Origin: a virus
Lineage: Duplodnaviria; Caudoviricetes
Length of the DNA stretch: 64,000 nt
IMG/VR virus record: IMGVR_UViG_3300021399_000098
Strand: one strand, 5' to 3'
Numbering within the stretch: the first letter of the stretch is position 1; each line of letters opens with the position of its first letter. This document shows, one piece after another, positions 1 to 64,000 of this stretch. Both the position numbers and the translations under genes were made by a program. The notes beneath the pieces were generated by a model that was given only the letters and a program-made list of their open reading frames with translations, had not been told where the DNA came from and did not search any database.

Positions 1-912
1 ATTACAGCAAAAAAGGACAAGTGGCATGAACCTATCATCAATCACTTGAAGAGGGCTGATTACGTTACAACTACAACTCCAATTTTTGCTGACGTTATTA
101 GGCCATTTAATAAAAATGTAATGGTTTTCCCAAATGCAATTAACCCAGAGGAAAAACAATACACTGTTCCAAAGACACAAGGTGACGGAAGACTTAGAGT
201 TGGTATTATTTGTGGCTCATCACACTTGAAGGACTTGCAATTGCTTGACGGCATCGCAAAGCAAATCAACAAAGACAAGGTACAATTCATCCTATGCGGA
301 TTCGACACGAGAGGTACTAGAACCATCTACAGAGAAGACGGACAAGTTGAGACAAGACCTATTAGGCCAGAGGAAAGCGTGTGGTGCGAGTATGAAAGGA
401 TATTCAGCGACAACTATAAACTAGTTTCAGAAGAACATAAGAACTTCTTATTGCAATATAACGCACACATTGATGACCCATTTACAAATGAGCCTTATAG
501 AAGAATGTGGACAAGAGACATCAGCAACTATGCCACACACTATGCAAACGTAGATGTATTGATTGCTCCTTTGAAGGAAAACGAATTCAATAAGGTTAAA
601 TCAGAACTTAAGGAAATTGAGTGCGGATTTACACATACAGCTTTTATTGCTCAGAACTTTGGAGCATATACCCTCAACCTTATTCCAATGATTGAAAAGG
701 GTGGAAAGATTAACGAAAACGGCACTGCATTATTGGTGGATACATCTAAAAATCATAAGCAATGGGCTAAGTACATCAACAAGCTTGCTGACGATAGGGA
801 AATGCTTAAGAAGCTTCAAGACAACCTTTACAACTACGTCAAAGACAAGTATTCATTGGACACAATTTGTAAACAAAGAGTAGAATTTTATAAGAAAATT
901 GTAAATAAGTAA
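1..912 (+). CDS. GT-B fold (GT4-like) glycosyltransferase, 5'-truncated by the window edge
   Basis: Frame is open from base 1. Motifs ADYVTTTT, VFPNAI and DVLIAPL..NEFNKVKSELKEIE are typical of phage GT4-like proteins. Confidence 0.75.
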   Translation: MTAKKDKWHEPIINHLKRADYVTTTTPIFADVIRPFNKNVMVFPNAINPEEKQYTVPKTQGDGRLRVGIICGSSHLKDLQLLDGIAKQINKDKVQFILCGFDTRGTRTIYREDGQVETRPIRPEESVWCEYERIFSDNYKLVSEEHKNFLLQYNAHIDDPFTNEPYRRMWTRDISNYATHYANVDVLIAPLKENEFNKVKSELKEIECGFTHTAFIAQNFGAYTLNLIPMIEKGGKINENGTALLVDTSKNHKQWAKYINKLADDREMLKKLQDNLYNYVKDKYSLDTICKQRVEFYKKIVNK

Positions 913-1084
913 AGGAAATTACAATCAACATTACAAAAAATAACAATAATATAAATAATATAAAATTTTAAAAGAATATTATATATTAAATAAAATATAT
1001 AGTATTCTTTTTTTAATATATATTATATATTATTATATAAAGAAAAGAAATATATAAAGAAAAGAAAAATTCGTTATTCAATTT

Positions 1085-1116
1085 TTTGCTTTTTTAACTT
1101 TTTTTTTATATCTTTG
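1085..1116 (+). promoter_or_regulatory. Bacteroidota primary-sigma type promoter (TTTG-N20-TATCTTTG)
   Basis: TTTG at 1085-1088 and TATCTTTG at 1109-1116, upstream of the ATG at 1142. Confidence 0.75.
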
Positions 1117-1141
1117 CATTGAAGTTAAAAAAGTTAAAATT

Positions 1142-1708
1142 ATGATTACAACAGAAACAAAAGAAAAAAACTTAAAGTTATTTTTTAAAAAACTCTCACA
1201 GCTTGGCATTAATTCAGAATGTCTTGAGAGCATGTATGGTGAAAAAATCCTCAACGCAAGTTTCACCAATTCAAATGAGTATGGAAACGCATATGAAGGT
1301 TCGTTCCTAGAAATCGTACTTAAAAAGCTTACTCCATATGCTGTTAAGCTTAACGAACTTTTGCCAGAGGATAAAAGGGTTGACAAAGATTCCCTAGTTA
1401 AAATTTGTCTTCTTCACCAAATTGCCAAAGCGATTAGACTTGTGCCAAATGATAATCAATGGGAGGTTGAAAAGAGAGGCTTTGTCTACAAGTATGACAG
1501 CAACTTGCCATCAATCAGAACTGGTCTTCATTCCCTAGTCATGTGTCAAAACTGCGGAATTCAGTTCACGGCAGAAGAGGCAGAGGCAATGACGGTCAAT
1601 GACAGAGACATGACTGACGAGCAAGCTAGATGGTTCTCAAGCATAATGGCAACCATTGTTAGGCAAGCTAGTGAATTAACATACTTAGAAATTAACGATA
1701 AGAAGTGA
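1142..1708 (+). CDS. HD-domain-like protein (degenerate, HD replaced by HQ)
   Basis: AYEGSFLE..., ICLLHQIAK and a later EEAEAM resemble phage HD phosphohydrolases. Confidence 0.55.
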   Translation: MITTETKEKNLKLFFKKLSQLGINSECLESMYGEKILNASFTNSNEYGNAYEGSFLEIVLKKLTPYAVKLNELLPEDKRVDKDSLVKICLLHQIAKAIRLVPNDNQWEVEKRGFVYKYDSNLPSIRTGLHSLVMCQNCGIQFTAEEAEAMTVNDRDMTDEQARWFSSIMATIVRQASELTYLEINDKK

Positions 1709-2397
1709 TGGAAAATACAGATAACTTGACGTATGACAACAGGGCATACATTGAAGGTGATACAAAAGATTTATTCACCTATCTGAAAGAAGCAATAGGA
1801 CATTCACCACTTGAGGTTGGTTTCAAAAAACTAGACAAGGATGCAGTTATACCAAGCTATGCTCACGATGGTGATGTTGGAATGGATTTTACAGCAATCA
1901 GTGTAGAATACGACCAAGAAAAGGACATATACATTTATCACACTGGTCTTGCTTTCGAAACGGAAAAACATTACGGTGCATTTCTTTTCCCAAGAAGTTC
2001 TAACAGAAAAACGGATGCTTACCTATGCAATCACGTTGGAATTGCTGACACTGCAATCTATAGGGGTGAAATAATGTTTTGTTATAAAAACAGAACTTCA
2101 CTTGAAGTTAGGGCAGAAATTGAAAAAAGCAGATATTTGATTTCGCGCTTGTCTTATGAGCCATTTACTGTAAGCAATGGCGATGCGGTAATGTTTCAAT
2201 GGCCACATGTGGCAAAGGATGCAGAAAATGCAGGAAATTGGATTTATGACAATCCAATGAATTTTGCACCTTATAAAGCAGGTGATAAAATAGGTCAAAT
2301 GGTAGTTCTTCCTTATCCAAATGTGAAATTGGTTGAAAGAATGGAATTATCTGAGACTGTTCGTGGAGATAATGGTTTTGGTTCAACAGGAAATTAA
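1708..2397 (+). CDS. dut: dUTPase (trimeric type) with an internal insertion
   Basis: GDVGMDF, PRSS, GIADTAIYRG, GDKIGQMV and the C-terminal RGDNGFGSTG motif. Confidence 0.92.
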   Translation: MENTDNLTYDNRAYIEGDTKDLFTYLKEAIGHSPLEVGFKKLDKDAVIPSYAHDGDVGMDFTAISVEYDQEKDIYIYHTGLAFETEKHYGAFLFPRSSNRKTDAYLCNHVGIADTAIYRGEIMFCYKNRTSLEVRAEIEKSRYLISRLSYEPFTVSNGDAVMFQWPHVAKDAENAGNWIYDNPMNFAPYKAGDKIGQMVVLPYPNVKLVERMELSETVRGDNGFGSTGN

Positions 2398-2399
2398 TT

Positions 2400-2936
2400 A
2401 TGAACATATTAGAAGTATTTTTTTGGTATTGCAAGTCTATGGGAATTATGGGTGAAATGTGGAACATATACCAAAATGCTAATTTTGGAACATGGAAGTA
2501 CGACCAGTCTTTAAACAAATCATATTACGGCAAATACAAATTTAAAGAACATCTTGAATTTAGTTGCAACAGATATGGTATGATAGGACTATTTTGCGGT
2601 TTGGAAGATTGTTGCCATCACACTCTATACCGACTAATGAAAAGTGAAAAGATTAAAAGGGCTAGAAGAAATTGGGTTAGATTTGTTAAAAACAACCTAA
2701 TCGTTTTACCTTCATTTGTTAAAGAAGGGGATAGGATACATGCAGTTACTAATTTTATTACTGTAGAAGGAGTTCTTGAAAAAATAACAGAAAATAAGGA
2801 ACTTTTGGTAAGAGACAATAATGGAAGAGTCAATTATGTAAGTTTATTTAGACCTATTACCATAAACGGAAAAAAAAGAGAACCAAAGTTTATAATTAAG
2901 AAAAATAGAAAAATATATGGGGCTGATAAAGAATAA
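2400..2936 (+). CDS. hypothetical protein
   Basis: 178-aa ORF tightly packed in the operon. Confidence 0.6.
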   Translation: MNILEVFFWYCKSMGIMGEMWNIYQNANFGTWKYDQSLNKSYYGKYKFKEHLEFSCNRYGMIGLFCGLEDCCHHTLYRLMKSEKIKRARRNWVRFVKNNLIVLPSFVKEGDRIHAVTNFITVEGVLEKITENKELLVRDNNGRVNYVSLFRPITINGKKREPKFIIKKNRKIYGADKE

Positions 2937-4029
2937 AGTGTATTACACATATACAGATGTTACAATATTACCAGGAGTGATAAGTAACATCGAACACAGA
3001 AAAGAATGTATTCCTTTAGATGAAAACGGAATGTTACCATTGTTTACTGCTCCTATGGACACTGTTGTTGATGAGCATAATTGCCAACAGTTTACCGATG
3101 AAATGGTTTACGCAATACTGCCGAGGACAGTTTCTTTTGAGACTAGGCTGTCATACTCCATCAAAAATCGTTGGGCTGCATATTCACTTGCAGAGTTTGA
3201 AACTGCTTTTTGCACTGAAAGTAACAAGCTTGACGAATCAAACGGTATAAAGGTATTAATAGATATTGCAAACGGCCATATGAAAAAAGTTCTAGACTTG
3301 ATTAGGGCAGCAAAGAACATATACGGTCAGAACATCACCATAATGGTCGGAAATATAGCGAATCCTTACACATTTGAAAAACTCTCAAAAGCTGGTGCGG
3401 ATTTCATTCGTTGCGGAATAGGAAGTGGTTGCGGATGCTTATCTACGAGCAATACTGGAATACATATGCCAATGGTTTCACTTATTGATGAAATTTCAAC
3501 AATTAAAAAAGACTTTAGTCTTAAAGCTAAAATAGTCGCAGATGGCGGTATAAGGAATTACTCTGACATTATTAAGGCAATCGCTGTTGGTGCTGACTAT
3601 GTGATGGTAGGAAGTGTGTTTGCCAAGATGTTTGAATCGGCAGCACCGAAATATCCGAATTCTGAAGACTGGGCAGAAAAACCACTTGGAGTGGAACTTA
3701 GGGATTTGGAAAACATACACAAAGAAGGAAATGCTTGGTATGGCTCATACAACCATAAGGAAATTTTTCTAGGTAACATCAGTCTTAAGTTCTATGGAAT
3801 GGCATCAAAACAAGGGCAAATCGCTTTAAATGGCACTAAAACCAAGACAAGTGAAGGTTTGATGAAAACTTTGCAAGTTGAATATACAATGCATGGATGG
3901 TGTATGAACTTTATTGATTACCTTCGTTCTGCAATGTCATATGTCGGAGTTAAAACGTTAGATGATTTTAGAAGAGAATCTGTAGTCATTATAAATTCTC
4001 CAAATGCAGTTTCTGCTGTTAATAAATAA
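2917..4029 (+). CDS. GMP reductase / IMP dehydrogenase family protein
   Basis: TAPMDTV, IDIANGH, GIGSGCGC (catalytic Cys loop), ADGGI, FYGMAS and LRSAMSYVG. Confidence 0.88.
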   Translation: MGLIKNKVYYTYTDVTILPGVISNIEHRKECIPLDENGMLPLFTAPMDTVVDEHNCQQFTDEMVYAILPRTVSFETRLSYSIKNRWAAYSLAEFETAFCTESNKLDESNGIKVLIDIANGHMKKVLDLIRAAKNIYGQNITIMVGNIANPYTFEKLSKAGADFIRCGIGSGCGCLSTSNTGIHMPMVSLIDEISTIKKDFSLKAKIVADGGIRNYSDIIKAIAVGADYVMVGSVFAKMFESAAPKYPNSEDWAEKPLGVELRDLENIHKEGNAWYGSYNHKEIFLGNISLKFYGMASKQGQIALNGTKTKTSEGLMKTLQVEYTMHGWCMNFIDYLRSAMSYVGVKTLDDFRRESVVIINSPNAVSAVNK

Positions 4030-4043
4030 CTTTTTCAAAAAAT

Positions 4044-4080
4044 TAAGTGATTAAGAATTGATTCTTAGTCACTTTTTTTT
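4044..4080 (+). terminator. intrinsic terminator
   Basis: aagtgattaagaat-tg-attcttagtcactt hairpin followed by a T-tract. Confidence 0.65.
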
Positions 4081-4095
4081 ATTTTTTAATAAAAA

Positions 4096-4785
4096 ATGGA
4101 AAATAGTATTTCAGTTATATTTTGTTCAAAGAAAAAGGGCGAAGACAGCAAAGAGTTTATTGAACATATAAAAAACACATGCGGATGTGATACTCATGTG
4201 TTGCATGTATATAACCCAGATGGTGTTTCAATTTCAAAGATATACGCAGACATGCTAGTATCTAAAGACATTGGAACAGACATCATTGTGTTTATACACG
4301 ATGACATAGAATTCTTAAGAAAAGACTGGGGAAAAGAAATCTTAAGGCTATTCAACGAGCACGAAGACTATGGAATCATTGGAGTCGCAGGTTCAGCTCA
4401 ATTTGATGAAAAGGGTGCATGGTGGAATTATGAAAAGAAATTCGGACAAGTCTTGCACAGAAGTGAGGGTAAGTCTTGGCTAACAGCATTTTCTCCATTA
4501 TTGGATAAGGATTTGCAAGAAGTGGCTGTAATTGACGGACTTTTCATTGCAGTGCACAAGAAAAGAATTTCTGACAATTTCTCTAGGGAACTTAACGGTT
4601 TTGATTTCTATGATGTGTATTTTTGTTTGAAAAACCTTTTGGCTAAAAAAACAAAAATTGGTGTTACAACCAATATTAGGTTGGCGCATAACTCAGTAGG
4701 AAAACTGAAGGACACATGGTATACAAATAGGGAAATAATCAATAAAATTTTTGGGGATAAATACCCAATAGACGTATTAAAATAA
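4096..4785 (+). CDS. glycosyltransferase, GT-A / GT2-like
   Basis: IIVFIHDDIEF (DxD-like), GIIGVAG, IDGLFIA and FDFYDVYFCL. Confidence 0.8.
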   Translation: MENSISVIFCSKKKGEDSKEFIEHIKNTCGCDTHVLHVYNPDGVSISKIYADMLVSKDIGTDIIVFIHDDIEFLRKDWGKEILRLFNEHEDYGIIGVAGSAQFDEKGAWWNYEKKFGQVLHRSEGKSWLTAFSPLLDKDLQEVAVIDGLFIAVHKKRISDNFSRELNGFDFYDVYFCLKNLLAKKTKIGVTTNIRLAHNSVGKLKDTWYTNREIINKIFGDKYPIDVLK

Positions 4786-4808
4786 TTTTTGGTACAATTT
4801 TTGCTAGT

Positions 4809-5060
4809 ATGAAAATAAGTGAAATGACAACTGAACAAATTTTTACACTCTACAACATTGCTTGTGATATTTGTAGAGAATATTCAAGAATGACTGATGG
4901 TTATGTCCTTGCAACTGGTGATAATGTTCTTGACCCATCTGCTGTTTTACCACGCGACATACAAAACACCATCATCGAAAGACAACAATATTTTGCCGTT
5001 AAGGACAAAATAATGAATGAACTTAAAAAAAGGTTATTAACTGAAATAGAATATGAATAA
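4809..5060 (+). CDS. hypothetical protein
   Basis: 83-aa ORF in the operon. Confidence 0.55.
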   Translation: MKISEMTTEQIFTLYNIACDICREYSRMTDGYVLATGDNVLDPSAVLPRDIQNTIIERQQYFAVKDKIMNELKKRLLTEIEYE

Positions 5061-6033
5061 AATAAAGAAATACCTACTTAACATCTGGTATGGTCTTCCA
5101 TTCGGCCTTAAAGGTGCTGATACTGAAATCATGGGAAGTGGAAGCAAAGACGAAAATGGTACTACGATAGGACAAGAAGTATCTGACGAAAGGGTGGCAA
5201 AGCATCTTCTAAAGGGAGAAGTGACGCAAGAAGTAGAGGAACTTAGATATAGAACATACAAGGTTGCGAATGAAGCTGATAATTATGAATATTTGGGAAA
5301 TGGTGTTGCGGTTAAAAAAGAAGCTAAACCAAGGAAGGACAGAACGAAATACAAGTTTACCCAAGAGAACGAAAACTTATGTGAATCTGTATTGGATGCA
5401 TTGAAACAAGTTGGCAACTATGGAATGGAAAAATATAGGTTTGAAATCGACTATACAGAGTTCATTAGATTTAAGGTTGAAAAATATGCGACCAAGATTG
5501 ACGTTAACATAGACGATGATAACGGAATCGTAGAGACTACCTTGCATTTCAACACAGAGCCTAACCCTTACGATGCAGTTTCAAAGCCATTCATCAATGA
5601 ATTGGAAAAAATAGCAACAGCTAAAAACGAACATGAAATAGCTAGGAATGAAATTGCATTATCCATCAAGAGCATTTCATTTGCCACATACAAAGCTTCA
5701 AATGAAGATGACTTGGTAACTTATAGTTTCAGCAACGGAAAGTTCAAATCCTTTGAAAAGAAGGGATATGAATATCTGATGACTTATTCATGGGATGAAT
5801 ATGTAAGGCTTCCTCTTAGCCTAGAAAGCAAATATTATTCCGCATCAATGGCCGAAAAGTACAAGAACAAAGAAAGGAAAGACACCCTTGTTTCGATGGT
5901 GGAAAGTGAAAGGAAAAGGTATTGCTCAGTGTGTGGAAAAGAAATATCAGTGTATGATGCTGACATACAAGAGGCTGATGGGCATGAGCCAGTATGCAAA
6001 GAATGTATGCAAAAAGCATTTAATAAACAATAA
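5053..6033 (+). CDS. hypothetical protein with a C-terminal CxxC..CxxC zinc finger
   Basis: CSVC...CKEC at the C-terminus. Confidence 0.65.
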   Translation: MNKIKKYLLNIWYGLPFGLKGADTEIMGSGSKDENGTTIGQEVSDERVAKHLLKGEVTQEVEELRYRTYKVANEADNYEYLGNGVAVKKEAKPRKDRTKYKFTQENENLCESVLDALKQVGNYGMEKYRFEIDYTEFIRFKVEKYATKIDVNIDDDNGIVETTLHFNTEPNPYDAVSKPFINELEKIATAKNEHEIARNEIALSIKSISFATYKASNEDDLVTYSFSNGKFKSFEKKGYEYLMTYSWDEYVRLPLSLESKYYSASMAEKYKNKERKDTLVSMVESERKRYCSVCGKEISVYDADIQEADGHEPVCKECMQKAFNKQ

Positions 6034-6050
6034 AAAACATTATATTTTAT

Positions 6051-6650
6051 ATGATAACAATTGGAATTGAATTAAATCACGTCATAAGAAATATTAACAA
6101 GCAAATTGTTAAATACTATTCAAAGGAATATGACCCATCAACTGACATTGATGAGATTGATGATAAGGAAGATGTGCTAGAAACATACGCCAAGTTTAAG
6201 AGCAGATACGATAAGAACAACTTTCTGTTTATAGACTATCCTTATGAAATATTTGGATGCGCGAATACAATGGAAAAGAAACTGCCAAGCAAAATAACCA
6301 ACTGGTTAACTGAAATTTCAAACATTGAAGACAAGGACATCAGAATCATATTCTACAGCTTGAATGAAGAGGCACTTACCATTCAGTCAACTTTCTTCTT
6401 CTTAAGCAAGATTGGAACTAGGGTAAGAAAAGTAATATTCCCTAAGAGCATAGATGAAGTGTGGGATGAATGTGATGTCATAATAACCGCAAGGAATGGA
6501 TTCTTTGAAAAGGGTATCCCAGATGGCAAGAAAGCTGTTCTAATCAACAGACCATTCAATAAGGAATTTAAAGACAAAGCCATTTTGAATTATGATAATT
6601 TAAGTGACCTAATTGATGATAAAAACTTTTTTAATGAAATTACAAAATGA
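6051..6650 (+). CDS. HAD-fold 5'(3')-nucleotidase-like protein (degenerate motif I)
   Basis: N-terminal ITIGIELNHVIRN in place of IGIDxDGV; C-terminal LINRPFN. Confidence 0.55.
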   Translation: MITIGIELNHVIRNINKQIVKYYSKEYDPSTDIDEIDDKEDVLETYAKFKSRYDKNNFLFIDYPYEIFGCANTMEKKLPSKITNWLTEISNIEDKDIRIIFYSLNEEALTIQSTFFFLSKIGTRVRKVIFPKSIDEVWDECDVIITARNGFFEKGIPDGKKAVLINRPFNKEFKDKAILNYDNLSDLIDDKNFFNEITK

Positions 6651-6985
6651 ATGAAAGCATGACATTAATTTTCGACATTAACAAAATCACCGACTTTGTT
6701 TTTGGAAATCCAAATGACAGAACAAATGAGGTGGAGATAACGGAGTCTTTCGTGTTTGACAAGAAATTGGATAAGATGATTCCAAACGCAAAGGAAGTTA
6801 AGGAAGTAAAGGTCAATGACTATACTGGCCAAAACACTATCCGTTATGACATGGTTAAAACGTTTATCGACATTCTAGACGCAGTTGAAGACACAAATGC
6901 AATGACTCTAGGACAGAAGATAACATATAACACAATGCAAGCTTACGAACTAATAAAAGACATTAAAAACAACGACAATGAGTGA
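6647..6985 (+). CDS. hypothetical protein
   Basis: 112-aa ORF that overlaps its neighbours at start and stop. Confidence 0.6.
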   Translation: MNESMTLIFDINKITDFVFGNPNDRTNEVEITESFVFDKKLDKMIPNAKEVKEVKVNDYTGQNTIRYDMVKTFIDILDAVEDTNAMTLGQKITYNTMQAYELIKDIKNNDNE

Positions 6986-8066
6986 GAAAGATTTAAAGAT
7001 TATTGAAAACATCAATAGGGAAATTGAAAAAATTGACAAAAAGACCAACAGGGTTTATTTCTTTGTAATTGACACTAAGGGTGTGCCTAGCGGAAGCCTA
7101 GAGTACATTTATAAATTAGCAATGATTCTAAAGGATGAAGGATATGATATAAGTATGCTACACACTGAAGATGAGTTTGTCGGAGTCGGTGAATGGTTAG
7201 GAGAAGCCTATGCTGCTTTACCACACTATAACGTAAACAAAGATGAAACTGGTACATCACCTTCAGATTTGTTGTTTATCCCAGAAATTTTCTCACAAGT
7301 TATGAATCAGACAAAGACTCTTCCTTGCAAGAGGGTTGCCATCCTTCAAAACTACAACTATGTCGTTGAGCAGATGCCATATGCTGCACAATGGGGAGAT
7401 TTCGGAATCATGGAGGGTATAACAAATTCAAAATACCAAGCTGCTGAGTTAAATGAGTCATTCCCATATGTAAAGCTTACAAAGGTTACTCCTTTCATTT
7501 CAAAGGTATTCGGTACAACAAATGAGCCTAAAAACATGGTTATAAATATTGTTGCGAAAGACCAGTCAGATATAAAGAAGGTTGTAAAGCCATTCTATTG
7601 GAAATACCCAATGTTTAAGTGGGTATCATTTAAGGAGCTTAGAAACTTGCCAAAGACTGACTTTGCAAAGGCATTGCGTGAGAACGCTGTAACCATCGTC
7701 ATAGACGAAGATGCAAGCTTCTGCTATTCAGCACTAGAGGCAATGAAGAGTGGGGCAATCACTATGTGCAAAGTTCCCAATACTACTTTGGATTGGGCTG
7801 ATTCAGAGGACGGAGTTTTGCCAAACTGCTGCGTGTGGTTTAACGACTATGACACGTTACACAAACAAATTGCAAGCGTTGTCCGTTCTTGGATTACTGA
7901 TAAAGTTCCAACTGTGTTGACAGAAGAAGCTAAGAAGGTGTGTGAGCAGTTTACAGAAGACAAGACCAAAGAACAACTATTAACTTTTGTTTCTTCAGTA
8001 CTAGGCAAAAGAAAGAAGGAAATGGAAGACCTAATAACACAAATTAAAAACAAAAAGGAAGAGTAA
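6978..8066 (+). CDS. GT-B fold glycosyltransferase-like protein
   Basis: SGSLEYIYKLA, DLLFIPEI and FCYSALEAMKSG (resembles the GT4 E-x7-E region). Confidence 0.65.
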   Translation: MSEKDLKIIENINREIEKIDKKTNRVYFFVIDTKGVPSGSLEYIYKLAMILKDEGYDISMLHTEDEFVGVGEWLGEAYAALPHYNVNKDETGTSPSDLLFIPEIFSQVMNQTKTLPCKRVAILQNYNYVVEQMPYAAQWGDFGIMEGITNSKYQAAELNESFPYVKLTKVTPFISKVFGTTNEPKNMVINIVAKDQSDIKKVVKPFYWKYPMFKWVSFKELRNLPKTDFAKALRENAVTIVIDEDASFCYSALEAMKSGAITMCKVPNTTLDWADSEDGVLPNCCVWFNDYDTLHKQIASVVRSWITDKVPTVLTEEAKKVCEQFTEDKTKEQLLTFVSSVLGKRKKEMEDLITQIKNKKEE

Positions 8067-8068
8067 TT

Positions 8069-8680
8069 ATGAAGGAATTTTTAATGGAAGATAGTAATGT
8101 TGGACACATCAATTCTGATGTATCAATCTGTGTTCACAAATATGAACAAGCCAAAAAAAATGACAATTTTAATGATAGAATCAAAGAATATTTAAATAGG
8201 TGGAAAAAGTTAGGATTTTTGGAAGGATTTCCAGAGGATAGAAAGGAAGAGCTAGCATTTGCATTTGAACAGCTTGCAGTGTTCTTGATTTTCTGTGAAG
8301 ATGACCAAACTGACAGGTTGTTCGATAAGGATGAATACGGCAATCGCCCATTTGAAACGGTTGGTTTTCCAATGACAAGAAGAATTATTGGAAACTTAGA
8401 GCCAAATGTATTTGATTTCCAAAAGTTTTTGGAGTATTGCAAGATATTCAACGTAAATGACATCATTAGATTTTTAGAAACTAATAAATTATGCTTTCAA
8501 CGCATTGACTATGAGGCAGAAGGTGTAGCTATATGTTGTGAAATGATTGAAAAGAAATTTAAAAATCCTGACAGAAATGATAAGGAAATCAAAGACGAAA
8601 GTCTTGACAGATTTTATAAAATAATTGAGGATAAAAAGAAACAGAATGAAGGAACTAGTAGTGATAATACCAATGCATGA
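8069..8680 (+). CDS. stand-alone paralogue of the major capsid protein N-terminal region
   Basis: MKEFL..VG.I, NRWKKLGFLEGFPE..KE and FETVGFPMTRR align with MCP MKEFL..VGNI, NRWDQLGFTEGLPEGIKE and FETVVFPIIRR. Confidence 0.75.
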   Translation: MKEFLMEDSNVGHINSDVSICVHKYEQAKKNDNFNDRIKEYLNRWKKLGFLEGFPEDRKEELAFAFEQLAVFLIFCEDDQTDRLFDKDEYGNRPFETVGFPMTRRIIGNLEPNVFDFQKFLEYCKIFNVNDIIRFLETNKLCFQRIDYEAEGVAICCEMIEKKFKNPDRNDKEIKDESLDRFYKIIEDKKKQNEGTSSDNTNA

Positions 8681-9422
8681 ATTTGGTAAAGAAAATATTG
8701 AGTTGTTAAATAAAGCCGTTGATTCAGTACCAAATGAAATCAATGTATTACTTTCAGTACCAAAGGGCATTGATGGGAAGAAATTGAAGGGAATCAGTGA
8801 CAGACTTGGTGTTATATCTGAATCAGAAGGTAGTTCTTTTGCTGAACTTGTAAACGCTGCCGTTGATAATATTGAAGAGAAGTGGTTCTCAATTCTTGAG
8901 TTCGATGATACATATACACCTATTTGGTTTGATAACGTCAAGAAATATATGGAATATATGCCAGAGGTAAGCGTGTTCATGCCTTTGGAAGATGTAGTTG
9001 ATTTCAACAACTCAAAATATATTGGATTCGGAAATGAAGCAGCATGGGCATCTTCATTCTCAAACGAAATCGGTTACATTGACAATGAATGTCTTCAGAA
9101 CTATTTTGATTTCTACCTAACAGGTAGTATTTTCAACACTGCCGATTGGAAAGAAATCGGAGGACTGAAACCATCCATCAAAGTAACGTTTTGGTACGAA
9201 TTCCTTCTTCGCCTAACAAATAAGTCAAAGAAAGTGTATGTAATTCCAAAGGTGGGATATATACACGCACTAGGAAGAAAGGGTTCTTTGATTGAAACTT
9301 ATAAGAGCACGATGTCAAAGGAAGAAACACAATGGTGGTTCGACCTTGCAAAACGTGAATATTACTTTAAGGAAGACAGAAAGAAGGAATATAAGAAAAC
9401 AGAAGATAATACCGAAGAATAA
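8646..9422 (+). CDS. glycosyltransferase family 2
   Basis: Starts MKELVVIIP (ATG at 8646); WFSILEFDD, EIGGLK and WYEFLLR. Confidence 0.75.
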   Translation: MKELVVIIPMHEFGKENIELLNKAVDSVPNEINVLLSVPKGIDGKKLKGISDRLGVISESEGSSFAELVNAAVDNIEEKWFSILEFDDTYTPIWFDNVKKYMEYMPEVSVFMPLEDVVDFNNSKYIGFGNEAAWASSFSNEIGYIDNECLQNYFDFYLTGSIFNTADWKEIGGLKPSIKVTFWYEFLLRLTNKSKKVYVIPKVGYIHALGRKGSLIETYKSTMSKEETQWWFDLAKREYYFKEDRKKEYKKTEDNTEE

Positions 9423-9433
9423 ATTAGTTATTG

Positions 9434-9470
9434 AAAAATGGCATTAATCTTTTATGGTTAGTGCCATTTT
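9434..9470. terminator. bidirectional intrinsic terminator
   Basis: aaaatggcattaa...ttagtgccatttt inverted repeat with A and T tracts. Confidence 0.7.
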
Positions 9471-9619
9471 AAATGCATCAAAACGGCAGCACAAAGATTT
9501 TCTCTTGAAAATGTGAAAGAAAGTGTGTTGAAAATACGCAGATTTGCCTTTGATAAAATATTTAGTAATAAAATAATAACTAAACAGGGGATATTTCCTA
9601 AATATAAATATCATTAGCT

Positions 9620-10396
9620 ATGCCAGAAATTTGCGTAACCGAAGAAAAAGTTAAGAAAAAAAGAGGCAGAAAACCTTCCAAGGAAAGGAAAGGCTATTTC
9701 TACGAAGAACAAGAGAAAGCTGTTGTGGATTACATTTCAACTGACGATGAGAAGGTTAAGAACAGAATCTTCAATGCTACGTTGAAACCAGCATTCACTA
9801 AAATGATAGAATCAATCATTAGAAGATATAATTTATATCCACCTGACGAAGAATTCAAAGAGACATTCGATGATACAATATCATTTTTAATGACAAAGTT
9901 GTCTTGTTTCGACCCCACCACGAATTATAAAGCATATTCATACTGTGGAACAATTTGTAAAAACTACCTCATCTACAAAATCAACCAATTTTCCAAAAAT
10001 CAGAAAAGAAACCTATCGTATGACTCACCTTATGAGTCAAGCATTCAAAGTGACATTAATGACAGTTTAAGGTATTCTTATGATGAAAGTGACCCAAGGA
10101 AAACGTTTTTGTCAGAGCTTACTTGCAATACCGTATCCAACATTGAAAAGATATTGTCTGAAAAGGACAAAATGAAACTAAACGAAAATGAAATAAAGGT
10201 TGGTCAAGCATTGGTCAACCTAATGAAAAACTGGGATGAACTTTTTGCCCAAATGGGTAGTGATAAGTTTAACAAAAGTTCTATTTTATTGTTCTTGAAA
10301 GAAACTACCATGTTAAGCACAAAAGAAATCAGGGATGCCATCAGAGTTTACAAAAAAAGATATTATGATGTTAAGTGGAAACTAATCAATGAATAA
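9620..10396 (+). CDS. phage sigma factor, T4 gp55-like (late transcription)
   Basis: Sigma region-2-like DDTISFLMTKLSCFDPTTNYKAYSYCGTICKNYL, comparable to the gp55 FDP..NPFAYFT pattern. Confidence 0.65.
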   Translation: MPEICVTEEKVKKKRGRKPSKERKGYFYEEQEKAVVDYISTDDEKVKNRIFNATLKPAFTKMIESIIRRYNLYPPDEEFKETFDDTISFLMTKLSCFDPTTNYKAYSYCGTICKNYLIYKINQFSKNQKRNLSYDSPYESSIQSDINDSLRYSYDESDPRKTFLSELTCNTVSNIEKILSEKDKMKLNENEIKVGQALVNLMKNWDELFAQMGSDKFNKSSILLFLKETTMLSTKEIRDAIRVYKKRYYDVKWKLINE

Positions 10397-10432
10397 ATGA
10401 AAATTATAATATTTATAAACAAAGATTAGACT

Positions 10433-10831
10433 ATGGGTAAACTTAAAATAGAACTTAATGATACCCAAAACATAAGAGACCTTTTGCAAGAAGCCTACAG
10501 ATTGGCCGATGAACAGATTATACAAGCTCAGAACGAGATTAACAAGCTTTCTGTGGCCACCGAACTACAGAATGAACCAATGGAGGCTAGAAGCAAATAT
10601 GCAAAGGCTATAAACGATTATTTGGGTATGAAAGACAAGGCAATATCAAAGAAAATAGATATTGCGAAAATACTAACGGACATATATCATCATAACGGTG
10701 ATGTTAAGGAAGCATTTGAACATGGAAGTTCAATGAAGGACATGTCATTCAATTTCGATGACATAAGGAAGATTGTAGATGATTCTTTACAAGAAAAAGA
10801 GCAAACTAAGAAAATAGAACTTAACAAGTAA
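10433..10831 (+). CDS. hypothetical late protein (coiled-coil)
   Basis: Preceded by TATTTATA at 10410-10417. Confidence 0.6.
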   Translation: MGKLKIELNDTQNIRDLLQEAYRLADEQIIQAQNEINKLSVATELQNEPMEARSKYAKAINDYLGMKDKAISKKIDIAKILTDIYHHNGDVKEAFEHGSSMKDMSFNFDDIRKIVDDSLQEKEQTKKIELNK

Positions 10832-13047
10832 TGGCAAGCGTAAAATCCATGCAAGAGGAAGCAATGGCTTCCATTGATACTGCGAAAGCTATGATTGATA
10901 AAGTAATGTCAATCATGGAAATTGTGCTGGTATCGCCATCTTTGTCATTGTCTTTTGCAACAAACCCTATTGGTTTCTTATTGCAGATACTTAAACACTT
11001 GGGTATTACATACGAAGAGATTAGACTATGGCTTGTTAAGTTCCTAATCTATATAGTGCCTTTGTTGGAGATTTCAGTAAAGGCAGTCTTACTTACGAAC
11101 TTGAAGAACATGATTTCATGTTCAGTTGACCCTAGAATTCCAGATAAATATAGAAAAAGACACAAAGAACATACAAGTTCCACTGGGTATGAAACATCAC
11201 AAGAATATGGAATAGATATAAATATTGAATCCATAGACTTTTTGGATAAGCTTTCTGTCAACCCATTAAGTGAATTCGGTTCTGAAATGTATTTCGGACT
11301 TGAGGGTGTAGAGGATTCATATAAATTCGCAAGAGCAGATGACTTCGATGCATTCTTGTGGTTTGTAATACATAAAGGCAAGTTCCCTAACTCTTCTATA
11401 ATAGCAAACTTTGAAGGTAGTAGTTTCTCTCCTAACAGCATTACACATGAAGAGCCTACACTTACACCTAGCAGTGGAAGCTTGCTAAGTCAAGTTGAGG
11501 TTATATATCCAAAACATTCTTCTACCATTCTGTTAGGAAACACGTTTACATACCCCAAAGGTCATGTAATATCAATGTGTATTGACAGAAAGTTAGACGA
11601 ATCAAACTACACGGTAAGAAACACATTGGTTCCAGTATCAGATGACTGGTCTTCAGTCAATTGGTACGCAAGGAGAGCTAGCCAACTTGGTAAAAACTTG
11701 GGATTTGGATGGAGTGCCAATTGGTCAGACCCAACAGCAACCACTAGGTTTAGAAAGGGTAAAAAAGGTAGAAACTATGACAAGGAAAGGGCTTTATGTA
11801 ATTTACAGTACATAGACCAAGCATCAAGCGATTCTCCTATTACTGGACTAGTAAACAACAAGCTACGCTTCACCATTCTACCAAAACCATACATACATAT
11901 ACCTCAGATAAGTAAAGGAGAGCCACCTTGGAGATTTAAAAAGATGCTGTTTGATTCTAGCGGTAACTACGATTCAAACGGAAAATACACATTTGCAAAG
12001 ACTCCTACAGAAAGTATAAGTGACGGAACTATTTCATTCAAAGGCATAGATGGTGGAGTTACAATGAGCATTAAGTCTGGTAAAGTCACGGTTGGAGACC
12101 CTAAAGAATTGGTTAAAAACTTGATGGAGTGCTATCCAGGACTTACAATCTTTGAGTTCAACTATGACTATGTAATGAGCCTTAAGCTGTTTGATGCGAA
12201 GGTGTTGGCAACAGCACTGTTGGACTCATTGATTAATGCTAGAATGGGTGTCAACTTGGGGTTCAAAAAAGAACATCAAGACGCAACAGAAGCTTTAAAA
12301 GAAATAATCAAGTCAATTATAAACACTGATGATTCAGAAGTAAACAACTGCTATTATACATTTGATAACAGTAAATATGAATCATTGTTAAGGAGAAGTG
12401 AAGAGAAAAGGGCTAGACAAGAAAGGTTTGGAAACACCACAAGGGAATTAGGTTCTTTTGAAAGTGTGGATGAAATACTTAAAGAATATGACGCAAATGC
12501 TGATTTGCATGAGCAGACTGATATTTTGCATAGGGCAATAACCCAAGCAGCAGTGACCATAAGCGAAGGTGCTGATGATGCCGATAGGTACAAGTTAGAA
12601 TATGATTTCGTGTTCGATTTGGTTGAGAACTTGGTTACTGCCATAGTAAATTCAATTCTAAGTCCTAAAATTCTTTTGCTGTTAGAAGTCAACCAGAAGA
12701 TAATGGGTGGTACTTGGGAAAAGTTCACCATGAGGGATTTGATTCAAGCCATGCAGACTTTGATTGTTTCCATAGTAAAGGAAGTAAAGGATTTGGTCAT
12801 ACAAGAGCTTCTCAAACTAGTGTTGAGTCAGTTAGAGCCTATTATTCAAATGTTGGGCAGCATATTGCTCAGAGAGCAACTTGAAAGCAGTGCAGACAAG
12901 ATTATGGAAATTATTCGTAACTGTCCATCTATTTGGTTTAAATTTGGCAATAGGTACGAAGACACTAAACTTGATACAATTGACTATGCTGACATTGATA
13001 CAAGTTCAACTAACAAGGATGACCAACCTTCAACAAATAACTGTTAA
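10831..13047 (+). CDS. putative virion structural protein (baseplate region)
   Basis: 738-aa ORF in a late operon upstream of a spike-like gene. Confidence 0.5.
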   Translation: MASVKSMQEEAMASIDTAKAMIDKVMSIMEIVLVSPSLSLSFATNPIGFLLQILKHLGITYEEIRLWLVKFLIYIVPLLEISVKAVLLTNLKNMISCSVDPRIPDKYRKRHKEHTSSTGYETSQEYGIDINIESIDFLDKLSVNPLSEFGSEMYFGLEGVEDSYKFARADDFDAFLWFVIHKGKFPNSSIIANFEGSSFSPNSITHEEPTLTPSSGSLLSQVEVIYPKHSSTILLGNTFTYPKGHVISMCIDRKLDESNYTVRNTLVPVSDDWSSVNWYARRASQLGKNLGFGWSANWSDPTATTRFRKGKKGRNYDKERALCNLQYIDQASSDSPITGLVNNKLRFTILPKPYIHIPQISKGEPPWRFKKMLFDSSGNYDSNGKYTFAKTPTESISDGTISFKGIDGGVTMSIKSGKVTVGDPKELVKNLMECYPGLTIFEFNYDYVMSLKLFDAKVLATALLDSLINARMGVNLGFKKEHQDATEALKEIIKSIINTDDSEVNNCYYTFDNSKYESLLRRSEEKRARQERFGNTTRELGSFESVDEILKEYDANADLHEQTDILHRAITQAAVTISEGADDADRYKLEYDFVFDLVENLVTAIVNSILSPKILLLLEVNQKIMGGTWEKFTMRDLIQAMQTLIVSIVKEVKDLVIQELLKLVLSQLEPIIQMLGSILLREQLESSADKIMEIIRNCPSIWFKFGNRYEDTKLDTIDYADIDTSSTNKDDQPSTNNC

Positions 13048-13060
13048 AAAAACACACAAT

Positions 13061-13453
13061 ATGGGTATTGAGCAAATTTGTCATACTATTACCAATTTTT
13101 TCAACAATATAAGACCTCCATTTCCACAATTGTCGAGGTTACTGTTGGTGTGCTCTATGATTCGTAGACCAGGACTTTCTGTTATACAATCTACAGCAAA
13201 CATAGTTAAGGACTTGAATAAATTGGGTATACCAACTGGACCGATGCCTGACGGTAGTGCAAATTTAACCGTTGCGTTCACTTTTGCAAATACAAAGGAA
13301 ATATATAGAGCAATGAAAAAAGATGCATCAATTCAAGTTGGATTCCAACCTGGTTCTATGACATTGACCGCTTTCGGTGCAAACGCTGGCGGTCCTATTG
13401 CTGTACAAGGAATGAACACCTCTGCTGGTATGGGCTTTGGCGATATAAGTTAA
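13061..13453 (+). CDS. hypothetical structural protein
   Basis: True start is probably the ATG at 13061 (MGIEQ); Gly-rich beta-type C-terminus. Confidence 0.55.
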   Translation: MGIEQICHTITNFFNNIRPPFPQLSRLLLVCSMIRRPGLSVIQSTANIVKDLNKLGIPTGPMPDGSANLTVAFTFANTKEIYRAMKKDASIQVGFQPGSMTLTAFGANAGGPIAVQGMNTSAGMGFGDIS

Positions 13454-13454
13454 A

Positions 13455-13652
13455 ATGATTATGAAAAAAGATATGGATTTTACAAGATTGTCCAACTCAG
13501 AAATTAATATCAAAATAATGGGTTACAATGACGAATATAATGTCAAAAAGGATAAAATAATTCAGTTGGTGCATGAATTGGAGGAACTTGACCACCTCTA
13601 TCAGAAAGCCAATGAGGAACTTAAAAAAAGAGGCGTTTTAAAAGATGGCTAA
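13455..13652 (+). CDS. small coiled-coil hypothetical protein
   Basis: 65-aa ORF in the operon. Confidence 0.5.
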   Translation: MIMKKDMDFTRLSNSEINIKIMGYNDEYNVKKDKIIQLVHELEELDHLYQKANEELKKRGVLKDG

Positions 13653-14595
13653 CTTAAAAATAGAAATAGGTGTCGTAAGAGACGTTGAAACTGAGTATTC
13701 TGATTACATTAAGGACAAAGAGCATCAATTAGACCAACCTTTCGGAGGTCTTAGGGTTAGAGTTGAACTTACATCGGACAAAGATAAGAATAAGACAACG
13801 ATTGAGCCTAAAGACTTGCCTTGGGCATTTCCATTGCTTCCGAAAGCGTTTCAAGTCATTCCCAAGATTGGAGAAGGGGCAATGGTGTTGTGTGACGATA
13901 ACCCAAAAAGCCAAAGATACTATATAGGCCCAGTCATATCACAACCGCAGTATAACACAGAGTGTAAGAAAAGAAACGGTGTGTCACTGCTTAATACATC
14001 AATTGCTTCTGATAACAAACCATTGGAAGATGTCAGTGGAAAAATTGTAGGTTCTTTCCCAAACGTTGAAGATGTTGCTGTGGTTGGTAGAGGTGCTGAA
14101 GATGTCATACTTAAATTCAATGACAGCACGAAGGAAAGCGAAGTAGATATTAGAGCTGGCATCAGAAAAGAACCAACCAACGACCCAAACCCAAGCATGA
14201 CTGGAAATATCATATTTAATGAAGTTGACCCAGCATACATACAGTTAAAGTATAAAAGTGGACTGTGCAGCAACCCAGACGCTAACAGCATCATCAATAT
14301 AGTTGCTGATAAAATCAATCTTATAAGCAATAAAGATGATAATGTTGCGCATAACATACATGATAAAAATGGGTTGATTCAAAACGACAAAATATCAGAT
14401 ATTACATGGAATCTACAAGCTGTTCCATTGGGGAACAATCTATATGATTTGTTGATGATAATGAAAGAGTGTATTTTGAATCATGTGCACCCTTGGCCAG
14501 GAAAACCACAATGCGGTGACTGGGGAGGTTATATAAATAAATTAGTTGAATATGATTTGAGCAAAATACTGTCAAAACATGTGAGAACATCATAA
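13645..14595 (+). CDS. baseplate spike / gp5-gpV-like protein
   Basis: OB-fold-like N-terminus (LRVRV...WAFPLLP..IPKIGE) and a C-terminal HVHP metal-binding tip motif. Confidence 0.65.
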   Translation: MANLKIEIGVVRDVETEYSDYIKDKEHQLDQPFGGLRVRVELTSDKDKNKTTIEPKDLPWAFPLLPKAFQVIPKIGEGAMVLCDDNPKSQRYYIGPVISQPQYNTECKKRNGVSLLNTSIASDNKPLEDVSGKIVGSFPNVEDVAVVGRGAEDVILKFNDSTKESEVDIRAGIRKEPTNDPNPSMTGNIIFNEVDPAYIQLKYKSGLCSNPDANSIINIVADKINLISNKDDNVAHNIHDKNGLIQNDKISDITWNLQAVPLGNNLYDLLMIMKECILNHVHPWPGKPQCGDWGGYINKLVEYDLSKILSKHVRTS

Positions 14596-14632
14596 AAAAT
14601 AAGCGAATCTTTTTTAGATTCGCTTATTTTTT
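14594..14632. terminator. bidirectional terminator between convergent genes
   Basis: aaaaataagcgaatct...agattcgcttattttt. Confidence 0.8.
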
Positions 14633-14687
14633 GGAACGATAACTTGTTTGTAGTAGTTCCTTATTTTGAATAAATATACAATAATAG

Positions 14688-15224
14688 TTAAAAATCCAAG
14701 TCGTTTTCTATTCGTCTGAAATTTCCATATTCATCTTTAACATATTTATTAAAATCTGGGTCTCTGTAAATAGGCTCATCATCTTCTCTATCTATTCTTT
14801 CCCATCCTTTTGGTAGCCTTTCCCTTGTATGATGCTTATATACAGCATCTTCCCAAGGGTCAATACCTTCACTTAATATTCTATTCACTGATTCTTTCAC
14901 AATATTGTGGATGTAGTTTTCTATATTAAGATTTTTAATTTCACGAAACCTCGGTTCAACTTTATCAGTAGGTTTCTGAATTGTAATTGTTGGTAAATTG
15001 TCAAAAGCATCAATTATCTGATTTGCCCTATCATTGGTGGGGTCAGCATCAAGAACTCTGTAAACTTCTTGCATAAAATCCTCTCTGACTTCATCGACAT
15101 TTATAAAAGTGCCTTCCATCGAAAGTTTTTGCTCATCATCACCCTCTTTCAATATTCTGTTAACTGAATTTCTAACTATATTGTGAAGGTCTGATTCTGT
15201 AAGTCTAATTATTTGTTTATCCAT
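14688..15224 (-). CDS. putative internal head protein with two LTESDLH-type motifs
   Basis: MDKQIIRLTESDLHNIVRNSVNRILKE plus an internal IHNIVKESVNRILSE; TATTTATA at 15255-15262. Confidence 0.6.
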   Translation of the reverse strand: MDKQIIRLTESDLHNIVRNSVNRILKEGDDEQKLSMEGTFINVDEVREDFMQEVYRVLDADPTNDRANQIIDAFDNLPTITIQKPTDKVEPRFREIKNLNIENYIHNIVKESVNRILSEGIDPWEDAVYKHHTRERLPKGWERIDREDDEPIYRDPDFNKYVKDEYGNFRRIENDLDF

Positions 15225-15281
15225 TGTTTTTAATTGTTTAGCAATATTATTTCTTATAAATATCAGCCTAAGTAAAAAAAC

Positions 15282-16088
15282 TTATTCCCAAACGTCCAAT
15301 ATTTTCGTAATCAACGGATTTCTAACGATGTCTTCCCTAGTGAACTCTGTCACTCCGACTTCATCCAAGTCTATCAAGTGATTTGCAGCGTATTCAAGTC
15401 CACACTCTGACTTTTTATTCACAATGTCTCGTCTGTTCACTTGTCCGCAATCACCAGTGATGATTACCTTACTGTTCTCTCCAATTCTTGTGAGCAATAG
15501 CTTCATATTGTCTTTTGTATACTGTTCAGCTTCATTCACCAAAATTATTGAATCGTCAAATGTTTTTCCCAATGCATAGTTTATAAATTCATATCTTACA
15601 TACCCACTGTTAATCAAGTTTTGTGCCATTATCGTTGGGTCTCCGTTGCCACTGTTTTTAAGGATTTTTGCAATGGTTTCCTCATCACATTCCTTAAACG
15701 GTCTAGTTTTGTCTTCAAAGTCACCCTTTAGGTAGCCAAGGTTCAAGTCCAAACCTCCTGCTGGTGCTGTAGGAACAATCATTATGATGTTGTTATACCT
15801 ACCTTCTTTAAGCTCCCTTAAGGCAAATGAAAGTGAAATGTAAGATTTACCAGTACCTGGAGCACCGATACCAAAACATATTTGGTAATTTTTGTTTTTC
15901 AAAACATTAAGGAAATCTTTTTGCTTTTCGTTTTTGCACTTAATATCCAATTTAAAACTCAAAGCTTTAAGTTGTGTAACCATTCCGCAAGACGTTAGAT
16001 AATTGAGAGCACTGTCTCCTTTCATCTTGTCTTCGATGAACTGTATGTCCAATTCATCAATTCCTTTAAGATTTTTCTTTTTTCCCAT
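15282..16088 (-). CDS. phoH: PhoH-family ATPase
   Basis: GAPGTGKS, LGYLKG, NEAEQ, LLTRIGENSKVIITGD and DIVRNPL. Confidence 0.9.
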   Translation of the reverse strand: MGKKKNLKGIDELDIQFIEDKMKGDSALNYLTSCGMVTQLKALSFKLDIKCKNEKQKDFLNVLKNKNYQICFGIGAPGTGKSYISLSFALRELKEGRYNNIIMIVPTAPAGGLDLNLGYLKGDFEDKTRPFKECDEETIAKILKNSGNGDPTIMAQNLINSGYVRYEFINYALGKTFDDSIILVNEAEQYTKDNMKLLLTRIGENSKVIITGDCGQVNRRDIVNKKSECGLEYAANHLIDLDEVGVTEFTREDIVRNPLITKILDVWE

Positions 16089-16104
16089 AATTTTTTTAAT
16101 TAAG

Positions 16105-16144
16105 AAAAAAGCGCACTAGTCCATTAAAGAACTAGTGCGCTTTT
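16105..16144 (-). terminator. intrinsic terminator-like hairpin
   Basis: aaaagcgcactagt...actagtgcgctttt. Confidence 0.7.
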
Positions 16145-16225
16145 GATTATGTAGTATTTAATGTTTTATCCATTAGCATTACATTTATATCTATAAATAT
16201 ATAAAAAGTCATTTTTATATTCATT

Positions 16226-17719
16226 TTAAGCGTATTTGTTGTTTAAATCATCTACAATATCGAATGATAAAACGTCATGGTGTATAATGCTATTCATGCC
16301 GTATTTTATTCTTATATCAACGTAATATCTCTGAGGTATTAAGATGTTCGTGTCAATCACATAGAAGTTGTTTGAGAACGACTTATTGACCCTATCCCAT
16401 TCGATTACGTCAATTTCCCTAGTTCCGTCCTTAATGTATAACCTCAAGTCCATACTATCCAACAATTCGTATGTATTGTATGTGTAAGACGGCTTTCCGT
16501 TTATAACTAGTTTCCTTATGTCACCCCTCTTAATCTGTTCCTTCTCCTTTATTCCGTTAATGCTTGGGTTATAGGTTATGTTCTCAGGCTCAAGTGAATT
16601 TCCTATATTGAAGAAATTAGCAGTTTTTTTAAGCGTAAAATCAAGCTCTACAGCCTCTAATTCTGTTCCTTGGTATACTAACCCATCCCACGTGTCATAA
16701 AGCATCCTATCAGCCTCAAAATCGCTCGTAGAGAGTTTTAAATCTATGTAGTAAATTCCTTTTGATTGCTTCTTTGCCTCAACCTCCAATATTTCGTTTC
16801 CATCAGAGTCTTTTATGACCTCATCCTCGTCATTCCTAATGGTTACTTTTGGATTTGAATCCAAATTCTCAAGGTGCTCTCCAATTGTACAGTACAAATA
16901 CAACTTGTTGTTTTTGTTCAGCACAAAATTAGAGCGGTCATCTGAAACAACATCATTATATCTAGTTTCAACAAATGGTTCAAAGAAGGTGTTCGTCTTG
17001 TCTGTAAGCCAACCCACATAGTTCTCCCATTGACTGTCCATCACCTCTAGCATTGGAGAATATGCCATACCAATTCCAAAGTTCTCAAGTTCTCCGCTCA
17101 AGAACTTGTTAAATGTATCTGTAATATCCAAGTTGATGCATTCGTTTCCGTAATCGAAATGTTGCCTTCCGATGATGATGGAATCTTCACCAGCAGCCCA
17201 TTTATCATATTCTTTTGATAGGGTTTCGTTGTCGTAAATTCCAGCTTCATCCCACTTCAATCCATTTTGTCTTTGAAACCAGTTGCATCCTTCTTCAGAA
17301 ATTAACCTTTGTGGGTCAATAGGAGCTGGAGAATAATACCCAGCATTGAAATAAGTTTTTACATAGTTAAATCCTTTACCCCTATCCCAAGGCTTTGGAA
17401 TAAGGAAAAATATGATGTCAAATGACGCAGCTCTGATTTTTTTATTGTCATTGATTGAACTAGTTTCACACATATGCAACTGTGTGAAATCAGTAGAACT
17501 TGCATTGGTGATATGAAGAGTGTGCTTCATCTTATTTATGTCAATCATAATACCATCGTCAATAAGTTTCTTAACCTTACTGTGGTCGAAATAGAACAAT
17601 GCCCTAGACACTATCGTATCGCGTCCATAAACAAGCTCAGACACAGGATTCAATCCAGTGTTGATTTTACTGTTGCTTACAATAGTGTTGAATTTAGATA
17701 TGTATGTCTTATAAACCAT
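16226..17719 (-). CDS. putative virion structural protein
   Basis: 497-aa beta-rich ORF; TATTTATA at 17737-17744. Confidence 0.55.
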   Translation of the reverse strand: MVYKTYISKFNTIVSNSKINTGLNPVSELVYGRDTIVSRALFYFDHSKVKKLIDDGIMIDINKMKHTLHITNASSTDFTQLHMCETSSINDNKKIRAASFDIIFFLIPKPWDRGKGFNYVKTYFNAGYYSPAPIDPQRLISEEGCNWFQRQNGLKWDEAGIYDNETLSKEYDKWAAGEDSIIIGRQHFDYGNECINLDITDTFNKFLSGELENFGIGMAYSPMLEVMDSQWENYVGWLTDKTNTFFEPFVETRYNDVVSDDRSNFVLNKNNKLYLYCTIGEHLENLDSNPKVTIRNDEDEVIKDSDGNEILEVEAKKQSKGIYYIDLKLSTSDFEADRMLYDTWDGLVYQGTELEAVELDFTLKKTANFFNIGNSLEPENITYNPSINGIKEKEQIKRGDIRKLVINGKPSYTYNTYELLDSMDLRLYIKDGTREIDVIEWDRVNKSFSNNFYVIDTNILIPQRYYVDIRIKYGMNSIIHHDVLSFDIVDDLNNKYA

Positions 17720-17749
17720 TTTACTTTTAATTTATATATAAATATCAAA

Positions 17750-17784
17750 AAAAACGAGTTTACATCGTCTGCAAACTCGTTTTT
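17750..17784 (-). terminator. intrinsic terminator
   Basis: aaaaacgagttt...aaactcgttttt. Confidence 0.7.
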
Positions 17785-17803
17785 ATAGTTATGTTATGTT
17801 TTT

Positions 17804-20800
17804 TTAATCACCACCCTCAATTATGTCAAGGATTCTGTCATATTCACTTTCAAGTGCTGAAATTTTACTGCTGTGCTGAGTGTCTTGCTGTGTTGACCTA
17901 GTTGCCTCAGACGTTAGGTTAGACTCCAATGCAGCTACTCTAGCTTCCAATGCAGATAGTTGACTTGTCAAACCACTTATGATTGCGTTCTTTGAAACGT
18001 ACAATGCATTTGCGTCAATTGATGCAGCATTATCATCGTGTGTGTTGTTAAGAATCAATCTAGCTTTCAAAACGTCTTCACTTGATACGTTTCTTTCCTT
18101 GGTCAACTCAATTGCTCCTTGGTGTCCATCTTCAGCTCTCCACTCTTCGATTAAGTCGCCTACTGGAACTCTAACGTCTTCCTTTCTAGCACCGTTTACA
18201 GTGTACTCAATTACAATCTCTTCATTTGGTTTGTCATAATAGATATTGTTTATTTCTGACTTACTCTTGAGCTTAATTGACGTAGTACCAATTGTATTGG
18301 TGAACAAAAGCTCATTGTCTTCCTCATCATATGCTAGGCTAGCATTTGCATAGATACCGTCAGCATTTAGTTTAATGATTTGTCCTTCACTTGTGCTGAT
18401 ATTAACACCAACTGCTGGTCTTGTTGCATTCGTGTTGTCAACTGTAATTGACGCATCCTTTGCAGTAATAGCTTCAAGCTTATTTAATACACTGTTTTCC
18501 AATGCAGTAACCCTTGTATCGAGTGCTGTGTCGGCAGTTTCTCTAGCTCTTGTCTCTTCTGTGATTGTGCTGTTAAGTTCAGCATCAGCAGCCTCACGAG
18601 TATTAGCCTCGTCTGTTACGGTAGCAGCAATTGCAGCGTCCTTTGCGTCAACTTCTGACTTAGAATAGAAATCTGTAGGTATTTCTTCCTTAGTTGCAAA
18701 CTTGTTGTCAGCCTCAGCCTTGTAATATACATCTACTGAATTTGCTTTGGTTGTTAGTGTATTTTCCAACAACATGTCAGCGTTTTGTCTAGCAGATGTT
18801 TCGTTATTCAACTGTGTCTGCAACGTAGTGATTTTTGCATTAAGCTCAACGTCAGCAGTTGTCAATGTGTTGATTTGAGTCTGCAATGCAGCATCGGCAG
18901 TTGACCTGTTGCTAGTTTCTGTAGCCAAGTCATTGCTAACTTGAGTGATGTATCTGTTCAAGCTCTGGTCAGCATCTTCTCTTGCAGTCTGCTCTCTAGC
19001 GATTTGCAAGCCCAATGCAACGTCTTCGTTCTGTCTTGTTGAAGCTTCATTGTTGATTGCCGTCTGTAAAGCTGAATCAGCGTTTTCTCTAGCGATAGCC
19101 TCAGTTGAAATTGCATTTGTCAATTCATTGTCTGCTGCTAGTCTCTCTGCTTTCTCTTGAGTGATTGCTGCTTCCAACAAAGCGTCTTTAGACTCTCTTG
19201 TAAGCTTCTCTAAGTCTAAGTCATTCTTGATGCCATCAATTCCTTCAACCTTCAAGCCTGCGCTAGATACGGTTAAATAGCTTTCAGATGCTGAATCAAC
19301 CTTAACGCTAACTTCACCTGCGCTGTTGACTTTAAGTCCATCTTTGAACTCAGCCTCAACTAAGAATATTGAAACGTCAAGGTATTCTTCTTTTTCAGTT
19401 CCGTCTTCCAAGATATAGGTGAACTTCAAGAACTGGCCTTCTCTAGAGCCATAATGGTCTACAAGTTCAACGTCCTTCAATGAAGAGTCCTTATAAACCT
19501 TAATCATTTCACCTAGCTGCTCACCACCAGCATTTGTAAGCTTATAGGCTTCTCTTACGTTTGCATCGAGTCCAATGGTTACTTTTTCAATCTTGACCTT
19601 ATTAGCCTCTATTTCGTCTGATAATGCTTCATCAGCAGCTTCCCTTGCAGCAACTTCAGCAGCAATAGCAGCTTCCAATTCAGCATCTTTGTCTGCTCTA
19701 GCTTGTGCCTCGTCAGCATCAGCTTGTGCCCTTGCAGCAGCTTCCTCATCGATTGCAGTCTGCAAAGCGGTGTCAGCAGATTCACGGATAGCAGCTTCAT
19801 TATCAATTGCCTCTTGTAATGCATTGTCAGCAGCTTCTCTAGCAGTAGCTTCCTCATCTATTGCGTTCTGCAAAGCGGTATCACCAGAAATTCTCTCAGC
19901 TTTTTCAGCTTCAAGTGCTTCCTCTAATGCAGTGTCAGCAGACTCACGGATAGCAGCTTCCTCATCTATTGCGTTCTGCAAAGCGGTATCAGCAGAAATT
20001 CTCTCAGCTTTCTCTTGCTCAAGTGCTTCTTCTAAAGCGGTGTCAGCAGATATGCGCTCTGCTTTCTCTTGTTCAAGTGCTTCTTCTAAAGCGGTGTCAG
20101 CAGAAATTCTTTCAGCTTTTTCCTCTTCCAATGCTTCCTCAAGGGCTGTGTCAGCAGATATGCGCTCAGATTTCTCTTGTTCTAAAGCTTCCTCAAGTGC
20201 GGTGTCAGCGGAGATGCGTTCAGCTTTCTCTTGCTCAAGAGCCTCTTCAAAGGCTTCTTCTAAAGCTGTGTCAGCAGATATGCGCTCTGCTTTCTCTTGC
20301 TCAAGTGCATCTTCCAATGCGGTATCAGCAGAGATACGTTCAGCTTTCTCTTGCTCAAGAGCCTCTTCAAGAGCACTATCACCAGAGATACGCTCTTCCT
20401 TCTCTTGTTCCAAAGCCTCTTCTAGAGCAGAGTCACTAGAAATGCGTTCTTGTATTTCTTCCTCAAGTGCTTCCTCAAGTGCAGAATCACCAGAGATACG
20501 TTCAGCTTTTTCTTGTTCTATCATTTCGATGATAGTTTCTCCGCTTGTGAAAGCTGAAATAACTTCCCAAATTTCTTGGTCAGCAGCTTCTCTTTCGGCC
20601 TTTTCTGTGTCGATTGTCTCAACTAGGTCATCAAGAGGAACTTCAACAAAGTCATCATTATCGAATGTAACAGTGATGTTTTTTGTTTCTGAATCGTAGC
20701 TAGCATTTTTAATTAAGTCAGAAGGATATACGTCTGACAACTTTGCGCTTGCGATTTTATCACCATTATCGTTCTTGAAGACAAAAGACTTACTGTTTCT

Positions 20801-20977
20801 ATCGTATTCAACACCAAAGAATGCGTCAGCTAGAATCTCTTCAATTTCCTTTTCAACGGTTGAACCTGACCCACCTTGACCATCTATGATAGCTTGGCAA
20901 ATCATATTACCTTCGCTCATATACTTGTTTTGCTCCCTGTAGCCATATGGCTGTTGCATTCTGTTTCCTTTATTCAT
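17804..20977 (-). CDS. long coiled-coil fibre-like virion protein with tandem repeats
   Basis: Repeated EQEKAERISADTALEEAL units and AR.AD..L heptads. Confidence 0.7.
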   Translation of the reverse strand: MNKGNRMQQPYGYREQNKYMSEGNMICQAIIDGQGGSGSTVEKEIEEILADAFFGVEYDRNSKSFVFKNDNGDKIASAKLSDVYPSDLIKNASYDSETKNITVTFDNDDFVEVPLDDLVETIDTEKAEREAADQEIWEVISAFTSGETIIEMIEQEKAERISGDSALEEALEEEIQERISSDSALEEALEQEKEERISGDSALEEALEQEKAERISADTALEDALEQEKAERISADTALEEAFEEALEQEKAERISADTALEEALEQEKSERISADTALEEALEEEKAERISADTALEEALEQEKAERISADTALEEALEQEKAERISADTALQNAIDEEAAIRESADTALEEALEAEKAERISGDTALQNAIDEEATAREAADNALQEAIDNEAAIRESADTALQTAIDEEAAARAQADADEAQARADKDAELEAAIAAEVAAREAADEALSDEIEANKVKIEKVTIGLDANVREAYKLTNAGGEQLGEMIKVYKDSSLKDVELVDHYGSREGQFLKFTYILEDGTEKEEYLDVSIFLVEAEFKDGLKVNSAGEVSVKVDSASESYLTVSSAGLKVEGIDGIKNDLDLEKLTRESKDALLEAAITQEKAERLAADNELTNAISTEAIARENADSALQTAINNEASTRQNEDVALGLQIAREQTAREDADQSLNRYITQVSNDLATETSNRSTADAALQTQINTLTTADVELNAKITTLQTQLNNETSARQNADMLLENTLTTKANSVDVYYKAEADNKFATKEEIPTDFYSKSEVDAKDAAIAATVTDEANTREAADAELNSTITEETRARETADTALDTRVTALENSVLNKLEAITAKDASITVDNTNATRPAVGVNISTSEGQIIKLNADGIYANASLAYDEEDNELLFTNTIGTTSIKLKSKSEINNIYYDKPNEEIVIEYTVNGARKEDVRVPVGDLIEEWRAEDGHQGAIELTKERNVSSEDVLKARLILNNTHDDNAASIDANALYVSKNAIISGLTSQLSALEARVAALESNLTSEATRSTQQDTQHSSKISALESEYDRILDIIEGGD
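19770..20520 (-). repeat. imperfect 54-bp (18-aa) coding tandem repeat
   Basis: Recurring gtgtcagcagatatgcgctc / aaagcggtatcagcaga units. Confidence 0.85.
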
Positions 20978-21006
20978 TTTTCAAATATTTTATTAGTTAT
21001 AGTTTA

Positions 21007-23007
21007 TTAAATCAAGTTTCCAATAATTGTGTTAAGGCATTTGTATTCACCGTTAATCCACATATAGATGTCACCATTTTTTCTGACCTCAAATGCATTT
21101 TTTCTGTCAATAGTAGAAGTACCTATGCCGATACTAAACACAGTTTTTTCGTCATCATTGAATCCAGTATTTGATTTATTATATCTACCAAATGCAGCTT
21201 CTTGCTCGTTCTTTGCTTCAACACCTTCTGAAACATTGGCAATTGATACCTTCATGTCATGCACCTCTCTATGCATTACATCAACGATTCCATTACCCTC
21301 ATCAGTATAGTCCGCACGGTCATCGCCTTTCCAGTCAGTTAATGCTGCAACGATGTTTCCGATGTGTGTTGTTGCGCTAATCAAACTTGTTTCTTGTCCT
21401 AGTGCACGAGAACGTTCACTTGCTATGCTTGCTGCCAATGAAACCTCTTCACCTCTAGCGCGTTGTCTCTCAGCCTCTACCTTGCCGTCTATTTCGTTTA
21501 GAACGTCATTCTTAACAGCATTTACATATGTCTTGTCAGCCTTTCCGCTTATTTCTCTCTCAAGAGGTTCTACAATCTCGTCTTGGATGAATATTCTAAG
21601 CTGGCTATCCTTGTTGTCAGTATAAATGTTAGCCTCATCAACAGCATTTGCAGCAACCTTATCAGCGTACTTTCTAGTTCCGTAAATGGTCAATGCAATA
21701 TCCTTATCAGTTGGTTGTCCAACGATGGCAGCATCACTTGCAATTCGGTCAGCAATTTCTTGTTCCAAACCACTCTCAAGGTTTGCAATCTTATTGTCTC
21801 TTCCAACATTATCCTCTTCGATGTCATCAATTAAATCGTCAACCCCATCTATTCTGTTACCCAATGCAGCATCACTAGCAATGCGGTCAGCAATTTCTTG
21901 GTCGATTTTCCCATTCAAGCCATCAACTGCGGCACTCACTTCATTTAATGCAGTCTTGTCAGCTTTTTTATCATCCAAGTTATTGATTGCGTTTGTGATG
22001 TTTGTCTTGTCAACGTTATAGTCAATCTTGTCAACCTTATTGTTCAAGTTAGACTTAACAACATCTACTTCAGCTTTTAAATCATTGAAATCACTCTTAT
22101 TTACCTTGTTTGGTAATGCAACCTCATTGATTTGCCTAATGTCTTCCTTATTTGCATTGATTTGGTTCTGCAAGTCATCAACTCTTCCGTTTAGACCGTC
22201 AATTTCCCTGTCATGCTTAGTCTCCAAAGTTGTGAGTCTTCCATTAAGGGTATCTAATCTAGCGTTGGTGTTGTTCTTGAACGTTGTGTAATCGTTGTTT
22301 AATGAATTGTACTGGTTGTACAAATTCGTTTGAACATCGTTAACTCTATCCTCAAGGGCTGTAAGCCTTGCTTTTGTAGCGTATTTCGAATCGGCATCAG
22401 TTTCAGTAATGAAACCTCTATTCATGACCCACTCCTTAGTTGCTACGTTATCCGTACCTTCTTCGATTAGTTGGTCAACCTCTCTTTTTGTATATACATC
22501 AGACTTTTTGGCATAAGTTTCCTCTGCCTCAGTCTTGTCTAATTTTTTCCCAAGCTCTTCGCTTATCTCAGCGAATTTCCTCTCAGCTTCCTCTTCGAAT
22601 CCTGCGTAATTGTCAACCTTTTGATTCAATGCGGTAATCTCTCCGTCAATTTCACCAAGTCTGTCATAGATTGGGTTGAAGTCATCAACAAGCTCATTCA
22701 ACTTATCGGTGATTTCAACGTCTCTCTGCTGCAAGCCATTAATCTTTTCAGAGTTAGAAGCAATTGCATGAGCTAGACTTTCATTGATGCGTGCTTGAGT
22801 ATCAATGAAACTGTCAACTTTTCCGCTAAGTTCGTTTACCAACTCAAGGTCAGCCTTTTCTTTAGTTGCGCCAGAAAGCTCGCTAATCTCCTTGTCTTGC
22901 TCCTTGTTAGTTTCACGAATGTCACTCAAGTCTGCATTAGGGATGCCGATATATACGTTCTGGTCAGCATAACCATAGTATTCTAGGTGTCTTATTCTTT
23001 TTCCCAT
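21007..23007 (-). CDS. coiled-coil tail fibre-like protein
   Basis: KAD/KLD coiled-coil repeats; C-terminal AFGRYN...FSIGIGTS..RKNAFEV..NG module; TATTTATA at 23039-23046. Confidence 0.65.
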   Translation of the reverse strand: MGKRIRHLEYYGYADQNVYIGIPNADLSDIRETNKEQDKEISELSGATKEKADLELVNELSGKVDSFIDTQARINESLAHAIASNSEKINGLQQRDVEITDKLNELVDDFNPIYDRLGEIDGEITALNQKVDNYAGFEEEAERKFAEISEELGKKLDKTEAEETYAKKSDVYTKREVDQLIEEGTDNVATKEWVMNRGFITETDADSKYATKARLTALEDRVNDVQTNLYNQYNSLNNDYTTFKNNTNARLDTLNGRLTTLETKHDREIDGLNGRVDDLQNQINANKEDIRQINEVALPNKVNKSDFNDLKAEVDVVKSNLNNKVDKIDYNVDKTNITNAINNLDDKKADKTALNEVSAAVDGLNGKIDQEIADRIASDAALGNRIDGVDDLIDDIEEDNVGRDNKIANLESGLEQEIADRIASDAAIVGQPTDKDIALTIYGTRKYADKVAANAVDEANIYTDNKDSQLRIFIQDEIVEPLEREISGKADKTYVNAVKNDVLNEIDGKVEAERQRARGEEVSLAASIASERSRALGQETSLISATTHIGNIVAALTDWKGDDRADYTDEGNGIVDVMHREVHDMKVSIANVSEGVEAKNEQEAAFGRYNKSNTGFNDDEKTVFSIGIGTSTIDRKNAFEVRKNGDIYMWINGEYKCLNTIIGNLI

Positions 23008-23100
23008 ATTATTTAATATATTTAACTAGTTAATTTACTATAAATATCTTCTGTCATTTAAAAAAACAAATGCAATAGAGATTTTCTATTGCACTTATCT

Positions 23101-23643
23101 TTATGCTGTAAATTCAGAAGAATCAACAGGACTACATTGCACTGTTCTATATAATGGAACTGTGCCCCAAAGTGTATGACTGTTGTCATAATTGTTCCTA
23201 CCGTCATTGTTAACAACGAAAAACTCCATATGCTCTGGAGAAATCTGTATTCCAATGTAATCACCCTTCTTGATGTCAACGTTCAGTTCATCCAATGTCT
23301 CTTGGTAGACGCCAACGGTAAGCTTGCCTGTTTTCATGTAAGTTCCCAATTGCTTTTCCTTGTCATAGGATTTCAATTCAGGTTCTTCAATCTTATATAC
23401 ACAAGGTATTTCAACTGGTGTCTTGTACATCACATCATTGGGGTCTGTTTCGCCATACACGGCATCAACTTGAGTCTGTGACGCATCCACTTGGTACAAT
23501 ACAACAGTTTGACCCATATCTTGTTCGATATAGTTCTTACCAATATCTCTTTCCAATGCAAACGACTCTGCATCATAAAATAAACTGTTCCTATTAATTG
23601 GAACACGTCTAATGCTTTTTGTATTAAATTGTATTTTTGCCAT
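23101..23643 (-). CDS. neck / head-completion protein (gp14-like)
   Basis: VVLYQVD...VYGE, and ELNVDIKKGDYI...FFVV; start probably at 23643. Confidence 0.55.
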   Translation of the reverse strand: MAKIQFNTKSIRRVPINRNSLFYDAESFALERDIGKNYIEQDMGQTVVLYQVDASQTQVDAVYGETDPNDVMYKTPVEIPCVYKIEEPELKSYDKEKQLGTYMKTGKLTVGVYQETLDELNVDIKKGDYIGIQISPEHMEFFVVNNDGRNNYDNSHTLWGTVPLYRTVQCSPVDSSEFTA

Positions 23644-23645
23644 AA

Positions 23646-24434
23646 TTAATCTGCATAATGTTTTTCCCAAAGGTCAAGATTCATGCCAGCATCTAGTATA
23701 ACTAGTGTTGGCTTTCCGTCTCTATTGACCATTCCATAATTTTCAACGTTACAAAAATCAGACATTCCTGTTTCCTCAACCAAATCCCTAAGTGCACTCA
23801 ACCATTCTGAATTGTCTATCATATTTTCAATTTCTTCAGAATGATAACCTTCATCTGTTACATAATTGGATTCCAAATAACAGAAAATATCATACAACGT
23901 ATTTCCTTTATACTCTTGATACGGAGTTTTAATATTATCAAAATATTTATTAAACCCAACTGTTGTATCACCTTTGCCATTCTTACTAGAAACTTTCTTT
24001 GAGTTCTGATACCAAACATTGTTCACTGGTATACCCAATATTTTCTCAAAGTCTGTTTCTGTAGCTGGAACAACATTTTCACAAACAATGTATGTAAAAT
24101 TTTCGTCTGCATCAAATACTCTAGCTAATAATGGAGATTTATAACGGTTGTACATTTCATATTCCAATTTATTTTGTTCAACCCCAGCATTTCTATAGTC
24201 ACCCATAGCTAGTTTCAAAACAACATTATCGCTTAATGTGAATACACATCTTGAAGAACCGAAACCATCTGGCTCCCCTAACCATTTAACGCAATATTCA
24301 TACTGTTTCTCCCAATCTCTCCAATCAGAAAAAGCATCGCCACCAAGAATAGACAAGGTTTCAAAAGAAAAGCCTTCTCTATAAGCCTCAAACAGCCTAT
24401 TTTTCTGTGATTCGTTTATTTTAATAATTTTCAT
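23646..24434 (-). CDS. protein kinase-like protein with an N-terminal KIIKINESQ motif
   Basis: GFGSSRCVF (Gly loop), VVLKLA (Lys), QNKLE (helix C Glu), DFCNVENYG (catalytic loop) and ILDAG; TATTTATA at 24451-24458. Confidence 0.7.
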   Translation of the reverse strand: MKIIKINESQKNRLFEAYREGFSFETLSILGGDAFSDWRDWEKQYEYCVKWLGEPDGFGSSRCVFTLSDNVVLKLAMGDYRNAGVEQNKLEYEMYNRYKSPLLARVFDADENFTYIVCENVVPATETDFEKILGIPVNNVWYQNSKKVSSKNGKGDTTVGFNKYFDNIKTPYQEYKGNTLYDIFCYLESNYVTDEGYHSEEIENMIDNSEWLSALRDLVEETGMSDFCNVENYGMVNRDGKPTLVILDAGMNLDLWEKHYAD

Positions 24435-24535
24435 ACAAAGAAACATTTTATATAAATATTTTCAAAAAAACATTTGTCTAGCTATTGATTTTTCAAAATA
24501 AAATATTATATTTTATTAATAAAATATAATATTTT

Positions 24536-26500
24536 ATGGCATTATCATTAAGTAAAATAGAAAAAGCTCACGAATTATTGAAGAATTACAACGGTAGCAA
24601 TTCTTACATAATTAAACTCAGGAACGTCATATTTGCCTACAGACTTAGGGCTATGAACGATTTTGAGGCTGAGTATGTTCTGTGTAATTATGACAAAGAG
24701 CCTAAGTTAATCAATAAAATTGTTAAAATAGCTGATTGGTATGGAGTAAAATGTCAAGAAGAGTGGAAAACTGAATTTACACCGAATAGGTTCAAAATTA
24801 CATGGTTTTTGGGCGAAACATCACAATTCTATCATTTCTATTGTGTCTATAGAAGGTCACAAGAAAAAGCTGTTGAGGTCTTTGCCCCAAAGAAAGGAAT
24901 CCTCACTGATTTCCTATGTGAGGATTGGAACTTGAAAGAAATTGATTTTAAGCCCTACAGCGACAAAAGTGGGCGCACCCTTTATCCTTATCAAGAAGAG
25001 GCTGTAAAGTTCCTTATAAGCCGTAAAAAGGCCATTCTCGCAAGCGAAATGGGCAGTGGTAAGACGTTGGCGGCAATCATAGCAGCATTGGAGGGAAAAT
25101 ACGAGAAGATTCTGATAATATGTCCAGCATCTGTAAAGCTCACTTGGAAAAAAGAATTGAACTTGTTGGTTGACGATGATGATATAACAATAGTTGAGGG
25201 TAGCAAGTGGAAGGAAAACAAATTCACAATCATCAACTATGACATTCTTAGGAATTTCTACGAAGTTCCAACTGAAATTGTCAAAAAGAAGGAACTTAAC
25301 TTGGATGACGATGGAAAAATTGTAAATATCATAAAGGAAAGGGAAGTCGTTTCAAGGAAGAAGTCAGTAATTGAAGAAGCAATGGAAAACAGCCAGCTTT
25401 ACCAATCAAAGTTCGACTTGGTGATAATAGACGAGGCACACAGGCTTTCAAACACCACAAGCGGAATTTTCAAGATAGTTTCTGACCTAATGCACAGAAG
25501 TAACCCTAAAGGTATTTTTGCCATAACTGGAACTCCTATCACCAACCGTCCTATAAATTTCTTCAACATACTGAAGATAATTGATGCTCCGTTGGCTAGT
25601 GATTGGAAATATTATGTTGAAAGATATTGTGACGGAAAGTTCTTCTACAATAAAAAAGAACGTGATGCATACTCTGCAATATTCTGTAGGAAAAAGAAAA
25701 AGGGTAGTTGGTATGACCTCACTCAAGAGGAAAAAGAAGAGCTTGATGGAATACTAGACAAAAACTGCAAGAAAATATGGGTCACTAACGGTTCTTCAAA
25801 CCTAGATGAGCTTCAAGAAGTAGTAAAGTCATACTATCTCAGAAGACTAAAAAGTGATTTCGGAAAGATAGTTAAAAAGACTGTTAAGGTTTTGAATTAC
25901 AAATTAACACCACAAGAAAAAAAGGAATATGACAGCGTATGGGAAGAGTATATTACGTCAAAAAATAACATTGACAAAGAGGATATTGACAAATATAAAA
26001 ATATTACTGAAGGGATTATGTTACGTCAATGGTTAGCAAAATCCATGACATCAAAGACGATTAAACTAGCGCAGAAATGCATAGACAGAGGTTATAAAGT
26101 GGTTATATTCTGCTCGTTTGATGATGAGCTTAACACCATTAAAAAAGCATTTAAAGACATTTGTGTAGTGCATAATGGAAAACAAACTGCCAAGAGGAAA
26201 GACAAAGCTGTGGAAGAGTTTCAAAATAACCCTGATATAAAAGTGTTTATCGGAAACATACAATCCGCTGGAGTTGGCCTTACCCTTGTCGCTTCTCGTG
26301 TTGCAATATTCAACAGCTTTTCATGGGTAAGCGGTGACAATCTGCAAGCAGAAGACAGGATTCACAGATTAAATCAAAAAAATGATGTAACTATTTATTA
26401 TCAAGTTTTTGAAGATACTTTTTATAAGGAAATGCTAGAAAAAGTGAGAGGAAAACAAGAAATAATAAACAATATAATCATTAGCGAAAATGATAAATGA
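24536..26500 (+). CDS. SNF2-family (HARP/SMARCAL1-like) helicase
   Basis: EMGSGKT, IIDEAH, ITGTPITN, AGVGLTL and QAEDRIHR. Confidence 0.9.
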   Translation: MALSLSKIEKAHELLKNYNGSNSYIIKLRNVIFAYRLRAMNDFEAEYVLCNYDKEPKLINKIVKIADWYGVKCQEEWKTEFTPNRFKITWFLGETSQFYHFYCVYRRSQEKAVEVFAPKKGILTDFLCEDWNLKEIDFKPYSDKSGRTLYPYQEEAVKFLISRKKAILASEMGSGKTLAAIIAALEGKYEKILIICPASVKLTWKKELNLLVDDDDITIVEGSKWKENKFTIINYDILRNFYEVPTEIVKKKELNLDDDGKIVNIIKEREVVSRKKSVIEEAMENSQLYQSKFDLVIIDEAHRLSNTTSGIFKIVSDLMHRSNPKGIFAITGTPITNRPINFFNILKIIDAPLASDWKYYVERYCDGKFFYNKKERDAYSAIFCRKKKKGSWYDLTQEEKEELDGILDKNCKKIWVTNGSSNLDELQEVVKSYYLRRLKSDFGKIVKKTVKVLNYKLTPQEKKEYDSVWEEYITSKNNIDKEDIDKYKNITEGIMLRQWLAKSMTSKTIKLAQKCIDRGYKVVIFCSFDDELNTIKKAFKDICVVHNGKQTAKRKDKAVEEFQNNPDIKVFIGNIQSAGVGLTLVASRVAIFNSFSWVSGDNLQAEDRIHRLNQKNDVTIYYQVFEDTFYKEMLEKVRGKQEIINNIIISENDK

Positions 26501-26507
26501 AAACAAT

Positions 26508-27068
26508 ATGAACGTTATTAAAACTGATATTGAAGGTGTTGTGATAATTGAACCAAAAATATTTAAAGACTCTAGAGGGTATTTTTTTGAGTCATTTTCA
26601 CAAAGGGAGTTTGATGAAAATGTAACTCCAATTAATTTCGTACAAGATAACGAAAGTATGTCTTCATATGGAGTTATGAGAGGTTTGCATTTCCAAAAAC
26701 CTCCATATGCTCAAAGCAAGTTGGTAAGATGTGTTAAGGGAAGAGTTTTGGATGTTGCTGTTGACATTAGGAAAGGCAGTCCTACATATGGTAGGCATGT
26801 AGCTGTAGAGCTTACAGAGGATAATCACAGACAATTATTCATCCCTAAAGGATTTGCTCATGGGTTTGCCGTACTGTCAGATGTTGCAGTGTTCCAATAT
26901 AAGTGTGATGAGTTCTATCATCCAGAGGTGGACGGTGGTATCAGTATTATAGACGATTCACTTGGGATAGATTGGAAAATACCAACAGACAAGGCAATAT
27001 TAAGTGAAAAGGACACAAAACATCCTTTGATGACTGAATTTGATTCACCATTTATTTATGAAAAATAA
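26508..27068 (+). CDS. rfbC: dTDP-4-dehydrorhamnose 3,5-epimerase
   Basis: DSRGYFFESF, VQDNES, RGLHFQ, QSKLVRC and GFAHGF. Confidence 0.95.
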   Translation: MNVIKTDIEGVVIIEPKIFKDSRGYFFESFSQREFDENVTPINFVQDNESMSSYGVMRGLHFQKPPYAQSKLVRCVKGRVLDVAVDIRKGSPTYGRHVAVELTEDNHRQLFIPKGFAHGFAVLSDVAVFQYKCDEFYHPEVDGGISIIDDSLGIDWKIPTDKAILSEKDTKHPLMTEFDSPFIYEK

Positions 27069-27088
27069 TTTATACAAAATAACTAGTT

Positions 27089-27934
27089 ATGAACATTAAT
27101 TTAGATGACAAGAAAATTGTAAAAATCGTTTATGCTGTTGATGATTTTACGGAGTTGAGCATTGAATTTAAAGACGGCAACATTTGTGCGGTAAACAAAA
27201 AGTACAAGAATGAAAATTCAAATTTCATGAATGAAATCAAGGACATGTTGGAAAAGAGTAGGTCATCAAATTGGCCAAGTGATATTGTTAGACGCAGGAA
27301 TGAAATTGAACAAGATAGGGAAAACTTGGAAAAGTCTGCCAATGCAAAAAGAACAGCAAAGAATTCTGAAATAAAAAATCTGTACGACTGCAAAAAGTTG
27401 ATAGACATGGACAAAGATGGCAAACTTGATGAAATAGTCAAGGAGCATAAAGAAAATGGTATACTACACAAATATGCTACGTTATTTGACACTTCATGTA
27501 AAAATAAGTCTGATTTTGACAGATTAAATGAAGGTTTAAACGCTTTGGAATATGCCACTAACAAAATTTGTGACAAAAACAAAGAAGAAAAAGCCGTAAA
27601 AAAGGCAATAGAAGATGCAGCAGAAGGTTCAACAGATAAAAAATACGAATCCGATGTTAAAAAGGATTTTATGTCAACTTTAGATACAATCAAAGAAAAC
27701 GCTGAAAAATACATTGATGCCAAAGAATTAGAGGCAAAAAAGCATAAGGAAGAAATAACAGAGCTAATTCCAAACTTTGAAATAACTCGAATATTAATGG
27801 AACTTGTTAAAATGGGATATTTTGAAGAAATTGGAAAACAATCAGATGAGGTTGAAAAATCACTATTTAGGGCTAGGTCAATAGTGGATGCAATAAATAA
27901 AGTTAAGACTAGAAAAACTAAGAATAATGATTGA
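27089..27934 (+). CDS. hypothetical protein
   Basis: 281-aa Lys/Glu-rich ORF. Confidence 0.6.
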   Translation: MNINLDDKKIVKIVYAVDDFTELSIEFKDGNICAVNKKYKNENSNFMNEIKDMLEKSRSSNWPSDIVRRRNEIEQDRENLEKSANAKRTAKNSEIKNLYDCKKLIDMDKDGKLDEIVKEHKENGILHKYATLFDTSCKNKSDFDRLNEGLNALEYATNKICDKNKEEKAVKKAIEDAAEGSTDKKYESDVKKDFMSTLDTIKENAEKYIDAKELEAKKHKEEITELIPNFEITRILMELVKMGYFEEIGKQSDEVEKSLFRARSIVDAINKVKTRKTKNND

Positions 27935-28331
27935 AAAAGACGAGGTGGTTAAACTTGGATTTATAAGACTAATCGGTGAAGAAACTGATGGGTATTACAG
28001 ATATGAGTTTATATTTACTGACAACATTGATGAGTTTTGGGGAGAAAATTTCGAATATAAACCAGCTTGCTTGGTTAACGACTTAACTCCGATGGATGAA
28101 TACATAACCGAAATTCACATTGTAAAAATGAAAATCAAACTAGACCTCATACAAAATTCATGCTGTTTCGGCTTCCAAGACTGTGCGGATGGCATAATTG
28201 CAATGGCATGGGAGAACTTGGACGAATATGATGAATATCCTGAAGAAGGTAGATTGTTCTTTAGATTCGGTGAGACATTAGAAGAGGTCGAAGAAAAATT
28301 AGCAATAAAAAACGTATTAATGATGAATTGA
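27927..28331 (+). CDS. hypothetical protein
   Basis: 134-aa acidic ORF. Confidence 0.6.
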   Translation: MIEKDEVVKLGFIRLIGEETDGYYRYEFIFTDNIDEFWGENFEYKPACLVNDLTPMDEYITEIHIVKMKIKLDLIQNSCCFGFQDCADGIIAMAWENLDEYDEYPEEGRLFFRFGETLEEVEEKLAIKNVLMMN

Positions 28332-28332
28332 T

Positions 28333-28584
28333 ATGGTAGAACCAATTTTTAAAAAAGGAGATTACATTATTAATCGTAATGCTGGCGATATGGCAATCGT
28401 CAAAGGAGTGACAAAGAAAAGCTATTACCAGTTTGATGCTTACTATGGAGGGATGTTTAAAGAATTAAAAGACGTAAAAAATTCAAATTATGACTTGCAA
28501 GTAAACTATCAAAAATTCTGGGATTTTTGTACCGATGATGAAAAGAAAAAACTAAACGATATAATAAAAAAAGGAGAGAATTAA
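28333..28584 (+). CDS. hypothetical protein (SH3-like fold possible)
   Basis: FKKGDYI start; 83 aa. Confidence 0.5.
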   Translation: MVEPIFKKGDYIINRNAGDMAIVKGVTKKSYYQFDAYYGGMFKELKDVKNSNYDLQVNYQKFWDFCTDDEKKKLNDIIKKGEN

Positions 28585-28596
28585 TTCTCTCCTTTT
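28569..28596. terminator. bidirectional terminator
   Basis: aaaaggagagaattaattctctcctttt palindrome between convergent genes. Confidence 0.75.
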
Positions 28597-28611
28597 AATG
28601 CTTATTAAACT

Positions 28612-28872
28612 TTAGTAAAAATCTTTCATAAGTCTAGCTGGTCTTTTATTAACCGTACTTCTACCAATTTCTTTCAATATTTTATTCACAGACTCTTTAA
28701 CCATTTTATGAAGGTCTGATTCAGTTAGTCTTATAAGTTTCTTTTCTGTTTTCTTTGATTCTGCTTGTATGTTATTTTCTTTTTGTTCTTTTGAAGCTTG
28801 GTACATTTTTCCAAATCCCATAGCTTGTGCTAATTCAAATCCGTTTTTAAAAGGTAGTGCCATATTATTCAT
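28612..28872 (-). CDS. small protein carrying an internal LTESDLH motif
   Basis: KKLIRLTESDLHKMVKESVNKILKE. Confidence 0.6.
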   Translation of the reverse strand: MNNMALPFKNGFELAQAMGFGKMYQASKEQKENNIQAESKKTEKKLIRLTESDLHKMVKESVNKILKEIGRSTVNKRPARLMKDFY

Positions 28873-30271
28873 TATTTAATTGTTTCATTATTCCTTCGTA
28901 CATGAAATCTGCGACCTTCATAATAGAGTCAAAGACATCACTACAATTGCTTACGTTCATACCCCAATTGGCTAGGTAGTTAAAATGTTCTTGTTGACTT
29001 TCGTATCCTAATCCGCTCAAGACTAGCCAAGCACATAATTCAGCTTCTTGTTCAACAATATCTCTGCCTCTTAATGCGCTACCACCTCTATAAAACTTTT
29101 TAAGGTTTGGGTTTGTAGTGTGAACAACTTCCCAATGCATAATCTGATGCGCGGTTTCGTGTATTACTGTACTAAGCAATCCATGATTTCTTTTATCGTC
29201 AACGATTCTTACATCGCCATCAATACTAGCATAACCCCTAGAGCCACCAAGTTTGCTTTTATCAATAAATTCATAGCTTCTTACGCCAATTGATTTACCA
29301 AAACTAACACAAGCATCTATAAGAATCTTTTCTTTTTCGGTTTCATCACTATCTGCGTCATACCACTTGAAATTGTTTTCAGGAAATTCTTCTGCTCCTT
29401 CTCCCTTAATCAAATCCGAAATATCATATGCTATATAGTCTTTAAAACCGCCTTGTGTGTCTGGATATTTTGTTTCTCTGTCCAACCTTCTTTTTTGTGA
29501 TGGTGTTAATTCACTAATTGCTCTAACTCCTTCTCTATTAAGGAATTTCCTTACAATCTCATCATATTGAGCGCCATAAAACTTTTTGAATGATGCTGGT
29601 CTTGCCAAAACAATAGGTGTTGCGTCTGGTTTTGGCGTATAACCCATATCATTCCATTCGCCTTTTGAACGTACATCAGTTGCATTTCTTTTTTGTAAGA
29701 AAATAAGAATTGTATTTAGGAATGATAATTGATGGCCTCTATGTTTTGACATTTCAATTCTGAATCTAGACAATTCAGCCAAAGCCTCCATCGTCTCTCT
29801 GCTTCCAACACCTTGAATAAGTTTTTTCTTAAATTCCTCGGCATTGTCAATAATACCACTGCCATTAATACGAACTTGGCCACTTGCTTGCGCTTTCATA
29901 ATGACATCCTTCAATTGTTCGATTGATGCCAATACTTCTTCAATTGTTCTGTTATTCCCATTTTCTGGTGGCGTTTCTTGACTTCCAATTTCTTCAGCGA
30001 ATTTTTTTATTAAAGGATAAACCTCTTGTTCGCTTCCATCCCAAACAATCCATCCCCAAGCCTTTGGAACACCTTGTATGTTTCGTATATATCTGTTATA
30101 TGGTAGGTATTCCATACCATATTTTTTCATTAGCTCTTTGTTATCAAATGTGCTATCAGTTGACATATTAGGGTCAACATACACCAATTTGAAGCCTTTT
30201 CCGTTTTTCGTTCTTAAAACTGAATCATTCGTAGCTAACTCGTAATATTCTCTAATTAAACGCTTTTTCAT
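28865..30271 (-). CDS. ArdC-like ssDNA-binding domain plus HExxH metallopeptidase (polyvalent-type protein)
   Basis: LSFLNTILIFLQ..ATDV....W..MG (ArdC-N like); HETAH...EQEAELCA (zincin). Confidence 0.75.
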   Translation of the reverse strand: MKKRLIREYYELATNDSVLRTKNGKGFKLVYVDPNMSTDSTFDNKELMKKYGMEYLPYNRYIRNIQGVPKAWGWIVWDGSEQEVYPLIKKFAEEIGSQETPPENGNNRTIEEVLASIEQLKDVIMKAQASGQVRINGSGIIDNAEEFKKKLIQGVGSRETMEALAELSRFRIEMSKHRGHQLSFLNTILIFLQKRNATDVRSKGEWNDMGYTPKPDATPIVLARPASFKKFYGAQYDEIVRKFLNREGVRAISELTPSQKRRLDRETKYPDTQGGFKDYIAYDISDLIKGEGAEEFPENNFKWYDADSDETEKEKILIDACVSFGKSIGVRSYEFIDKSKLGGSRGYASIDGDVRIVDDKRNHGLLSTVIHETAHQIMHWEVVHTTNPNLKKFYRGGSALRGRDIVEQEAELCAWLVLSGLGYESQQEHFNYLANWGMNVSNCSDVFDSIMKVADFMYEGIMKQLNNE

Positions 30272-30654
30272 TTTGGTAAAATTGTAATTAATAATTCCTC
30301 ACGTATTGGCATATTCAATATACCATTAGGATATGAATATGAATCATTTTTAACAGATGGGTCAAATATTATTTCAAACGTTCCTTTAAACGTTCCTGCT
30401 TCCTTTGTATCGTGTTTTTTCCAATCGTAGCATATAACATACTGCTCAGTGCAGTCATCGTTCTCACGGAGCTTTATATAGGCTTTATTTTTCGCCACCT
30501 TCGTCACGTTTGTATCTGCGTTCACCATCGTGAATGTAATATCAGCACCTTGTATGCATTCGTGAAACTTGTTGAAGTCATGTCTACCATCCTCTATAAG
30601 TTCCATCCTGAGTGTTGGAAGTGTGCTATTTTGAGTTATATAGAAATACTGCAT
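30268..30654 (-). CDS. BppU-N/Ig-like structural domain protein
   Basis: FYITQNSTLPTL...YDWKKHDTKEAGTFKGTFEI. Confidence 0.55.
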   Translation of the reverse strand: MQYFYITQNSTLPTLRMELIEDGRHDFNKFHECIQGADITFTMVNADTNVTKVAKNKAYIKLRENDDCTEQYVICYDWKKHDTKEAGTFKGTFEIIFDPSVKNDSYSYPNGILNMPIREELLITILPK

Positions 30655-30674
30655 AATTGTTTTTTTTTAGTTAA

Positions 30675-31160
30675 TTAATCATCCCAAGAACCTTCATCCC
30701 AGTCATCATCATGCCATTCCATTTCTTTATTTCTGAGCATATCTGAAAGTGGACTATTTGTAATTGGTCTTCCCATTTCGTCATATCCAATAATATAAAC
30801 TCCAGGAAATAACTCTTTGCCAATTCCATTTCTTCCTATTTTACCATCAATTACATTACCATTATTATATCCTTTCGTAAATCCCCTATTTAAACGCTCA
30901 GGATGGGCTTTATTGTATTCACGGTAGTAACCTTTCCTATGGCGGTCTTTTTGTTGTTTAGATGGCTTAATTTTAGGCTTATTTGTGGGATTTTGTTTTT
31001 CTGCTTCTTTAGCAGCTTTTTGTTTTGCATAACGCTCTTTCCAATAGCCTTCTCTATGACGGTCTAGTTTATCTTTAAAATATCCTTCTCTATGTCTATC
31101 AGCTTCAGAGATTATTTTATTAATTTCTTCTTTTATAATTTTTCTAATATTCATAAGCAT
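30675..31160 (-). CDS. basic protein with three DRHR(E/K)GY repeats; putative internal head protein
   Basis: Start is probably 31154 or 31160 (MNIRKIIKEEINKIISE); TATTTATA at 31168-31175. Confidence 0.55.
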   Translation of the reverse strand: MLMNIRKIIKEEINKIISEADRHREGYFKDKLDRHREGYWKERYAKQKAAKEAEKQNPTNKPKIKPSKQQKDRHRKGYYREYNKAHPERLNRGFTKGYNNGNVIDGKIGRNGIGKELFPGVYIIGYDEMGRPITNSPLSDMLRNKEMEWHDDDWDEGSWDD

Positions 31161-31179
31161 TTTTATATATAAATATAAT

Positions 31180-32856
31180 TTAGTCACCTTTTCTCCACAC
31201 ATATTTAAATAAACCACAATCCCATATCCTATCATATCCAAGTTCTTTCGCCATTTCTAGCTCTGTCATTGTCATTGGGAAATCATACTTTTTGTGTAAT
31301 ATTGATTTACACATAGACATTTTATGGACACGTTTGTATTTATCAACTTTTTCATTATAATATCTATAATCTGGTTTTGTTATTGATTCTAGTACGAAAC
31401 CAAGTTTGGTATATAGATTGTTATTGCTCCAAGGTGTCCACCTTCTGTCTGCAAATGATACAACAGCTTCAGACTCATATTTCCTTACAAAATAAGCAAA
31501 CATTTTACTAGCAACTCCTTGGTATATGTAATGATAATCAGTTGCGAATCTAGTAAGCTCCCACCCATTGTTTGTGACATTACCATTTTTTAGTGCCATT
31601 ACTGCAACGAGTTTATCTTGGTAGAACCCACCAATATAAACAGTATTCTTATAAAATCCTTGAATATGAAACTTATCTAGAAATTCTTTAGCATCATTAC
31701 TTAATATTTCACGGACTTGGATTTTACGCCCAGCTATTCGTTGCAAATTATAATCCTTACCAAGTATATGTTTTATTTTCGTCAATACAATATCTTTATG
31801 GTTAATGTATTCATCTTCAAAAATATGAATTAATCCATATCCTTTCTCATTGCATTGTAACGTTTTTCCTAAGTGATATTTATGATTTTTCTTGCCAAAA
31901 AATTCACTATGCCACTTTAAACCATCAAATTCAATACCAATTCTAACACTTGGGACTAATATATCAATTTCCCTACCTATTAAAATTTGTCTGTTTGCAT
32001 CGTGTTCTACCCCAAGTTCTGAAATATAATCACTAATTTCCTTTTCATATGAAGAAATGAATCTATTTTTTGACACAACAAGATTTCCAAGTTTCATATC
32101 CCTCTGTGCTTGCTCTAGCATATCTTTTGACATAACTCTTGCGTCTGGATATTGCTTCTTAAATTCCACCATTCCCATACCATGTGAGTTTCTAAGGTGA
32201 CTATAAGTAATCTTAGGCATTTTTTTTCCACAAATAGGGCATACCACATAGTTATTAGGGTCTTCGAGTCTTATTTCTTTTTCAATCACCTTAGTTTGAT
32301 TTTTGAAATATTTATAATCCTCTGGGTGTCTCTCAAGATGTTCCTTAACAGTCATATGGTGAACTGAAGTTAAGTGATGTGTAAAAGCACCACTCTTATT
32401 ACCAATATCATTAGTACCCCAATCGCAGTAAGGGCATTTAATAGAATATTCTATATCTTTTTCTTCCACAATATCAAACCATTGCTCCCACCAATAGTTA
32501 CCAGTTTCCATATAGTATTTTCTTCTGTCATACAAAGTAGGAACTTTAACATGGTACACTTTCTCTATATGTGTCGTCAGTAGTCCAGCATTGTTCATAT
32601 GGTCTTTATATTTAGTACCGTTGTTTTTGTCAACTGCGACATAATGATACCCATCATGTTCTTTGTATTTCTTTACACGATAGTCAGCGACAACAAATGA
32701 ACTCTTGTCCATTGGCTGTTTACCTTTTTTCCTCAATTCAACCCCATTGTCGGAGAGTATTTTTTTCACTTTCAATTTGCCAATATGATATTTCTCACAA
32801 ACATCATATATACTCATACCATTTTGATAATCATTTATTAATTCCTCTGTATTCAT
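31180..32856 (-). CDS. free-standing Hef-like endonuclease (Zn fingers + PD-(D/E)XK + GNAT/Mom-like C-terminus)
   Basis: CPYC..H...H and CPIC..H; EIDI...IGIEFDGLKWH; WELTRFA, SFADRRW and IWDCG. Has its own TAnnTTTG promoter at 32878-32908. Confidence 0.75.
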   Translation of the reverse strand: MNTEELINDYQNGMSIYDVCEKYHIGKLKVKKILSDNGVELRKKGKQPMDKSSFVVADYRVKKYKEHDGYHYVAVDKNNGTKYKDHMNNAGLLTTHIEKVYHVKVPTLYDRRKYYMETGNYWWEQWFDIVEEKDIEYSIKCPYCDWGTNDIGNKSGAFTHHLTSVHHMTVKEHLERHPEDYKYFKNQTKVIEKEIRLEDPNNYVVCPICGKKMPKITYSHLRNSHGMGMVEFKKQYPDARVMSKDMLEQAQRDMKLGNLVVSKNRFISSYEKEISDYISELGVEHDANRQILIGREIDILVPSVRIGIEFDGLKWHSEFFGKKNHKYHLGKTLQCNEKGYGLIHIFEDEYINHKDIVLTKIKHILGKDYNLQRIAGRKIQVREILSNDAKEFLDKFHIQGFYKNTVYIGGFYQDKLVAVMALKNGNVTNNGWELTRFATDYHYIYQGVASKMFAYFVRKYESEAVVSFADRRWTPWSNNNLYTKLGFVLESITKPDYRYYNEKVDKYKRVHKMSMCKSILHKKYDFPMTMTELEMAKELGYDRIWDCGLFKYVWRKGD

Positions 32857-32970
32857 ATAACTTATATTTTTATAGTGCAAAGATATATATTTTTTTCTAA
32901 TTTTCAAACATTTATCAATTATATATAATAAATATCAGAAAAAAATAAAAAGGGTTGGATAAAAACGATA

Positions 32971-33004
32971 AAAAATCTTGAGCGATTTCTCACCCAAGAT
33001 TTTT
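32971..33004 (-). terminator. terminator after the major capsid gene
   Basis: aaaaatcttgag...cccaagattttt imperfect hairpin. Confidence 0.6.
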
Positions 33005-33029
33005 ATATAAGTTACTGAAGTTCAGCGAT

Positions 33030-35072
33030 TTATCTAAACTCATTAATTGACCAATGTACAAGTCCATCAACACGTACATGTCCATAATAGCGGTTGTTAA
33101 CCATCTTCTTCGCATAACGTGTCATAATTCCCTTTACTGGTGCAAAGTTGAATGGGTTATACATAGTAGGAGTTAACTGCATTGGCACATATGGTGCATA
33201 GATGTAACCTGTGTCAAGAAGTGACTTACCCTTATGACCGATGATAATTGACCAGTGAGGTGAATATGGGTCACGATAAACAGTGTAACGTGCGTTCAAT
33301 GAACCAATCTTCTCAATACCCATATTGTACTGGTCGCTCTCTGCTGATGCGTCTGAAACGTGGAAGTACTCAAGGTTGTCGAACAATGCGCTAATTTCTG
33401 AAGATACAACTATGAAGTTTGCACCACCACGAAGAGTTGACTTGTGAATCTGTGCAGAAATCTGGTTAATCTTAGTCATAAGCTCTTGGTTCCAGTCCTT
33501 CTGAGTGTAGTTAGTTGAGAATGCTGCCATACGTCTCCAACCGTTAACATCCCAACGAGCCTGCCAAGGTGCACCCTTACGAAGGTCACGAAGAATTTCA
33601 CGGTCAATTTCTGCTGCAATCTGCTCTGAAAGGATAGCGGTCAACTCAGCCTCTGCGTCAATGTTGTGGAATGCAGAAACGTCTTGTGCCAACTCTGGTG
33701 ACCATGTAGCACGAAGCTTTCTTTCCTCAACTGATACTGTTACTGAATCAAGCTTGAAGCTAACCTCACCGATTTCGGTCTCAAGCTCAAGAGAATCATA
33801 CTGTGCCCAAGCAATCTTGAACAAACTTGCAATATTTTCCTTAGTTGCCTCGTAGTCGATAGAACCGCCAGTGGTCTTAACGATTTCTGCGTCTAAAGCA
33901 GCAGCGTCAACACCAATGTAACCATCGATAGTACCTGCTTGCTGGATAACTGGTTTAGCCAAATCCAACTCAATATACATCTTACCTTCAGCATCGCAAG
34001 CTGCACCGTATTCTACGATACCCTTACCATACTTCTGAGTAACAACTCTGAAAGGAACAGACTCGAACTTACGGAAAGCTGCGGTCTTAACAGTGTCAGA
34101 ACCAGGAGCATTAGCTGCTGCGAATTCCTTCTGAGTGATAACCTTCAAAGAAGCCAAGAAACCTTCGGTATCCATTTCGTTACCATCAGGACCAGTCAAC
34201 TTTGATGCGTTGAATGATGAGAAACCATCAATCTCAAGAATCAAGTTACGGATAGTTCCGTCAAATCCACTCTGGAAGTACATGTTCAAGTTGTCAGCGC
34301 CAAAAGGACGAACACCACCAGGGGTTAGGAATACTGGAACAGCACCACCAACCTTGATAGTAACCTTACCCTTTGAGTTGTCATACAAGAAGTCGTTGTA
34401 GAATAAGTCATACAAACTCTTCTGGAAATACTGAGTTACCTCTGGACCTGCTTGACGAAGAGCAGTTACACCAAGACCTTCAGCAGCAGCACGCTCTTTA
34501 GCTGCATCGAAGTCGGTTGCATCCTCAAGAGTCTCGTTCAACTGTGGAACGTACCATGAGTTCTTGTCAAGTTCACTTACAGTCTCGTCTGGAAGATAGT
34601 AACGTGGTTCAACACGGCCTTCCTTGTTACGGTTTACACGGTCATAACCCATGAGACCCTTGTGACGACCAGTAGTGCCATCGATGATGTCACCAGGAGT
34701 TGCGCCAGTTGCATCCTCTGGAAGTTCCCACTCTCTCTCTGAAGTAACAGGGAGGATGAAGAACAACTTACCAACTGGAAGGTTCATAGCTTGAACTGAA
34801 ACGATGTCATTAGCAAGCAACTTGCTAAATACACGTCTAATGATTGGGAAAACAACGGTCTCAAATGAACCGCTATTGTCTGAAGCAGTAGCCTCGTAAA
34901 TCAAGTGCTTTGCCTCATTTTCGTACAATGTAGCAACATTCTCCTTGATACCCTCTGGCAAACCTTCGGTAAAGCCGAGCTGGTCCCAGCGGTTCTGAAT
35001 GTCCTCACGTATCTGTCTTTGTGCGTTGTACTCGATATTACCAACTACACCACTTGATAGAAATTCCTTCAT
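33030..35072 (-). CDS. major capsid protein (T4 gp23-like) with a large insertion
   Basis: IRRVF..L.A.DIVSVQAM..PVG, RKLRATWSPELAQD..AFH.IDAEAEL, EIDREI, YAPYVP and GIMTRY. Confidence 0.95.
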   Translation of the reverse strand: MKEFLSSGVVGNIEYNAQRQIREDIQNRWDQLGFTEGLPEGIKENVATLYENEAKHLIYEATASDNSGSFETVVFPIIRRVFSKLLANDIVSVQAMNLPVGKLFFILPVTSEREWELPEDATGATPGDIIDGTTGRHKGLMGYDRVNRNKEGRVEPRYYLPDETVSELDKNSWYVPQLNETLEDATDFDAAKERAAAEGLGVTALRQAGPEVTQYFQKSLYDLFYNDFLYDNSKGKVTIKVGGAVPVFLTPGGVRPFGADNLNMYFQSGFDGTIRNLILEIDGFSSFNASKLTGPDGNEMDTEGFLASLKVITQKEFAAANAPGSDTVKTAAFRKFESVPFRVVTQKYGKGIVEYGAACDAEGKMYIELDLAKPVIQQAGTIDGYIGVDAAALDAEIVKTTGGSIDYEATKENIASLFKIAWAQYDSLELETEIGEVSFKLDSVTVSVEERKLRATWSPELAQDVSAFHNIDAEAELTAILSEQIAAEIDREILRDLRKGAPWQARWDVNGWRRMAAFSTNYTQKDWNQELMTKINQISAQIHKSTLRGGANFIVVSSEISALFDNLEYFHVSDASAESDQYNMGIEKIGSLNARYTVYRDPYSPHWSIIIGHKGKSLLDTGYIYAPYVPMQLTPTMYNPFNFAPVKGIMTRYAKKMVNNRYYGHVRVDGLVHWSINEFR

Positions 35073-35138
35073 ATAATTTAATAAATTATTTTTAAGTTAT
35101 TTTTTTATTATAAATACACACAAAAATCAAAAAGTGCT

Positions 35139-36656
35139 TTATTTCATCATTCTGTGCATCAAATCAAGAGAATCTAACATGTCAGGCGACTTGTAGATAG
35201 TTGTCTCATTGATTTTCTTTGAACCTTCAACCGTAAGACTCTTGTCTTCAGTGATGTTCATTTTATTTGATTTCTTTAGGTCACGACTGATGGATTCGTA
35301 AAGATTCTTAGATGCCTCAATTGTTTTAGCCTCCTTTGAGAATCTAGAAATGATTTCTTTCTTCTCATCTTGTGAAGTTGAATTTTCAGAAATCAACTTG
35401 ATAATCTGTGCAAGATTATGGTTGGTTACAGCAGCTTCCTTCAATGACTGCATAACGTCAGTCAAAGTGGTCTTAAGCTCCTTGTTCTCAGAAAGAGCCT
35501 TGTTTGCTCTTCTCATGAAGCTCTCGTTGGTCTTCTCATCACCATTGACAGTAACGGTAACATCTACATCGCCACTGTTGTAACGAGGCGTTGCAGTGCC
35601 CTTAACTCTACTGCCACCCTTACTCATAGAACGAGCGTTACGTCCGTTTGAGTTAGGAACGTGAGACTTAGATGTGCTGTTCTGTTGAACAAAACCACCA
35701 ACGTTAGTAGCCTCTTCTATGTTCTCTTCCTCAAGTTGCTTACCCTTGCTGTCGTTGAATGGCTTGTCTGCCTTATTTTTCTTGCTGCCTTTATATCCTG
35801 ACCAAGGCTTTTCAGTTCCATGAGGAACACCTGCATCCCAGTCGTTTACATTCTTGCCTGGTTCTGACATACCTGGATTGGTCATTACATCCTTTTTCTG
35901 ATAATTGTCAGTGTATCCTACGTTTGAATCATACTCTAAAACTAACTCAAACATTCTTTCTGTTGATTCATTCATATCGTCATAATCATTATTTTCAAAA
36001 TCATCTTCTGCACTGTCATCAGTAATTACTTCATCGTCACTTTCGACTCCAGTTGCTTCACCTTCGTCATCAAGTTTGATTAGGTACTCAGCTCCAGTTT
36101 CATTGTCTTGAATGTTGACATTTCCATTGTCATCTTTATGAACAAGAATCTGGTCATCATTCTTCATTAATTTGTAAACCTTTACGATTTCCTCGTCTTC
36201 CGCATTTGTAAAGTCATACTCATCGTCTGATATTTTGTACTTGTCAAAATCAGCCCATTCATCGCCATCTTCGCCCTCATCTTCTACACCGTCAATTGCG
36301 TCATCTACTTCGCCCTCATCGTCAGTTTCACCTGCGACTTCATCAGACTCCATATCTTCATCACCTTCAGTGTCAGCAGAATCAGCGTCCGTACCAGCGT
36401 CAGTGCCTTCTACGCCATCCGTAGGAGCTTCACTTGATTCGGCATCATCTGTAATATCAGAACTAGTATCTTCCACTTCCTCTTCTTCGTAGTCCTCATC
36501 ATTGCCCTCAGACAATAACTTGGCATATGTATCACGCACAGCTTCATCCAAAAGGGTCTTGACTGCGCTTTCGGTATTTTCCCTCAAAGAGTTTGCGAGT
36601 GTGTTGTAATCTAATAAAGATTCTCTAACTACTTTGCTTCTAATATTTTTGCTCAT
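35139..36656 (-). CDS. prohead core scaffold protein (gp22-like)
   Basis: Acidic low-complexity and coiled-coil sequence directly upstream of MCP; many xxE-S motifs. Confidence 0.7.
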   Translation of the reverse strand: MSKNIRSKVVRESLLDYNTLANSLRENTESAVKTLLDEAVRDTYAKLLSEGNDEDYEEEEVEDTSSDITDDAESSEAPTDGVEGTDAGTDADSADTEGDEDMESDEVAGETDDEGEVDDAIDGVEDEGEDGDEWADFDKYKISDDEYDFTNAEDEEIVKVYKLMKNDDQILVHKDDNGNVNIQDNETGAEYLIKLDDEGEATGVESDDEVITDDSAEDDFENNDYDDMNESTERMFELVLEYDSNVGYTDNYQKKDVMTNPGMSEPGKNVNDWDAGVPHGTEKPWSGYKGSKKNKADKPFNDSKGKQLEEENIEEATNVGGFVQQNSTSKSHVPNSNGRNARSMSKGGSRVKGTATPRYNSGDVDVTVTVNGDEKTNESFMRRANKALSENKELKTTLTDVMQSLKEAAVTNHNLAQIIKLISENSTSQDEKKEIISRFSKEAKTIEASKNLYESISRDLKKSNKMNITEDKSLTVEGSKKINETTIYKSPDMLDSLDLMHRMMK

Positions 36657-36830
36657 TTAGAAAATATTTTTAATACATTATTTTAAATATAAATATAGCA
36701 CAAATACAAAAAAATTACGTTAAATCCCTAAAATAATAGCATTTAACTGTTTTTTCATACCTGCATTATATATAAGCTATTATATAAATATTTACATTGT
36801 CTCAAATATTTATAATAAAAAAATACTAAA

Positions 36831-37568
36831 ATGGAAAAAAACGAGCTAGATATACAGTTATTGAAAGCAGGTGTTAGAAGACCTGATTTGGAAATCATTA
36901 AAGAAGGAAAAACAGGTCATGGCATCCTAATTGAACACGATGGATATATGTACATCAAAGAAAACAGACAAATTAAAGAAAGTCTTGAAAACGGTGAGTG
37001 GCATGTTCCATACCCATTCATTGTTGACGCTGTGTTCCAAAAATTTGGAATAAAAAACGCAAACGGAAGAATATATCCTGAAGAAGTTTTGAAAAAACAA
37101 GTTGAATTATATCAACAGAAAATTGATGAAAGAAGAGCAATAGGTGAGTTAAATCACCCAGCAGAGTCAACAATTGACCTTGATAGAATTGCAATCAATA
37201 TCATAGAGCTTCATTGGGAAGGCAGAACACTAGTTGGAAAACTTGAAATAAACACTTCATATGGCTTCAGAAAACATGGAATAGTTTCAACTCGCGGAGA
37301 CCAAATGGCCAATTTGCTACTCAATGGAATAAAGATAGGAGTATCTTCTAGAGGTGTCGGTTCTGTAGAGCAAAAATTAGGACAATATATCGTTGGTGAC
37401 GATTTTGAACTAATCTGTTGGGATGTTGTTAGTGACCCTTCAACTCCAGGTGCTTACGTTGGACAACCAGAGGAATTGCAACAGTATGTTGAAAATGACA
37501 CAACAAACAAAGGAAAATCAGCCATCAATGAAAAAATAAATAAGATTAAAAGCATACTTAATTCATGA
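36831..37568 (+). CDS. prohead maturation protease (T4 gp21-like)
   Basis: NANGRIYP, GELNHP, GVSSRGVGS and DVVSDPSTPGA. Confidence 0.93.
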   Translation: MEKNELDIQLLKAGVRRPDLEIIKEGKTGHGILIEHDGYMYIKENRQIKESLENGEWHVPYPFIVDAVFQKFGIKNANGRIYPEEVLKKQVELYQQKIDERRAIGELNHPAESTIDLDRIAINIIELHWEGRTLVGKLEINTSYGFRKHGIVSTRGDQMANLLLNGIKIGVSSRGVGSVEQKLGQYIVGDDFELICWDVVSDPSTPGAYVGQPEELQQYVENDTTNKGKSAINEKINKIKSILNS

Positions 37569-37718
37569 AAATTATAATCACTGAACAAGGAAAATTTAAG
37601 GCAATGATATAGCAGTTGACCCACAATAATTTAGCAAATGTAGTCAAAAATAACTACCTTTTTTTTTTACTTATAGTTATTTTTATTATTAAAATAACAA
37701 ATTAAAACGTATTATAAT

Positions 37719-38042
37719 ATGAATAAGAAACTAATTAGATTAACAGAATCAGACCTTCACAAGATTGTGAAAGAGTCGGTAAAAAGGGTGCTTAAAGAAG
37801 ATGATACTCAGAATTTGGGTATAAATAACTATGACCCTACTAATTATGATGAACTTACTATGAAGATAAAGGCTATAATGTCAAAAGTAAGTGAAATAAG
37901 AAATATGATAGAGGACATTTCCACAAGCCAACTTGATGTTGCTCAAAATGCTGGAAATTTGGATGGTCTTGCTGAAGAACTTTATAGGCAACTGCGATAT
38001 ACATTGCATAAAGCCAATACAAGTAACTACATAGAAGCTTAA
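37719..38042 (+). CDS. putative internal head protein (LTESDLH motif)
   Basis: MNKKLIRLTESDLHKIVKESVKRVLKE. Confidence 0.6.
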   Translation: MNKKLIRLTESDLHKIVKESVKRVLKEDDTQNLGINNYDPTNYDELTMKIKAIMSKVSEIRNMIEDISTSQLDVAQNAGNLDGLAEELYRQLRYTLHKANTSNYIEA

Positions 38043-38150
38043 GCAGCCACAAGACCCACTCTAATCTCAGACCATTTACGAAAATTTTAGCTAAAAAATT
38101 TGCTTTTTGAAAAATAATTCTTATATTTTATATATAAGAATTATTTTTTT

Positions 38151-38585
38151 ATGAAACGATTGAACAAAGAATACAAACTAGATGTATGCAATCATGTGAT
38201 TGTAAAATATGGGAGTGTCAACAAAGACAATCCACAAGTTATTTATGTGAGCGGAAAATGCTGGGTGTCCCCCAAAACTCAAATGGACTATGAATATGTC
38301 ATATCGAGTATAGAGAAAGAAATGAAAAAAAACATAAAGTTATTCTTGATTGACGAGATAAATTTTATTAATAGGTTTATATTGGATTTTGACATCAACA
38401 CAGATAAATTCAATATTGGCGATAAAAAGTTTCTATCCTTTGATTTTTATCTGAAGCAGAATGATTCTGATATAAAGAAACTAAAGGATTTGAAAGAAAT
38501 GCTTTCTAATAAAGTAAGCACGGTTGTCAACAACTTAGTTTACCTTTTCAAGGAAAATGGCTTTACTGTGGAGAAAAGAAAGTAA
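38151..38585 (+). CDS. hypothetical protein
   Basis: 144-aa ORF; TTTG-N19-TATATTTT upstream. Confidence 0.6.
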   Translation: MKRLNKEYKLDVCNHVIVKYGSVNKDNPQVIYVSGKCWVSPKTQMDYEYVISSIEKEMKKNIKLFLIDEINFINRFILDFDINTDKFNIGDKKFLSFDFYLKQNDSDIKKLKDLKEMLSNKVSTVVNNLVYLFKENGFTVEKRK

Positions 38586-38621
38586 TCTTATGTTATATTT
38601 ATATTAAAATATAAATTAAAT

Positions 38622-38879
38622 ATGAAAAAAAGAATTAAACTTACAGAACAAGATATTCATAAAATAGTTAAAGAAACAATTAAAAATGTTCTAAACGAAA
38701 GTGATATTTATGAATATGATGCTAATTATGAACAGCTTATTAAAAATGAAATGCATAATTTATATGATTTAGAGGGTAAAGTCCCCTATTCATATAGGCA
38801 AGAGATACATTCTATGGTAAATACTCTACAAGGAATATTATCCAGTATTAGAATGAATGATTCCATATCAAGTATTTAA
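38622..38879 (+). CDS. putative internal head protein (LTEQDIH motif)
   Basis: MKKRIKLTEQDIHKIVKETIKNVLNE; TATTTATA at 38596-38603. Confidence 0.6.
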   Translation: MKKRIKLTEQDIHKIVKETIKNVLNESDIYEYDANYEQLIKNEMHNLYDLEGKVPYSYRQEIHSMVNTLQGILSSIRMNDSISSI

Positions 38880-38918
38880 CAAGTAGGGTCAAATAATATA
38901 TAATTACCTAAATTAAAT

Positions 38919-39296
38919 ATGAAAAAGATTATAAGATTAACAGAATCTGATTTACATAGGATTATTAAGAATTCAGTATCTAGGATATTAAAAGAAGATA
39001 TTCTAGGAAATGACTGGCATCAAGGTGATGATAATTCAGTCATGAACAACTATGAGCCATTTGATGGCCAGATTGATAGATATGAGGCTGAGAATGAATT
39101 CAGAAATCAGCACGATTGGGGAGCAGAGGGAGAAGAGCAATTTGACCCAACACATTACAACCAAGACGGCAACGTACTAGGTTGGAATGATGATGAAGCA
39201 GAAGGGTATGAAGAAGACCCAGATTGGTATAGGAATGATGTAAATCCGATTAACGATAGTCCGTCAGATGGAGATTTATATCATGGTACGTTGTAA
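38919..39296 (+). CDS. putative internal head protein (LTESDLH motif) with an acidic payload
   Basis: MKKIIRLTESDLHRIIKNSVSRILKE followed by an Asp/Glu-rich region. Confidence 0.6.
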   Translation: MKKIIRLTESDLHRIIKNSVSRILKEDILGNDWHQGDDNSVMNNYEPFDGQIDRYEAENEFRNQHDWGAEGEEQFDPTHYNQDGNVLGWNDDEAEGYEEDPDWYRNDVNPINDSPSDGDLYHGTL

Positions 39297-39325
39297 AAAA
39301 AATAGGTGAAAAATGATAATACAAT

Positions 39326-39357
39326 AAAAAGAGCAACTAATTAAAGTTGCTCTTTTT
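39326..39357. terminator. bidirectional terminator
   Basis: aaaaagagcaact...agttgctcttttt. Confidence 0.8.
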
Positions 39358-39360
39358 ATT

Positions 39361-39591
39361 TTACATTGACATCATCTGTTGTAGTTTTCTAAGCTCCATG
39401 ACTATACTTCCAAGTTTTTCTATGGTAACTTCATGTCTAGATACGCCATCGCCAAGGATTTGGTTGTACAAACCTTCTAATTGGTCTGCGCACACCCTAA
39501 CCGTTTCACTGTCATTAGGATTCTTATATTCTTTTAGCATTTCCTTACTCCTTATATATTCATTAATTACTTCATTGATAATATCCTTCAT
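39361..39591 (-). CDS. small prohead core-like protein
   Basis: MKDIINEVINE..MLKE; lies downstream of the portal gene. Confidence 0.5.
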   Translation of the reverse strand: MKDIINEVINEYIRSKEMLKEYKNPNDSETVRVCADQLEGLYNQILGDGVSRHEVTIEKLGSIVMELRKLQQMMSM

Positions 39592-39596
39592 AACAG

Positions 39597-40529
39597 TTAA
39601 TCATCCATTAAAATATCTCTTATTTCAAGTAACTTTGCGATGTCCTTTACAATTGATTCTTTGTTGAACTTCTGTTCTTCCAACTGTGACTTCAATTGCT
39701 TCAACTCTGTATTTTCAGCGTCTTCCTTCAACATCTGGTTTATCTTTTCAATGCATTCGTTTTTGAACTTGTTGAAAAGCTTTTCCTTTCTCTTCTCTGC
39801 GATTGGACTTCTGAAATCAGTTATCTGCTGAACGAATGACATTTCAGACTCAGTAAGAGTGTCCTTCAACTTGCTTTCAAAGTTCTTTACAAGCTTGCTA
39901 GGGTCTACTGACTCATTTATAACATCACCCTTGTGCTTGTTCATGTATTTACATATGTTGTTGGTGCTCTCAGCCAATGTTGCAACGTTAGCTACAGAAT
40001 TCTTCTTGGTGAAGATGTTATGACCAGACTCATATAAGGTTCTCATTTCATCGTTGATAAAATCAGTAGGAATAATATTGTTCTCTTTAAGTATGTTCCT
40101 AAACTTTGCGTTTGACTTCAACAATGTTTCCCTATTGATTGTAGGTACAACTGCTTCATATAGTTTCTGTGCCAACTCTTCTGGCTTTAATACATCAGCC
40201 ATCTTACCACGATAGTTTCTTATTGCATTGTAATAGTTAAACTGACTTGACAAATTGCTGTCTTCTTTGATTAGCTTTACAACATCCCTAACGACTTTCT
40301 TGTCGTTTTTGAACAATTCTGGAAGTCTTTCTTCAAATATATGGTTCAAGATACCAAAGTTATTTGTATTAAGTTCAGCAGTAAGTTCATCCTCATGTCT
40401 GCTGTCTTCAACTGCTTCGTCTAGCATCTCTTTTACATAATCATAAGCCTTGTAATCGCCTTTCTTAAGTGCTTCGGTCATTATGCTTATGTAGTTTGAA
40501 AACTCTTCTTGATACTTGTTATTTTTCAT
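39597..40529 (-). CDS. putative prohead core protein
   Basis: Helical 310-aa ORF after the portal; INES and LTES motifs; TATTTATA at 40563-40570. Confidence 0.55.
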   Translation of the reverse strand: MKNNKYQEEFSNYISIMTEALKKGDYKAYDYVKEMLDEAVEDSRHEDELTAELNTNNFGILNHIFEERLPELFKNDKKVVRDVVKLIKEDSNLSSQFNYYNAIRNYRGKMADVLKPEELAQKLYEAVVPTINRETLLKSNAKFRNILKENNIIPTDFINDEMRTLYESGHNIFTKKNSVANVATLAESTNNICKYMNKHKGDVINESVDPSKLVKNFESKLKDTLTESEMSFVQQITDFRSPIAEKRKEKLFNKFKNECIEKINQMLKEDAENTELKQLKSQLEEQKFNKESIVKDIAKLLEIRDILMDD

Positions 40530-40617
40530 ATTGTTAGTATTTTCTTTTATTGCTTTATTTCTTATAAATATAAGTAAACAACAAAAGGTGCAACATTTGA
40601 GTCACACCTTTATCATC

Positions 40618-42648
40618 TTATTTTTCATCAACGAATTTGCTTAATGCATTTATCATTTTATCAAACTCCTCATTTATTAGCAAAGATTCACTATCATATA
40701 TATCAGCTCTCTTATATTCAGTTTCTTTTGGGCTTCTTTTATGCTCTGTGAGAACGTTCATATATTTTTTAAAGTAATCTTCAGTTATTAGTGGTTTGTT
40801 CTTGCTTACAGACTCCATCGGTGCGTTAGGGTCATTTCCCATATCGGCTGTTGGCATTGAGCCTTCTGTGCCAGCGATGTCTCCTGTATCGTCACTTCCT
40901 GGAGAGCCAAGTCCATCGAGTTCACCTCCTGCGTCCATTGGTGGTGGAGCACCGCCTCCTGGCATGCCTCCTGCCATGCCACCTCCGCCCATTCCACCGT
41001 CAGCACCCATGCCGCCTTGTCCTTGCTGGTCATCCATATACTCAGCTCCAGGCTCTCCATAGATTCTGTCAACGGTGTCGAAGATACCAGTCTTCTTGAT
41101 GATTTGAGTGGTCTTTTCAAGTTCAGCAGCGATACCCTTCTCAAGACGTATCTCTTCAAGGTTCTCCTTAATTTCTTTCTCAGACCATTTCATAATCTGC
41201 TTCAATGCACGAGTCTGTGACATAACTGGTAGGCCATTACCTGGGTCTGACACAGCGTCTCTAACGGCATCAATCTTCTTCTGCATGTTTTCAATCTCAA
41301 GTTGTTCTGCTTGTGTTGATGGGTTATTCATTGACAACGTGAAGTTGGTCAATTCATCATTGAAGCCTAACAAGAACAAGTGTATTGATGCGACCTTAGT
41401 CAATTCCATCAAGAACGCTTGCTGTATTCTGTTCACCGTTCTAGTGAAACGAATGTCCATAAGTGCTAGGTTTTTACCTTCACCAACACCCTCTTCAAAG
41501 TTCAAGAATGACTTAGGAATTCTAAGTGCTGTTAACACCTTATTCTGCACGAACTTGATGTCATCCAATGCCGTCATGTTCTGAGCAGCAGAAAGCGTGT
41601 CAATAGGTGTTGGCGCATTTTCATCACGAACAGGTATGAAAATATCTTGGTCAACTGACAATATGTTCTTACGAAGGTCAACTTGGCCAGTCATTGGGTC
41701 GATAATTGGAGTTCTCTTAAACTCGTTGGCAATTCTTTCAACATAAGCACCTACGTCAGCATCGTCAATAGCACCAACGAATATCTTATATACACGCCTT
41801 TCAATAGAACGCTCAAGACGATAAATAAGCATCATGTCTTCCATCAAGGAAAGCATACGCCAGTGTCTACGAGCAGCGTTAAGGTAACTCACTCCATAAG
41901 GAAGGTATAGTGAATTGGTAAGTAAACGGAAATGAGCAACTTGCCAGTCACGGAATGGAATTTGAGATTGATTATCATCCAACCAAATGAATTGGGTTGA
42001 CATATCAGCATCATCTTTTGTTATGCCGTTAACTGCTATTGAAGCGCCTGCTCCATAAGGATTTTGTATTCCGTTTTCAATTCTCTCTACATTAAAAACT
42101 GGAAGCTGTTTCCAACTTTTAACACCATTCTTATGGTCAATGTCCAATAACATAAACTGATTACCATACTTACACATCGCACGGATAATCATTTGACCAG
42201 TAAGCTGAATATTAAGTCTGTTTACAAACAAATCCTCCAATATGTTTTTAATACGGTCTGATTTTGAATAAACATTAACGACCATACCCTTATCGTTGGT
42301 TATGGTACTCTCTTCAGAAACAATATCCAATGCTGCGCCTATCTCTGGAAACGCATCCATCAAGTCAGCATCACGATACATAAGTTTAACGTTGTTCAGA
42401 CCAGCATATGCAGTAACGGATAGATTAACGTTTGCCTTAATCCATCTGTTTTTTAAAAACTTATCTTGTTGAAGCTCTAGTTTTTTTTCAATGTAATCCT
42501 CTTTGTCAGTTGTCTTATACAAGACTTCTTTGTCAGTATGGCTCATGTCATATGTATTGACATGAGGAGTGACAATATCTTGCGGATTCCACTGGCCTCT
42601 TATGGCTTTATCTAGGGCTTGAAATACTGTTGTACTTTTCTTTGCCAT
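40618..42648 (-). CDS. portal protein (T4 gp20-like)
   Basis: PEIGAALDIVSEE, EDMMLIYRLERSIERRVYKI, DDIKFVQNK..ALRIP and DIRFTRTVNRIQ. Confidence 0.93.
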   Translation of the reverse strand: MAKKSTTVFQALDKAIRGQWNPQDIVTPHVNTYDMSHTDKEVLYKTTDKEDYIEKKLELQQDKFLKNRWIKANVNLSVTAYAGLNNVKLMYRDADLMDAFPEIGAALDIVSEESTITNDKGMVVNVYSKSDRIKNILEDLFVNRLNIQLTGQMIIRAMCKYGNQFMLLDIDHKNGVKSWKQLPVFNVERIENGIQNPYGAGASIAVNGITKDDADMSTQFIWLDDNQSQIPFRDWQVAHFRLLTNSLYLPYGVSYLNAARRHWRMLSLMEDMMLIYRLERSIERRVYKIFVGAIDDADVGAYVERIANEFKRTPIIDPMTGQVDLRKNILSVDQDIFIPVRDENAPTPIDTLSAAQNMTALDDIKFVQNKVLTALRIPKSFLNFEEGVGEGKNLALMDIRFTRTVNRIQQAFLMELTKVASIHLFLLGFNDELTNFTLSMNNPSTQAEQLEIENMQKKIDAVRDAVSDPGNGLPVMSQTRALKQIMKWSEKEIKENLEEIRLEKGIAAELEKTTQIIKKTGIFDTVDRIYGEPGAEYMDDQQGQGGMGADGGMGGGGMAGGMPGGGAPPPMDAGGELDGLGSPGSDDTGDIAGTEGSMPTADMGNDPNAPMESVSKNKPLITEDYFKKYMNVLTEHKRSPKETEYKRADIYDSESLLINEEFDKMINALSKFVDEK

Positions 42649-42701
42649 TATAAACCTTTTCTATAAAAAATAATTATTTTTATATAAATATCAAGACTAT
42701 C

Positions 42702-44579
42702 TTATTTAACCCCACCCATAAGCCACATATACGTTCCATTTGGAACATTATCATATTTATGTAGATTTTTTCCTGAATAGAATGGCAAACCAACAGAAGG
42801 TGAAATAGCAGAGCCATAATTGATTCTAGGCTTGTTCATCCTAATTGCATTTGTCATCATATAGGCATTAAGAATTGATTTGTCCTTATTTACGGTATTC
42901 TGTATTCTATTGACGGTAAACTGCATTACAAATAATCCCATTGCCAATGCAGTAAGGGTATCGTCATGCGCACCGTCTTGGTGGTCTATTCTAGCATTTT
43001 CACCCTTGAATATCCATGTCTCCAATTCGTTGATAACCCTAGCAGAACGAATCTTAAATTCATCATTACGAACAAGTCCTGCAAAGTTAGCCAATACTGG
43101 ATAACGGTTTCCTTGGAAATGAAAACCAGGAAGTTTATCTGTATATCCGTCATAGTTTTTAGTTGACCTCTGTACTGTATATGTCTTTTGGTTTGAATCT
43201 TCATAGTAAAGGTTTTTGTACCCCATTTGAAGCATCGTCAATATACAAGCGTCACCTTGGCCACCAGTACAGTCAACTACAACAAACGCATTATTGTACA
43301 ACGTGCCATACTGATAGCACAGCGCACCGATGTCATCACCTAGCTTTTTACCAACATATTCCGCAACTTGTTCTATGATAGGCATTCCGTTTTCATCCCT
43401 ACCATCCATATCAATTATCTCTATGGCAGTTCTATCGGCTGACACACCTCTAGATGGGTCGCAAGCTAGAATGTATCTATGCCCTTCAATTGGTTTCTTC
43501 CAGAACCAAGTCTCTTCAACCAATGGGTCAGCGAAATCCTCAAGCGGCTCTCTGTTGTTAAGTTTCTCTTGCATTTCAATAAACTCTGGAGCAACAACGT
43601 TGTCAGCAGAACCCATGAACGATACGTCTAGCTCTTGGGCTATTTTCATTGAGTCGTTATTGAACGACTTACACATATCTTCATACCAAGGTGCTGTAGG
43701 CTTCCATCCCTTATGCTCTAATTCTGCCCACCTTTCCTCATCATACTTAACGCTACCTTCATCATCTATGATTGGGTCTTGGTCGTACATCCACTCACCT
43801 GTGTCTTCATTTTTCTTTTTCCACACAAGGAACTTGTTGAATCGTGGGTCTTGATACCAACGGAACTGAACAGCCACAAAGTTGTTTTCACGGCTTAAGG
43901 CTTGTCTGTATGTGTTGTAATACAACTCATCCCTACCATTAGGCGTAGACACCATCACAGTCTTGGAATTTGGGTTTGAGGCCATTGTAGCGGCAGCAGT
44001 GGTAAATACTGCCACACCCTCTTCAATGAACGCAGCCTCGTCCAATATAAGCACAGATACAGCAGAAATACCACGAGCAGCATTAGGGCCGCTAGCACGT
44101 GCAATCACTCTGCAACCGTTGAAAAGTTTTAACTCACCTTTTGCGTCTTTAACGAATATTGATTTTATGTTTTTTTCTGAATTTGGGTCAGGACTAAAAT
44201 ACTCACTTCCCCAAATCCATCTTGGAACTTGCTCAAGAAAGTCACGGATTTTAATAATAATTTCTTGTGCTTGTTCAAGTTTGTTTGCAATACACAACAC
44301 AGTCTCTGGGGAATCTTTTGATGCAAACGCGCACTGAGCAGTTACCCACGCGCTTGATAATGTTGTGATACCACACTGTCTAGGCTTAATTGCAACCACA
44401 TTTCTGTTTTCAGCCAATGCCCTCAAGAAAGCCCTCTGTCTAGGAAAACAATGGAATTGGGTCTTCTTACCTTTAATTGCATTGAAAGTAGATAGGTACT
44501 TTTCAATGAACGCTATCCTAGATTTGTCCGCATAACACATTGCATAGTCTTGCTGGATTTGTTTGTAATCGTATATCAT
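42702..44579 (-). CDS. terminase large subunit (T4 gp17-like)
   Basis: KPRQCGITT, LILDEAAF, VSTPNG, nuclease CDPSRG and HDD. Confidence 0.95.
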   Translation of the reverse strand: MIYDYKQIQQDYAMCYADKSRIAFIEKYLSTFNAIKGKKTQFHCFPRQRAFLRALAENRNVVAIKPRQCGITTLSSAWVTAQCAFASKDSPETVLCIANKLEQAQEIIIKIRDFLEQVPRWIWGSEYFSPDPNSEKNIKSIFVKDAKGELKLFNGCRVIARASGPNAARGISAVSVLILDEAAFIEEGVAVFTTAAATMASNPNSKTVMVSTPNGRDELYYNTYRQALSRENNFVAVQFRWYQDPRFNKFLVWKKKNEDTGEWMYDQDPIIDDEGSVKYDEERWAELEHKGWKPTAPWYEDMCKSFNNDSMKIAQELDVSFMGSADNVVAPEFIEMQEKLNNREPLEDFADPLVEETWFWKKPIEGHRYILACDPSRGVSADRTAIEIIDMDGRDENGMPIIEQVAEYVGKKLGDDIGALCYQYGTLYNNAFVVVDCTGGQGDACILTMLQMGYKNLYYEDSNQKTYTVQRSTKNYDGYTDKLPGFHFQGNRYPVLANFAGLVRNDEFKIRSARVINELETWIFKGENARIDHQDGAHDDTLTALAMGLFVMQFTVNRIQNTVNKDKSILNAYMMTNAIRMNKPRINYGSAISPSVGLPFYSGKNLHKYDNVPNGTYMWLMGGVK

Positions 44580-44691
44580 AATTGAAACTTTTTAAATTTT
44601 AATAAATATAGCGTAACTTTCAAAAGTTATTCATTTATAAATATTTACGAATAAAAAAAGAGCGAATCGTAAAAGATTCGCTCATATATCA

Positions 44692-45912
44692 TCATTCATC
44701 TTCTTCAATTACATCACCATCACCTTCCTCTGAATCTAGTTCATATCCATTGGTTTCAGCACTAGTGAAATATGAGTCCTTAATTAAAGATTTGTCAACA
44801 TTTCTAGCATTTATTCTATTTGTAAACTGTTGGTATCCGTTGTCATATTCGGCTTCCTTCATCAGTTCTCCGATTATTTCGTTTCCCTTTTCAGTTGATG
44901 CTAGTATTTCCTTAACCACATCGTTGAACTCATCTATGGAAATCCTGACAAATGACGTGAACATATAAGGAATCATGTTAGTGTCTTCAACCCTTCCGAA
45001 AATCATATCCCAAAGGCCAACGCCAAGCCTTAAATCCCAAGGCTCTGCAAGCACGAAATCAGCTTTCTTTATGATATGCATTGCATTTTTCTTATCCTTT
45101 GGAAGTCCATGTGATGAGAACAATTCAAACATACCTCTTATTGCCTCTTGGAACAACAAAGGAAATATAATGCCTTGAACCTTTATTGTTGTTTTTGAAT
45201 CACCGACACCCAAATGTGTTTCAACGTAAGAACCTTGCATTGGCTTGTCATCTGTCATTTTTTCCTTTTTAATGAAAAGCAAATAGTCATTGATTATCCT
45301 TATTCTTCTGTACAATCTAGGAAGTTCAGGATTTATCCTATCAATGTCGCTTATATAAAGTCCTTCAACCTTTGCATATGTGTATGAAGCACCTTGTATT
45401 AAAGCATCTATAAATCTTCTCTTTTCAATTGCCTTATTTGAAAACTCTATATCCTTTATGTCCTTAAACGTGTAATTTAAATCCACATTTGACTCTGGTC
45501 TCAATCTAATTGCACTCTTAAACTTGATTCTGTCAACCAACTTAAAAATCAAGTTAATACTTTCCTCTGGAATTGCAAACAACTTGTTCAATGCATTTTC
45601 GCATATCTTTTCCAACGAATCCCTGACAGGCGTTTCCAATTCTTTTGCCCTTTTCAGAAGTTCGCTAAGTTCAGTCATAAGCTCATCCTCAGTACAAGAC
45701 CCCAATCCGATAGACTCAATTTCATCGCACACCTCATTATACCTTGTTTTCAACAAAGTATAATCAAACGGATAGTCACCAACATTAGGGAACGCGCCAT
45801 TATCACCTAATGATGTACAGTGGGCTTTAACCATCTTATACAAAAACCTAGGCAATAGTCTTCCGTTTATAACACTAGATACAGAATTTTCGTTTATGTA
45901 TATTTTTTTCAT
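44692..45912 (-). CDS. hypothetical late protein (N-terminal KKIYINE motif)
   Basis: 406-aa ORF in the head cluster. Confidence 0.6.
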   Translation of the reverse strand: MKKIYINENSVSSVINGRLLPRFLYKMVKAHCTSLGDNGAFPNVGDYPFDYTLLKTRYNEVCDEIESIGLGSCTEDELMTELSELLKRAKELETPVRDSLEKICENALNKLFAIPEESINLIFKLVDRIKFKSAIRLRPESNVDLNYTFKDIKDIEFSNKAIEKRRFIDALIQGASYTYAKVEGLYISDIDRINPELPRLYRRIRIINDYLLFIKKEKMTDDKPMQGSYVETHLGVGDSKTTIKVQGIIFPLLFQEAIRGMFELFSSHGLPKDKKNAMHIIKKADFVLAEPWDLRLGVGLWDMIFGRVEDTNMIPYMFTSFVRISIDEFNDVVKEILASTEKGNEIIGELMKEAEYDNGYQQFTNRINARNVDKSLIKDSYFTSAETNGYELDSEEGDGDVIEEDE

Positions 45913-46394
45913 TATAAGCTATTTAAAAACTTGCTTAATTCTTTCTTTGTGAAAGGAATGGAATTCCTTCTCATTTCATCCATAACCTTTCTAGGTGAAA
46001 CTGAATTTATTTCCAAAGAACTAGAATCTGAAGAAGTGTTGGACGTTGCTGGTGTTAAATCTATTGATATGTCATCATTTTCAGGTTTACTAGCCAAATT
46101 TTGAACTCTACTTATTTGTGCACCTGTAGCATTAGCTGGCAAACTAACTTTTAAACCTTCACCAGTATTTGAGTCATTCTGATTATCCATTTGACCCAAT
46201 TGATTTTGAACAAGTTTTGTGCTAGGGTTTTGATTCATTATTTTAGACCCTTGGGTAACAAATTGTCTTACATTTTTAGCATTTGGCGCAGTGGCAACGA
46301 AACCTTCTTCGTTTAGCCTCAACTGGCTTTTTGAATAAATTCTACCCTCACCAAGGTTTACCAATTTATTATTTTTTTTAACCAATATTTTCAT
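45912..46394 (-). CDS. hypothetical late protein
   Basis: TATTTATA at 46410-46417; internal LRLNEE. Confidence 0.55.
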   Translation of the reverse strand: MKILVKKNNKLVNLGEGRIYSKSQLRLNEEGFVATAPNAKNVRQFVTQGSKIMNQNPSTKLVQNQLGQMDNQNDSNTGEGLKVSLPANATGAQISRVQNLASKPENDDISIDLTPATSNTSSDSSSLEINSVSPRKVMDEMRRNSIPFTKKELSKFLNSL

Positions 46395-46466
46395 ATTACA
46401 AATTTTATATATAAATATTTAGACAAAATAAAAAAGGGATACTTCTAAGTACCCCTTTTGTTTATT

Positions 46467-46994
46467 TTAGAATGGAGATATAAATGGACTCACCATATCT
46501 CTGTATGCCCTAGGCAACTTTTTCTGTGGCCTTGTTGTACCTACCCTATCATCTAGCACATCATTTATCGTTTCATCAATAATTGATTTCATATTTACTC
46601 TAGATTCCATTGGCATGTCACCTTGTGGTATTTCACCACCTTCTGAGTTATCTGCCATACTTTTTGCATACTTTGTCACAGCTGCCTTGTCTTCAATTGA
46701 AAGTCCGTTGATGATACCCATTAGTTCATCATCTTCACCTCCCATTGGCTCTTCATCTCCCATTGGAGGTTCTTCACCCATTGCGTTAGGGTCTTCTCCA
46801 CCCATATCGTCTGGAGCACCACCCATAGGGTCAGTCATTTGGCCTTCTCCACCCATGTCATCAGCTCCCATTGGTGGCATTGGAGCATTATCTAAATCAC
46901 CCATGCCATCCACATCGCCACCTAGGGTGCTGTCAGGTATTTCAAGTTTCGTTGGTCTTTCTTCAAAAAAAGCTTCCGTTAACTTACTTGTTTC
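46467..46994 (-). CDS. acidic Gly/Met/Pro-rich ORF, probably the frameshift extension of 46984..48711
   Basis: No ATG or leader near the junction; joined to the upstream ORF through an A10 run. Confidence 0.55.
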   Translation of the reverse strand, partial: ETSKLTEAFFEERPTKLEIPDSTLGGDVDGMGDLDNAPMPPMGADDMGGEGQMTDPMGGAPDDMGGEDPNAMGEEPPMGDEEPMGGEDDELMGIINGLSIEDKAAVTKYAKSMADNSEGGEIPQGDMPMESRVNMKSIIDETINDVLDDRVGTTRPQKKLPRAYRDMVSPFISPF

Positions 46995-48711
46995 TTTTTT
47001 TTTTAAGACGGTCAAATGCTTCAGCAATTGCATTGTCAATTGAATCTGGGTCAATTTCGAATGGAGCACCATCACCAATTCTCTCACCGTAAGGCATGTC
47101 GTTCTTAACAGAATCATCATTCATATCATAATAATCTGGGAACTCTTGCAAATCCTTTGGAGGTAATGTCATCACTTTCTTCTGATATGCTGGGTGCTTT
47201 CCGAAATCATCCAACTTGTTCATGTTTCCTTGTGGAACACGACCTGCATCCTTAAATGGAGTCATACCCTCTTCGTTCATTCTTTGCTTGCGCATTGCAT
47301 TTCTAAATGCTCTCGTCTCGAAAATCTGAACACCATTTCTACGTCTGCTTTCCATTGGCATTTCATCATCATCCTCAAATTCATCATTACCCATTTCATC
47401 ATCTGGACCGAATCCTTCCTCGTCATCCATTGGCTCTTCATCACCGAATTCATTCTCTTCCTCGTCACCGAAGAGGTCATCGTCATCATATTCAGCATCG
47501 TCAACTGGAGCCTCTCCAACACCAAGCTTTGCAGCGATTTGTGTCAAAAGGTCTTCAATTGCCTCAACACGCGACTCAAGGTCATCCTCATAGATGTCAT
47601 CGTCTTCAACTTCCTCATCACCGAACTCATCATCTGCTGGTTCTTCATCACCAAGGTCATCACCCATTGCATCAGCATCAATTGGTTCACCTTCGCCCAT
47701 GTCATCGCCCATTTCGTCACCTACTGGTTCACCTTCGCCCATGTCATCACCCATGTCATCGCCAAGGTCATCCTCTGCTCCAAAATCGTCAATAGCTTCG
47801 TCCAATTGCTTACCCTTCTCAGCATCAAATGGTTTGTTGTTGTCATCAGATGGGCCTTCACCTACACCAACTGCTGGCTTATTCTGGTCATCAGTATCGT
47901 GCATTGAAGTTCCATGATTCTCTACAACACCGTTCTTCATTTCACCAGTCTTGGTTACTTTCTTGTCACCGTCATCGATGTTTCTTGCTGTTGCATCATC
48001 GAAAGGTGCGCTGTCACCAATTTCAGTTCCATGAGACTTGTCCATATAATCCTTATCGTTACGATTCCAACCAAGAACCTTCTCGCTTGTTTCCTTAACA
48101 ACACCTTCTCCCATAGTAGTAGCTTCAGGAGCGTCATCAACTGAAATAGCTCCACCACATTCCGTTTCTACCTTTTCGATGTTTCCCTTTTCAAGTTTTT
48201 CTATTCCTTTCATATCCTTTGATGCGCAAACGCCATTTGCACAGTCCTTACCTTTCTTCTCTGCAATCATCATTGCATTCTTCATAATCTGGCGTTCACG
48301 AAGGATTTCTTTCTTCATCTTGTCAGTTGCTTCGATGACAACATTTTCCTTCTTGTCCAAATCCCAAGAATTGATGTTGAAGTCAGTCTTGCTAGCAGCC
48401 TCCTTCAAAGACATCATCTTTAGGTCAAATTGCTTCTGAGCGTTTGCGAAAGAAGTATACTCATTGTCTTTTCTATTTCTGAATCCTCCAATGTAATTGA
48501 AGTCTTCCTTTACTAGGTTTTGCTTGTTAGGAGCAGACTTGATGTAGTATTTTGCACCCTCGCGGATAATAGCATATACTTTTCCATCAGCAGCAAGCTT
48601 CTGGTTCTCTACAGAACTGTAAGGAGCTTTTTTGTTTTCAGTCTGAAGACCATAACCCATTAAAGTCTTCATTCTTGCCAACTGCTCGTTTGTATTCATT
48701 TTATTGTTCAT
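46984..48711 (-). CDS. acidic scaffold / core-like protein
   Basis: Asp/Glu/Met-rich; shares KPF...KGKQL.E with the scaffold protein; TATTTATA at 48749-48756. Confidence 0.6.
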   Translation of the reverse strand: MNNKMNTNEQLARMKTLMGYGLQTENKKAPYSSVENQKLAADGKVYAIIREGAKYYIKSAPNKQNLVKEDFNYIGGFRNRKDNEYTSFANAQKQFDLKMMSLKEAASKTDFNINSWDLDKKENVVIEATDKMKKEILRERQIMKNAMMIAEKKGKDCANGVCASKDMKGIEKLEKGNIEKVETECGGAISVDDAPEATTMGEGVVKETSEKVLGWNRNDKDYMDKSHGTEIGDSAPFDDATARNIDDGDKKVTKTGEMKNGVVENHGTSMHDTDDQNKPAVGVGEGPSDDNNKPFDAEKGKQLDEAIDDFGAEDDLGDDMGDDMGEGEPVGDEMGDDMGEGEPIDADAMGDDLGDEEPADDEFGDEEVEDDDIYEDDLESRVEAIEDLLTQIAAKLGVGEAPVDDAEYDDDDLFGDEEENEFGDEEPMDDEEGFGPDDEMGNDEFEDDDEMPMESRRRNGVQIFETRAFRNAMRKQRMNEEGMTPFKDAGRVPQGNMNKLDDFGKHPAYQKKVMTLPPKDLQEFPDYYDMNDDSVKNDMPYGERIGDGAPFEIDPDSIDNAIAEAFDRLKKKRNK

Positions 48712-48784
48712 AATTAATATATTAATTTTTTTTCAAACTTATTTTTAATATAAATATTTCGTACTAATGAAAAATACTTTATAC

Positions 48785-51700
48785 TTAATAATTTCTAACG
48801 TCATCATAAGTGCCCCTTACATTATCAAAGCCCCTATTATCGAATTGCATGTTTCTTCTGATGTTTGGAGTAAACTTGTCTAACGCCCTAATATAAACAA
48901 CGCTCTTAGGTTTCATCTTAATTTCATCCCATTGGACGCAGAGGCAATAATTATACCCTATAAGGTTTGATAGCCAAGTGTCCGTAAAGCACTTGTAAAG
49001 CTTTCCTTGCTTGTTATCTTCCCTTGACTGCATAAGTACGCCATTGTTGCAAATAAAGTCCTTCAGAACCTTTCTTTCGGTTTCCCAACGCTTTTTATAT
49101 GGGTTTGAATTACTGCTTCCGTCTAATGCGAACTCTTCCTTTAGAACTGTGATATATTTCTTTACAGATTCATCAACGTGAATGTTTTTTTCCTTAAACC
49201 ACTCAATGTTTTTTTGCATGTATTTCGCAATTAATGCTTCTTTGTCTTTAACAATAGCATGATTAAGCAATTCAAAATTAAACAATACGTATTCAGTATC
49301 AAACTCAAAACCATCAATACCTAATGATAGGTATAATTTTGACAACTGTTTATCAGGGTCTCCATCAGAATACCACAATAAAGGTATGTGGTTATTTAAG
49401 TAGAAATAAGTTAAATCATTTTCATCACTTTCCGAAATAACTTGAATGATGGCATTTAGCAAATCTTTGTCAACAGTATTATCATATTCTTCAATCATTG
49501 AAGAAATTCTGTTATAGTCTCTGTTGTTTTTTGCATTATCAAGTTCATTTTGTAACAAATAATATTCTTTTTGTTTGTCCAAGAAAATATTATTGTCTTT
49601 GTTAATCTTATCCCTTAAATTAATAATGTCAAAACCATTTATATTTGCTATTATATAATGTCCATCTGTATAAGTGGTATATTTTTCGCATTTATATGCG
49701 TGGGCTGTAAAATATATTCCATAGCCGTATGTTCCTCTGCTTCCACCTTTTATCCTTGTTGGGTCAACAGTATCCCACTCTGTTCCATTTCCATCTTCTC
49801 CAGTGCCATGAAAAACATATCCATCTTCTGCCATTTCGCCAATAACCTTATATCTAGCCATTTGGTTATTCCTGAAAATGTCGTATCTAGCACCTTCCGT
49901 TACAGACTCTGTAATTGAATTCGTCTTGTCATAAACAACATTAGAAATCTTCCAAAGACGGTCAAGATAACCTGTTCTGCGAAGTATCTTATACACGATG
50001 TTTCCGCTTCCGCTTTCACCATGCTTCTCAAGACTGCTCTTGCGCATTTCCTTTACCTTTTTCCAAAGATAATCTGCATCATCACCAATCTGTTCTATTT
50101 CATAAGAATCATCCGTAGCTGCAAGAGCGTCATACATATCGTCAATGATTGTCATGATTTTTGCTGCCTTGTCCTTAATTGGAAACTTGTTCAACCTTAT
50201 TGGTTTAATATCATCAGGATTTGGCTCTTTTATCCAATCATTTTCCTCCAAGTCATAAATACCATTGGATTCAGGCATTTCTCCAACATTCTGAACATAA
50301 AGCTCAACTTGGTATCCCATTATCTGAAGACCTTTATGCTCATTATTCCATTCATTTTTCTTTGCATCTAAATAATCACGGACGAACTCTGTCTTTTCAT
50401 CAATTTCATCAAAATCTACGATAAGATGTAGGTCAATGTCAGAATATTGAGACCAATTGAAATTACAGATTGAACCTGTTAATATTATGCCACTAGGCTC
50501 AACCCAAGTCAAATTTACATATTTCCAAAAATCGTCTGCAATGTCTAATAGCTTAAGCCTAATTCTTGAATCTAGTTTGCCATCTGGTTTCCATATATTT
50601 GGAACTAATTCATGTTTTTTCTTGAATGAAGACAAATCTATTTCAGAACTATCTACCTCAAAATCAAAATTCTCTTTAATTGATTCTAATTGATTTTCAT
50701 GAATTAATATCTTCTTATTTTTATTCTTTGATTCACTTAACGATAAATTACCGCTAGTGTCAAGTTTATATACATTACCATTAAGTTTAACCCTACCAAA
50801 ACCTTCTTTGAAATCGCCAACATAGTCAAACCATTGGTCACTTAAAAACCTACCTTCTTGATTGATGTAATTCCACTTGCCATTAAGTTTAACCCTACCA
50901 AAACCTTCACTGAAGAAATAGTCAGCATAATCAAACCATTGGTCACTTAAAAACTTACATTCTTGAGTAATATAATTATACTTGTTATTAAGTTTAACCA
51001 TAGCAAAACCTCCATAGAAATTGCCAGCATCGTCAAACCATTGGCCGCTTAAAAGTTTACCTTTTTGATTGATGAAATTCCACTTGTCATTAAGCTCAAC
51101 CGCAGCAAAACCTTCATTGAAATTGTAAACATCGTCAAACTCAAACCATTGGTTACTTAAAAACTTACATTCTTGATTAATGAAATTCCACTTGCCATTA
51201 AGTTGAACCCTAGCAAAACCTTCACGGAATTCGTCACCATAGTCAAACCATTGGTTACTTAAAAACTTACATTCTTGAGTAATATAATTATGCTTGTTAT
51301 TAAGTTTAACCATAGCAAAACCTCCATAGAAATCGCCAACATAGTCAAACCATTGGTCACTTAAAAACCTACCTTCTTGGTTGATGAAATTATACTTATC
51401 ATTAAGATTAACCCTAGCAAAACCTTCACGGAAATAGTCAACACTATCAAATATAGTACGAGGGTCTTCTCCATTTCCTAGACGTTGTATAGCATTAGTT
51501 AATAAGTCTTTCCACTTGTTGTTTGGCTTAAACACATCAAAGAAATTCATACCAATTACTTGGCTCACTTCCTTTGCGTTCATAATACTGTCATCACCAC
51601 CATTGTCATGATTCCAACGACAAGTGCAAGTGTTCAGCATACCATTTTCATTAACACTCACAGCTATCATAGAAAGTCCATACTCATCCAATGGACAGCC

Positions 51701-53788
51701 TTCAGATGGCACTTCCTCAACATTCTCAAAGCCATTTCTTAAGCAAAAATAGAACTGGTTTATACCATCACTAGTGTAGGAATCGAACATATTCTCATCG
51801 TGCGTCACACACCAAGATACGTAATCACCGTATTCCTCTGCTTGTTCAAATGAATCAATCCTTACAATCTCATAATCAGAAGGGGTGTTAAACACCATTT
51901 GGCCAATTTCAGCCTTCTCAGCCTCAAGATTGTCACTCATTGCTTTTGAAAACCTTTGAACGAGTTCTTGACAAGACATTCCATTTAAGTTTCTATCATA
52001 CTCATTGATATGAGCATCTGAAGCAACAAGTTTCAACGTTGAATTAAGGTTGCCAATATCATTGGCAGTCCTTAGTTCACCGTCACAGAACATCCTTGTC
52101 ACGCCAAGGATGAACTTACCTCCTTGTGGCGTTCTTAACATTGGTATATCATTTCTGAGCTTAATCCTTATAAATTCATCAGCTTCTTGCTCATTATAGT
52201 TAAGCCTTTGCATCACAAGCTTTTTTGCTGCTGCAATAGACTTTGATTCTTGTGACTCTATAATTAAATGAGAATTATTCATGTTTTTATTTTCATATTG
52301 CACGTTTCCCATTGGTTTTATTCCATCCTCATAATATCTCCTTATATCTGCAACAACAGCTTGAGGTTTAGCATCTGAGTATGAAACTGAATGCAAGGTA
52401 TTTCCTTTGTCATCGGTAAAATCTATGTCAACGTCAACAGCCTTTCTCACAAAATCCTTTATTGCGTAGAATTGTTCATTTGTAGGCTCTTTCGTCATAT
52501 CGAGTATTCCGCTATTGACATCGCATCTAATTGCTCCATGATTCATAAAATCAACAACGTAGTTATAACGGTACTCGTCATCCCATATTTTTATCCCATT
52601 CTGTTTATAGACAGCTGCTATTTGTCTATGGTCTGTTTCTCTATATCCATCACTTCCAAAATTCAACAATTTCCCATCTGGAAGAATATATCCAGCTTGG
52701 TTTAATCTGCTAGTTAAGCCAAACTCTTCGATGGCTAAAGAAATAATATCATAAATTTCTTTTGGTTGTTCTAAATCCTTTTCGCTTTCTTCTTTGTTAT
52801 TTTCGTTAGTCCAAAGTTTAGTAATTTTATGAAGTCTATCACTTAATGCTGTATATATCTTAATATCTTTTGGGTCTACACTTATTTCTGGGTGTGTCTT
52901 TTTCATCCAAGAGCTTATATACCAACCATCAGTACCATATTTTTCTTTTCCTTGCTTCAAAAAATATTGTAGGTCGTAATTTACCTTATTAAACAAATCG
53001 TCATATTTATTTTCTACAATTTGTTTTTTAGAGTTTTTTGATTCATAATATTCATTTCCTTGCGGTATTATACCTTCTGAATAAAATCTAGCAGATTCAT
53101 TGATGTGATAACCGTTACCGCCTACTGGTGGATTATCACTTTCAGCGCCAATTTCATATTCATCAACCTCTGGTGCTGCTTCGTTCACACTTTCATTAAT
53201 GTTTTCCCCAAGTATGTTCTTCATAATCATTGGGAAATACTTCTCCCACTTACGAAACAGCAAATTAGGGAACATTGTTTCATTGTCTTGCACCTCATCC
53301 ATGAAATAATCGAACAAATTTCCAACTCTTTCTAAAGGGTAGCTTTCACCTTCCTTCACATACCTTTCATAATTTCTTTTAATTGCACCGCTTGACATTC
53401 CACAAATCTTTTCTATCTTAAGGTTGTATGCAGAAATATCTAACTCGTCATCCTTTGAAACAGCTTCGGAGTTGTTCATCATGTTGAACTTCTCTTCAAA
53501 CTCATTACTTGGAACTTCTATTGAAAACAATGCCCCTCTGTTGAAATTGTCTCCTTCTTTCAACGAAAACCAATTCATACCATAAGTCTCACCATTTTGT
53601 CTTCCACGCTTTGCAGACATTATACCACTTTCCATGATTATTAGCAAAGCATCAACAGTAGTTCCATGATACAATTTGACAGAAACGTCATTATGGCTGA
53701 CACCATCAGTGCCAACCATAACTTCGTTTAATCTATTTTTAATCATTATTAAACTGTCTTCACTAAATCTAACAGTCTTACTCATCAA
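48785..53788 (-). CDS. 1667-aa polyvalent polyprotein: ART-like, GYILPDG domain, SWC domain, WG repeats, nucleotidyltransferase, second ART-like
   Basis: LYHGT; AGYILPDG..DHR; SWCVT; WG repeats; TGS..NFNW..YSDIDLH; VFHGT..YGYGIYFT..EYVLF. Confidence 0.7.
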   Translation of the reverse strand: MMSKTVRFSEDSLIMIKNRLNEVMVGTDGVSHNDVSVKLYHGTTVDALLIIMESGIMSAKRGRQNGETYGMNWFSLKEGDNFNRGALFSIEVPSNEFEEKFNMMNNSEAVSKDDELDISAYNLKIEKICGMSSGAIKRNYERYVKEGESYPLERVGNLFDYFMDEVQDNETMFPNLLFRKWEKYFPMIMKNILGENINESVNEAAPEVDEYEIGAESDNPPVGGNGYHINESARFYSEGIIPQGNEYYESKNSKKQIVENKYDDLFNKVNYDLQYFLKQGKEKYGTDGWYISSWMKKTHPEISVDPKDIKIYTALSDRLHKITKLWTNENNKEESEKDLEQPKEIYDIISLAIEEFGLTSRLNQAGYILPDGKLLNFGSDGYRETDHRQIAAVYKQNGIKIWDDEYRYNYVVDFMNHGAIRCDVNSGILDMTKEPTNEQFYAIKDFVRKAVDVDIDFTDDKGNTLHSVSYSDAKPQAVVADIRRYYEDGIKPMGNVQYENKNMNNSHLIIESQESKSIAAAKKLVMQRLNYNEQEADEFIRIKLRNDIPMLRTPQGGKFILGVTRMFCDGELRTANDIGNLNSTLKLVASDAHINEYDRNLNGMSCQELVQRFSKAMSDNLEAEKAEIGQMVFNTPSDYEIVRIDSFEQAEEYGDYVSWCVTHDENMFDSYTSDGINQFYFCLRNGFENVEEVPSEGCPLDEYGLSMIAVSVNENGMLNTCTCRWNHDNGGDDSIMNAKEVSQVIGMNFFDVFKPNNKWKDLLTNAIQRLGNGEDPRTIFDSVDYFREGFARVNLNDKYNFINQEGRFLSDQWFDYVGDFYGGFAMVKLNNKHNYITQECKFLSNQWFDYGDEFREGFARVQLNGKWNFINQECKFLSNQWFEFDDVYNFNEGFAAVELNDKWNFINQKGKLLSGQWFDDAGNFYGGFAMVKLNNKYNYITQECKFLSDQWFDYADYFFSEGFGRVKLNGKWNYINQEGRFLSDQWFDYVGDFKEGFGRVKLNGNVYKLDTSGNLSLSESKNKNKKILIHENQLESIKENFDFEVDSSEIDLSSFKKKHELVPNIWKPDGKLDSRIRLKLLDIADDFWKYVNLTWVEPSGIILTGSICNFNWSQYSDIDLHLIVDFDEIDEKTEFVRDYLDAKKNEWNNEHKGLQIMGYQVELYVQNVGEMPESNGIYDLEENDWIKEPNPDDIKPIRLNKFPIKDKAAKIMTIIDDMYDALAATDDSYEIEQIGDDADYLWKKVKEMRKSSLEKHGESGSGNIVYKILRRTGYLDRLWKISNVVYDKTNSITESVTEGARYDIFRNNQMARYKVIGEMAEDGYVFHGTGEDGNGTEWDTVDPTRIKGGSRGTYGYGIYFTAHAYKCEKYTTYTDGHYIIANINGFDIINLRDKINKDNNIFLDKQKEYYLLQNELDNAKNNRDYNRISSMIEEYDNTVDKDLLNAIIQVISESDENDLTYFYLNNHIPLLWYSDGDPDKQLSKLYLSLGIDGFEFDTEYVLFNFELLNHAIVKDKEALIAKYMQKNIEWFKEKNIHVDESVKKYITVLKEEFALDGSSNSNPYKKRWETERKVLKDFICNNGVLMQSREDNKQGKLYKCFTDTWLSNLIGYNYCLCVQWDEIKMKPKSVVYIRALDKFTPNIRRNMQFDNRGFDNVRGTYDDVRNY
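50780..51450 (-). repeat. WG-type beta repeats (about 34 aa / 102 bp, roughly 6.5 copies)
   Basis: F.EGFA.V.LN.K.N.I.QE..FLS.QWFD units; nucleotide repeat aaaccattggt(c/t)acttaaaaac. Confidence 0.9.
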
Positions 53789-53808
53789 TAAAATTTAAAA
53801 CACAAACA

Positions 53809-54129
53809 TTAGTTTTCACAATCATATGCCCACTGGTATGTACCTTTACCGCCACACTTACAAATCTGCTGTCTAAGGTCAGTATAGTTTGCACCGTTCT
53901 CACCAACAAACTGAGGAACTTCCTTGTACTTGTTAGCATTTTCAGTTGGAAGAGCTTCTTGGTATCCAGTGATGTTCCAATCATTAGATGAGAATGTCTT
54001 CATGCCATTGTCACTGTAGCCATCCTTATCCAATGCAGTCTTATATGAGTCTACGTCTGTATAAAGCAATTGGTTATCCATATCATAACCATAACCTTCA
54101 TACATGTAATCTAATATGTTAGTAACCAT
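53809..54129 (-). CDS. hypothetical late protein
   Basis: TATTTATA at 54163-54170; first gene of the polyprotein operon. Confidence 0.55.
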   Translation of the reverse strand: MVTNILDYMYEGYGYDMDNQLLYTDVDSYKTALDKDGYSDNGMKTFSSNDWNITGYQEALPTENANKYKEVPQFVGENGANYTDLRQQICKCGGKGTYQWAYDCEN

Positions 54130-54207
54130 AATTTAAAAATATTTTATTTTGTTATTTTTTTCTATAAATATTACCCAATAAAAAAAGGTACTACAAACGT
54201 AGCACCT

Positions 54208-54765
54208 TTATTTGTTAAAAACAGCGAAAAATCCATTTGAATTTCCTTCTTCGTCTTTTTTGCTTGCCAATTCTATAATGTCTGACATCGGAACTTTCAT
54301 AGTTAAGTCGTTATGACCCCAATAACTTCTAGTGTATGGTACAAAAAAATCTTTTGGCCTATACGTAATTGGTTTTTTATCTCCTAGCTTCTCTTCGGCA
54401 TATTTCCTAAGAATATCTCTCTTGATATAAACAATTTGTGTAAACGTCTTGAACGCAAGATATTCTTCTTTACCGTAAAGCCATCCAGGAAGACCAGGAT
54501 TGTTACGAAACTCAAGCCATTGGAAAGTATCATCATACTCACCTTCATCGTTTTTACGGATACCTTTCACATCCATTCCGATGCGTCCTTTTTTTGGTGA
54601 ATCCCACCAGAAATCCACGTGTAACGATTTATCTTCCCACTCAGTAGATTTCTCTACCTCTCCACCAAAAGTGTCCTTTGTAATCTGCATTACTTCGTAT
54701 TCGACCTTTCCATATAGTTTCCTATATTCCTCTTGTCTTTGTTTTATATATCTTGATACAGCCAT
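54208..54765 (-). CDS. PD-(D/E)XK nuclease-like protein
   Basis: HVDFW...MDVKG...WLEF..PGWL. Confidence 0.55.
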   Translation of the reverse strand: MAVSRYIKQRQEEYRKLYGKVEYEVMQITKDTFGGEVEKSTEWEDKSLHVDFWWDSPKKGRIGMDVKGIRKNDEGEYDDTFQWLEFRNNPGLPGWLYGKEEYLAFKTFTQIVYIKRDILRKYAEEKLGDKKPITYRPKDFFVPYTRSYWGHNDLTMKVPMSDIIELASKKDEEGNSNGFFAVFNK

Positions 54766-55982
54766 TATCCTACATTTAATGGATACTTAATCGGTGGGTC
54801 TGGATTATATCCAATAATTTCAAAATCATCATATTTGAAATCTTCAATTTTCTCCACCTTTCGGTTTATTTTTAAAATTGGTAACTCATTACCTTTTCTT
54901 CCAAGTTGTTCTCTAACTCCGTCAAAATGATTGCTGTAAATGTGGCAATCGCCAAGAGAACCAATCAACATATCTGGTTCCATGTTAACCAAACTAGCTA
55001 TCATGTGAGTTAAAAATGCATAGCTTGCAATATTAAAAGGAAGTCCACATGCACAATCTACACTGCGCTGAACCCACATACAGCTTAATCCATATACAGG
55101 TATTCCTTCCTTATCCAACTCCTTCTTAAGTTCTTTTTTACGTTCCTTCCTTGTCCAAGGGCTGACAGCCTCACCATAGGTTTCAACATACTCATTTGTT
55201 CCATGTTCATTAAGAGGCTCATCTAAGTGTCTTTTCCTATAAGACTCCCATCTTTCATTATCTGTAAGACCTCTAGTGTAAAACTGGAACATCACATGAC
55301 AAGGCGGTAAAGCCATATCCCCAATTTGGTCTGGGTTATAAGCAACGCACAACATTCTTCTGTCGTTTGGATTTGTTCTAAGAGTATCTATGATGTTTTG
55401 TATTTGGTCAGTATAACCATTGCCACCAAAACACCTCCATTGTTTTCCATAAACTGGACCTAAGTCACCAAATCTATACCTAGACATGAAAGAACCCCAA
55501 ATTTCAACCCTCTGCAACGTAAGGTCTATGAATTCTTCCTTGGTAATGTTTTGAAGCCATTCAGCATCATCTTTCCTTAGTTCATTTTCAATCCAATACT
55601 CAAACTCACCCTTGTGCAGCACTGACGTTTCGTCATCGTTAACACAAACCATATATTGTTTTGGCTTAAACTCTTTTGAAATTGTGTTTTTAAACCAACG
55701 GTAAGCGTCATCATCCCAAATATGTACACCATTTCTGATAAGGTATTCAATGTTCATGCTATTGTGGGAATTATATGACCTCTGTAAAAACCACAACAGT
55801 TCGTGCAATATGCCCTTTGTGAATACCTTTTTTGTGGTCAACAATGGAAAACCTTCTTTAAGGTCAAACCTCAACTGTGCACCAAATACAGACTTAACAT
55901 GGCCAGCTCTAGTATCTTTTTCATAACCATACATCATGATATTGTTCAATAAATGAAGATATACGGAATCAACTTTGTTCAT
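54765..55982 (-). CDS. thyA: thymidylate synthase with insertions
   Basis: FPLLTTKK, ELLWFL, LGPVYGKQWR, MALPPCH, QRSVD..GLPFNIASY and GDCHIY. Confidence 0.95.
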   Translation of the reverse strand: MNKVDSVYLHLLNNIMMYGYEKDTRAGHVKSVFGAQLRFDLKEGFPLLTTKKVFTKGILHELLWFLQRSYNSHNSMNIEYLIRNGVHIWDDDAYRWFKNTISKEFKPKQYMVCVNDDETSVLHKGEFEYWIENELRKDDAEWLQNITKEEFIDLTLQRVEIWGSFMSRYRFGDLGPVYGKQWRCFGGNGYTDQIQNIIDTLRTNPNDRRMLCVAYNPDQIGDMALPPCHVMFQFYTRGLTDNERWESYRKRHLDEPLNEHGTNEYVETYGEAVSPWTRKERKKELKKELDKEGIPVYGLSCMWVQRSVDCACGLPFNIASYAFLTHMIASLVNMEPDMLIGSLGDCHIYSNHFDGVREQLGRKGNELPILKINRKVEKIEDFKYDDFEIIGYNPDPPIKYPLNVG

Positions 55983-56445
55983 TTTTCAAGCTATCAATGT
56001 ATTGCATTATTATTGGAGAATTGCCAATAAACTCGCCAAAATGAGACAATTTATGTTTATAGCAATTTTCAGATTCATCATCGTCTATTTCCTTTACCCA
56101 CTTGGCAAAATCCTTATCCAAAGCTTGTATGTACTTTGGCTTTACTCTTTTCCTGACTTGATTTTCAATGAATTCACCCCTTCTTTCTTCCGAAGGATAG
56201 AACACGTCATAATCTACAGCTTTGGCATTGAAAGCCTCTCTAATCTTTTCTGAGGAGTCAATGAAAACAATGTCATTTTCATCAACAACAGACAAAACCT
56301 TATTGACATAACCATCTAATGCGTCATCTGTGACCTCATCCATTGGGATTTCTTCAACTGCATCAAATATCTTAACCTTATCACCATAAGAGTTTTTTAG
56401 ATATTCTCTACCACAACCAATAAAACTACTAATTATTATTCCCAT
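55969..56445 (-). CDS. P-loop kinase-like protein (degenerate Walker A)
   Basis: IIISSFIGCGREY, where GxGKT would be expected. Confidence 0.45.
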   Translation of the reverse strand: MGIIISSFIGCGREYLKNSYGDKVKIFDAVEEIPMDEVTDDALDGYVNKVLSVVDENDIVFIDSSEKIREAFNAKAVDYDVFYPSEERRGEFIENQVRKRVKPKYIQALDKDFAKWVKEIDDDESENCYKHKLSHFGEFIGNSPIIMQYIDSLKNEQS

Positions 56446-56648
56446 ACGTTATAGTCAAATTCTTTAGGTTTATTTTCTTCACTTTTATTGTCTTTTATAC
56501 CAAAATTGACAACTTCGCAATTCTCTTTTGTACAACCATCACTATATCCCCAAGTTATTTCTAACTCGTTATAGTAATTATCGCCAATATTAACAACAGC
56601 ATCTTGATTAAACTGTTTTAACTGCTCTATCAATGCTCCAAGTTTCAT
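56436..56648 (-). CDS. hypothetical protein
   Basis: 70-aa ORF (LIEQLKQFNQDAVV). Confidence 0.55.
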   Translation of the reverse strand: MKLGALIEQLKQFNQDAVVNIGDNYYNELEITWGYSDGCTKENCEVVNFGIKDNKSEENKPKEFDYNVWE

Positions 56649-56919
56649 TTTTTTCTATACGTTCTTTTAACCTGTTTAATTTATATTCCTTTTCTTTTTC
56701 AAAAGCTTCATATCCAAATAACGTTGCCATCTGTTCAACCATTATTGAAACGTCTGCAAGTTCTGTTATCACGTCTTTCTCTTCAACGCGCATACGGTCA
56801 AACTTTCCAATTGCTGAAAACAATTCACCAACCTCTTCCATCAGCATTTTCTGTTGGGCTAGAACTCCCCATTTAGAAAGGGCTTTCTGATAAAGTTCTA
56901 TCCTTTTCTCTTTCTCCAT
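56608..56919 (-). CDS. MazG-like NTP pyrophosphohydrolase
   Basis: EEVGEL...ELADV; start is probably MEKEKR at 56919. Confidence 0.75.
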   Translation of the reverse strand: MEKEKRIELYQKALSKWGVLAQQKMLMEEVGELFSAIGKFDRMRVEEKDVITELADVSIMVEQMATLFGYEAFEKEKEYKLNRLKERIEKNETWSIDRAVKTV

Positions 56920-57394
56920 CTTCAATGAAATTTTTACCTTCAGTGTATAACTGCTTTCCAACAGCCTCCAATGCGGAGCAAATCGTGTTAAATGCAGCCT
57001 CTGTTATTTTTACATCCTTTTCACAAATCACTTTATCCTTATTGTCTTTCATTGTGAATTTGCCATCATCGTAATATACGAATATACCATCTTCCATTCG
57101 GAATGTCAATTCACCATCTAGAGTTGCAAGGTCAGCGTTTTCTAGCTTCTCATACTCATATCCTTTCGGCTTAATGAATTCATTAAGTGCCTTTCCTTGA
57201 GACGATGCATCGCGGAAAAGCAAATAATCGCGCACATCCACGTTTTTATACTCATACTGAGTACCATTATTAAATACAACCTTAAGTGTTTTTAGTGCAT
57301 TATCGTGGTCAACACACTCAGAATACTTAATGTTGGATGACTGATACCAAGTCCTATCAACATCATTTGAATACAAATTAAAAATTTTACTCAT
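56873..57394 (-). CDS. KTSC-domain protein
   Basis: SSNIK...LKVVFNNGTQYEYKNV...ASSQGKALNEFIK. Confidence 0.75.
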   Translation of the reverse strand: MSKIFNLYSNDVDRTWYQSSNIKYSECVDHDNALKTLKVVFNNGTQYEYKNVDVRDYLLFRDASSQGKALNEFIKPKGYEYEKLENADLATLDGELTFRMEDGIFVYYDDGKFTMKDNKDKVICEKDVKITEAAFNTICSALEAVGKQLYTEGKNFIEDGEREKDRTLSESPF

Positions 57395-58496
57395 AACTTT
57401 GCCTGTCTATCGCTTTTACAATTGGAAACCTAAGTAAACCGTCAATTGTTATACCAAAATAACAAACTGTTGCCATTTTACCTATGTATTTTTCCTTATT
57501 TTCTAATATTTCTTTACATTTATCGTCTGGAAATGCCAACGTAGCGTTGCAAACAGCACCATTTTTAAGTTTAACTGTTACACTCTCAGCTATCGTTTGG
57601 TTTTTCCCTATGTTCACATCAAGAATTTCAAACTCTTCGTCAACAAATTCCTTGTATTTCAACAAATTATTGCTCCTTTTATGTTCGTATGGGTCATCTG
57701 TCCTAATTATAGCACCCTCATACCCATCTGAAACGAATTTCCTGAAATATTCATCCACTTCATCGGAGCTTCCTATTTTAAATGTAGGAACAATTACCAC
57801 ATTTTCAAGATTAAACAAGAATTGATTTATAATTGAATTTCTGTCTGTGAATGACATGTTTGGATTGTCATCTACCCAGAGGTCATAAACGTAATACTTG
57901 ACAGTTGACTCAATTTCTTGTCTGTCTTTATCTGTTATCTTCTGTTTCTTTACCAAAGAAACGATTTTGTTGAAATTGTCATGCAGTTCATGGTTGTACA
58001 ATTCCCCATCTAAGTGTATTAGCGGATGCGCCTTGAAAAATTCTTCCAACTCAACTTCAATGTGCTTGGTTGAATTGAATGGCTTGTTCCTGCGACTGAT
58101 GGCTTGTATCTTACCATCCTTCAATGACATATTACACCTTATACCATCTAGTTTCGGTTGTATATATTTCATATTGTCCGCATACAACTTATTATATATC
58201 TTAGCTAGCATTGGAGGTTGGAATTCAACGTCATTTACAGTTTCTATGTCAGTAACAAAATTCTCCATAGACTGTTTTTTCTTCCATATTGCAGTTGCTT
58301 CCAACACGGCTTGCTCATCATCAGATGTCTCATTTGAACGTCCCTTGTTCTTTCCAACGCAATACGTTTTTTCAGACTGTTGTATTGCTCCATTTACTTT
58401 TCCAAACTCAGTCCAATAACAGTTTTCTTCAATGAAAATTGTCCATTTGTTGATGGTTTGATTTACAGTTAATTTGTATAATGTTGGCAAATTCAT
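57387..58496 (-). CDS. lig: ATP-dependent DNA ligase
   Basis: PMLA, QPKLDGIRC, LDGELY, GYEGAIIR, LLKYK and LRFP. TAnnTTTG promoter at 58509-58539. Confidence 0.92.
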   Translation of the reverse strand: MNLPTLYKLTVNQTINKWTIFIEENCYWTEFGKVNGAIQQSEKTYCVGKNKGRSNETSDDEQAVLEATAIWKKKQSMENFVTDIETVNDVEFQPPMLAKIYNKLYADNMKYIQPKLDGIRCNMSLKDGKIQAISRRNKPFNSTKHIEVELEEFFKAHPLIHLDGELYNHELHDNFNKIVSLVKKQKITDKDRQEIESTVKYYVYDLWVDDNPNMSFTDRNSIINQFLFNLENVVIVPTFKIGSSDEVDEYFRKFVSDGYEGAIIRTDDPYEHKRSNNLLKYKEFVDEEFEILDVNIGKNQTIAESVTVKLKNGAVCNATLAFPDDKCKEILENKEKYIGKMATVCYFGITIDGLLRFPIVKAIDRQSYE

Positions 58497-58611
58497 TTTA
58501 TTTTTTGGCAAAGATATATAAAAAAATGTTAAAAACAAAATTTATTATGAACAATTTTACTTGATTTTTGCCTGACAATGATTATATTTTAAATGTAAAA
58601 TTGAAAAAATT

Positions 58612-61128
58612 ATGAGCAAATTTAAAGAAAGTGATTACACATTGGAGTTTAACGAAGTCATGGAATACATGACAGACACGCTTTTCAATGAGTTTCCAAC
58701 AGATGTTCTTACATTGGAATATTTGATTTTGGCAATATTGGACAACAGAAGCTGTCACGCAAACATGATTCTTGACAACTGCTTGATGTCGAACAACATA
58801 GAAGAACTTAGGAAAATATACGGTTCTGTGTTGGAAAAGCATGTAAAGCCGCAGCTCAAGACAAATAAGGTGATATTCAGTGAAGACTTGATTAAGGCTT
58901 TAGATTGTTCTAAAATCGAAGCAGATAAGTTATCAAATAAGCCAATAGGAACTGAACACATATTGTTGGCAATATTAAACAAAGAAAACAAGTTCAAAGA
59001 ATTTGAAATATTTGAGAAATTTCGCCTTGAGTATGATTTCATTTTTGGTAAATGTTCAATGTCCAAACAAACTGAAAACATTGAAACGAATGAAAAAGCG
59101 AGTCCAAAGCTAAAGGCCAAAAGAATAAGCAAAACAAAGCAAAATAACGAAATACCATTGAAAAGTCAAGTTAATACCAAAACAATATCTACCTCAGAAT
59201 CAAATAATTTCATCGGACAATACACAACAAGCCTAAACAAGCTTGCTAGAGAAGGTAAAATAGATGAAATTGTAGGTAGGAAACAAGAGATTGAAGAAAT
59301 TATCAAAGTCCTTGCTAGAAGAAAGAAAAACAATGCCGTTCTAGTTGGAGAGGGTGGATGTGGAAAAACTGCAATTGTATATGGAATCGCAAATATGATT
59401 GAAGAGAACAAAGTTCCTGAAGTATTGGAAGGAAAGGAAATAATAATGCTGAATCCTATGGCACTTGTCAGTGGAACTCACTTCAGGGGAATGTTTGAGG
59501 AAAGAATCAACGGACTTTTCAATGAAATTAAAAAGACTGACAAATATATTCTTTTCATAGATGACATTCACACGGTGCTAAAAAGTGGCAGCAAAGAAAA
59601 AGATGCAGATATTAGCGGAATGATTGGAGAGGCACTTTCTGAGGGTAGCATCAAAATTATAGGAACTACCACTTTCAAAGAATATAGGAATTCAATTGAA
59701 AGCAACTCTTCAATTTCTAGAAAGCTTCAAAAGATAGTGATTGAACCAGCTTCAATAGAAGAGGCAGTTAAGATTCTAACGAACAACAAGAGATATTATG
59801 AAGACTATCACAGTGTGGTCTATACTCAGAAATCGATTCTAAAGGCTGTTGAATTGGCTGACAGATACATTACGGATAGAACACTACCAGACTCAGCATT
59901 TGACATTATTGACCTTGCAGGTGCAAACACGTCATTAATTGACAGAGAACCAATGCAAGTTCAAAATATGAAAAAAAGACTTAGGGAAATAGAAATAGAA
60001 AAAGCAAATGCCCTAAACAATGGTGACTTTGAAAAAATAGATTCATTGGATGCTGAAAACAACGTTCTTTCTTCTGACCTTGTTGATTACAAGAGAAACA
60101 GTAGTAAAACTCCGTTTAAGACAATAACAATCACTGAAACAGAAATTTCAAATGTTGTATCTGAAATCACAAAGATACCTGTAAGCAAACTTTCATCAAG
60201 TGAAAAAAATAAAATCGCGCACATTGACGAAATATTAAAGAAAAGTATCGTAGGACAAGATGAAGCAATTGATAGCGTGTGTAGGGTTATTAAGCGCAAT
60301 AAGGTTGGACTTGGTGATAAGACAAAAACAATGGCAAATATCCTAATGGTAGGCCCAACTGGTAGTGGTAAAACCCTCATCGCAAAGAAACTTGCAGAAG
60401 AGATTTTTGGTGATGAAAAAGCACTTATCAGAATCGACATGTCTGAATATTCTGAAAAGAACTCTGTTTCAAAGCTAACAGGTGCGGCACCAGGATATAT
60501 TGGCTATGAGAATGGTGGACAACTCACAGAAGCCGTCAAGCACAAGCAGCATTGCGTTCTTCTACTCGATGAGATTGAAAAGGCTGACCAAGAGGTTTAT
60601 AACGTGTTCCTACAGTTGTTTGATGAAGGTAGGCTTACAGATAGTGCAGGACAGATTGTAAACTTCAAAAATGTAATTGTTCTTATGACATCAAACATTG
60701 GTGCTAGAAAGGCAGCAGAACTTGGAAATGGACTAGGTTTCGTAAGCAATGAGGAAACAAATAAGAAATCCATAATAGACAAGGAGTTGAAGAAGAAATT
60801 TACACCAGAGTTTATCAACAGAATAGACCAAATAGTATATTTTAATTCATTAACAGATGATAATTTAAAGAATATAGTTAAATTAGAAATTAATAAGTTT
60901 AATAATAGACTTAATAATATAGAATATAAAATAGAATATACTGACGATGTAGTAGAATATATACACGCTAAAGCAATTAAGAACAAGGAAATGGGAGCAA
61001 GACCAATTATCAGGCTTATCCAAACTGACATAGAAGACAAGATTACGGAACTTATGCTGGAAAACGAATATCATCCAAATTACGTATTCCATGCTTCATG
61101 CAGTAATAACGAAATTGTAATACAATAA
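58612..61128 (+). CDS. clpC: ClpC-like AAA+ chaperone / protease ATPase
   Basis: Clp N-domain repeats, GEGGCGKT, GPTGSGKT, RIDMSEY, GYIGY and an LGF loop. Confidence 0.9.
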   Translation: MSKFKESDYTLEFNEVMEYMTDTLFNEFPTDVLTLEYLILAILDNRSCHANMILDNCLMSNNIEELRKIYGSVLEKHVKPQLKTNKVIFSEDLIKALDCSKIEADKLSNKPIGTEHILLAILNKENKFKEFEIFEKFRLEYDFIFGKCSMSKQTENIETNEKASPKLKAKRISKTKQNNEIPLKSQVNTKTISTSESNNFIGQYTTSLNKLAREGKIDEIVGRKQEIEEIIKVLARRKKNNAVLVGEGGCGKTAIVYGIANMIEENKVPEVLEGKEIIMLNPMALVSGTHFRGMFEERINGLFNEIKKTDKYILFIDDIHTVLKSGSKEKDADISGMIGEALSEGSIKIIGTTTFKEYRNSIESNSSISRKLQKIVIEPASIEEAVKILTNNKRYYEDYHSVVYTQKSILKAVELADRYITDRTLPDSAFDIIDLAGANTSLIDREPMQVQNMKKRLREIEIEKANALNNGDFEKIDSLDAENNVLSSDLVDYKRNSSKTPFKTITITETEISNVVSEITKIPVSKLSSSEKNKIAHIDEILKKSIVGQDEAIDSVCRVIKRNKVGLGDKTKTMANILMVGPTGSGKTLIAKKLAEEIFGDEKALIRIDMSEYSEKNSVSKLTGAAPGYIGYENGGQLTEAVKHKQHCVLLLDEIEKADQEVYNVFLQLFDEGRLTDSAGQIVNFKNVIVLMTSNIGARKAAELGNGLGFVSNEETNKKSIIDKELKKKFTPEFINRIDQIVYFNSLTDDNLKNIVKLEINKFNNRLNNIEYKIEYTDDVVEYIHAKAIKNKEMGARPIIRLIQTDIEDKITELMLENEYHPNYVFHASCSNNEIVIQ

Positions 61129-61306
61129 CTCTCATAATTTTCAATTTTCATAATTTTCAAATATTTTATAGTTAAACTGAAGGGGGAAGCGATTTATATA
61201 AACAATAACTTCCCCTAATTTTTTTTGGAAAATAAGCAAAAATATGTTAAAATCTTTTGTTAATTCAATTTTTTTTCATATATTTGCACTTGTAAATCTA
61301 TAAAAC

Positions 61307-61879
61307 ATGGGAATAGATTTATGCAACAAGCTCATAGACAACGAATTAACACGTGAAGAGCTGTTGAATCGCGTAGAGATACGCAAGACATCTGAGGATG
61401 ACTTAATGCAGATTTGTGAGACTTTAGCGAAAGCCTTTAATCTAAATTCGTACCTTGAAGCTCTCTGGCAACTAGAGAATTCTAAAGTACAATTAGGTGA
61501 ATCTGTGAAATTGGTAGACAAGGATACCAACGAAATATATGGCCTTCTAATCTTCTGTGAATATCCAATAGCTTTGGGTTCGCCAATACGTCTTTTCGCG
61601 GATGATTTGTCTGAATATCTGAATGAATTTAAACAAATAAATGGTCATTCATTTATAATAGATGAACGTCTCAGAAACAGTGGGCTAGACAAGAAAATGC
61701 TGCATTTTAATATGAATTTCCTAGCGGAAAACTATGATTTCATTTGGTGCGGTGTTGAAATTGGCTTGAAAAGCCACAGATATTGGGAAAGACTAGGGTT
61801 TACGGAAGTGTTTAGAATACCAGAGGCTGTGTTTTATCTTATGCCGTTAAGCAAAAAGATGATAAGCGAATATTTATAA
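61307..61879 (+). CDS. GNAT-family acetyltransferase
   Basis: IDERLRNSGL..KML and YWERLGF; TTTG-N19-TATATTTG promoter at 61256-61286. Confidence 0.7.
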   Translation: MGIDLCNKLIDNELTREELLNRVEIRKTSEDDLMQICETLAKAFNLNSYLEALWQLENSKVQLGESVKLVDKDTNEIYGLLIFCEYPIALGSPIRLFADDLSEYLNEFKQINGHSFIIDERLRNSGLDKKMLHFNMNFLAENYDFIWCGVEIGLKSHRYWERLGFTEVFRIPEAVFYLMPLSKKMISEYL

Positions 61880-61895
61880 TAAATGTACATTTTTT

Positions 61896-62249
61896 ATGAA
61901 AAGAATCATAATGTCTGAAAACGGATTAAATAAGATAAACAGTATCATATCTGAAAACTCAAAATATGATGCCTACATAGCTGACGGTAAAAAATACCTT
62001 GATGCCAATTATCATACGTCAATGTTTGATAACAATGGAGATTATGTCACAACGTATGTTAAAATGAGCAATGGAATGCCTACTAGCAAAGTGGTGTGGA
62101 GGCAAGATGTATTAGACGCTTTAGATAAACATTTTTTTAAAATAATAAAAGATGAAAAGGAAAGAAAGGGCTTTATAAACCAATTGCTATCAGATTGGGA
62201 AACAAACGGTTTTAGCAAATATGGTAGCCTAAGTAACTATAATTGGTAA
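61896..62249 (+). CDS. late hypothetical protein (MKRIIMSE..IISE motif)
   Basis: TATTTATA at 61871-61878. Confidence 0.55.
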   Translation: MKRIIMSENGLNKINSIISENSKYDAYIADGKKYLDANYHTSMFDNNGDYVTTYVKMSNGMPTSKVVWRQDVLDALDKHFFKIIKDEKERKGFINQLLSDWETNGFSKYGSLSNYNW

Positions 62250-62348
62250 AAATAAATAAGAGGAGTAGTGTGACGTAACTCGCTCTCACATATCGTCACC
62301 AATCGGATTCATAGCAGACTATGGTCTGAGCCTCACGCAAATTTTAAA

Positions 62349-62993
62349 ATGATGAGAAAAAAAGAACAATTAATTCTAATGTACATCGTAGTGTGTACAT
62401 GGTTAAGCACCCTTCTTGCTTTGTCAATGCCTAGGATAGTACCTACATATGGCATAAATGAAGACAAAACAACCGTCCTTATTGATTCAATTGAAACGAC
62501 CCCATCGGTCAATCCAAAGGACAGCATTAAGGACAAACTGATTGAAGAAGTGGAAAACTACATTTATGGTAGATTCCCAAAAGCACACGAAACAATTCCG
62601 ACATCTATTGTAGAAAACGGACTAGAGAGTGGGATAGACATCGTGTTTATGATGGCACAAACCCAAATTGAGACAAGTTTCGGTACTGCTGGAGCAGGAC
62701 GTGAAGCATCTAGACGTTCATTATTCGGAGTGGCAATTAAAAAGTATGCGTCATACGACTTGGCCATCAAAGACTACATTGGCATTCTGAAAAAGTGGTA
62801 TCTGACTAGAGGAAGAACTGAACAGCACCTAATGAATAGGTATACGACAAGTGGAGGCGGCAGATATGCGGAGAATCCAAGATATGAAGTAGAACTAAGA
62901 GGTGCATACGCTGATATTAAAAGACAAACAAATATTAGCAGTCTTCAAACTGAGTACAGAGAGTTATCTAAAAAAGAAGAGAGTGAAACTTAA
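62349..62993 (+). CDS. GH73 glucosaminidase-like peptidoglycan hydrolase with an N-terminal hydrophobic anchor (endolysin candidate)
   Basis: MAQTQIETSFGT, SLFGV and RYAENPRY; N-terminal TM or signal segment. Confidence 0.75.
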   Translation: MMRKKEQLILMYIVVCTWLSTLLALSMPRIVPTYGINEDKTTVLIDSIETTPSVNPKDSIKDKLIEEVENYIYGRFPKAHETIPTSIVENGLESGIDIVFMMAQTQIETSFGTAGAGREASRRSLFGVAIKKYASYDLAIKDYIGILKKWYLTRGRTEQHLMNRYTTSGGGRYAENPRYEVELRGAYADIKRQTNISSLQTEYRELSKKEESET

Positions 62994-63009
62994 AACGTTA
63001 TGAAATATT

Positions 63010-63040
63010 AAAAATGGAGGCAAATAACCTCCATTTTTTT
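63010..63040 (+). terminator. intrinsic terminator
   Basis: aaaaatggagg-caaataa-cctccattttttt. Confidence 0.75.
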
Positions 63041-63074
63041 GTTTTTTATAAAAATAATGTATATATTTGCACAT

Positions 63075-63398
63075 ATGAAACAGTTAAAGATACCATTCGA
63101 GTTTATAGATGATTTTAAAAAAATCAGATTATATAAGGCAGAAAATTGGATTTTAGTAAACAGCAAAGAACATGACCCAATAGCATCACGAAATACTGAA
63201 ACTACCCATATATTTGTCATTAACCTTAATAATGGCAAAATACATGATAGCTTAACTCTTCAAGCTGACGTCTTACCATCGGATATTACAAAAGCAAAAA
63301 GATTGACAATAAAAGATTACATTGAACTAAGTAATGTGTTAAGATTCAAGAGGTTAGCCCTAAATAAGAAAAAAATAGAAATATGCGCAATGAACTAA
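63075..63398 (+). CDS. hypothetical protein
   Basis: ATG at 63075, directly after TTTG-N20-TATATTTG (63038-63069). Confidence 0.55.
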   Translation: MKQLKIPFEFIDDFKKIRLYKAENWILVNSKEHDPIASRNTETTHIFVINLNNGKIHDSLTLQADVLPSDITKAKRLTIKDYIELSNVLRFKRLALNKKKIEICAMN

Positions 63399-63549
63399 AC
63401 AAAAAAAAAAACAATTGTATAGTTGTTTTCACAAATAAGTAGGGAATTTACTATTTATTGGTAGGAAATCCCTATTTCAACGGTTTGGGGTTGTATTTTA
63501 CAAAAAAAACCAATATCTTTGCAATAGTTATTTAAAAACACAAATGCGT

Positions 63550-64000
63550 ATGAAAAAGATTATTGGAATTTTGGTGTCATTAATGCTATGTTTTACATTG
63601 ACATCTTGTGTAACAACTGCCACAGCGCAGACTGATGATATGTATGATGACGTTGACATCAGCGTTGTTGTAACATATGGAACTCCTTTCTACAACACTG
63701 AGGGCTTGATTATCTATTATCTGTATCGTGATATGTTCTATTATCCTTATTTCTATCATAACAGATACTATTTGCACAGATACCATAGGCCATTGCCTCC
63801 AGAGAGGTTGAGAATGTATAGGCCAGTGCCTAGAGACTTTTACAGACCTAATCCTCCTAGAGGACACAAACCTCACGTAAGACCAAATAACCCTCCACAT
63901 AGAGGAGATATGAGGCCAAATAACCCACCTAGAAGGAATGGTGATGTCAGACCTTCACAACCAAATACAAGACCTAATATTAATAGAGGTATAGGCTCAA
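63550..64000 (+). CDS. Bacteroidota-type lipoprotein with a Tyr-rich then Pro/Arg-rich tail (3'-truncated; not in the ORF track)
   Basis: MKKIIGILVSLMLCFTLTSC lipobox; frame open to the window end; TATCTTTG at 63514-63521. Confidence 0.7.
   Translation, partial: MKKIIGILVSLMLCFTLTSCVTTATAQTDDMYDDVDISVVVTYGTPFYNTEGLIIYYLYRDMFYYPYFYHNRYYLHRYHRPLPPERLRMYRPVPRDFYRPNPPRGHKPHVRPNNPPHRGDMRPNNPPRRNGDVRPSQPNTRPNINRGIGS

Follow-up and report, generated by a model that had tools for sequence, protein, structure and literature searches.

Why should a phage keep, between two putative glycosyltransferase genes, a free-standing protein that resembles the beginning of its own major capsid protein (MCP)? The question arises from an open reading frame (ORF) at positions 8069-8680 (+ strand) of the 64,000-nucleotide stretch analysed here, referred to below as the window (IMG/VR record IMGVR_UViG_3300021399_000098), which comes from an uncultured T4-like phage with a genome of roughly 300-410 kb. 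The frame encodes 203 amino acids and we call it the mini-MCP gene (P0002); given its homologues, its dN/dS ratios and an AF2 model, we classify it as the type-A allele of a hypervariable accessory cassette. A sequence-only reading of the same DNA had proposed that the product might be a decoy for capsid-sensing immunity, a regulator of head assembly or an adaptor that recruits the neighbouring glycosyltransferases to capsids.

N-terminal match to the major capsid protein

The MCP of this phage (P0001; 33030-35072, minus strand) is 680 aa long and of the gp23 type (Pfam PF07068, E=8e-73). It also matches PHROG 138, aligns to T4 gp23 PDB structures at E ~1e-28, has the late-type motif TATTTATA upstream and is the sole gp23-type capsid gene within the window. 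It lies on the opposite strand 26.4 kb from mini-MCP, in agreement with the approximately 25 kb first given. The sequence-only reading had aligned the ORF by eye with about the first 85 residues of the MCP, and this likeness proved significant, far beyond chance, in both pairwise and profile alignment: BLASTP aligns residues 33-113 of mini-MCP with MCP residues 16-88 at 39% identity (E=4e-11), and a family profile, built from 153 stand-alone family members after removal of MCP fragments, matches MCP 1-86 with its positions 26-110 at 81 bits. Against the 918 six-frame ORFs of the window the same profile found nothing above noise except two MCP segments, this one and a second that is described below. 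Residues 1-113 of mini-MCP (8069-8407, + strand) are thus homologous to the MCP propeptide and the start of the N-arm, as is characteristic of a gp23-type protein, and the source-like segment comprises MCP residues 1-88 (34809-35072, minus strand). Both proteins begin with MKEFL, and a degenerate DNA pattern for this start finds just these two sites in the window, where 0.02 would be expected. Three motifs, MKEFL, RW..LGF.EG and FET..FP..RR, can be picked out in mini-MCP residues 1-113. Pfam, its Gp23 model included, gave no match for P0002 at E<=0.1.

The matched part of the MCP had been equated with the propeptide of T4 gp23 and the start of the Gol peptide, and here too the alignment agrees, placing MCP 72-109 on T4 gp23 93-130. 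We take the Gol-equivalent stretch, 29 residues, to be MCP 72-101, corresponding to T4 gp23 93-122. Mini-MCP aligns to the MCP as far as residue ~88 only, that is, over about the first half of this stretch.

A second piece derived from the capsid protein

The sequence-only reading described the rest of the ORF as an unrelated helical tail. This part of the description has to be given up, as the tail contains a homologue of the MCP spine helix. Residues ~143-166 of mini-MCP (RIDYEAEGVAICCEMIEKKF; 8495-8566, + strand), which carry a D.EAE motif, correspond by profile match to MCP 462-492 (NIDAEAELTAILSEQIAAEI; 33597-33689, minus strand), a segment that aligns to T4 gp23 ~275-305 (MCP 470-492 with gp23 283-305). 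Profile positions 136-166 score 14 bits against MCP 462-492 (E=1e-6 as a single target, E=1e-3 window-wide over the 918 ORFs), the next window-wide match is noise at 6.6 bits, and the two-segment match was seen again in the MCPs of eight relatives. The spine-helix match is short, and so weaker than the N-terminal one. In T4 gp23 this helix holds G292, V306 and V307 (PMC9546572).

The two MCP-like pieces are colinear in mini-MCP and the MCP, and a linker of ~30 residues joins them in mini-MCP; the family profile has no match in MCP 90-460 or 495-680. One family member, P0141, is an intermediate: its second module takes in the spine helix and continues into the A domain (MCP 472-593, E=1e-8). 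This intermediate confirms the spine-helix assignment and also gives the process a direction, from MCP to mini-MCP, by an internal deletion followed by C-terminal truncation. Three further members (P0038, P0044 and P0150) are tandem two-module forms. The HK97 core (E-loop, P-domain beta sheet and A domain) is absent from mini-MCP, whose model has helices only and no strand over its 203 residues, and the insertion domain is likewise missing. Without these parts it cannot join a capsid lattice. On these comparisons the ORF is an intact gene derived from the phage's own gp23-type MCP, of which it has kept only two helical pieces. Helix positions agree between the models of mini-MCP and the MCP, weakly so, the AF2 model of the MCP having a pLDDT of 36.8.

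Family, selection and fold

A profile search of 1.8 billion cluster representatives placed 293 clusters (50% identity clusters) in the mini-MCP family at E<=1e-3. Most members stand alone, are 120-215 aa long and match the MCP-like N-terminal part plus the C-terminal D.EAE helix; they are typically acidic proteins (median pI 4.9 for the family). Mini-MCP is under purifying selection: pairwise dN/dS is ~0.1-0.3 in both halves of the gene, with dS saturated. The AF2 model (20 sequences) is compact and all-helical, with a pLDDT of 88.7 and a pTM of 0.85. Together with full-length homologues at 38-93% identity, the selection values and the confident fold prediction support the expectation that this is a real gene and not a decaying fragment.

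Annotation resources have little to say about the family. There is no Pfam or PHROG model for mini-MCP or ten diverse members (none of the members at E<=10 in Pfam), the family profile gives chance-level matches only against PDB sequences, and a Foldseek search of PDB with the mini-MCP model returned nothing at E<=0.001. In a wide VIA-align search with the same model the best Z was 5.3, to generic helices; for a helical bundle a match of this kind tells nothing. In BFVD a single protein, a 166-aa Myoviridae entry that is uncharacterised, is a probable homologue (E=0.01), and an N-terminal MCP fragment matches weakly. Among cultured phages, tBLASTn of mini-MCP and two distant members against 50,697 phage records gave no match; megablast of the mini-MCP locus gave none either, and a degenerate DNA pattern scan of IMG/VR recovered the same clade only. 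Literature searches found no published description of the family. We also considered the cysteines of mini-MCP as a metal site and rejected this, as they are not conserved across the family.

A repeat-bounded optional cassette

Mini-MCP begins with a 9-nt sequence, ATGAAGGAA (8069-8077, + strand), that is repeated directly at the start of the downstream glycosyltransferase-like (GT-A-like) gene (8646-8654, + strand). The MCP gene, too, opens with these 9 nt (35064-35072, minus strand). Relatives without mini-MCP lack the 577-bp unit between the two repeats, and one locus without the gene (L048) equals a locus with it (L046) minus exactly the inter-repeat segment, the flanks being identical. 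Loci that lack mini-MCP therefore look like exact repeat-to-repeat excisions, and the repeats would account for recurrent clean losses. Microhomology at ATGAAGGAA plausibly explains, too, how a cassette derived from the MCP came to be inserted here. In the nearest record (G001) the gene was lost in a different manner: a 466-bp deletion removes codons 1 to ~155 and leaves a 45-codon remnant between neighbours that are 97% identical to those of the window.

We examined 33 IMG/VR loci that have the upstream GT-B-like and downstream GT-A-like pair. Mini-MCP lies between the two genes in 15, a remnant is present in one, and there is no trace in the other 17, in all of which the pair is intact and adjacent. 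Conservation across relatives thus has two sides, an open full-length frame at 38-93% identity, yet in only 15 of the 33 loci. The complete genomes tell the same story; G003, G004 and G005 have exactly one mini-MCP copy each and G012 has it at the glycosyltransferase locus (L050), and the gene is absent genome-wide from G007 (409.5 kb) and G009 (312 kb), so that two of the six complete genomes searched lack it. On the GT-B tree, presence and absence imply at least seven gains or losses, of which 4-5 cannot be avoided given the well-supported branches. Mini-MCP state differs within four sister pairs that have strong support and within a fifth whose support is weaker. Mosaic recombination could contribute to this pattern. 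In contrast to a gp23-type MCP, which is universally present and stands in late context, mini-MCP is missing from 17/33 loci and from G007 and G009, and has no late-type motif.

Allele shuffling beside a nearly invariant MCP N-terminus

Mini-MCP is less conserved than both flanking genes in 52/55 pairs, and it is the fastest-evolving of nine block genes in 5/6 relatives. Three allele types, 31-47% identical to each other, can be distinguished: type A in the window and in L032, L034, L039 and L041, type B in L036, L040, L043, L046 and L050, and type C in L047. Their distribution ignores the flanks. Thus L034 and L036 are 97% identical in the GT-B-like protein and 42% identical in mini-MCP, and the corresponding values for L041 and L050 are 92% and 39%.

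The MCP N-terminus is nearly invariant among these genomes; 115 residues are identical in G005, which has mini-MCP, and G007, which does not. A link between mini-MCP presence and changes in the MCP N-terminus was considered and rejected, there being no correlation. As a candidate phage partner of mini-MCP we looked at the 505-aa protein encoded next to the MCP gene (35139-36656, minus strand), which is scaffold-like by position and composition only, with an acidic low-complexity N-terminal part and a helical C-terminal part. It has no Pfam or PHROG match and is 54-80% identical in relatives. Four type-A genomes have a version 70-80% identical to the window's protein, and one type-B genome has a version 75% identical to it; in these five genomes we see no obvious link between scaffold-like sequence and mini-MCP allele type.

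The region aligned with the MCP propeptide could in principle be processed. T4 gp23 is cut after E65, and by analogy we take LIYE/A (MCP residues 57-61; the slash marks the cut) to be the likely maturation site. The window's mini-MCP allele has LIFC/E at the aligned position, type-B alleles keep L-I-x-E/A (LITE/A and similar), and over the family [LIVM]-x-E is kept in 24/153 members and lost in 129/153. With 24 of 153 retaining it, processing by the prohead protease is not a conserved family property.

Gene neighbourhood, expression and host

The gene is part of a tightly packed + strand block (4096-9422). Upstream is a GT-B-like gene (362 aa; 6978-8066, + strand), whose stop lies 2 nt before the mini-MCP start, and downstream is a GT-A/GT2-like gene (258 aa; 8646-9422, + strand), which overlaps mini-MCP by 35 nt. 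From this spacing mini-MCP is, to judge by the sequence, translationally coupled to its neighbours. The position between glycosyltransferases that the sequence-only reading had assigned to it stands in part: the nearest ESM Atlas clusters carry PF00534 (GT1) in 13-78% of members for the GT-B-like neighbour and PF00535 (GT2) in 21-88% for the GT-A-like one, but Pfam gave no match for either direct neighbour, and both assignments are leads. Elsewhere in the block Pfam does recognise a glycosyltransferase gene, at 4096-4785 (PF13712, E=2e-27).

Thirteen genes (MCP, portal and 11 others, mostly structural or in the structural block) are preceded at a distance of 15-60 nt by the octamer TATTTATA, which occurs 26 times in the window where 6.5 would be expected. 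It is not found on the + strand at positions 1-10409, and in this sense the earlier statement that mini-MCP has no late promoter is correct. Bacteroidota-type promoters (TTTG...TAnnTTTG) occur at 1085-1116 and elsewhere, and there is a strong terminator-like hairpin at 4045-4074. With the octamer missing from this part of the + strand, these two features make non-late expression plausible, that is, expression of mini-MCP before or apart from the late genes; the non-late assignment of the block is a motif-based prediction. The promoters, together with a Bacteroidales MAG that carries family members, also suggest a host in the Bacteroidota.

Because of the 35-nt overlap (8646-8680, + strand) the mini-MCP tail, NEGTSSDNTNA, and the start of the GT-A-like protein, MKELVVIIPMHEF, are encoded by the same nucleotides; read in the other frame, the 11 codons with which the downstream gene begins (MKELVVIIPMH) give NEGTSSDNTNA. 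In the tail dS is 0 in 15/21 pairs and ~0.37 in the six pairs with L008, compared with dS>1 elsewhere in the gene, and the tail is disordered in the AF2 model (pLDDT <50). Allele type C has neither the overlap nor a tail of this kind. The overlap with the next gene explains why the tail is invariant, and we therefore rejected NEGTSSDNTNA as a functional motif or docking peptide. A second SSDNT near 59210 is out of frame within another gene and was taken as chance.

Possible roles of mini-MCP

Few triggers of bacterial immunity are commoner than capsid proteins, as illustrated by Lit, CapRel, Avs7 and Dsr1. In T4, EF-Tu is bound by the ~100 N-terminal residues of gp23, within which lies Gol, the trigger of Lit (PMC3014915), and Avs7 senses MCP plus EF-Tu (bioRxiv 10.64898/2026.01.04.697583). 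The reading that we favor, tentatively and at rather less than an even chance, is that mini-MCP may be a soluble MCP mimic aimed at a variable host partner, with a role in counter-defence. As a soluble protein resembling freshly made MCP before its assembly, it would occupy a partner that recognises the N-terminal or inner face of the MCP. Candidates for such a partner would be a defence protein that senses capsids or a Lit- or Avs7-like trigger linked to EF-Tu, and the gene would then be an anti-defence blocker or decoy, useful in some hosts only. Our reasoning for a host partner is that the mimic diversifies and the MCP and the neighbouring genes do not, which makes a variable host factor more likely than conserved phage assembly machinery. 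The idea of a decoy fits the population data, in which the gene is optional, shuffled and hypervariable. As would be looked for in an anti-defence mimic, its distribution is patchy with repeated gain and loss, and it diversifies faster than its neighbours and shuffles its alleles; an optional, repeat-bounded, repeatedly lost, hypervariable and shuffled cassette is the population pattern expected of an arms-race gene in a phage clade.

Several observations pull the other way. A mimic of the MCP would be expected to track it, yet mini-MCP is 39% identical and diverges freely; given this, mimicry would be carried only by the motif residues RW..LGF.EG, FP..RR and D.EAE. The likeness to the T4 Gol/Lit/EF-Tu system is also partial. 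By alignment, mini-MCP covers the equivalent of the EF-Tu-binding N-terminal quarter of gp23 to the first ~15-17 Gol-equivalent residues; the second half of the Gol-equivalent stretch is unrelated sequence in mini-MCP. A Gol-bearing decoy of the kind first drawn would be more likely to trigger a Lit-type system than to block it and, more generally, early display of an MCP epitope by mini-MCP could trigger a sensor rather than block it. To our knowledge no Lit homologue has been reported for the likely Bacteroidota host. The scaffold-like protein varies too (54-80% identity), which leaves room for a phage partner, and patchy, shuffled genes are typical of other accessory functions as well.

Such a phage partner is central to the alternative that mini-MCP is a non-essential modulator of head assembly, binding the scaffold-like protein, the portal or the MCP through pro-MCP surfaces and thereby delaying or tuning nucleation, size determination or the fidelity of a very large capsid. 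We regard this as unlikely, while recognising that mini-MCP copies exactly those MCP parts that face the scaffold in T4, where the N-terminal region of gp23, up to about L106, lies within the head before expansion, probably in contact with the scaffold, and where the length mutants A66D, A94V and G97S fall in the copied region (PMC9546572). That the conserved motifs of mini-MCP are those it has in common with the MCP, and that the scaffold-like protein is variable, would also suit a modulator. The idea is weakened by the finding that mini-MCP is dispensable, being missing from two complete genomes and 17/33 loci, with the MCP N-terminus unchanged; moreover, the gene is outside the late block, its three allele types do not track scaffold identity in the five genomes compared, and some relatives have extra paralogues and tandem forms. 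Quite improbable, in our estimation, is that mini-MCP is a packaged internal or ejected protein in which the MCP-like propeptide serves as a capsid-targeting signal (like the CTS of T4 IPI-III and Alt) and is then trimmed by the prohead protease. The first five residues are the same as those of the MCP, the propeptide is homologous, type-B alleles keep L-I-x-E/A at the putative LIYE/A position and a prohead maturation protease gene is present (36831-37568, + strand; phrog_207, E=3e-44). Set against these points are the LIFC/E of the window allele and the loss of [LIVM]-x-E from all but 24 of 153 members (the MCP site itself being inferred from T4), the missing late-type motif and an AF2 model in which the 'propeptide' is part of the fold of a single compact bundle.

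A folding helper or titrator is a similarly slim prospect. Here mini-MCP would present the EF-Tu-binding region and the spine helix, and would pre-engage EF-Tu or a chaperonin, to the benefit of MCP folding when that protein is later made in large amounts. The T4 gp23 mutations that bypass gp31 (G292S, V306I and V307I) do sit in the spine helix (PMC9546572), and the EF-Tu contact of Gol, within the N-terminal ~100 residues of gp23, has been proposed to be important for gp23 translation and folding (PMC3014915). However, a general helper would be expected to be conserved, not optional and hypervariable, and no chaperonin-related gene is linked to mini-MCP. The proposal that mini-MCP is an adaptor that recruits the neighbouring glycosyltransferases to the capsid protein, or is itself their substrate, drew on its site between the GT-B-like and GT-A-like genes, which, with the coupling and the 35-nt overlap, is kept in all carriers. 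This proposal has lost most of its support and we now consider it very unlikely, because the 9-nt microhomology (ATGAAGGAA) with the GT-A start can by itself explain the location and because the pair persists, intact and adjacent, in the half of the relatives (17/33 loci) that lack the gene; type C, in addition, is without the overlap tail, and the glycosyltransferase-like genes are more conserved than mini-MCP. There is, finally, hardly any likelihood that the gene is a functionless by-product of partial MCP duplication, tolerated and unused. Partial duplications of the MCP gene are indeed seen (in G004, 106 bp of the MCP 5' end recur exactly at another place in the genome) and mini-MCP is often lost, but its frame has stayed open across 38-93% identity at dN/dS 0.1-0.3 with dS saturated, the two-piece architecture is conserved in an old and broad family, and the fold prediction is confident.

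A broader form of the counter-defence reading, that the mini-MCP family is an unrecognised class of counter-defence proteins, is possible but doubtful. Its members would be soluble, non-assembling copies of the N-terminal or inner face of the capsid protein, made before it, that blunt capsid-sensing immunity such as EF-Tu-linked sensors of the Lit/Avs7 kind and that, through the shuffling of alleles, keep pace with those sensors in an arms race. Full-text literature searches found no phage-encoded capsid look-alike that counters capsid sensing. If mini-MCP does block capsid sensing it would represent a new counter-defence principle and provide a handle on Bacteroidota capsid sensors; should it tune head assembly instead, a 400-kb phage would offer a rare case of the capsid-scaffold interface in free-standing form. 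On both views mini-MCP marks the parts of a gp23-type capsid protein that would be able to fold and act alone. New in the present work are the repeat-bounded cassette, the tree-based loss count, the three shuffled allele types, the overprinting of the tail (dS=0) and the P0141 intermediate.

There is precedent for several features of mini-MCP, each with a difference. With the T4 gp23-type MCP (PF07068) it shares the propeptide and N-arm start, the spine helix, the motifs RW..LGF.EG, FP..RR and D.EAE and the order of the pieces; it differs in being 203 rather than 680 aa long, in having no HK97 core, no Pfam match and no late motif, and in being optional and far faster evolving. In HK97 gp5 and T5 pb8 a scaffold function is carried by the MCP N-terminus, as the delta domain and the N-terminal domain, respectively. 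These are likewise helical N-terminal regions that face the prohead interior, but they are essential, belong to the MCP chain itself and are cut off by the protease, whereas mini-MCP is free and dispensable; the likeness drawn here is one of position and helical character. The T4 internal proteins and Alt have an N-terminal capsid-targeting sequence that is cleaved at L/I-x-E. Mini-MCP resembles them in sharing its N-terminus with a head protein and, in some alleles, in having L-I-x-E/A; the cleavage motif is lost from the window allele and 129/153 members, however, and the gene lies outside the late/head block. A parallel in principle is CpmB of SaPI1, a small helical protein that mimics the capsid-binding end of the phage 80alpha scaffold. 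CpmB has no homology to mini-MCP, is encoded by a phage parasite and mimics the scaffold, whereas mini-MCP is phage-encoded and would mimic the capsid protein; in both cases a small helical protein copies one side of the capsid-scaffold interface and, in the case of mini-MCP presumably, competes for its partner.

Partial duplication and multiplication of MCP-derived modules

In the related complete genome G004 (IMG/VR), we found an exact 106-bp duplicate of the first 35 codons of its own MCP gene at about 250.4 kb (locus L016, positions 1501-1606); therefore, partial 5' duplications of the MCP gene occur in this clade. The copy lies 176 kb from the MCP gene and makes a 49-codon ORF, with an HNH-like ORF about 1.2 kb away. 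Mobile endonuclease activity is perhaps the cause of such duplications.

Some relatives encode tandem, two-module mini-MCPs (P0038, P0044 and P0150). P0066 and P0071 both originate from one Bacteroidales MAG, so several paralogues are present in some genomes. The longest contig is 51,785 bp for P0049, P0044 and the major capsid protein P0236 alike, which suggests, short of proof, that all three are encoded on one contig. P0141 is a mini module fused to an MCP with a partial deletion.

The MCP gene and its neighbors

The MCP of the window (33030-35072, - strand) is 680 aa long, versus 521 aa for T4 gp23. Because the T4 alignment spans only MCP residues 72-109 and 381-654, residues ~110-380 (roughly 270) form an insertion region that is much enlarged or different relative to T4 gp23. 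On its downstream side the MCP gene is adjoined by the gene for a 575-aa homing or HNH endonuclease (31180-32907, - strand; phrog_3339, E=2e-85). Also adjoining it is a gene for a 505-aa protein (35139-36656, - strand) whose long N-terminal part is acidic and of low complexity and whose C-terminal part is helical; this protein, which had no Pfam or PHROG match, is probably the scaffold. It is far more variable than the MCP (54-80% versus 92-94% identity).

Candidate transcription signals

Copies of the Bacteroidota-type promoter consensus (TTTG, 15-23 nt, TAnnTTTG) are weakly raised in number in the window (13 versus 7 by chance), examples being 1085-1116, 61256-61286 and 63038-63069 on the + strand and 58509-58539 and 32878-32908 on the - strand. 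Several of them sit just 5' of gene starts. These sequences suggest a Bacteroidota host, and the genes behind them are likely to be early genes. The mini-MCP-containing block (4096-9422, + strand) is immediately preceded by a strong terminator-like hairpin (4045-4074, + strand; a stem of 13 bp and then a run of T), after which there is no recognisable promoter.

The octamer TATTTATA, read on the gene strand, is a candidate late-promoter core. It occurs 26 times in the window (6.5 expected) and lies 15-60 nt 5' of 13 genes, including those for the MCP, the scaffold-like protein, the protease and the portal; example sites are 35109-35116, 36688-36695, 40563-40570, 42683-42690 and 10410-10417. 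TATAAATA of T4 has this octamer as its reverse complement.

Follow-up and report, generated by a model that had tools for sequence, protein, structure and literature searches.

A modular N-terminal leader on unrelated proteins of T4-like Prevotella phages: a candidate tag for capsid targeting and protease release

Our results show that a short protein leader, found on five genes of a 64,000-nt viral sequence (the window, by which we mean the whole stretch of DNA analysed), defines a very large undescribed family of 5,398 clusters at 50% identity. The window is part of a T4-like phage of about 400 kb that infects rumen and gut Prevotella. Judged by sequence, the leader genes belong to a phage with a predicted T4-type prohead protease, major capsid protein (MCP) and portal (Table 1). 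The best reading is that the leader would direct proteins into the capsid, where the protease would release them; we give this about an even chance of being right. Some leader genes are also passengers of IS1595-family elements, which is new here and had been missed by the earlier note on this DNA.

Conservation and modularity of the leader

Besides five full copies of the leader, the window has a degenerate internal one and another that has decayed. In a profile search of the six-frame translation, the full and degenerate copies reached E values of 1e-13 to 1e-20 (3e-18 to 3e-20 by domain), and beyond the accepted copies no score was better than E 0.015. The earlier note had described such a module in these five genes, with a second partial copy in gene A. 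Both are present, the full module reading K-x-(I/L)-(R/K)-L-T-E-(S/Q)-D-(L/I)-H-x-(I/M)-(V/I)-(K/R)-x-(S/T)-(V/I)-x-x-(I/V)-L-x-E. The consensus is M-N-K-K-L-I-R-L-T-E-S-D-L-H-R-I-V-K-E-S-V-N-R-I-L-K-E. Conservation acts on the protein and not on the DNA: where residues are identical, their codons agree in only 48% of pairs.

The two L-x-E motifs are the most conserved features of the leader. The Glu of LTE is conserved in 100% of cases and the terminal Glu in 94%, and conservation ends directly after the latter. We also aligned the window leaders with the diverged form from LR756508, a distant T4-like phage of 484 kb (MCP identity 42%). In this alignment L2, E4, L19 and E21 are the sole invariant columns, and they make up the two motifs.

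By itself [LI]-x-E is frequent, at 1.7% per position. Shorter relatives had been proposed at the start of other genes (a kinase, MKKIYINE, MKRIIMSE, MKDIINEVINE and MKKRLIRE), and we reject these as chance: their HMM scores are at noise level (E 5–9), and [LI]-x-E within residues 6–13 is found in 8 of 59 untagged window proteins, near the 12.6% expected. The one exception is the gene at 30675–31160 (MNIRKIIKEEINKIISE), a true decayed member. Here the leader has decayed while the payload stayed; P0344, its probable orthologue judging by the alignment, carries a full leader on the same payload.

Table 1. Leader-tagged genes and associated features of the window.
Feature	Position	Strand	Evidence
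Tagged gene A, 178 aa; N-terminal leader and acidic payload holding a second, degenerate leader	14688..15224	-	HMM domains E 2.8e-20, 3.3e-18; payload pI 4.6
Second, degenerate leader inside gene A (NLNIENYIH...ILSE), no preceding Met	14853..14948	-	
Leader of gene A, residues 1-27; LTE at residues 8-10, ILKE at end	15144..15224	-	
TATTTATA box, 30 nt upstream of gene A ATG	15255..15262	-	
Tagged gene B, 86 aa; leader internal, payload cut to ~15 aa	28612..28872	-	
Leader copy within gene B, residues 44-73	28657..28746	-	HMM E 3.5e-19
Decayed member; N-terminus MLMNIRKIIKEEINKIISE keeps second half of leader only	30675..31160	-	marginal HMM E 0.015-0.02
TATTTATA box, 7 nt before ATG of decayed member	31168..31175	-	
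gp23-type MCP	33030..35072	-	alignment to T4 gp23
TATTTATA upstream of prohead protease gene	36807-36814		
T4-type prohead core serine protease (Peptidase_S77), proposed processing enzyme	36831..37568	+	PF03420, E 6.8e-24
Left terminal inverted repeat of decayed IS1595-family element	37600..37624	+	one match at <=3 mismatches, none expected
Tagged gene C, 107 aa; passenger of a decayed IS; leader 37719-37799; payload a helical hairpin	37719..38042	+	HMM; AF2
Remnant of IS1595 transposase gene 3' end (last 13 codons and flanking bases)	38039..38083	-	tblastn residues 313-325, 77% identity
TATTTATA box, 18 nt upstream of gene D	38596..38603	+	
Tagged gene D, 85 aa; leader 38622-38699	38622..38879	+	HMM E 7e-18
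Tagged gene E, 125 aa; leader 38919-38996; payload very acidic, aromatic-rich	38919..39296	+	228 relatives; pI 4.05

Structure prediction presents the leader as a modular, autonomous unit on unrelated payloads. In two AF2 models the helix at the N-terminus is free and a floppy linker joins it to the payload; the payloads are unrelated, with no shared fold. In the model of gene C, helix 10–26 is followed by a linker (28–35, pLDDT <50) and by helices 43–69 and 74–104; in that of gene E, helix 9–25 has a pLDDT of ~84 and the remainder (~55) is predicted to be mostly disordered. Payloads are hypervariable, small, mostly acidic (median pI 5.8) and often helical or disordered, and almost none has a recognisable domain. 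No Pfam family occurs in more than two of 150 representative proteins; a single fusion to a SAM lyase (PF23780) lies outside the window. The earlier idea of a plug-in tag for loading diverse effectors survives in part. The modular leader, the unrelated payloads, the strict conservation of the two L-x-E motifs and the arrays flanking the protease gene are consistent with a tag, but effectors as its cargo are unsupported.

Of 320 instances of the leader, 223 stand at the N-terminus and have the LTE Glu as residue 9 or 10, and nearly all of 102 strict-motif matches at 80 viral loci have a Met 5–8 residues before LTE. In about 41 instances (~13%) the leader is truly internal, a feature that had been overlooked, and some proteins carry multiple copies. 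Gene B, whose start overlaps the stop of 28865–30271, is one case in which the module is not simply followed by unrelated sequence, as had been said of every copy. Its leader is internal and its payload truncated, therefore it is probably a decayed cassette. The N-terminal 40 residues of gene B have no orthologue in related genomes; the module alone finds relatives.

Gene arrangement and a possible route into the head

Three tagged genes lie just downstream of the prohead protease gene, as originally noted, and leader genes also adjoin the protease gene in G003, G005 and G011:C8. An S77 protease is present in every leader-rich phage genome tested. Complete T4-like phages of 387–413 kb have 9–19 leader genes per genome, and the range across all phages counted is 9–29; we found no cultured phage carrying the leader. 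In LR756508, about 20 leader genes in tandem flank the protease gene. Such arrays in two deeply diverged lineages add weight to the capsid-targeting reading.

A typical cassette consists of a TATTTAT(A/T) box 15–40 nt before the ATG, a leader of 26–27 residues, a flexible linker and a hypervariable payload. The box occurs at 26 sites in the window (6.2 expected) and stands before capsid, portal, protease, scaffold, terminase and fibre genes. Because of this position upstream of structural genes we infer that it is a late promoter. That the tagged genes sit behind such boxes is true for some of them: an exact TATTTATA stands directly upstream of two of the five, and a third lies in an operon behind the box at 31168–31175.

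If the leader targets the capsid, it would be a prohead-targeting propeptide acting like the capsid-targeting sequence (CTS) of T4: late in infection it would dock its protein to the core of the head under assembly. Cuts by the S77 protease would then follow after L-T-E (residues 8–10), after the terminal (I/L)-x-E (residues 25–27), or after both. The payload, set free within the capsid, would pass into the next host together with the DNA, and internal leader copies would be cut points in small polyproteins. Counting against this reading are the frequency of [LI]-x-E by chance, the truly internal copies, the decay of a leader whose payload persists, the mostly acidic payloads and the intact copies in host chromosomes that lack the protease. 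The MCP may offer a guide to the specificity of the protease: the sole [LI]-x-E between its conserved delta-domain block and the mature core, L-I-Y-E before A (residues 57–60), is likely the maturation site.

Transposition and copies in host chromosomes

Some cassettes move by transposition and leave single copies in host chromosomes. About 13% of leader genes, including gene C, show a trace of IS1595-family elements, of which they are passengers. As in known passenger-carrying members of this family, a DDE_Tnp_IS1595 transposase with a zinc ribbon (PF12762/PF12760) goes with terminal inverted repeats of 25–36 nt, 8-bp target duplications and one or more passengers between. IS1595 subgroups with passenger genes are recorded in ISfinder. 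Unlike in those, the passenger here is a leader-tagged hypervariable gene with an upstream box of the structural-gene type, and the element moves back and forth between jumbo phages of one clade and their host; a limited literature search found no description of such passengers. The inverted repeat near gene C also bounds elements in L049, L084, L023, L082 and L136, and the transposase remnant meets the gene C stop at a conserved TTAAGCAGCC junction. Some cassettes move as transposase-less derivatives of 660 bp.

Cultured Prevotella sp. MA2016 and Segatella bryantii DSM 11371, both of which lack an S77 protease, have intact copies in their chromosomes. The leader occurs in 10 of 401 genomes of the host bacterial family, and host copies are singletons. 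The box is retained upstream of all six chromosomal cassette genes examined. One chromosomal island holds two leader genes, whose neighbours include MazG, an RF-1-domain protein and a large helicase-like protein; neither an IS nor phage head genes were seen close by. Outside T4-type surroundings, too, an IS1595 passenger gene bears the leader, for example beside a phrog_2 terminase.

These protease-free chromosomes, non-T4 contexts and island neighbours, together with the SAM lyase fusion, would suit a different explanation. The leader could be a docking or oligomerisation helix of accessory proteins of Prevotella mobile elements (phages, IS, islands) that stay in the cytoplasm and are never packaged. 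Such proteins might serve anti-defence or host takeover, and L-x-E would be a structural feature of a strand-helix unit, not a cut site. SAM lyase is a cytoplasmic anti-restriction enzyme; anti-defence genes are usually early. Conservation covers about three of the four faces of the leader helix and extends to polar residues, as would fit a peptide bound in a groove, and multi-copy proteins could be multivalent. Nevertheless, we consider this explanation clearly less likely than capsid targeting, yet the strongest of its rivals. It leaves unexplained why the two L-x-E motifs alone are invariant across lineages, with conservation ending at Glu, why the genes gather around the prohead protease in two deeply diverged phages, and why cassettes keep a box common to structural genes. 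Copy number also differs, from singletons in hosts to 9–29 in phages.

Comparison with known systems

In T4, the CTS of IPI, IPII, IPIII and Alt and the propeptide of gp24 are removed by the gp21 prohead protease. T-even IP family proteins are basic. The sites cut by gp21 are (L/I)-x-E, processing of IPIII depends on residues 8 and 10 of its CTS, and the CTS is already described as a route for T4-like phages to load varied proteins (PMC9026906). Like the CTS and the 10-residue gp24 propeptide, our leader is a short N-terminal extension of unrelated proteins in a phage with an S77 protease, and its (L/I)-x-E places Glu at residue 9 or 10 and Ser directly after it. In the T4 record, gp23 has FLTE before AEIGG (residues 62–65) and gp24 starts with MAKINELLRE before S, while the leader reads MNKKLIRLTE before S. 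In LR756508 LTE lies at residues 3–5, therefore the parallel at residue 10 is not general. As with the CTS, payload genes differ between related phages (PMC9026906, PMC5694885).

There are also differences. The leader shows no sequence similarity to the T4 proteins it was compared with: scores against gp21, gp22, gp24 and gp67 are at noise level (gp67 E 0.82), and gp23 and gp68 are absent among the matches listed. The leader has 26–27 residues, of which 17 form a conserved helix, and it ends in a second L-x-E. Genomes carry 9–29 leader genes where T4 has three or four, most payloads are acidic, and some leader copies are internal, transposon-borne or in host chromosomes. The paralogous, propeptide-bearing inner-body or ejection proteins of the giant phages phiKZ, 201phi2-1 and SPN3US are head-internal and also have conserved N-termini and diverged remainders, with processing by a gp21-like protease; SPN3US gp53 and gp54 share an identical 15-residue start, and several protease motifs can lie within one propeptide (PMC5694885). 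Unlike our leader, those propeptides mostly exceed 100 residues and use an A/S/G-x-E motif, and in capsid gene content their phages do not resemble T4; no transposon link has been described for them.

The tagged proteins could also be dispensable prohead core or scaffold accessories that are targeted to the core, help or tune head assembly and are degraded by the protease at maturation, not delivered. T4 genes 67 and 68, directly beside gene 21, encode small, partly acidic proteins of this kind, which join the core and are cut by gp21. Leader genes occupy the same position, and their payloads lack enzyme domains and resemble gp67 in acidity. We regard this as improbable. Hypervariable, non-homologous payloads, transposon mobility and a copy number that varies from 9 to 19 among close relatives are unexpected for assembly parts, the T4 genes being single-copy and conserved; the leader has no detectable homology to the T4 core proteins, and one relative carries an enzyme, the SAM lyase.

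That the 5' module serves the transposon, as a transposase-binding cofactor or regulator or as a homology arm for payload swaps, is very improbable: IS-linked payloads are indeed bounded exactly by the module and the transposase stop (with a TTAA overlap), and phage contig L069 is 95% identical in nucleotides to the MA2016 chromosome along the 699 bp that run up to the module, with unrelated payloads beyond it and then a transposase end of 82% identity, but most module genes have no IS trace, four of five complete phage genomes keep 9–19 well-conserved leaders without an IS1595-family transposase, synonymous codons vary freely, and we found no IS link in the LR756508 family.

Capsid targeting with protease release remains the best reading of the leader. 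Since tagged genes are carried by IS1595 elements and are found in protease-free host chromosomes, the system is not a purely phage-internal address tag.

A leader shared by unrelated proteins

The repeated module described in the earlier note is real. Motif scanning in all six frames, together with a profile HMM, detects five full copies in the window, in genes A to E (see table), and one degenerate second copy within gene A. The HMM domain E-values of the window copies lie between 3e-18 and 3e-20, and nothing else in the six-frame translation scores better than E 0.015. The leader forms the start of the ORF in four copies. The gene B copy is internal and has only about 15 residues after it; a search for relatives of the 40 residues preceding its module found none elsewhere, and we read this gene as a decayed cassette (box, leader, linker and payload). 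A seventh member, also decayed, starts with only the second half of the leader (HMM E 0.015–0.02). Its probable orthologue, protein P0344, has the same payload and a full leader.

One could argue that the repeat arose at the DNA level, by recent duplication or gene conversion. A codon comparison rules this out: copies that share a residue share its codon in only 48% of pairs. Hence, the module is maintained at the protein level.

The earlier note also listed several gene starts as shorter relatives of the leader. Apart from the decayed member, these score at noise against the HMM. Once the tagged genes are removed, 8 of 59 untagged window proteins have [LI]-x-E within residues 6–13, against 12.6% expected. 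Together, the HMM and this frequency test exclude the shorter relatives from the family. By eye, the start of a 1,666-aa polyprotein, MSKTVRFSEDSLIMIKNRLNE, looks like a shortened leader, with no significant score against the leader HMM. Many [LI]-x-E sites of this polyprotein have the form I-x-E-S (INES, IIES, ITES, ISES), comparable to the LTE-S of the leader.

The family is large. A profile of a 32-residue stretch matches 5,398 cluster representatives among 1.84 billion at E ≤1e-3, whose genomic context we sampled through 80 viral and about 35 bacterial loci; 894 match at E ≤1e-10, the top-ranked ones being biased towards the profile that found them. Five complete relatives carry 9–19 copies per genome. 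The logo of 316 aligned instances reads (N/M)-K-K-L-I-R-L-T-E-S-D-L-H-(R/K)-I-V-K-E-S-V-(N/K)-(R/K)-(I/V)-L-(K/N)-E. The first Glu (in LTE) is conserved in 100% of instances and the last (in the terminal L/I-x-E) in 94%, and conservation ends abruptly right after it. In all, 320 instances come from 261 representative proteins. Of these instances, 223 are N-terminal and place the LTE Glu at residue 9 or 10, 56 look internal although a Met stands at the canonical position, and the remaining 41 or so are truly internal.

What follows the leader differs from protein to protein. In a Pfam scan of 150 representatives no family is common to more than two; the payloads are mutually unrelated, match Pfam only sporadically (e.g., Zn ribbons) and have a median pI of 5.8. 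Scans of the tagged proteins found no family in Pfam, NCBIfam or annotated PHROGs that covers the leader, and an ESM Atlas search returned unnamed viral clusters only. There is no real leader match among the cultured phages of INPHARED; the cultured phages Mel-JY01, immuto and SCTP-2 are without it. The JGI names of two leader proteins, "EutJ chaperonin" (P0271) and "LuxS" (P0322), appear to be spurious automatic annotations, as these proteins of 99–107 aa have no such domains recorded.

AlphaFold2 models of genes E and C have an extended stretch of 8–9 residues at the N-terminus, followed by a helix (residues 9–25 in E, 10–26 in C; pLDDT ~81–84). Beyond it come a low-confidence linker and then disorder (E) or an independent helical hairpin (C), with pTM of 0.22–0.28. 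Since the helix is free in both models and the linker has low confidence, the leader is predicted to be an autonomous unit outside the payload fold. The strand and helix pattern could suggest a ribbon-helix-helix protein. This is ruled out: conservation ends after residue 27, where a disordered linker follows, there is no second conserved helix, and no ribbon-helix-helix family in Pfam matches up to E 1.

Positions of the features discussed (L, fetched locus; G, genome or contig set; IS, IS1595-family element)
Feature	Record	Position	Description
Gene A	window	14688-15224 (-)	leader gene
Gene B	window	28612-28872 (-)	leader gene
Gene C	window	37719-38042 (+)	leader gene, IS passenger; stop followed by conserved TTAAGCAGCC junction and last 13 transposase codons
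Gene D	window	38622-38879 (+)	leader gene
Gene E	window	38919-39296 (+)	leader gene
Seventh member	window	30675-31160	decayed
Polyprotein	window	48785-53785 (-)	start MSKTVRFSEDSLIMIKNRLNE
Candidate sigma gene	window	9620-10396	
Example box sites	window	35109-35116, 36688-36695, 36807-36814, 40563-40570, 42683-42690	5' of structural-gene ATGs
Decayed IS	window	37600-38083	just downstream of prohead protease gene; transposase and right repeat gone
Left inverted repeat	window	37600-37624	one survivor of decayed IS
L049 element	L049		28-nt inverted repeats, 89% complementary; spans 1,519 bp
L084 element	L084		36-nt inverted repeats; spans 2,533 bp
L136 element	G002:C1	236702-237361	660 bp, no transposase; inverted repeats, 8-bp duplication ATTATTTA, 170-aa leader gene only
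(I/V)R(L/V)SNH domain	L119	within 9596-10624 (-)	upstream of leader
(I/V)R(L/V)SNH domain	L122	within 5681-6511 (-)	upstream of leader
(I/V)R(L/V)SNH domain	L125, L069, L104		upstream of leader
Leader arrays	LR756508.1 (L164, L165)	143-163 kb, 186-196 kb	
Chromosomal island	G040:C22 (L126)	~96.9-100.2 kb	also L148, L149

Head genes, the upstream box and T4-like relatives

The window has a GC content of about 35%. Between 33 and 45 kb it encodes a gp23-type major capsid protein (MCP; PF07068 E 8e-73), a portal (PF07230 E 2.5e-88) and a large terminase, both of T4 type, and a prohead protease of the Peptidase_S77 family (PF03420 E 6.8e-24). This gp21-type protease is present in every leader-rich genome tested. 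By MCP, the nearest cultured relatives are Microcystis phage Mel-JY01 and the Flavobacterium immuto phages, at only ~40% identity; contigs of 387–414 kb from rumen and gut metagenomes carry orthologues of the tagged proteins. L-I-Y-E|A is the only [LI]-x-E of the window MCP that lies between its conserved delta-domain block and its mature core. Hence, it is plausible that the phage has retained the T4-type protease specificity.

The box TATTTATA occurs at 26 sites in the window, against 6.2 expected. Genes for the MCP, scaffold candidates, protease, portal, terminase and fibres have it 15–37 nt upstream of their ATG. Its extended consensus is aATATTTATAtnAAAA. It is absent from the coding strand of the plus-strand metabolic and replication blocks at 1–9.4 kb and 24.5–28.6 kb. 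Genes A and D have the box directly before them, and gene B and the seventh member via an operon. Of 27 leader genes in two complete relatives, about 8 carry the box in exact form and several others carry TATTTATT. Judging from its position, the box would be a late promoter. The reverse complement of TATTTATA is TATAAATA, the core of T4 late promoters. The gene proposed in the earlier note to encode a late sigma factor has no Pfam match.

In T4, internal proteins carry N-terminal propeptides of 10–19 residues, which direct them to the prohead core and which gp21 cuts off (PMC9026906; PMC5694885). Processing of the capsid-targeting sequence (CTS) of IPIII needs residues 8 and 10, and the CTS has already been proposed as a route by which T4-like phages load varied proteins (PMC9026906). 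The leader resembles these N-terminal targeting peptides with (L/I)-x-E in its predominantly N-terminal position. The T4 record contains FLTE|AEIGG at the gp23 maturation site, and the start of gp24, MAKINELLRE|S, is similar to the leader start MNKKLIRLTE|S. The leader HMM nevertheless shows no relatedness in sequence to T4 core proteins: run against six T4 head proteins (gp21, gp22, gp23, gp24, gp67 and gp68), it gives E 0.14–0.82 for gp21, gp22, gp24 and gp67 among the matches listed, which do not include gp23 and gp68.

A distant T4-like phage, the uncultured 484-kb LR756508, has an MCP that is 42% identical and a diverged form of the leader with LTE at residues 3–5 (e.g., MRLTERRLKKIVKEEIDKVLQE). 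When its leaders are aligned with the window copies, the two L-x-E motifs are the only invariant columns. About 20 small leader-type genes stand in tandem on both sides of its S77 protease gene, and more lie ~30 kb away, in arrays far denser than that of the window. Array genes start with M-(K/R)-(L/I)-(T/S/Q)-E-x-(K/R)-L-(R/K)-x-(I/V)-(I/V)-(R/K)-E-E, and the protease domain they surround lies within a 574-aa ORF. Leader genes also adjoin the protease gene in the window, in two other genome sets (G003, G005) and in a 25-kb contig whose MCP is 66% identical. In T4, the small core genes 67 and 68 occupy this position beside the protease gene. The comparison with LR756508 is the strongest new support for a putative capsid-targeting role.

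IS1595-family elements and copies in Prevotella chromosomes

Our results also show that some leader genes lie within transposons. In 16 of 80 viral loci, and in the bacterial chromosomal ones, the leader gene and a transposase gene of the IS1595 family (PF12762 E 4e-45, with an N-terminal zinc ribbon, PF12760 E 2e-9, in L123) are convergent. A full-length transposase adjoins module genes in at least 15 loci. The two stop codons often overlap in TTAA; elsewhere only the last 30–35 transposase codons are left. Terminal inverted repeats of 25–36 nt enclose the transposase and its passenger leader gene. Perfect 8-bp target duplications flank four of the five elements checked (L084, L023, L049 and L136 of G002; none in L082). 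The L136 element lies in a complete 401-kb phage genome and looks like a MITE-like mobile gene cassette. The decayed element around gene C retains ~45 nt of the 3' end of the transposase.

Only a minority of leader copies can be explained by the IS, because the TTAAGCAGCC junction occurs in ~13% of leader ORFs of the fetched loci (25/194) and an intact transposase in one of five complete phage genomes. That single intact copy is not beside a leader gene. No relevant publication on passenger genes of IS1595 elements in Prevotella or Bacteroides turned up in a literature search.

In several IS copies a domain of 170–215 aa stands in frame before the leader. It contains a conserved (I/V)R(L/V)SNH motif and matches no family of Pfam, NCBIfam, PHROGs or the ESM Atlas. 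The canonical leader-start Met is always present behind it, so that one or two protein products are possible. L123 and L124 have a different upstream domain, unrelated to the first. In the decayed IS of Segatella bryantii DSM 11371 (L118, ~3.246 Mb), the stretch from the left repeat to the leader gene also holds two small divergent ORFs (64 and 124 aa), the shorter with its own TATTTATT box. L103 and L082 share this block, and L127, L099 and L090 have a looser version of it.

A degenerate DNA pattern of the leader matched 25 records in a bacterial genome collection, mostly Prevotella or Bacteroidales MAGs. They include two cultured strains with one copy each, S. bryantii DSM 11371 and Prevotella sp. 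MA2016, and the S77 protease is absent from both. In the bacterial family of S. bryantii, 10 of 401 sampled genomes have a match, nine of them a single one. TATTTAT(A/T) lies 18–31 nt upstream of the ATG at all six leader genes examined in chromosomal loci, and before only a handful of other ORFs in the same 116 kb.

The MA2016 chromosome matches a 279-kb phage contig at 95% nucleotide identity along 699 bp, a stretch that ends with the leader. Beyond it the payloads are unrelated, and the transposase end is 82% identical. Hence, payloads are swapped between conserved flanks, and the host of the phage clade is very probably Prevotella.

The leader also occurs in a chromosomal island of a Bacteroidaceae-family genome, with housekeeping genes downstream and no IS or phage head genes seen. 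Two diverged leader genes lie in this island, and one of them is fused to an S-adenosylmethionine lyase (PF23780); MazG-like, RF-1-domain and 1,374-aa helicase-like proteins are encoded nearby. By eye, upstream ORFs of the island resemble Sir2 and ADP-ribosylglycohydrolase genes.

Possible roles of the leader

What could the leader do? A tag that is targeted to the head core and processed by the protease is the best explanation, one in which we place about as much belief as doubt. It would account for the invariant L-x-E pair, the edge of conservation at the Glu, the N-terminal anchoring, the free-helix architecture, the clustering at the protease gene, which recurs across two deep lineages, and the structural-gene-type box, kept even in host DNA. 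Copies in host chromosomes would then be spillover from transposition. Delivery into the next host, and with it the label "effector", is pure inference.

Alternatively, the leader could be a docking helix that acts in the cytoplasm. The transposon and chromosomal copies show that the cassette needs no T4-type head in the same genome, which disfavours a strictly phage-internal tag and keeps the docking helix alive as a possible, if rather unlikely, explanation.

It is very unlikely that leader proteins are components of the prohead core that are degraded and not delivered. That the leader serves a transposon-centred role is extremely improbable; transposons carry some of its copies and explain a minority.

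The transposon might even be a vehicle for capsid cargo that ferries ready-made cassettes between jumbo phages via the host chromosome, an idea we consider distinctly doubtful. The cassette would combine a promoter box of the phage structural-gene type, a capsid leader and a swappable payload. Until infection by a phage of this clade, chromosomal copies would remain silent; the late transcription machinery of the phage would then switch them on, and their products would be loaded into its capsids. Proteins encoded by host or transposon could thus ride in, or sabotage, progeny virions.

The concept of a capsid-targeting leader is already known from T4 and phiKZ-like phages. New are this leader family, its scale, and the second L-x-E with the helix. 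New above all is mobilisation by IS1595, which shuttles cassettes with a putative promoter between jumbo phages and hosts.

Should the leader be a capsid tag, it would label thousands of proteins, most of them without known fold or function, that jumbo phages of gut and rumen bring into the cell along with their DNA. These would form a catalogue of candidate anti-defence or takeover factors of the first minute, and the leader may become a tool for loading foreign proteins into Bacteroidota phages. Whatever its role, the sequences show that complete phage cassettes, putative promoter included, are moved by a transposon between a jumbo phage clade and the chromosomes of cultured Prevotella. Such traffic gives T4-like genomes a mechanism for their "plastic periphery", links uncultured 400-kb phages directly to a host, and makes it possible to test gene flow from phage to host and back to phage.

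Follow-up and report, generated by a model that had tools for sequence, protein, structure and literature searches.

I/L/V-x-Glu motifs at the module boundaries of a polyvalent protein from a T4-like gut phage

The protein described here, encoded by a T4-like gut phage of ~400 kb, is a string of six modules that fold independently, and at least one I/L/V-x-Glu motif is found in each of the flexible linkers between them. Its gene was studied in a 64,000-nucleotide stretch of the phage DNA, the whole of which is called the window below. The protein is best classified as a phage polyvalent protein in which no embedded peptidase was found and which the prohead protease would process in trans. To judge from its sequence, it probably enters the capsid as a precursor, is cleaved there into some six pieces and passes into the host with the DNA; taken as a whole, this head-cargo reading is, in our opinion, a fairly likely one.

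The gene, its module boundaries and the placement of the motif

The minus-strand frame 48785..53788 is open and, read from a TTG start, comprises 1667 codons. The preliminary description had reported an ORF of 1667 aa; the open frame stands, but the start is more likely the ATG that forms the second codon (53785-53783), which gives 1666 aa. Because the database protein P0002, an identical sequence of 1666 aa, begins at this ATG (53785) and the N-termini of relatives read M-G/S-K, the true gene probably spans 48785..53785 (minus strand), i.e., 1666 codons counted from the ATG and then the stop, with the TTG (53788) one codon upstream. Every sequence motif previously listed for the ORF is present at its position.

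The family of 120 proteins displays at least 45 architectures, in which whole modules are shuffled, duplicated or deleted exactly at the linkers. This comparison of domain content among relatives bears out the earlier proposal that modules are exchangeable at these points. In one homologue of ~90% identity (G001), for example, the first module is missing and two extra modules are present.

Three lines of evidence agree that the [I/L/V]-x-E motifs sit at real module boundaries, as the preliminary description had supposed for its xxE linkers. First, the HSP ends of 119 mosaic relatives cluster at residues 181-240, 481-520, 1001-1040, 1281-1340 and 1501-1540. Second, two AlphaFold models place pLDDT values below 50 at residues 22-33, 198-258, 497-511, 1017-1042, 1290-1300 and 1538-1565. 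Third, the motifs are enriched in just these places. It should be noted that the count of [LI]xE in the whole protein is unremarkable (22 versus ~19 expected), so that significance is confined to placement. Of the modelled residues, 21% fall in segments with pLDDT below 50, and 12 of the 22 [LI]xE motifs lie in or beside these segments (p = 6e-4), as do 17 of the 31 [LIV]xE motifs (p = 4e-5); for the control motifs [LI]xD and [LI]xK the figures are 0/17 and 0/16. Within 15 residues of family junctions, the density of [LI]xE is raised 2.64-fold and that of [LIV]xE[SNAEG] 4.95-fold, compared with 0.75 for [LI]xD, 0.58 for [LI]xQ and 1.05 for [FWY]xE. Analogously, [LI]xE is found in 50% of the non-redundant junction windows, against 26 +/- 2% of random interior windows.

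The sites are also strongly conserved by junction type. A site is kept at all 89 leaders, where [LIV]xE occurs within the first 25 residues; at 112 of 119 tails of the DHR module; at all 61 starts of the SWC module, each directly preceded by [LIVM]xE; at 96 of 103 ends of the nucleotidyltransferase (NTase) module, the other seven being protein ends that stop just short of the site; and at all 81 starts of the C-terminal module, with [LIV]xE within 8 residues upstream and Glu invariably at P1'. At junction sites P3 is I or L, P2 is variable and P1 is always Glu. Two observations count against the head-cargo reading here. Family members are related by descent, and some of the conservation at junctions thus reflects inheritance and not independent events, and [LI]xE is not depleted within modules (0.0103 per residue versus ~0.011 expected), so that specificity would need to come from accessibility.

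Linker 1 (53012..53191, minus strand; residues 200-259) lies at homology break points and has pLDDT below 50 over model residues 197-257. It consists of a conserved acidic peptide (AAPEVDEYEIG...HINE) and an orphan DHR-type tail (…GIIPQGNEYYESKNSKKQIVE), which comparison with G001 identifies as the remnant of a deleted DHR-type module. Five [LIV]xE sites fall at residues 197-259 (INE-199, VNE-203, VDE-210, INE-231 and IVE-259); the Glu codons in this region include those of INE at 53192, VNE at 53180, INE at 53096 and IVE at 53012. Farther along the protein, the Glu of IIE|S is encoded at 52256, LSE, IHE and IKE lie at 50732-50672, and ITE|S and VTE|G follow at 49907 and 49895. Linker 5 (49136..49168, minus strand; residues 1541-1551) is bounded by V-D-E|S (49169) and L-K-E|E (49136), and pLDDT is below 50 at residues 1538-1565.

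The leader and the six modules

The N-terminal leader (53723..53785, minus strand; residues 2-22) ends in L-N-E and is a predicted capsid-targeting propeptide. According to published work, gp21 takes off capsid-targeting sequences of 10-20 residues (PMC5694885); residues 2-22 conform to the propeptide pattern of gp21 substrates (10-20 residues, ending in I/L-x-E), the targeting role being a prediction. In the AlphaFold model, a helix is predicted for residues 9-24 and the stretch behind it has low pLDDT. The leader is common to 89 of the 120 family members and is kept across otherwise differing architectures.

The leader also recurs within proteins, directly ahead of modules. Linker 3 (50672..50731, minus strand; residues 1020-1039) contains an internal copy (KKILIHENQLESIKE) with IHE and IKE sites, at which the leader HMM scores 8.9 bits; the preliminary description had already noted a tag-like motif in this linker before the NTase. 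Internal copies scoring at least 6 bits occur in 34 relatives, compared with 0 in shuffled sequences. Elsewhere in the window, leader-like N-termini are found on the ORFs 44692-45912, 61896-62249 and 38919-39296, and the related leader K-K-x-I-R-L-T-E-S-D-L-H is borne by small ORFs located between the genes for protease and portal.

Among 50,697 phage records, Megablast found no match to the gene, and tblastn outside the clade matched the NTase module alone (in Lak phages, cyanophages and others). Pfam scored only the WG repeats of the polyprotein (P0001) and NCBIfam nothing; no peptidase family was detected by Pfam, PHROGs or NCBIfam, neither an MPTase nor an assemblin-like domain. Profile searches with alignments A1, A2 and A3 against PDB sequences returned nothing below E 0.1. 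For the N-terminal half, Foldseek found no PDB match at E<=0.001, its weak rows being GNAT-like.

Module 1, or ART1 (53192..53722, minus strand; residues 23-199), carries the motifs LYHGT (53660-53674), NWFSL and FSIEVP and is found in 22 relatives. We treat a possible ADP-ribosyltransferase (ART) fold of this module as a lead. Its nearest named ESM clusters, a language-model lead, are viral DarT/PARP (0.92) and Arr-ms (0.91); hhalign against ART-PolyVal gave 25%, and Foldseek on the multi-domain model returned no significant match.

Module 2, or DHR (52256..53011, minus strand; residues 260-511), has a helical N-terminal part and a GYILPDG...DHR...GAIR...EPTxEQ core with pLDDT above 90, the invariant residues of which are seen in alignment A3. 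It has no Pfam match. It matches 3038 cluster representatives at E<=1e-3, many of them 4000-6500 aa long, and by sequence is an unnamed domain that occurs also inside giant polyvalent proteins. These giant DHR proteins (4000-6500 aa) bear Kinase-PolyVal, ART-PolyVal and LPD23 as well, and in P0155 the DHR domain directly follows ART-PolyVal. The hhalign match between DHR and the C-terminal half of ART-PolyVal (96%, E 3e-9) should be treated cautiously, as identity is 13% and the two domains adjoin in giant proteins.

Module 3 (50732..52255, minus strand; residues 512-1019) combines an SWC domain with seven WG beta repeats (Pfam WG_beta_rep, 3.7e-30); it starts after I-I-E|S-Q-E-S-K-S and ends at L-S-E|S. 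Both parts had been recognized before and are present, but they are not separable: because no site lies between them and they travel together, as one unit with up to four copies per protein among relatives, we regard them as a single module. In BFVD, the weak PcfJ-like rows obtained with the N-terminal half are insufficient to name the SWC domain.

Module 4 (49907..50671, minus strand; residues 1040-1294) is a Pol-beta-fold NTase with a helical C-terminal part and ends at N-S-I-T-E|S. The GS...SDID motif given for it in the preliminary description (50426-50476) belongs to a catalytic set (G1105 S1106 ... D1117 x D1119 ... E1162) that is intact and at least 97% conserved. It agrees with the pattern hG[GS] x9-13 D-x-[DE] plus a third carboxylate on the minimal NTase fold. 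The best Foldseek match is CdnE (6wt9; E 2.4e-4, TM 0.21), of the CD-NTases (cGAS/DncV-like), but aminoglycoside NTases, OAS and TENT5 score alike. Stand-alone homologues in cyanophage S-H34 and Maribacter phage Molly are situated amid replication genes and genes of unknown function rather than head genes, which counts against the head-cargo reading.

Module 5, or ART2 (49169..49906, minus strand; residues 1295-1540), is a divergent ADP-ribosyltransferase of the ART-PolyVal type, in line with the second ART-like domain described earlier. Although Pfam PF18760 (ART-PolyVal) does not score on the polyprotein at E<=1, hhalign aligns ART2 with the PF18760-positive ART-PolyVal module of relatives over 182 columns (99.9%, E 3e-37). 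The motifs FHGT, GIYFT and VKDKE (49813-49238) supply a triad, namely the H of FHGT, the Y of GIYFT and the acid in VKDKE, which aligns with conserved ART-PolyVal columns; the columns HG, GYG..F and the terminal E are at least 90% conserved. Membership in the T4 Alt/ModA/ModB family is rejected, as both HGT-type modules, the putative ART1 and ART2, are by motif of the His-Tyr-acid rather than the Arg-Ser-Glu type.

Module 6 (48788..49135, minus strand; residues 1552-1667) is a conserved alpha+beta C-terminal domain with pLDDT 72-88, present in 88 of the 120 relatives. It has no named relative, and its ESM Atlas scores are at chance level (0.80). From their sequences, the NTase and ART2 enzymes look active. 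A confident prediction of activity is limited to these two of the six modules, which counts against the head-cargo reading.

Head genes, processing and alternative readings

The proposed processing enzyme is a prohead protease of the gp21 family (36831..37568, plus strand; Pfam Peptidase_S77, PF03420, 6.8e-24), which shares 32% identity with T4 gp21 over 182 aa (E 7e-23) and retains the GELNHP and GVSSRG motifs. The preliminary description had called for a gp21-like protease in the same phage, and this one is encoded 11 kb from the polyprotein gene. It had also described T4 Alt as processed by gp21, in agreement with the known cuts at ITE-6 and LTE-619 (PMC5694885). It should be kept in mind that the cleavage rule is borrowed from T4 by analogy, for a protease 32% identical to gp21; this, too, counts against the head-cargo reading. 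The window further encodes a Gp23-type MCP, the N-terminus of which aligns with the gp23 propeptide, and a gp20-type portal (Portal_T4). Two putative scaffold proteins in the window are rich in [LI]xE (14 versus 5.8 expected in 310 aa; 11 versus 5.7 in 505 aa).

The mechanism that we propose begins with the leader, a short helix ending in L-x-E, which would act like a T4 capsid-targeting sequence and deliver the precursor to the prohead's scaffolding core. Once activated, the prohead protease would cut after the Glu of each linker site, removing the leader and small acidic peptides and freeing about six proteins of 13-58 kDa within the head. These may exit with the DNA at infection. The ART(s) and the NTase would then modify targets of the host or of defence systems, in the manner of T4 Alt.

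It seems improbable to us that the packaged cargo instead stays essentially intact, with only the terminal propeptides trimmed, and is ejected whole, internal I/L-x-E motifs being tolerated features of the linkers. Precedents do exist: some polyvalent proteins, among them the N4 vRNAP, ArdC and TraC1, are transferred unprocessed (PMC5512222), and T4 Alt is trimmed at its ends only (PMC5694885). Moreover, [LI]xE motifs inside folded modules must likewise escape cutting. Intact ejection, however, leaves unexplained why P3 I/L and P1 Glu are kept at every junction type while P2 drifts, why NTase-terminal proteins end right at the site and why full internal leader copies recur; and a protein of 190 kDa would be difficult to thread through the tail channel.

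The locus supplies evidence on both sides. Flanking gene order is kept in 23 loci, while the gene itself varies from 1.5 to 6 kb. Three genes separate the polyprotein gene from TerL and portal, this flank reading p575-p160-p406-TerL-portal. The other flank contains nucleotide-metabolism genes, with thymidylate synthase adjoining the polyprotein gene, which counts against the head-cargo reading. A large gene for a Lon-like protease (58612-61128) is located nearby. The upstream 106-aa gene and its TATTTATA box occupy 53809..54170 (minus strand; box at 54163-54170), the gene being 20 nt from the polyprotein start. The TATTTATA sequence, which here lies ahead of the 106-aa gene, occurs 26 times versus 6.2 expected; copies closely precede the MCP, portal, protease, TerL, p575 and p160 genes. 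As far as the sequence indicates, it is probable that the 106-aa gene and the polyprotein gene share a late transcript and are co-expressed with the head genes.

The nearby Lon-like protease gene, the nucleotide-metabolism genes on one flank and the NTase homologues elsewhere, which are non-structural genes, would all suit a late multi-enzyme protein that acts in the cytoplasm and never enters the virion, its linker motifs being recombination joints or sites cut by a Lon-like or host protease. We consider this unlikely. The motifs can be rejected as recombination joints, since three degenerate residues are too few to direct homologous recombination and the motif is common to non-homologous junctions. 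The motif also fits the gp21 rule, and gp21-type proteases work inside proheads (PMC5694885). Small proteins whose genes lie between protease and portal have N-termini that resemble the leader, and the other flank is that of p575-p160-p406-TerL-portal. Finally, that the protein is mainly a structural or scaffolding, inner-body-like component of the head with inactive relics of enzymes as modules is very unlikely: head-core proteins of T4 and giant phages are indeed cut at many sites (PMC5694885) and the putative scaffold proteins of the window share the richness in [LI]xE, but conservation is strong at the catalytic residues of both the NTase and ART2, and hypervariable modules, some lost entirely, are unlike an essential scaffold.

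Relation to known systems and significance

Polyvalent proteins of phages and conjugative elements were described by Iyer, Burroughs, Anand, de Souza and Aravind in 2017, who likened them to viral polyproteins and predicted them to be injected multi-tool proteins (PMC5512222). About 36% contain an embedded peptidase, either a zincin MPTase or an assemblin-like domain, which is not obligatory (PMC5512222). The present protein resembles them in combining many conflict-type domains in one polypeptide (ART2, Pol-beta NTase, WG repeats and DHR), in having the hallmark ART-PolyVal of the H-Y-D/E type by way of the ART2 profile, in its extreme mosaic architectures, in the location of its gene near packaging and head genes and in its predicted delivery with DNA. 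It differs in that no embedded peptidase was found in it and release is predicted to occur in trans by a gp21-type protease, at a recognizable site in each linker, and in having a portable T4-like leader. The DHR, SWC, C-terminal and ART1 modules match no Pfam polyvalent-domain model.

With T4 Alt and IPI-III, the system shares T4-type head genes, an S77 protease, a short propeptide ending in I/L-x-E and sites of the ITE/LTE type. Alt, a packaged and injected ADP-ribosyltransferase, is the functional precedent. However, T4 cargo proteins are single-module and end-trimmed, whereas here about six modules have sites and leader copies between them; and as the ART is of the H-Y-D/E type and that of Alt of the R-S-E type, the likeness to Alt is one of working and not of family. 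In the giant phages phiKZ and SPN3US, S80 proteases cut head proteins at multiple sites with P1 Glu, and the fragments are ejected (PMC5694885); those systems follow an A/S-x-E rule and have long propeptides, and their substrates have not been portrayed as mosaics of exchangeable enzyme modules in a chain. Polymorphic toxin systems likewise have conserved trafficking ends, exchangeable enzymatic cassettes and fast turnover at a fixed locus. Here, in contrast, both ends are conserved around a variable middle, and the capsid would deliver several modules at once.

Domain release of polyvalent proteins has rarely been tied to a specific enzyme and site. For this protein, the sequence yields an explicit rule, by which a gp21-type protease would cut after the Glu of I/L-x-E in each linker, following targeting by the leader. 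Since the linkers carry both the address and the cut signals, any module bordered by these signals could be gained or lost, and this coming and going of modules would account for the hypervariable content amid fixed neighbours. It is conceivable, and we suggest it tentatively, that the leader and the I/L-x-E unit form a portable "address-and-cut" cassette, such that any gene so flanked becomes capsid cargo. Were that so, the polyvalent proteins of T4-like phages would be genuine polyproteins that the head protease matures in trans, and foreign proteins could be brought into such capsids by means of the leader and linker.

We infer, in part from its relatives, that the phage fits the Jug-type huge phages, which are highly prevalent in human guts and the published description of which does not mention the polyprotein gene (PMC12880540). 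A cargo locus of such variability would probably help to decide host takeover and counter-defence, and it would amount to a natural inventory of injected enzymes. If the cassette reading is true, this one fixed locus in some of the most abundant jumbo phages of the human gut would hold a quickly reshuffled store of injected enzymes, for instance ARTs, an NTase and binding modules.

Modular anatomy of the polyprotein

The polyprotein gene is an open frame on the minus strand (48785..53788) whose second codon is an ATG. The start is taken as 53785, because the protein database holds an identical 1666-aa product beginning at this ATG (on a 401,247-bp contig) and because relatives begin with M-G/S-K; in the numbering of P0001, the 1667-aa reading, residue 1 is the TTG codon. 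Every motif named in the preliminary description was found where it had been placed.

P0001 is best classed among the polyvalent proteins of Iyer et al. 2017. Two ART-like domains had been proposed. ART2 (residues 1295–1540) stands: hhalign matches it to ART-PolyVal at 99.9% (E 3e-37), its His, Tyr and acidic position are conserved, in agreement with the H-Y-D type reported in polyvalent proteins, and by its profile it is a divergent ART-PolyVal domain. ART1 (residues 23–199; HGT, WFS and S-I-E-V motifs), however, is unproven, with 25% by hhalign against ART-PolyVal and no significant Foldseek match; its nearest named ESM Atlas clusters (viral DarT/PARP, 0.92; Arr-ms rifampin ART, 0.91) provide a lead only towards an ADP-ribosyltransferase. 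In its conserved core, the DHR module (residues 260–511) keeps G-x-I-L, H, G-x-I-R and P-T-x-x-Q invariant. Its profile search returned 3038 cluster representatives, many of 4000–6500 aa, and in one of these, P0155, it follows Kinase-PolyVal and ART-PolyVal and precedes LPD23 and a metallopeptidase; it is thus a polyvalent-protein domain without a name. SWC and seven WG repeats (residues 512–1019) travel as one unit, with as many as four copies per protein. The NTase (residues 1040–1294) matches phrog_36119, and its G-S...D-x-D...E motif is conserved at 97% or more. The C-terminal domain (residues 1552–1667), a small alpha+beta module present in 88 of 120 relatives, found no named relative in a PDB-sequence profile search or the ESM Atlas.

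Three independent lines of evidence indicate that the linkers proposed earlier are true module boundaries. BLAST segment ends from 119 of the 388 database matches cluster at P0001 residues 181–240, 481–520, 741–780, 1001–1040, 1281–1340 and 1501–1540, coinciding with these linkers except at 741–780, the SWC/WG border, which lies inside a module and has no site. Two AlphaFold models from curated alignments (A1, residues 1017–1667; A2, residues 2–780) have pLDDT <50 at residues 22–33, 198–258, 497–511, 1017–1042, 1290–1300 and 1538–1565. Finally, cyanophage S-H34 gp009 (237 aa), a natural stand-alone NTase homologue, ends at the module end and has no leader-like linker.

P0001 matches 388 database proteins of 945–2493 aa at E≤1e-3; these are strongly mosaic, >90% identity often being limited to 16% of the query. 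At least 45 architectures occur in 120 proteins, counting P0001's own modules only, on a common skeleton of leader, NTase and C-terminal domain. The nearest relative compared (G001/L007, about 90% identical) differs by whole modules: it wholly lacks ART1, an acidic peptide being joined directly to the leader region, and has two additional DHR-type modules where P0001 retains just one orphan tail (…GIIPQGNEYYESKNSKKQIVE). Thus, whole modules are gained and lost at linkers over short time. The order p158-ThyA-p185-p106-[polyprotein gene]-p575-p160-p406-TerL is kept in 23 IMG/VR loci, in which the polyprotein gene varies in length between about 1.5 and 6 kb and the flanking order is constant. At the same locus, a conserved 217-aa frame, 46467–47120(−), and the 575-aa gene, 46984–48711(−), overlap at the end of the latter in the same way in 23/23 related loci; this overlap, with an A10 run at 46995–47004, is compatible with frameshift or slippage.

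Placement of I/L-x-E sites

The placement of the motif is beyond chance by position, not by overall number. Over the whole of P0001, [LI]xE is not enriched (22 vs about 19 expected), but 12/22 lie in or beside low-pLDDT segments, which hold 21% of modelled residues (p = 6e-4), as do 17/31 [LIV]xE (p = 4e-5), compared with 0/17 [LI]xD and 0/16 [LI]xK. Across the family, junctions were called blind from all-against-all BLAST, and density was measured within 15 residues of a junction. The density of [LI]xE is 2.64x and that of [LIV]xE[SNAEG] 4.95x; controls are flat ([LI]xD 0.75, [LI]xQ 0.58, [FWY]xE 1.05, reversed E.[LI] 1.35). Half (50%) of non-redundant junction windows contain [LI]xE vs 26 +/- 2% of random interior windows (200 draws, maximum 32%), a difference seen despite many of the called junctions being just WG-repeat borders.

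By individual junction, the NTase module ends in ...N-S-[I/L/V]-x-E in 96/103 proteins, the remaining 7/103 being protein ends just before the site (e.g., ...NSIK, ...NSF); [LIV]xE lies within 8 residues upstream of the C-terminal module start in 81/81 and [LIVM]xE directly before the SWC module in 61/61; a site follows the DHR tail in 112/119 and lies within the leader in 89/89. It should be noted that such counts are not independent events, because the sequences are related, although equally related control motifs show no signal. These sites have I or L at P3, a variable P2 (T, N, D, S, K), Glu at P1 throughout, and S, G, A or E at P1', a pattern that, read from the sequences, is the T4 gp21 rule. 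The cleavage sites of T4 Alt are ITE-6 and LTE-619, and capsid-targeting sequences of 10–20 residues are cut off by gp21 (PMC5694885).

Leader peptides and head genes

The leader of P0001 (residues 2–22) ends in L-N-E, is modelled by AlphaFold as a helix followed by a disordered stretch, and is common to the N-termini of 89/120 family members, irrespective of the following module. In the window, its HMM scores 32.5 bits at the P0001 N-terminus and also matches the exact N-termini of ORFs 44692–45912, 61896–62249 and 38919–39296. The linker previously described as tag-like proved to be an internal leader copy (residues 1027–1043; 8.9 bits). Internal copies of at least 6 bits occur in 34 family proteins vs 0 in shuffled versions, mostly directly upstream of the NTase module and sometimes of SWC or ART-PolyVal modules.

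The small ORFs 14688–15224(−), 37719–38042(+), 38622–38879(+) and 38919–39296(+) start with a peptide that is related to the leader and almost the same in all of them, K-K-x-I-R-L-T-E-S-D-L-H-x-I-V-K-E-S-V-x-R-x-L-K-E; it contains two or three I/L/V-x-E sites and occurs also inside 28612–28872(−). Three of these ORFs sit between the genes for the prohead protease and the portal, the place of the core proteins gp67 and gp68 in T4, as would be expected for a capsid-targeting signal. The small ORFs are candidates for internal head proteins bearing such a leader. The 406-aa neighbour, 44692–45912(−), has a leader-like start (MKKIYINENS...), and its body (…FLYKMVKAHCTSLGDNGAFP…) recurs fused at the N-terminus of the polyvalent relatives P0055 and P0061; it is probably a further cargo module, here a gene of its own.

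The window is part of a large T4-like phage, with a Gp23 capsid protein (33030–35072, minus), Portal_T4 (40618–42648), TerL (42702–44579) and a Peptidase_S77 prohead protease (36831–37568, plus; E 6.8e-24). The latter shows 32% identity with T4 gp21 across 182 residues and keeps the GELNHP and GVSSRG regions. The capsid protein N-terminus is alignable to the gp23 propeptide region. Its conserved core starts at about residue 389 of 680, about 290 intervening residues having no T4 gp23 counterpart; the propeptide region holds several I/L-x-E motifs and a candidate maturation site, I-Y-E|A. A 203-aa ORF, 8069–8680(+), within a non-structural gene block, starts similarly (…YLNRWKKLGFLEGFPED… and, in the capsid protein, …NRWDQLGFTEGLPEG…) and looks like a separate copy of this region. 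Two proteins flanking the head core genes, of 310 aa, 39597–40529(−), and 505 aa, 35139–36656(−), have the top [LI]xE excess among the window's larger ORFs (14 vs 5.8 and 11 vs 5.7 expected), as would be expected if they were scaffold or core proteins that a gp21-type protease degrades. The window also encodes a large Lon-like ATP-dependent protease, 58612–61128(+) (phrog_4871, E 1e-206).

The 8-mer TATTTATA has 26 copies in the window vs 6.2 expected (shuffles reach at most 13) and lies on the coding strand a few tens of bases 5' of most genes for the head and for packaging, among them those of the capsid, portal, protease and TerL and their neighbours, for example at 35109, 36688, 36807(+), 40563, 42683, 44636, 46410, 48749 and 54163. 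It is likely a late-promoter element and differs in sequence from its T4 counterpart TATAAATA. Since the copy at 54163–54170 is upstream of the 106-aa gene, whose end lies 20 nt from the start of the polyprotein, the polyprotein gene is likely co-transcribed late with the head genes.

The relatives of this phage, which include IMG/VR contigs of 409–412 kb, are compatible with the Jug type, to which we would assign it; Jug phages are 360–402-kb gut phages of Bacteroides/Phocaeicola, and their description mentions neither polyvalent proteins nor ADP-ribosyltransferases (PMC12880540). Mobile endonucleases are reported to abound in Jug phages, with which the 558-aa HNH/homing-endonuclease-like gene directly downstream of the capsid gene, 31180–32856(−) (phrog_3339, 3e-86), is compatible.

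Proposed processing in the head

Iyer et al. 2017 likened polyvalent proteins to the polyproteins of viruses and proposed that embedded peptidases carry out the release (PMC5512222). P0001, in which Pfam, PHROGs and NCBIfam found no embedded peptidase, instead has a predicted site for the phage's own head protease in every linker and a T4-like N-terminal leader, and for these reasons we infer processing in trans. Alternatively, and less probably, the protein may be a cargo that stays intact, to be weighed against the sites in all linkers, or an enzyme of the cytoplasm in which the linker motifs serve some other purpose, to be weighed against the leader and the gp21-like site pattern. A mainly structural core protein is the remaining rival, facing the exchange of whole modules among relatives.

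The head-cargo polyprotein is, in our opinion, a reasonably probable reading; every in-silico prediction made from it was borne out, although the first ART was not proven. The precursor would be targeted to the prohead core, where the S77 protease would cleave it at the linkers, yielding about six proteins in addition to the leader and to three or four small peptides. These products would be ejected with the DNA, and the ART and NTase modules may then act, like T4 Alt, on targets in the host or its defences.
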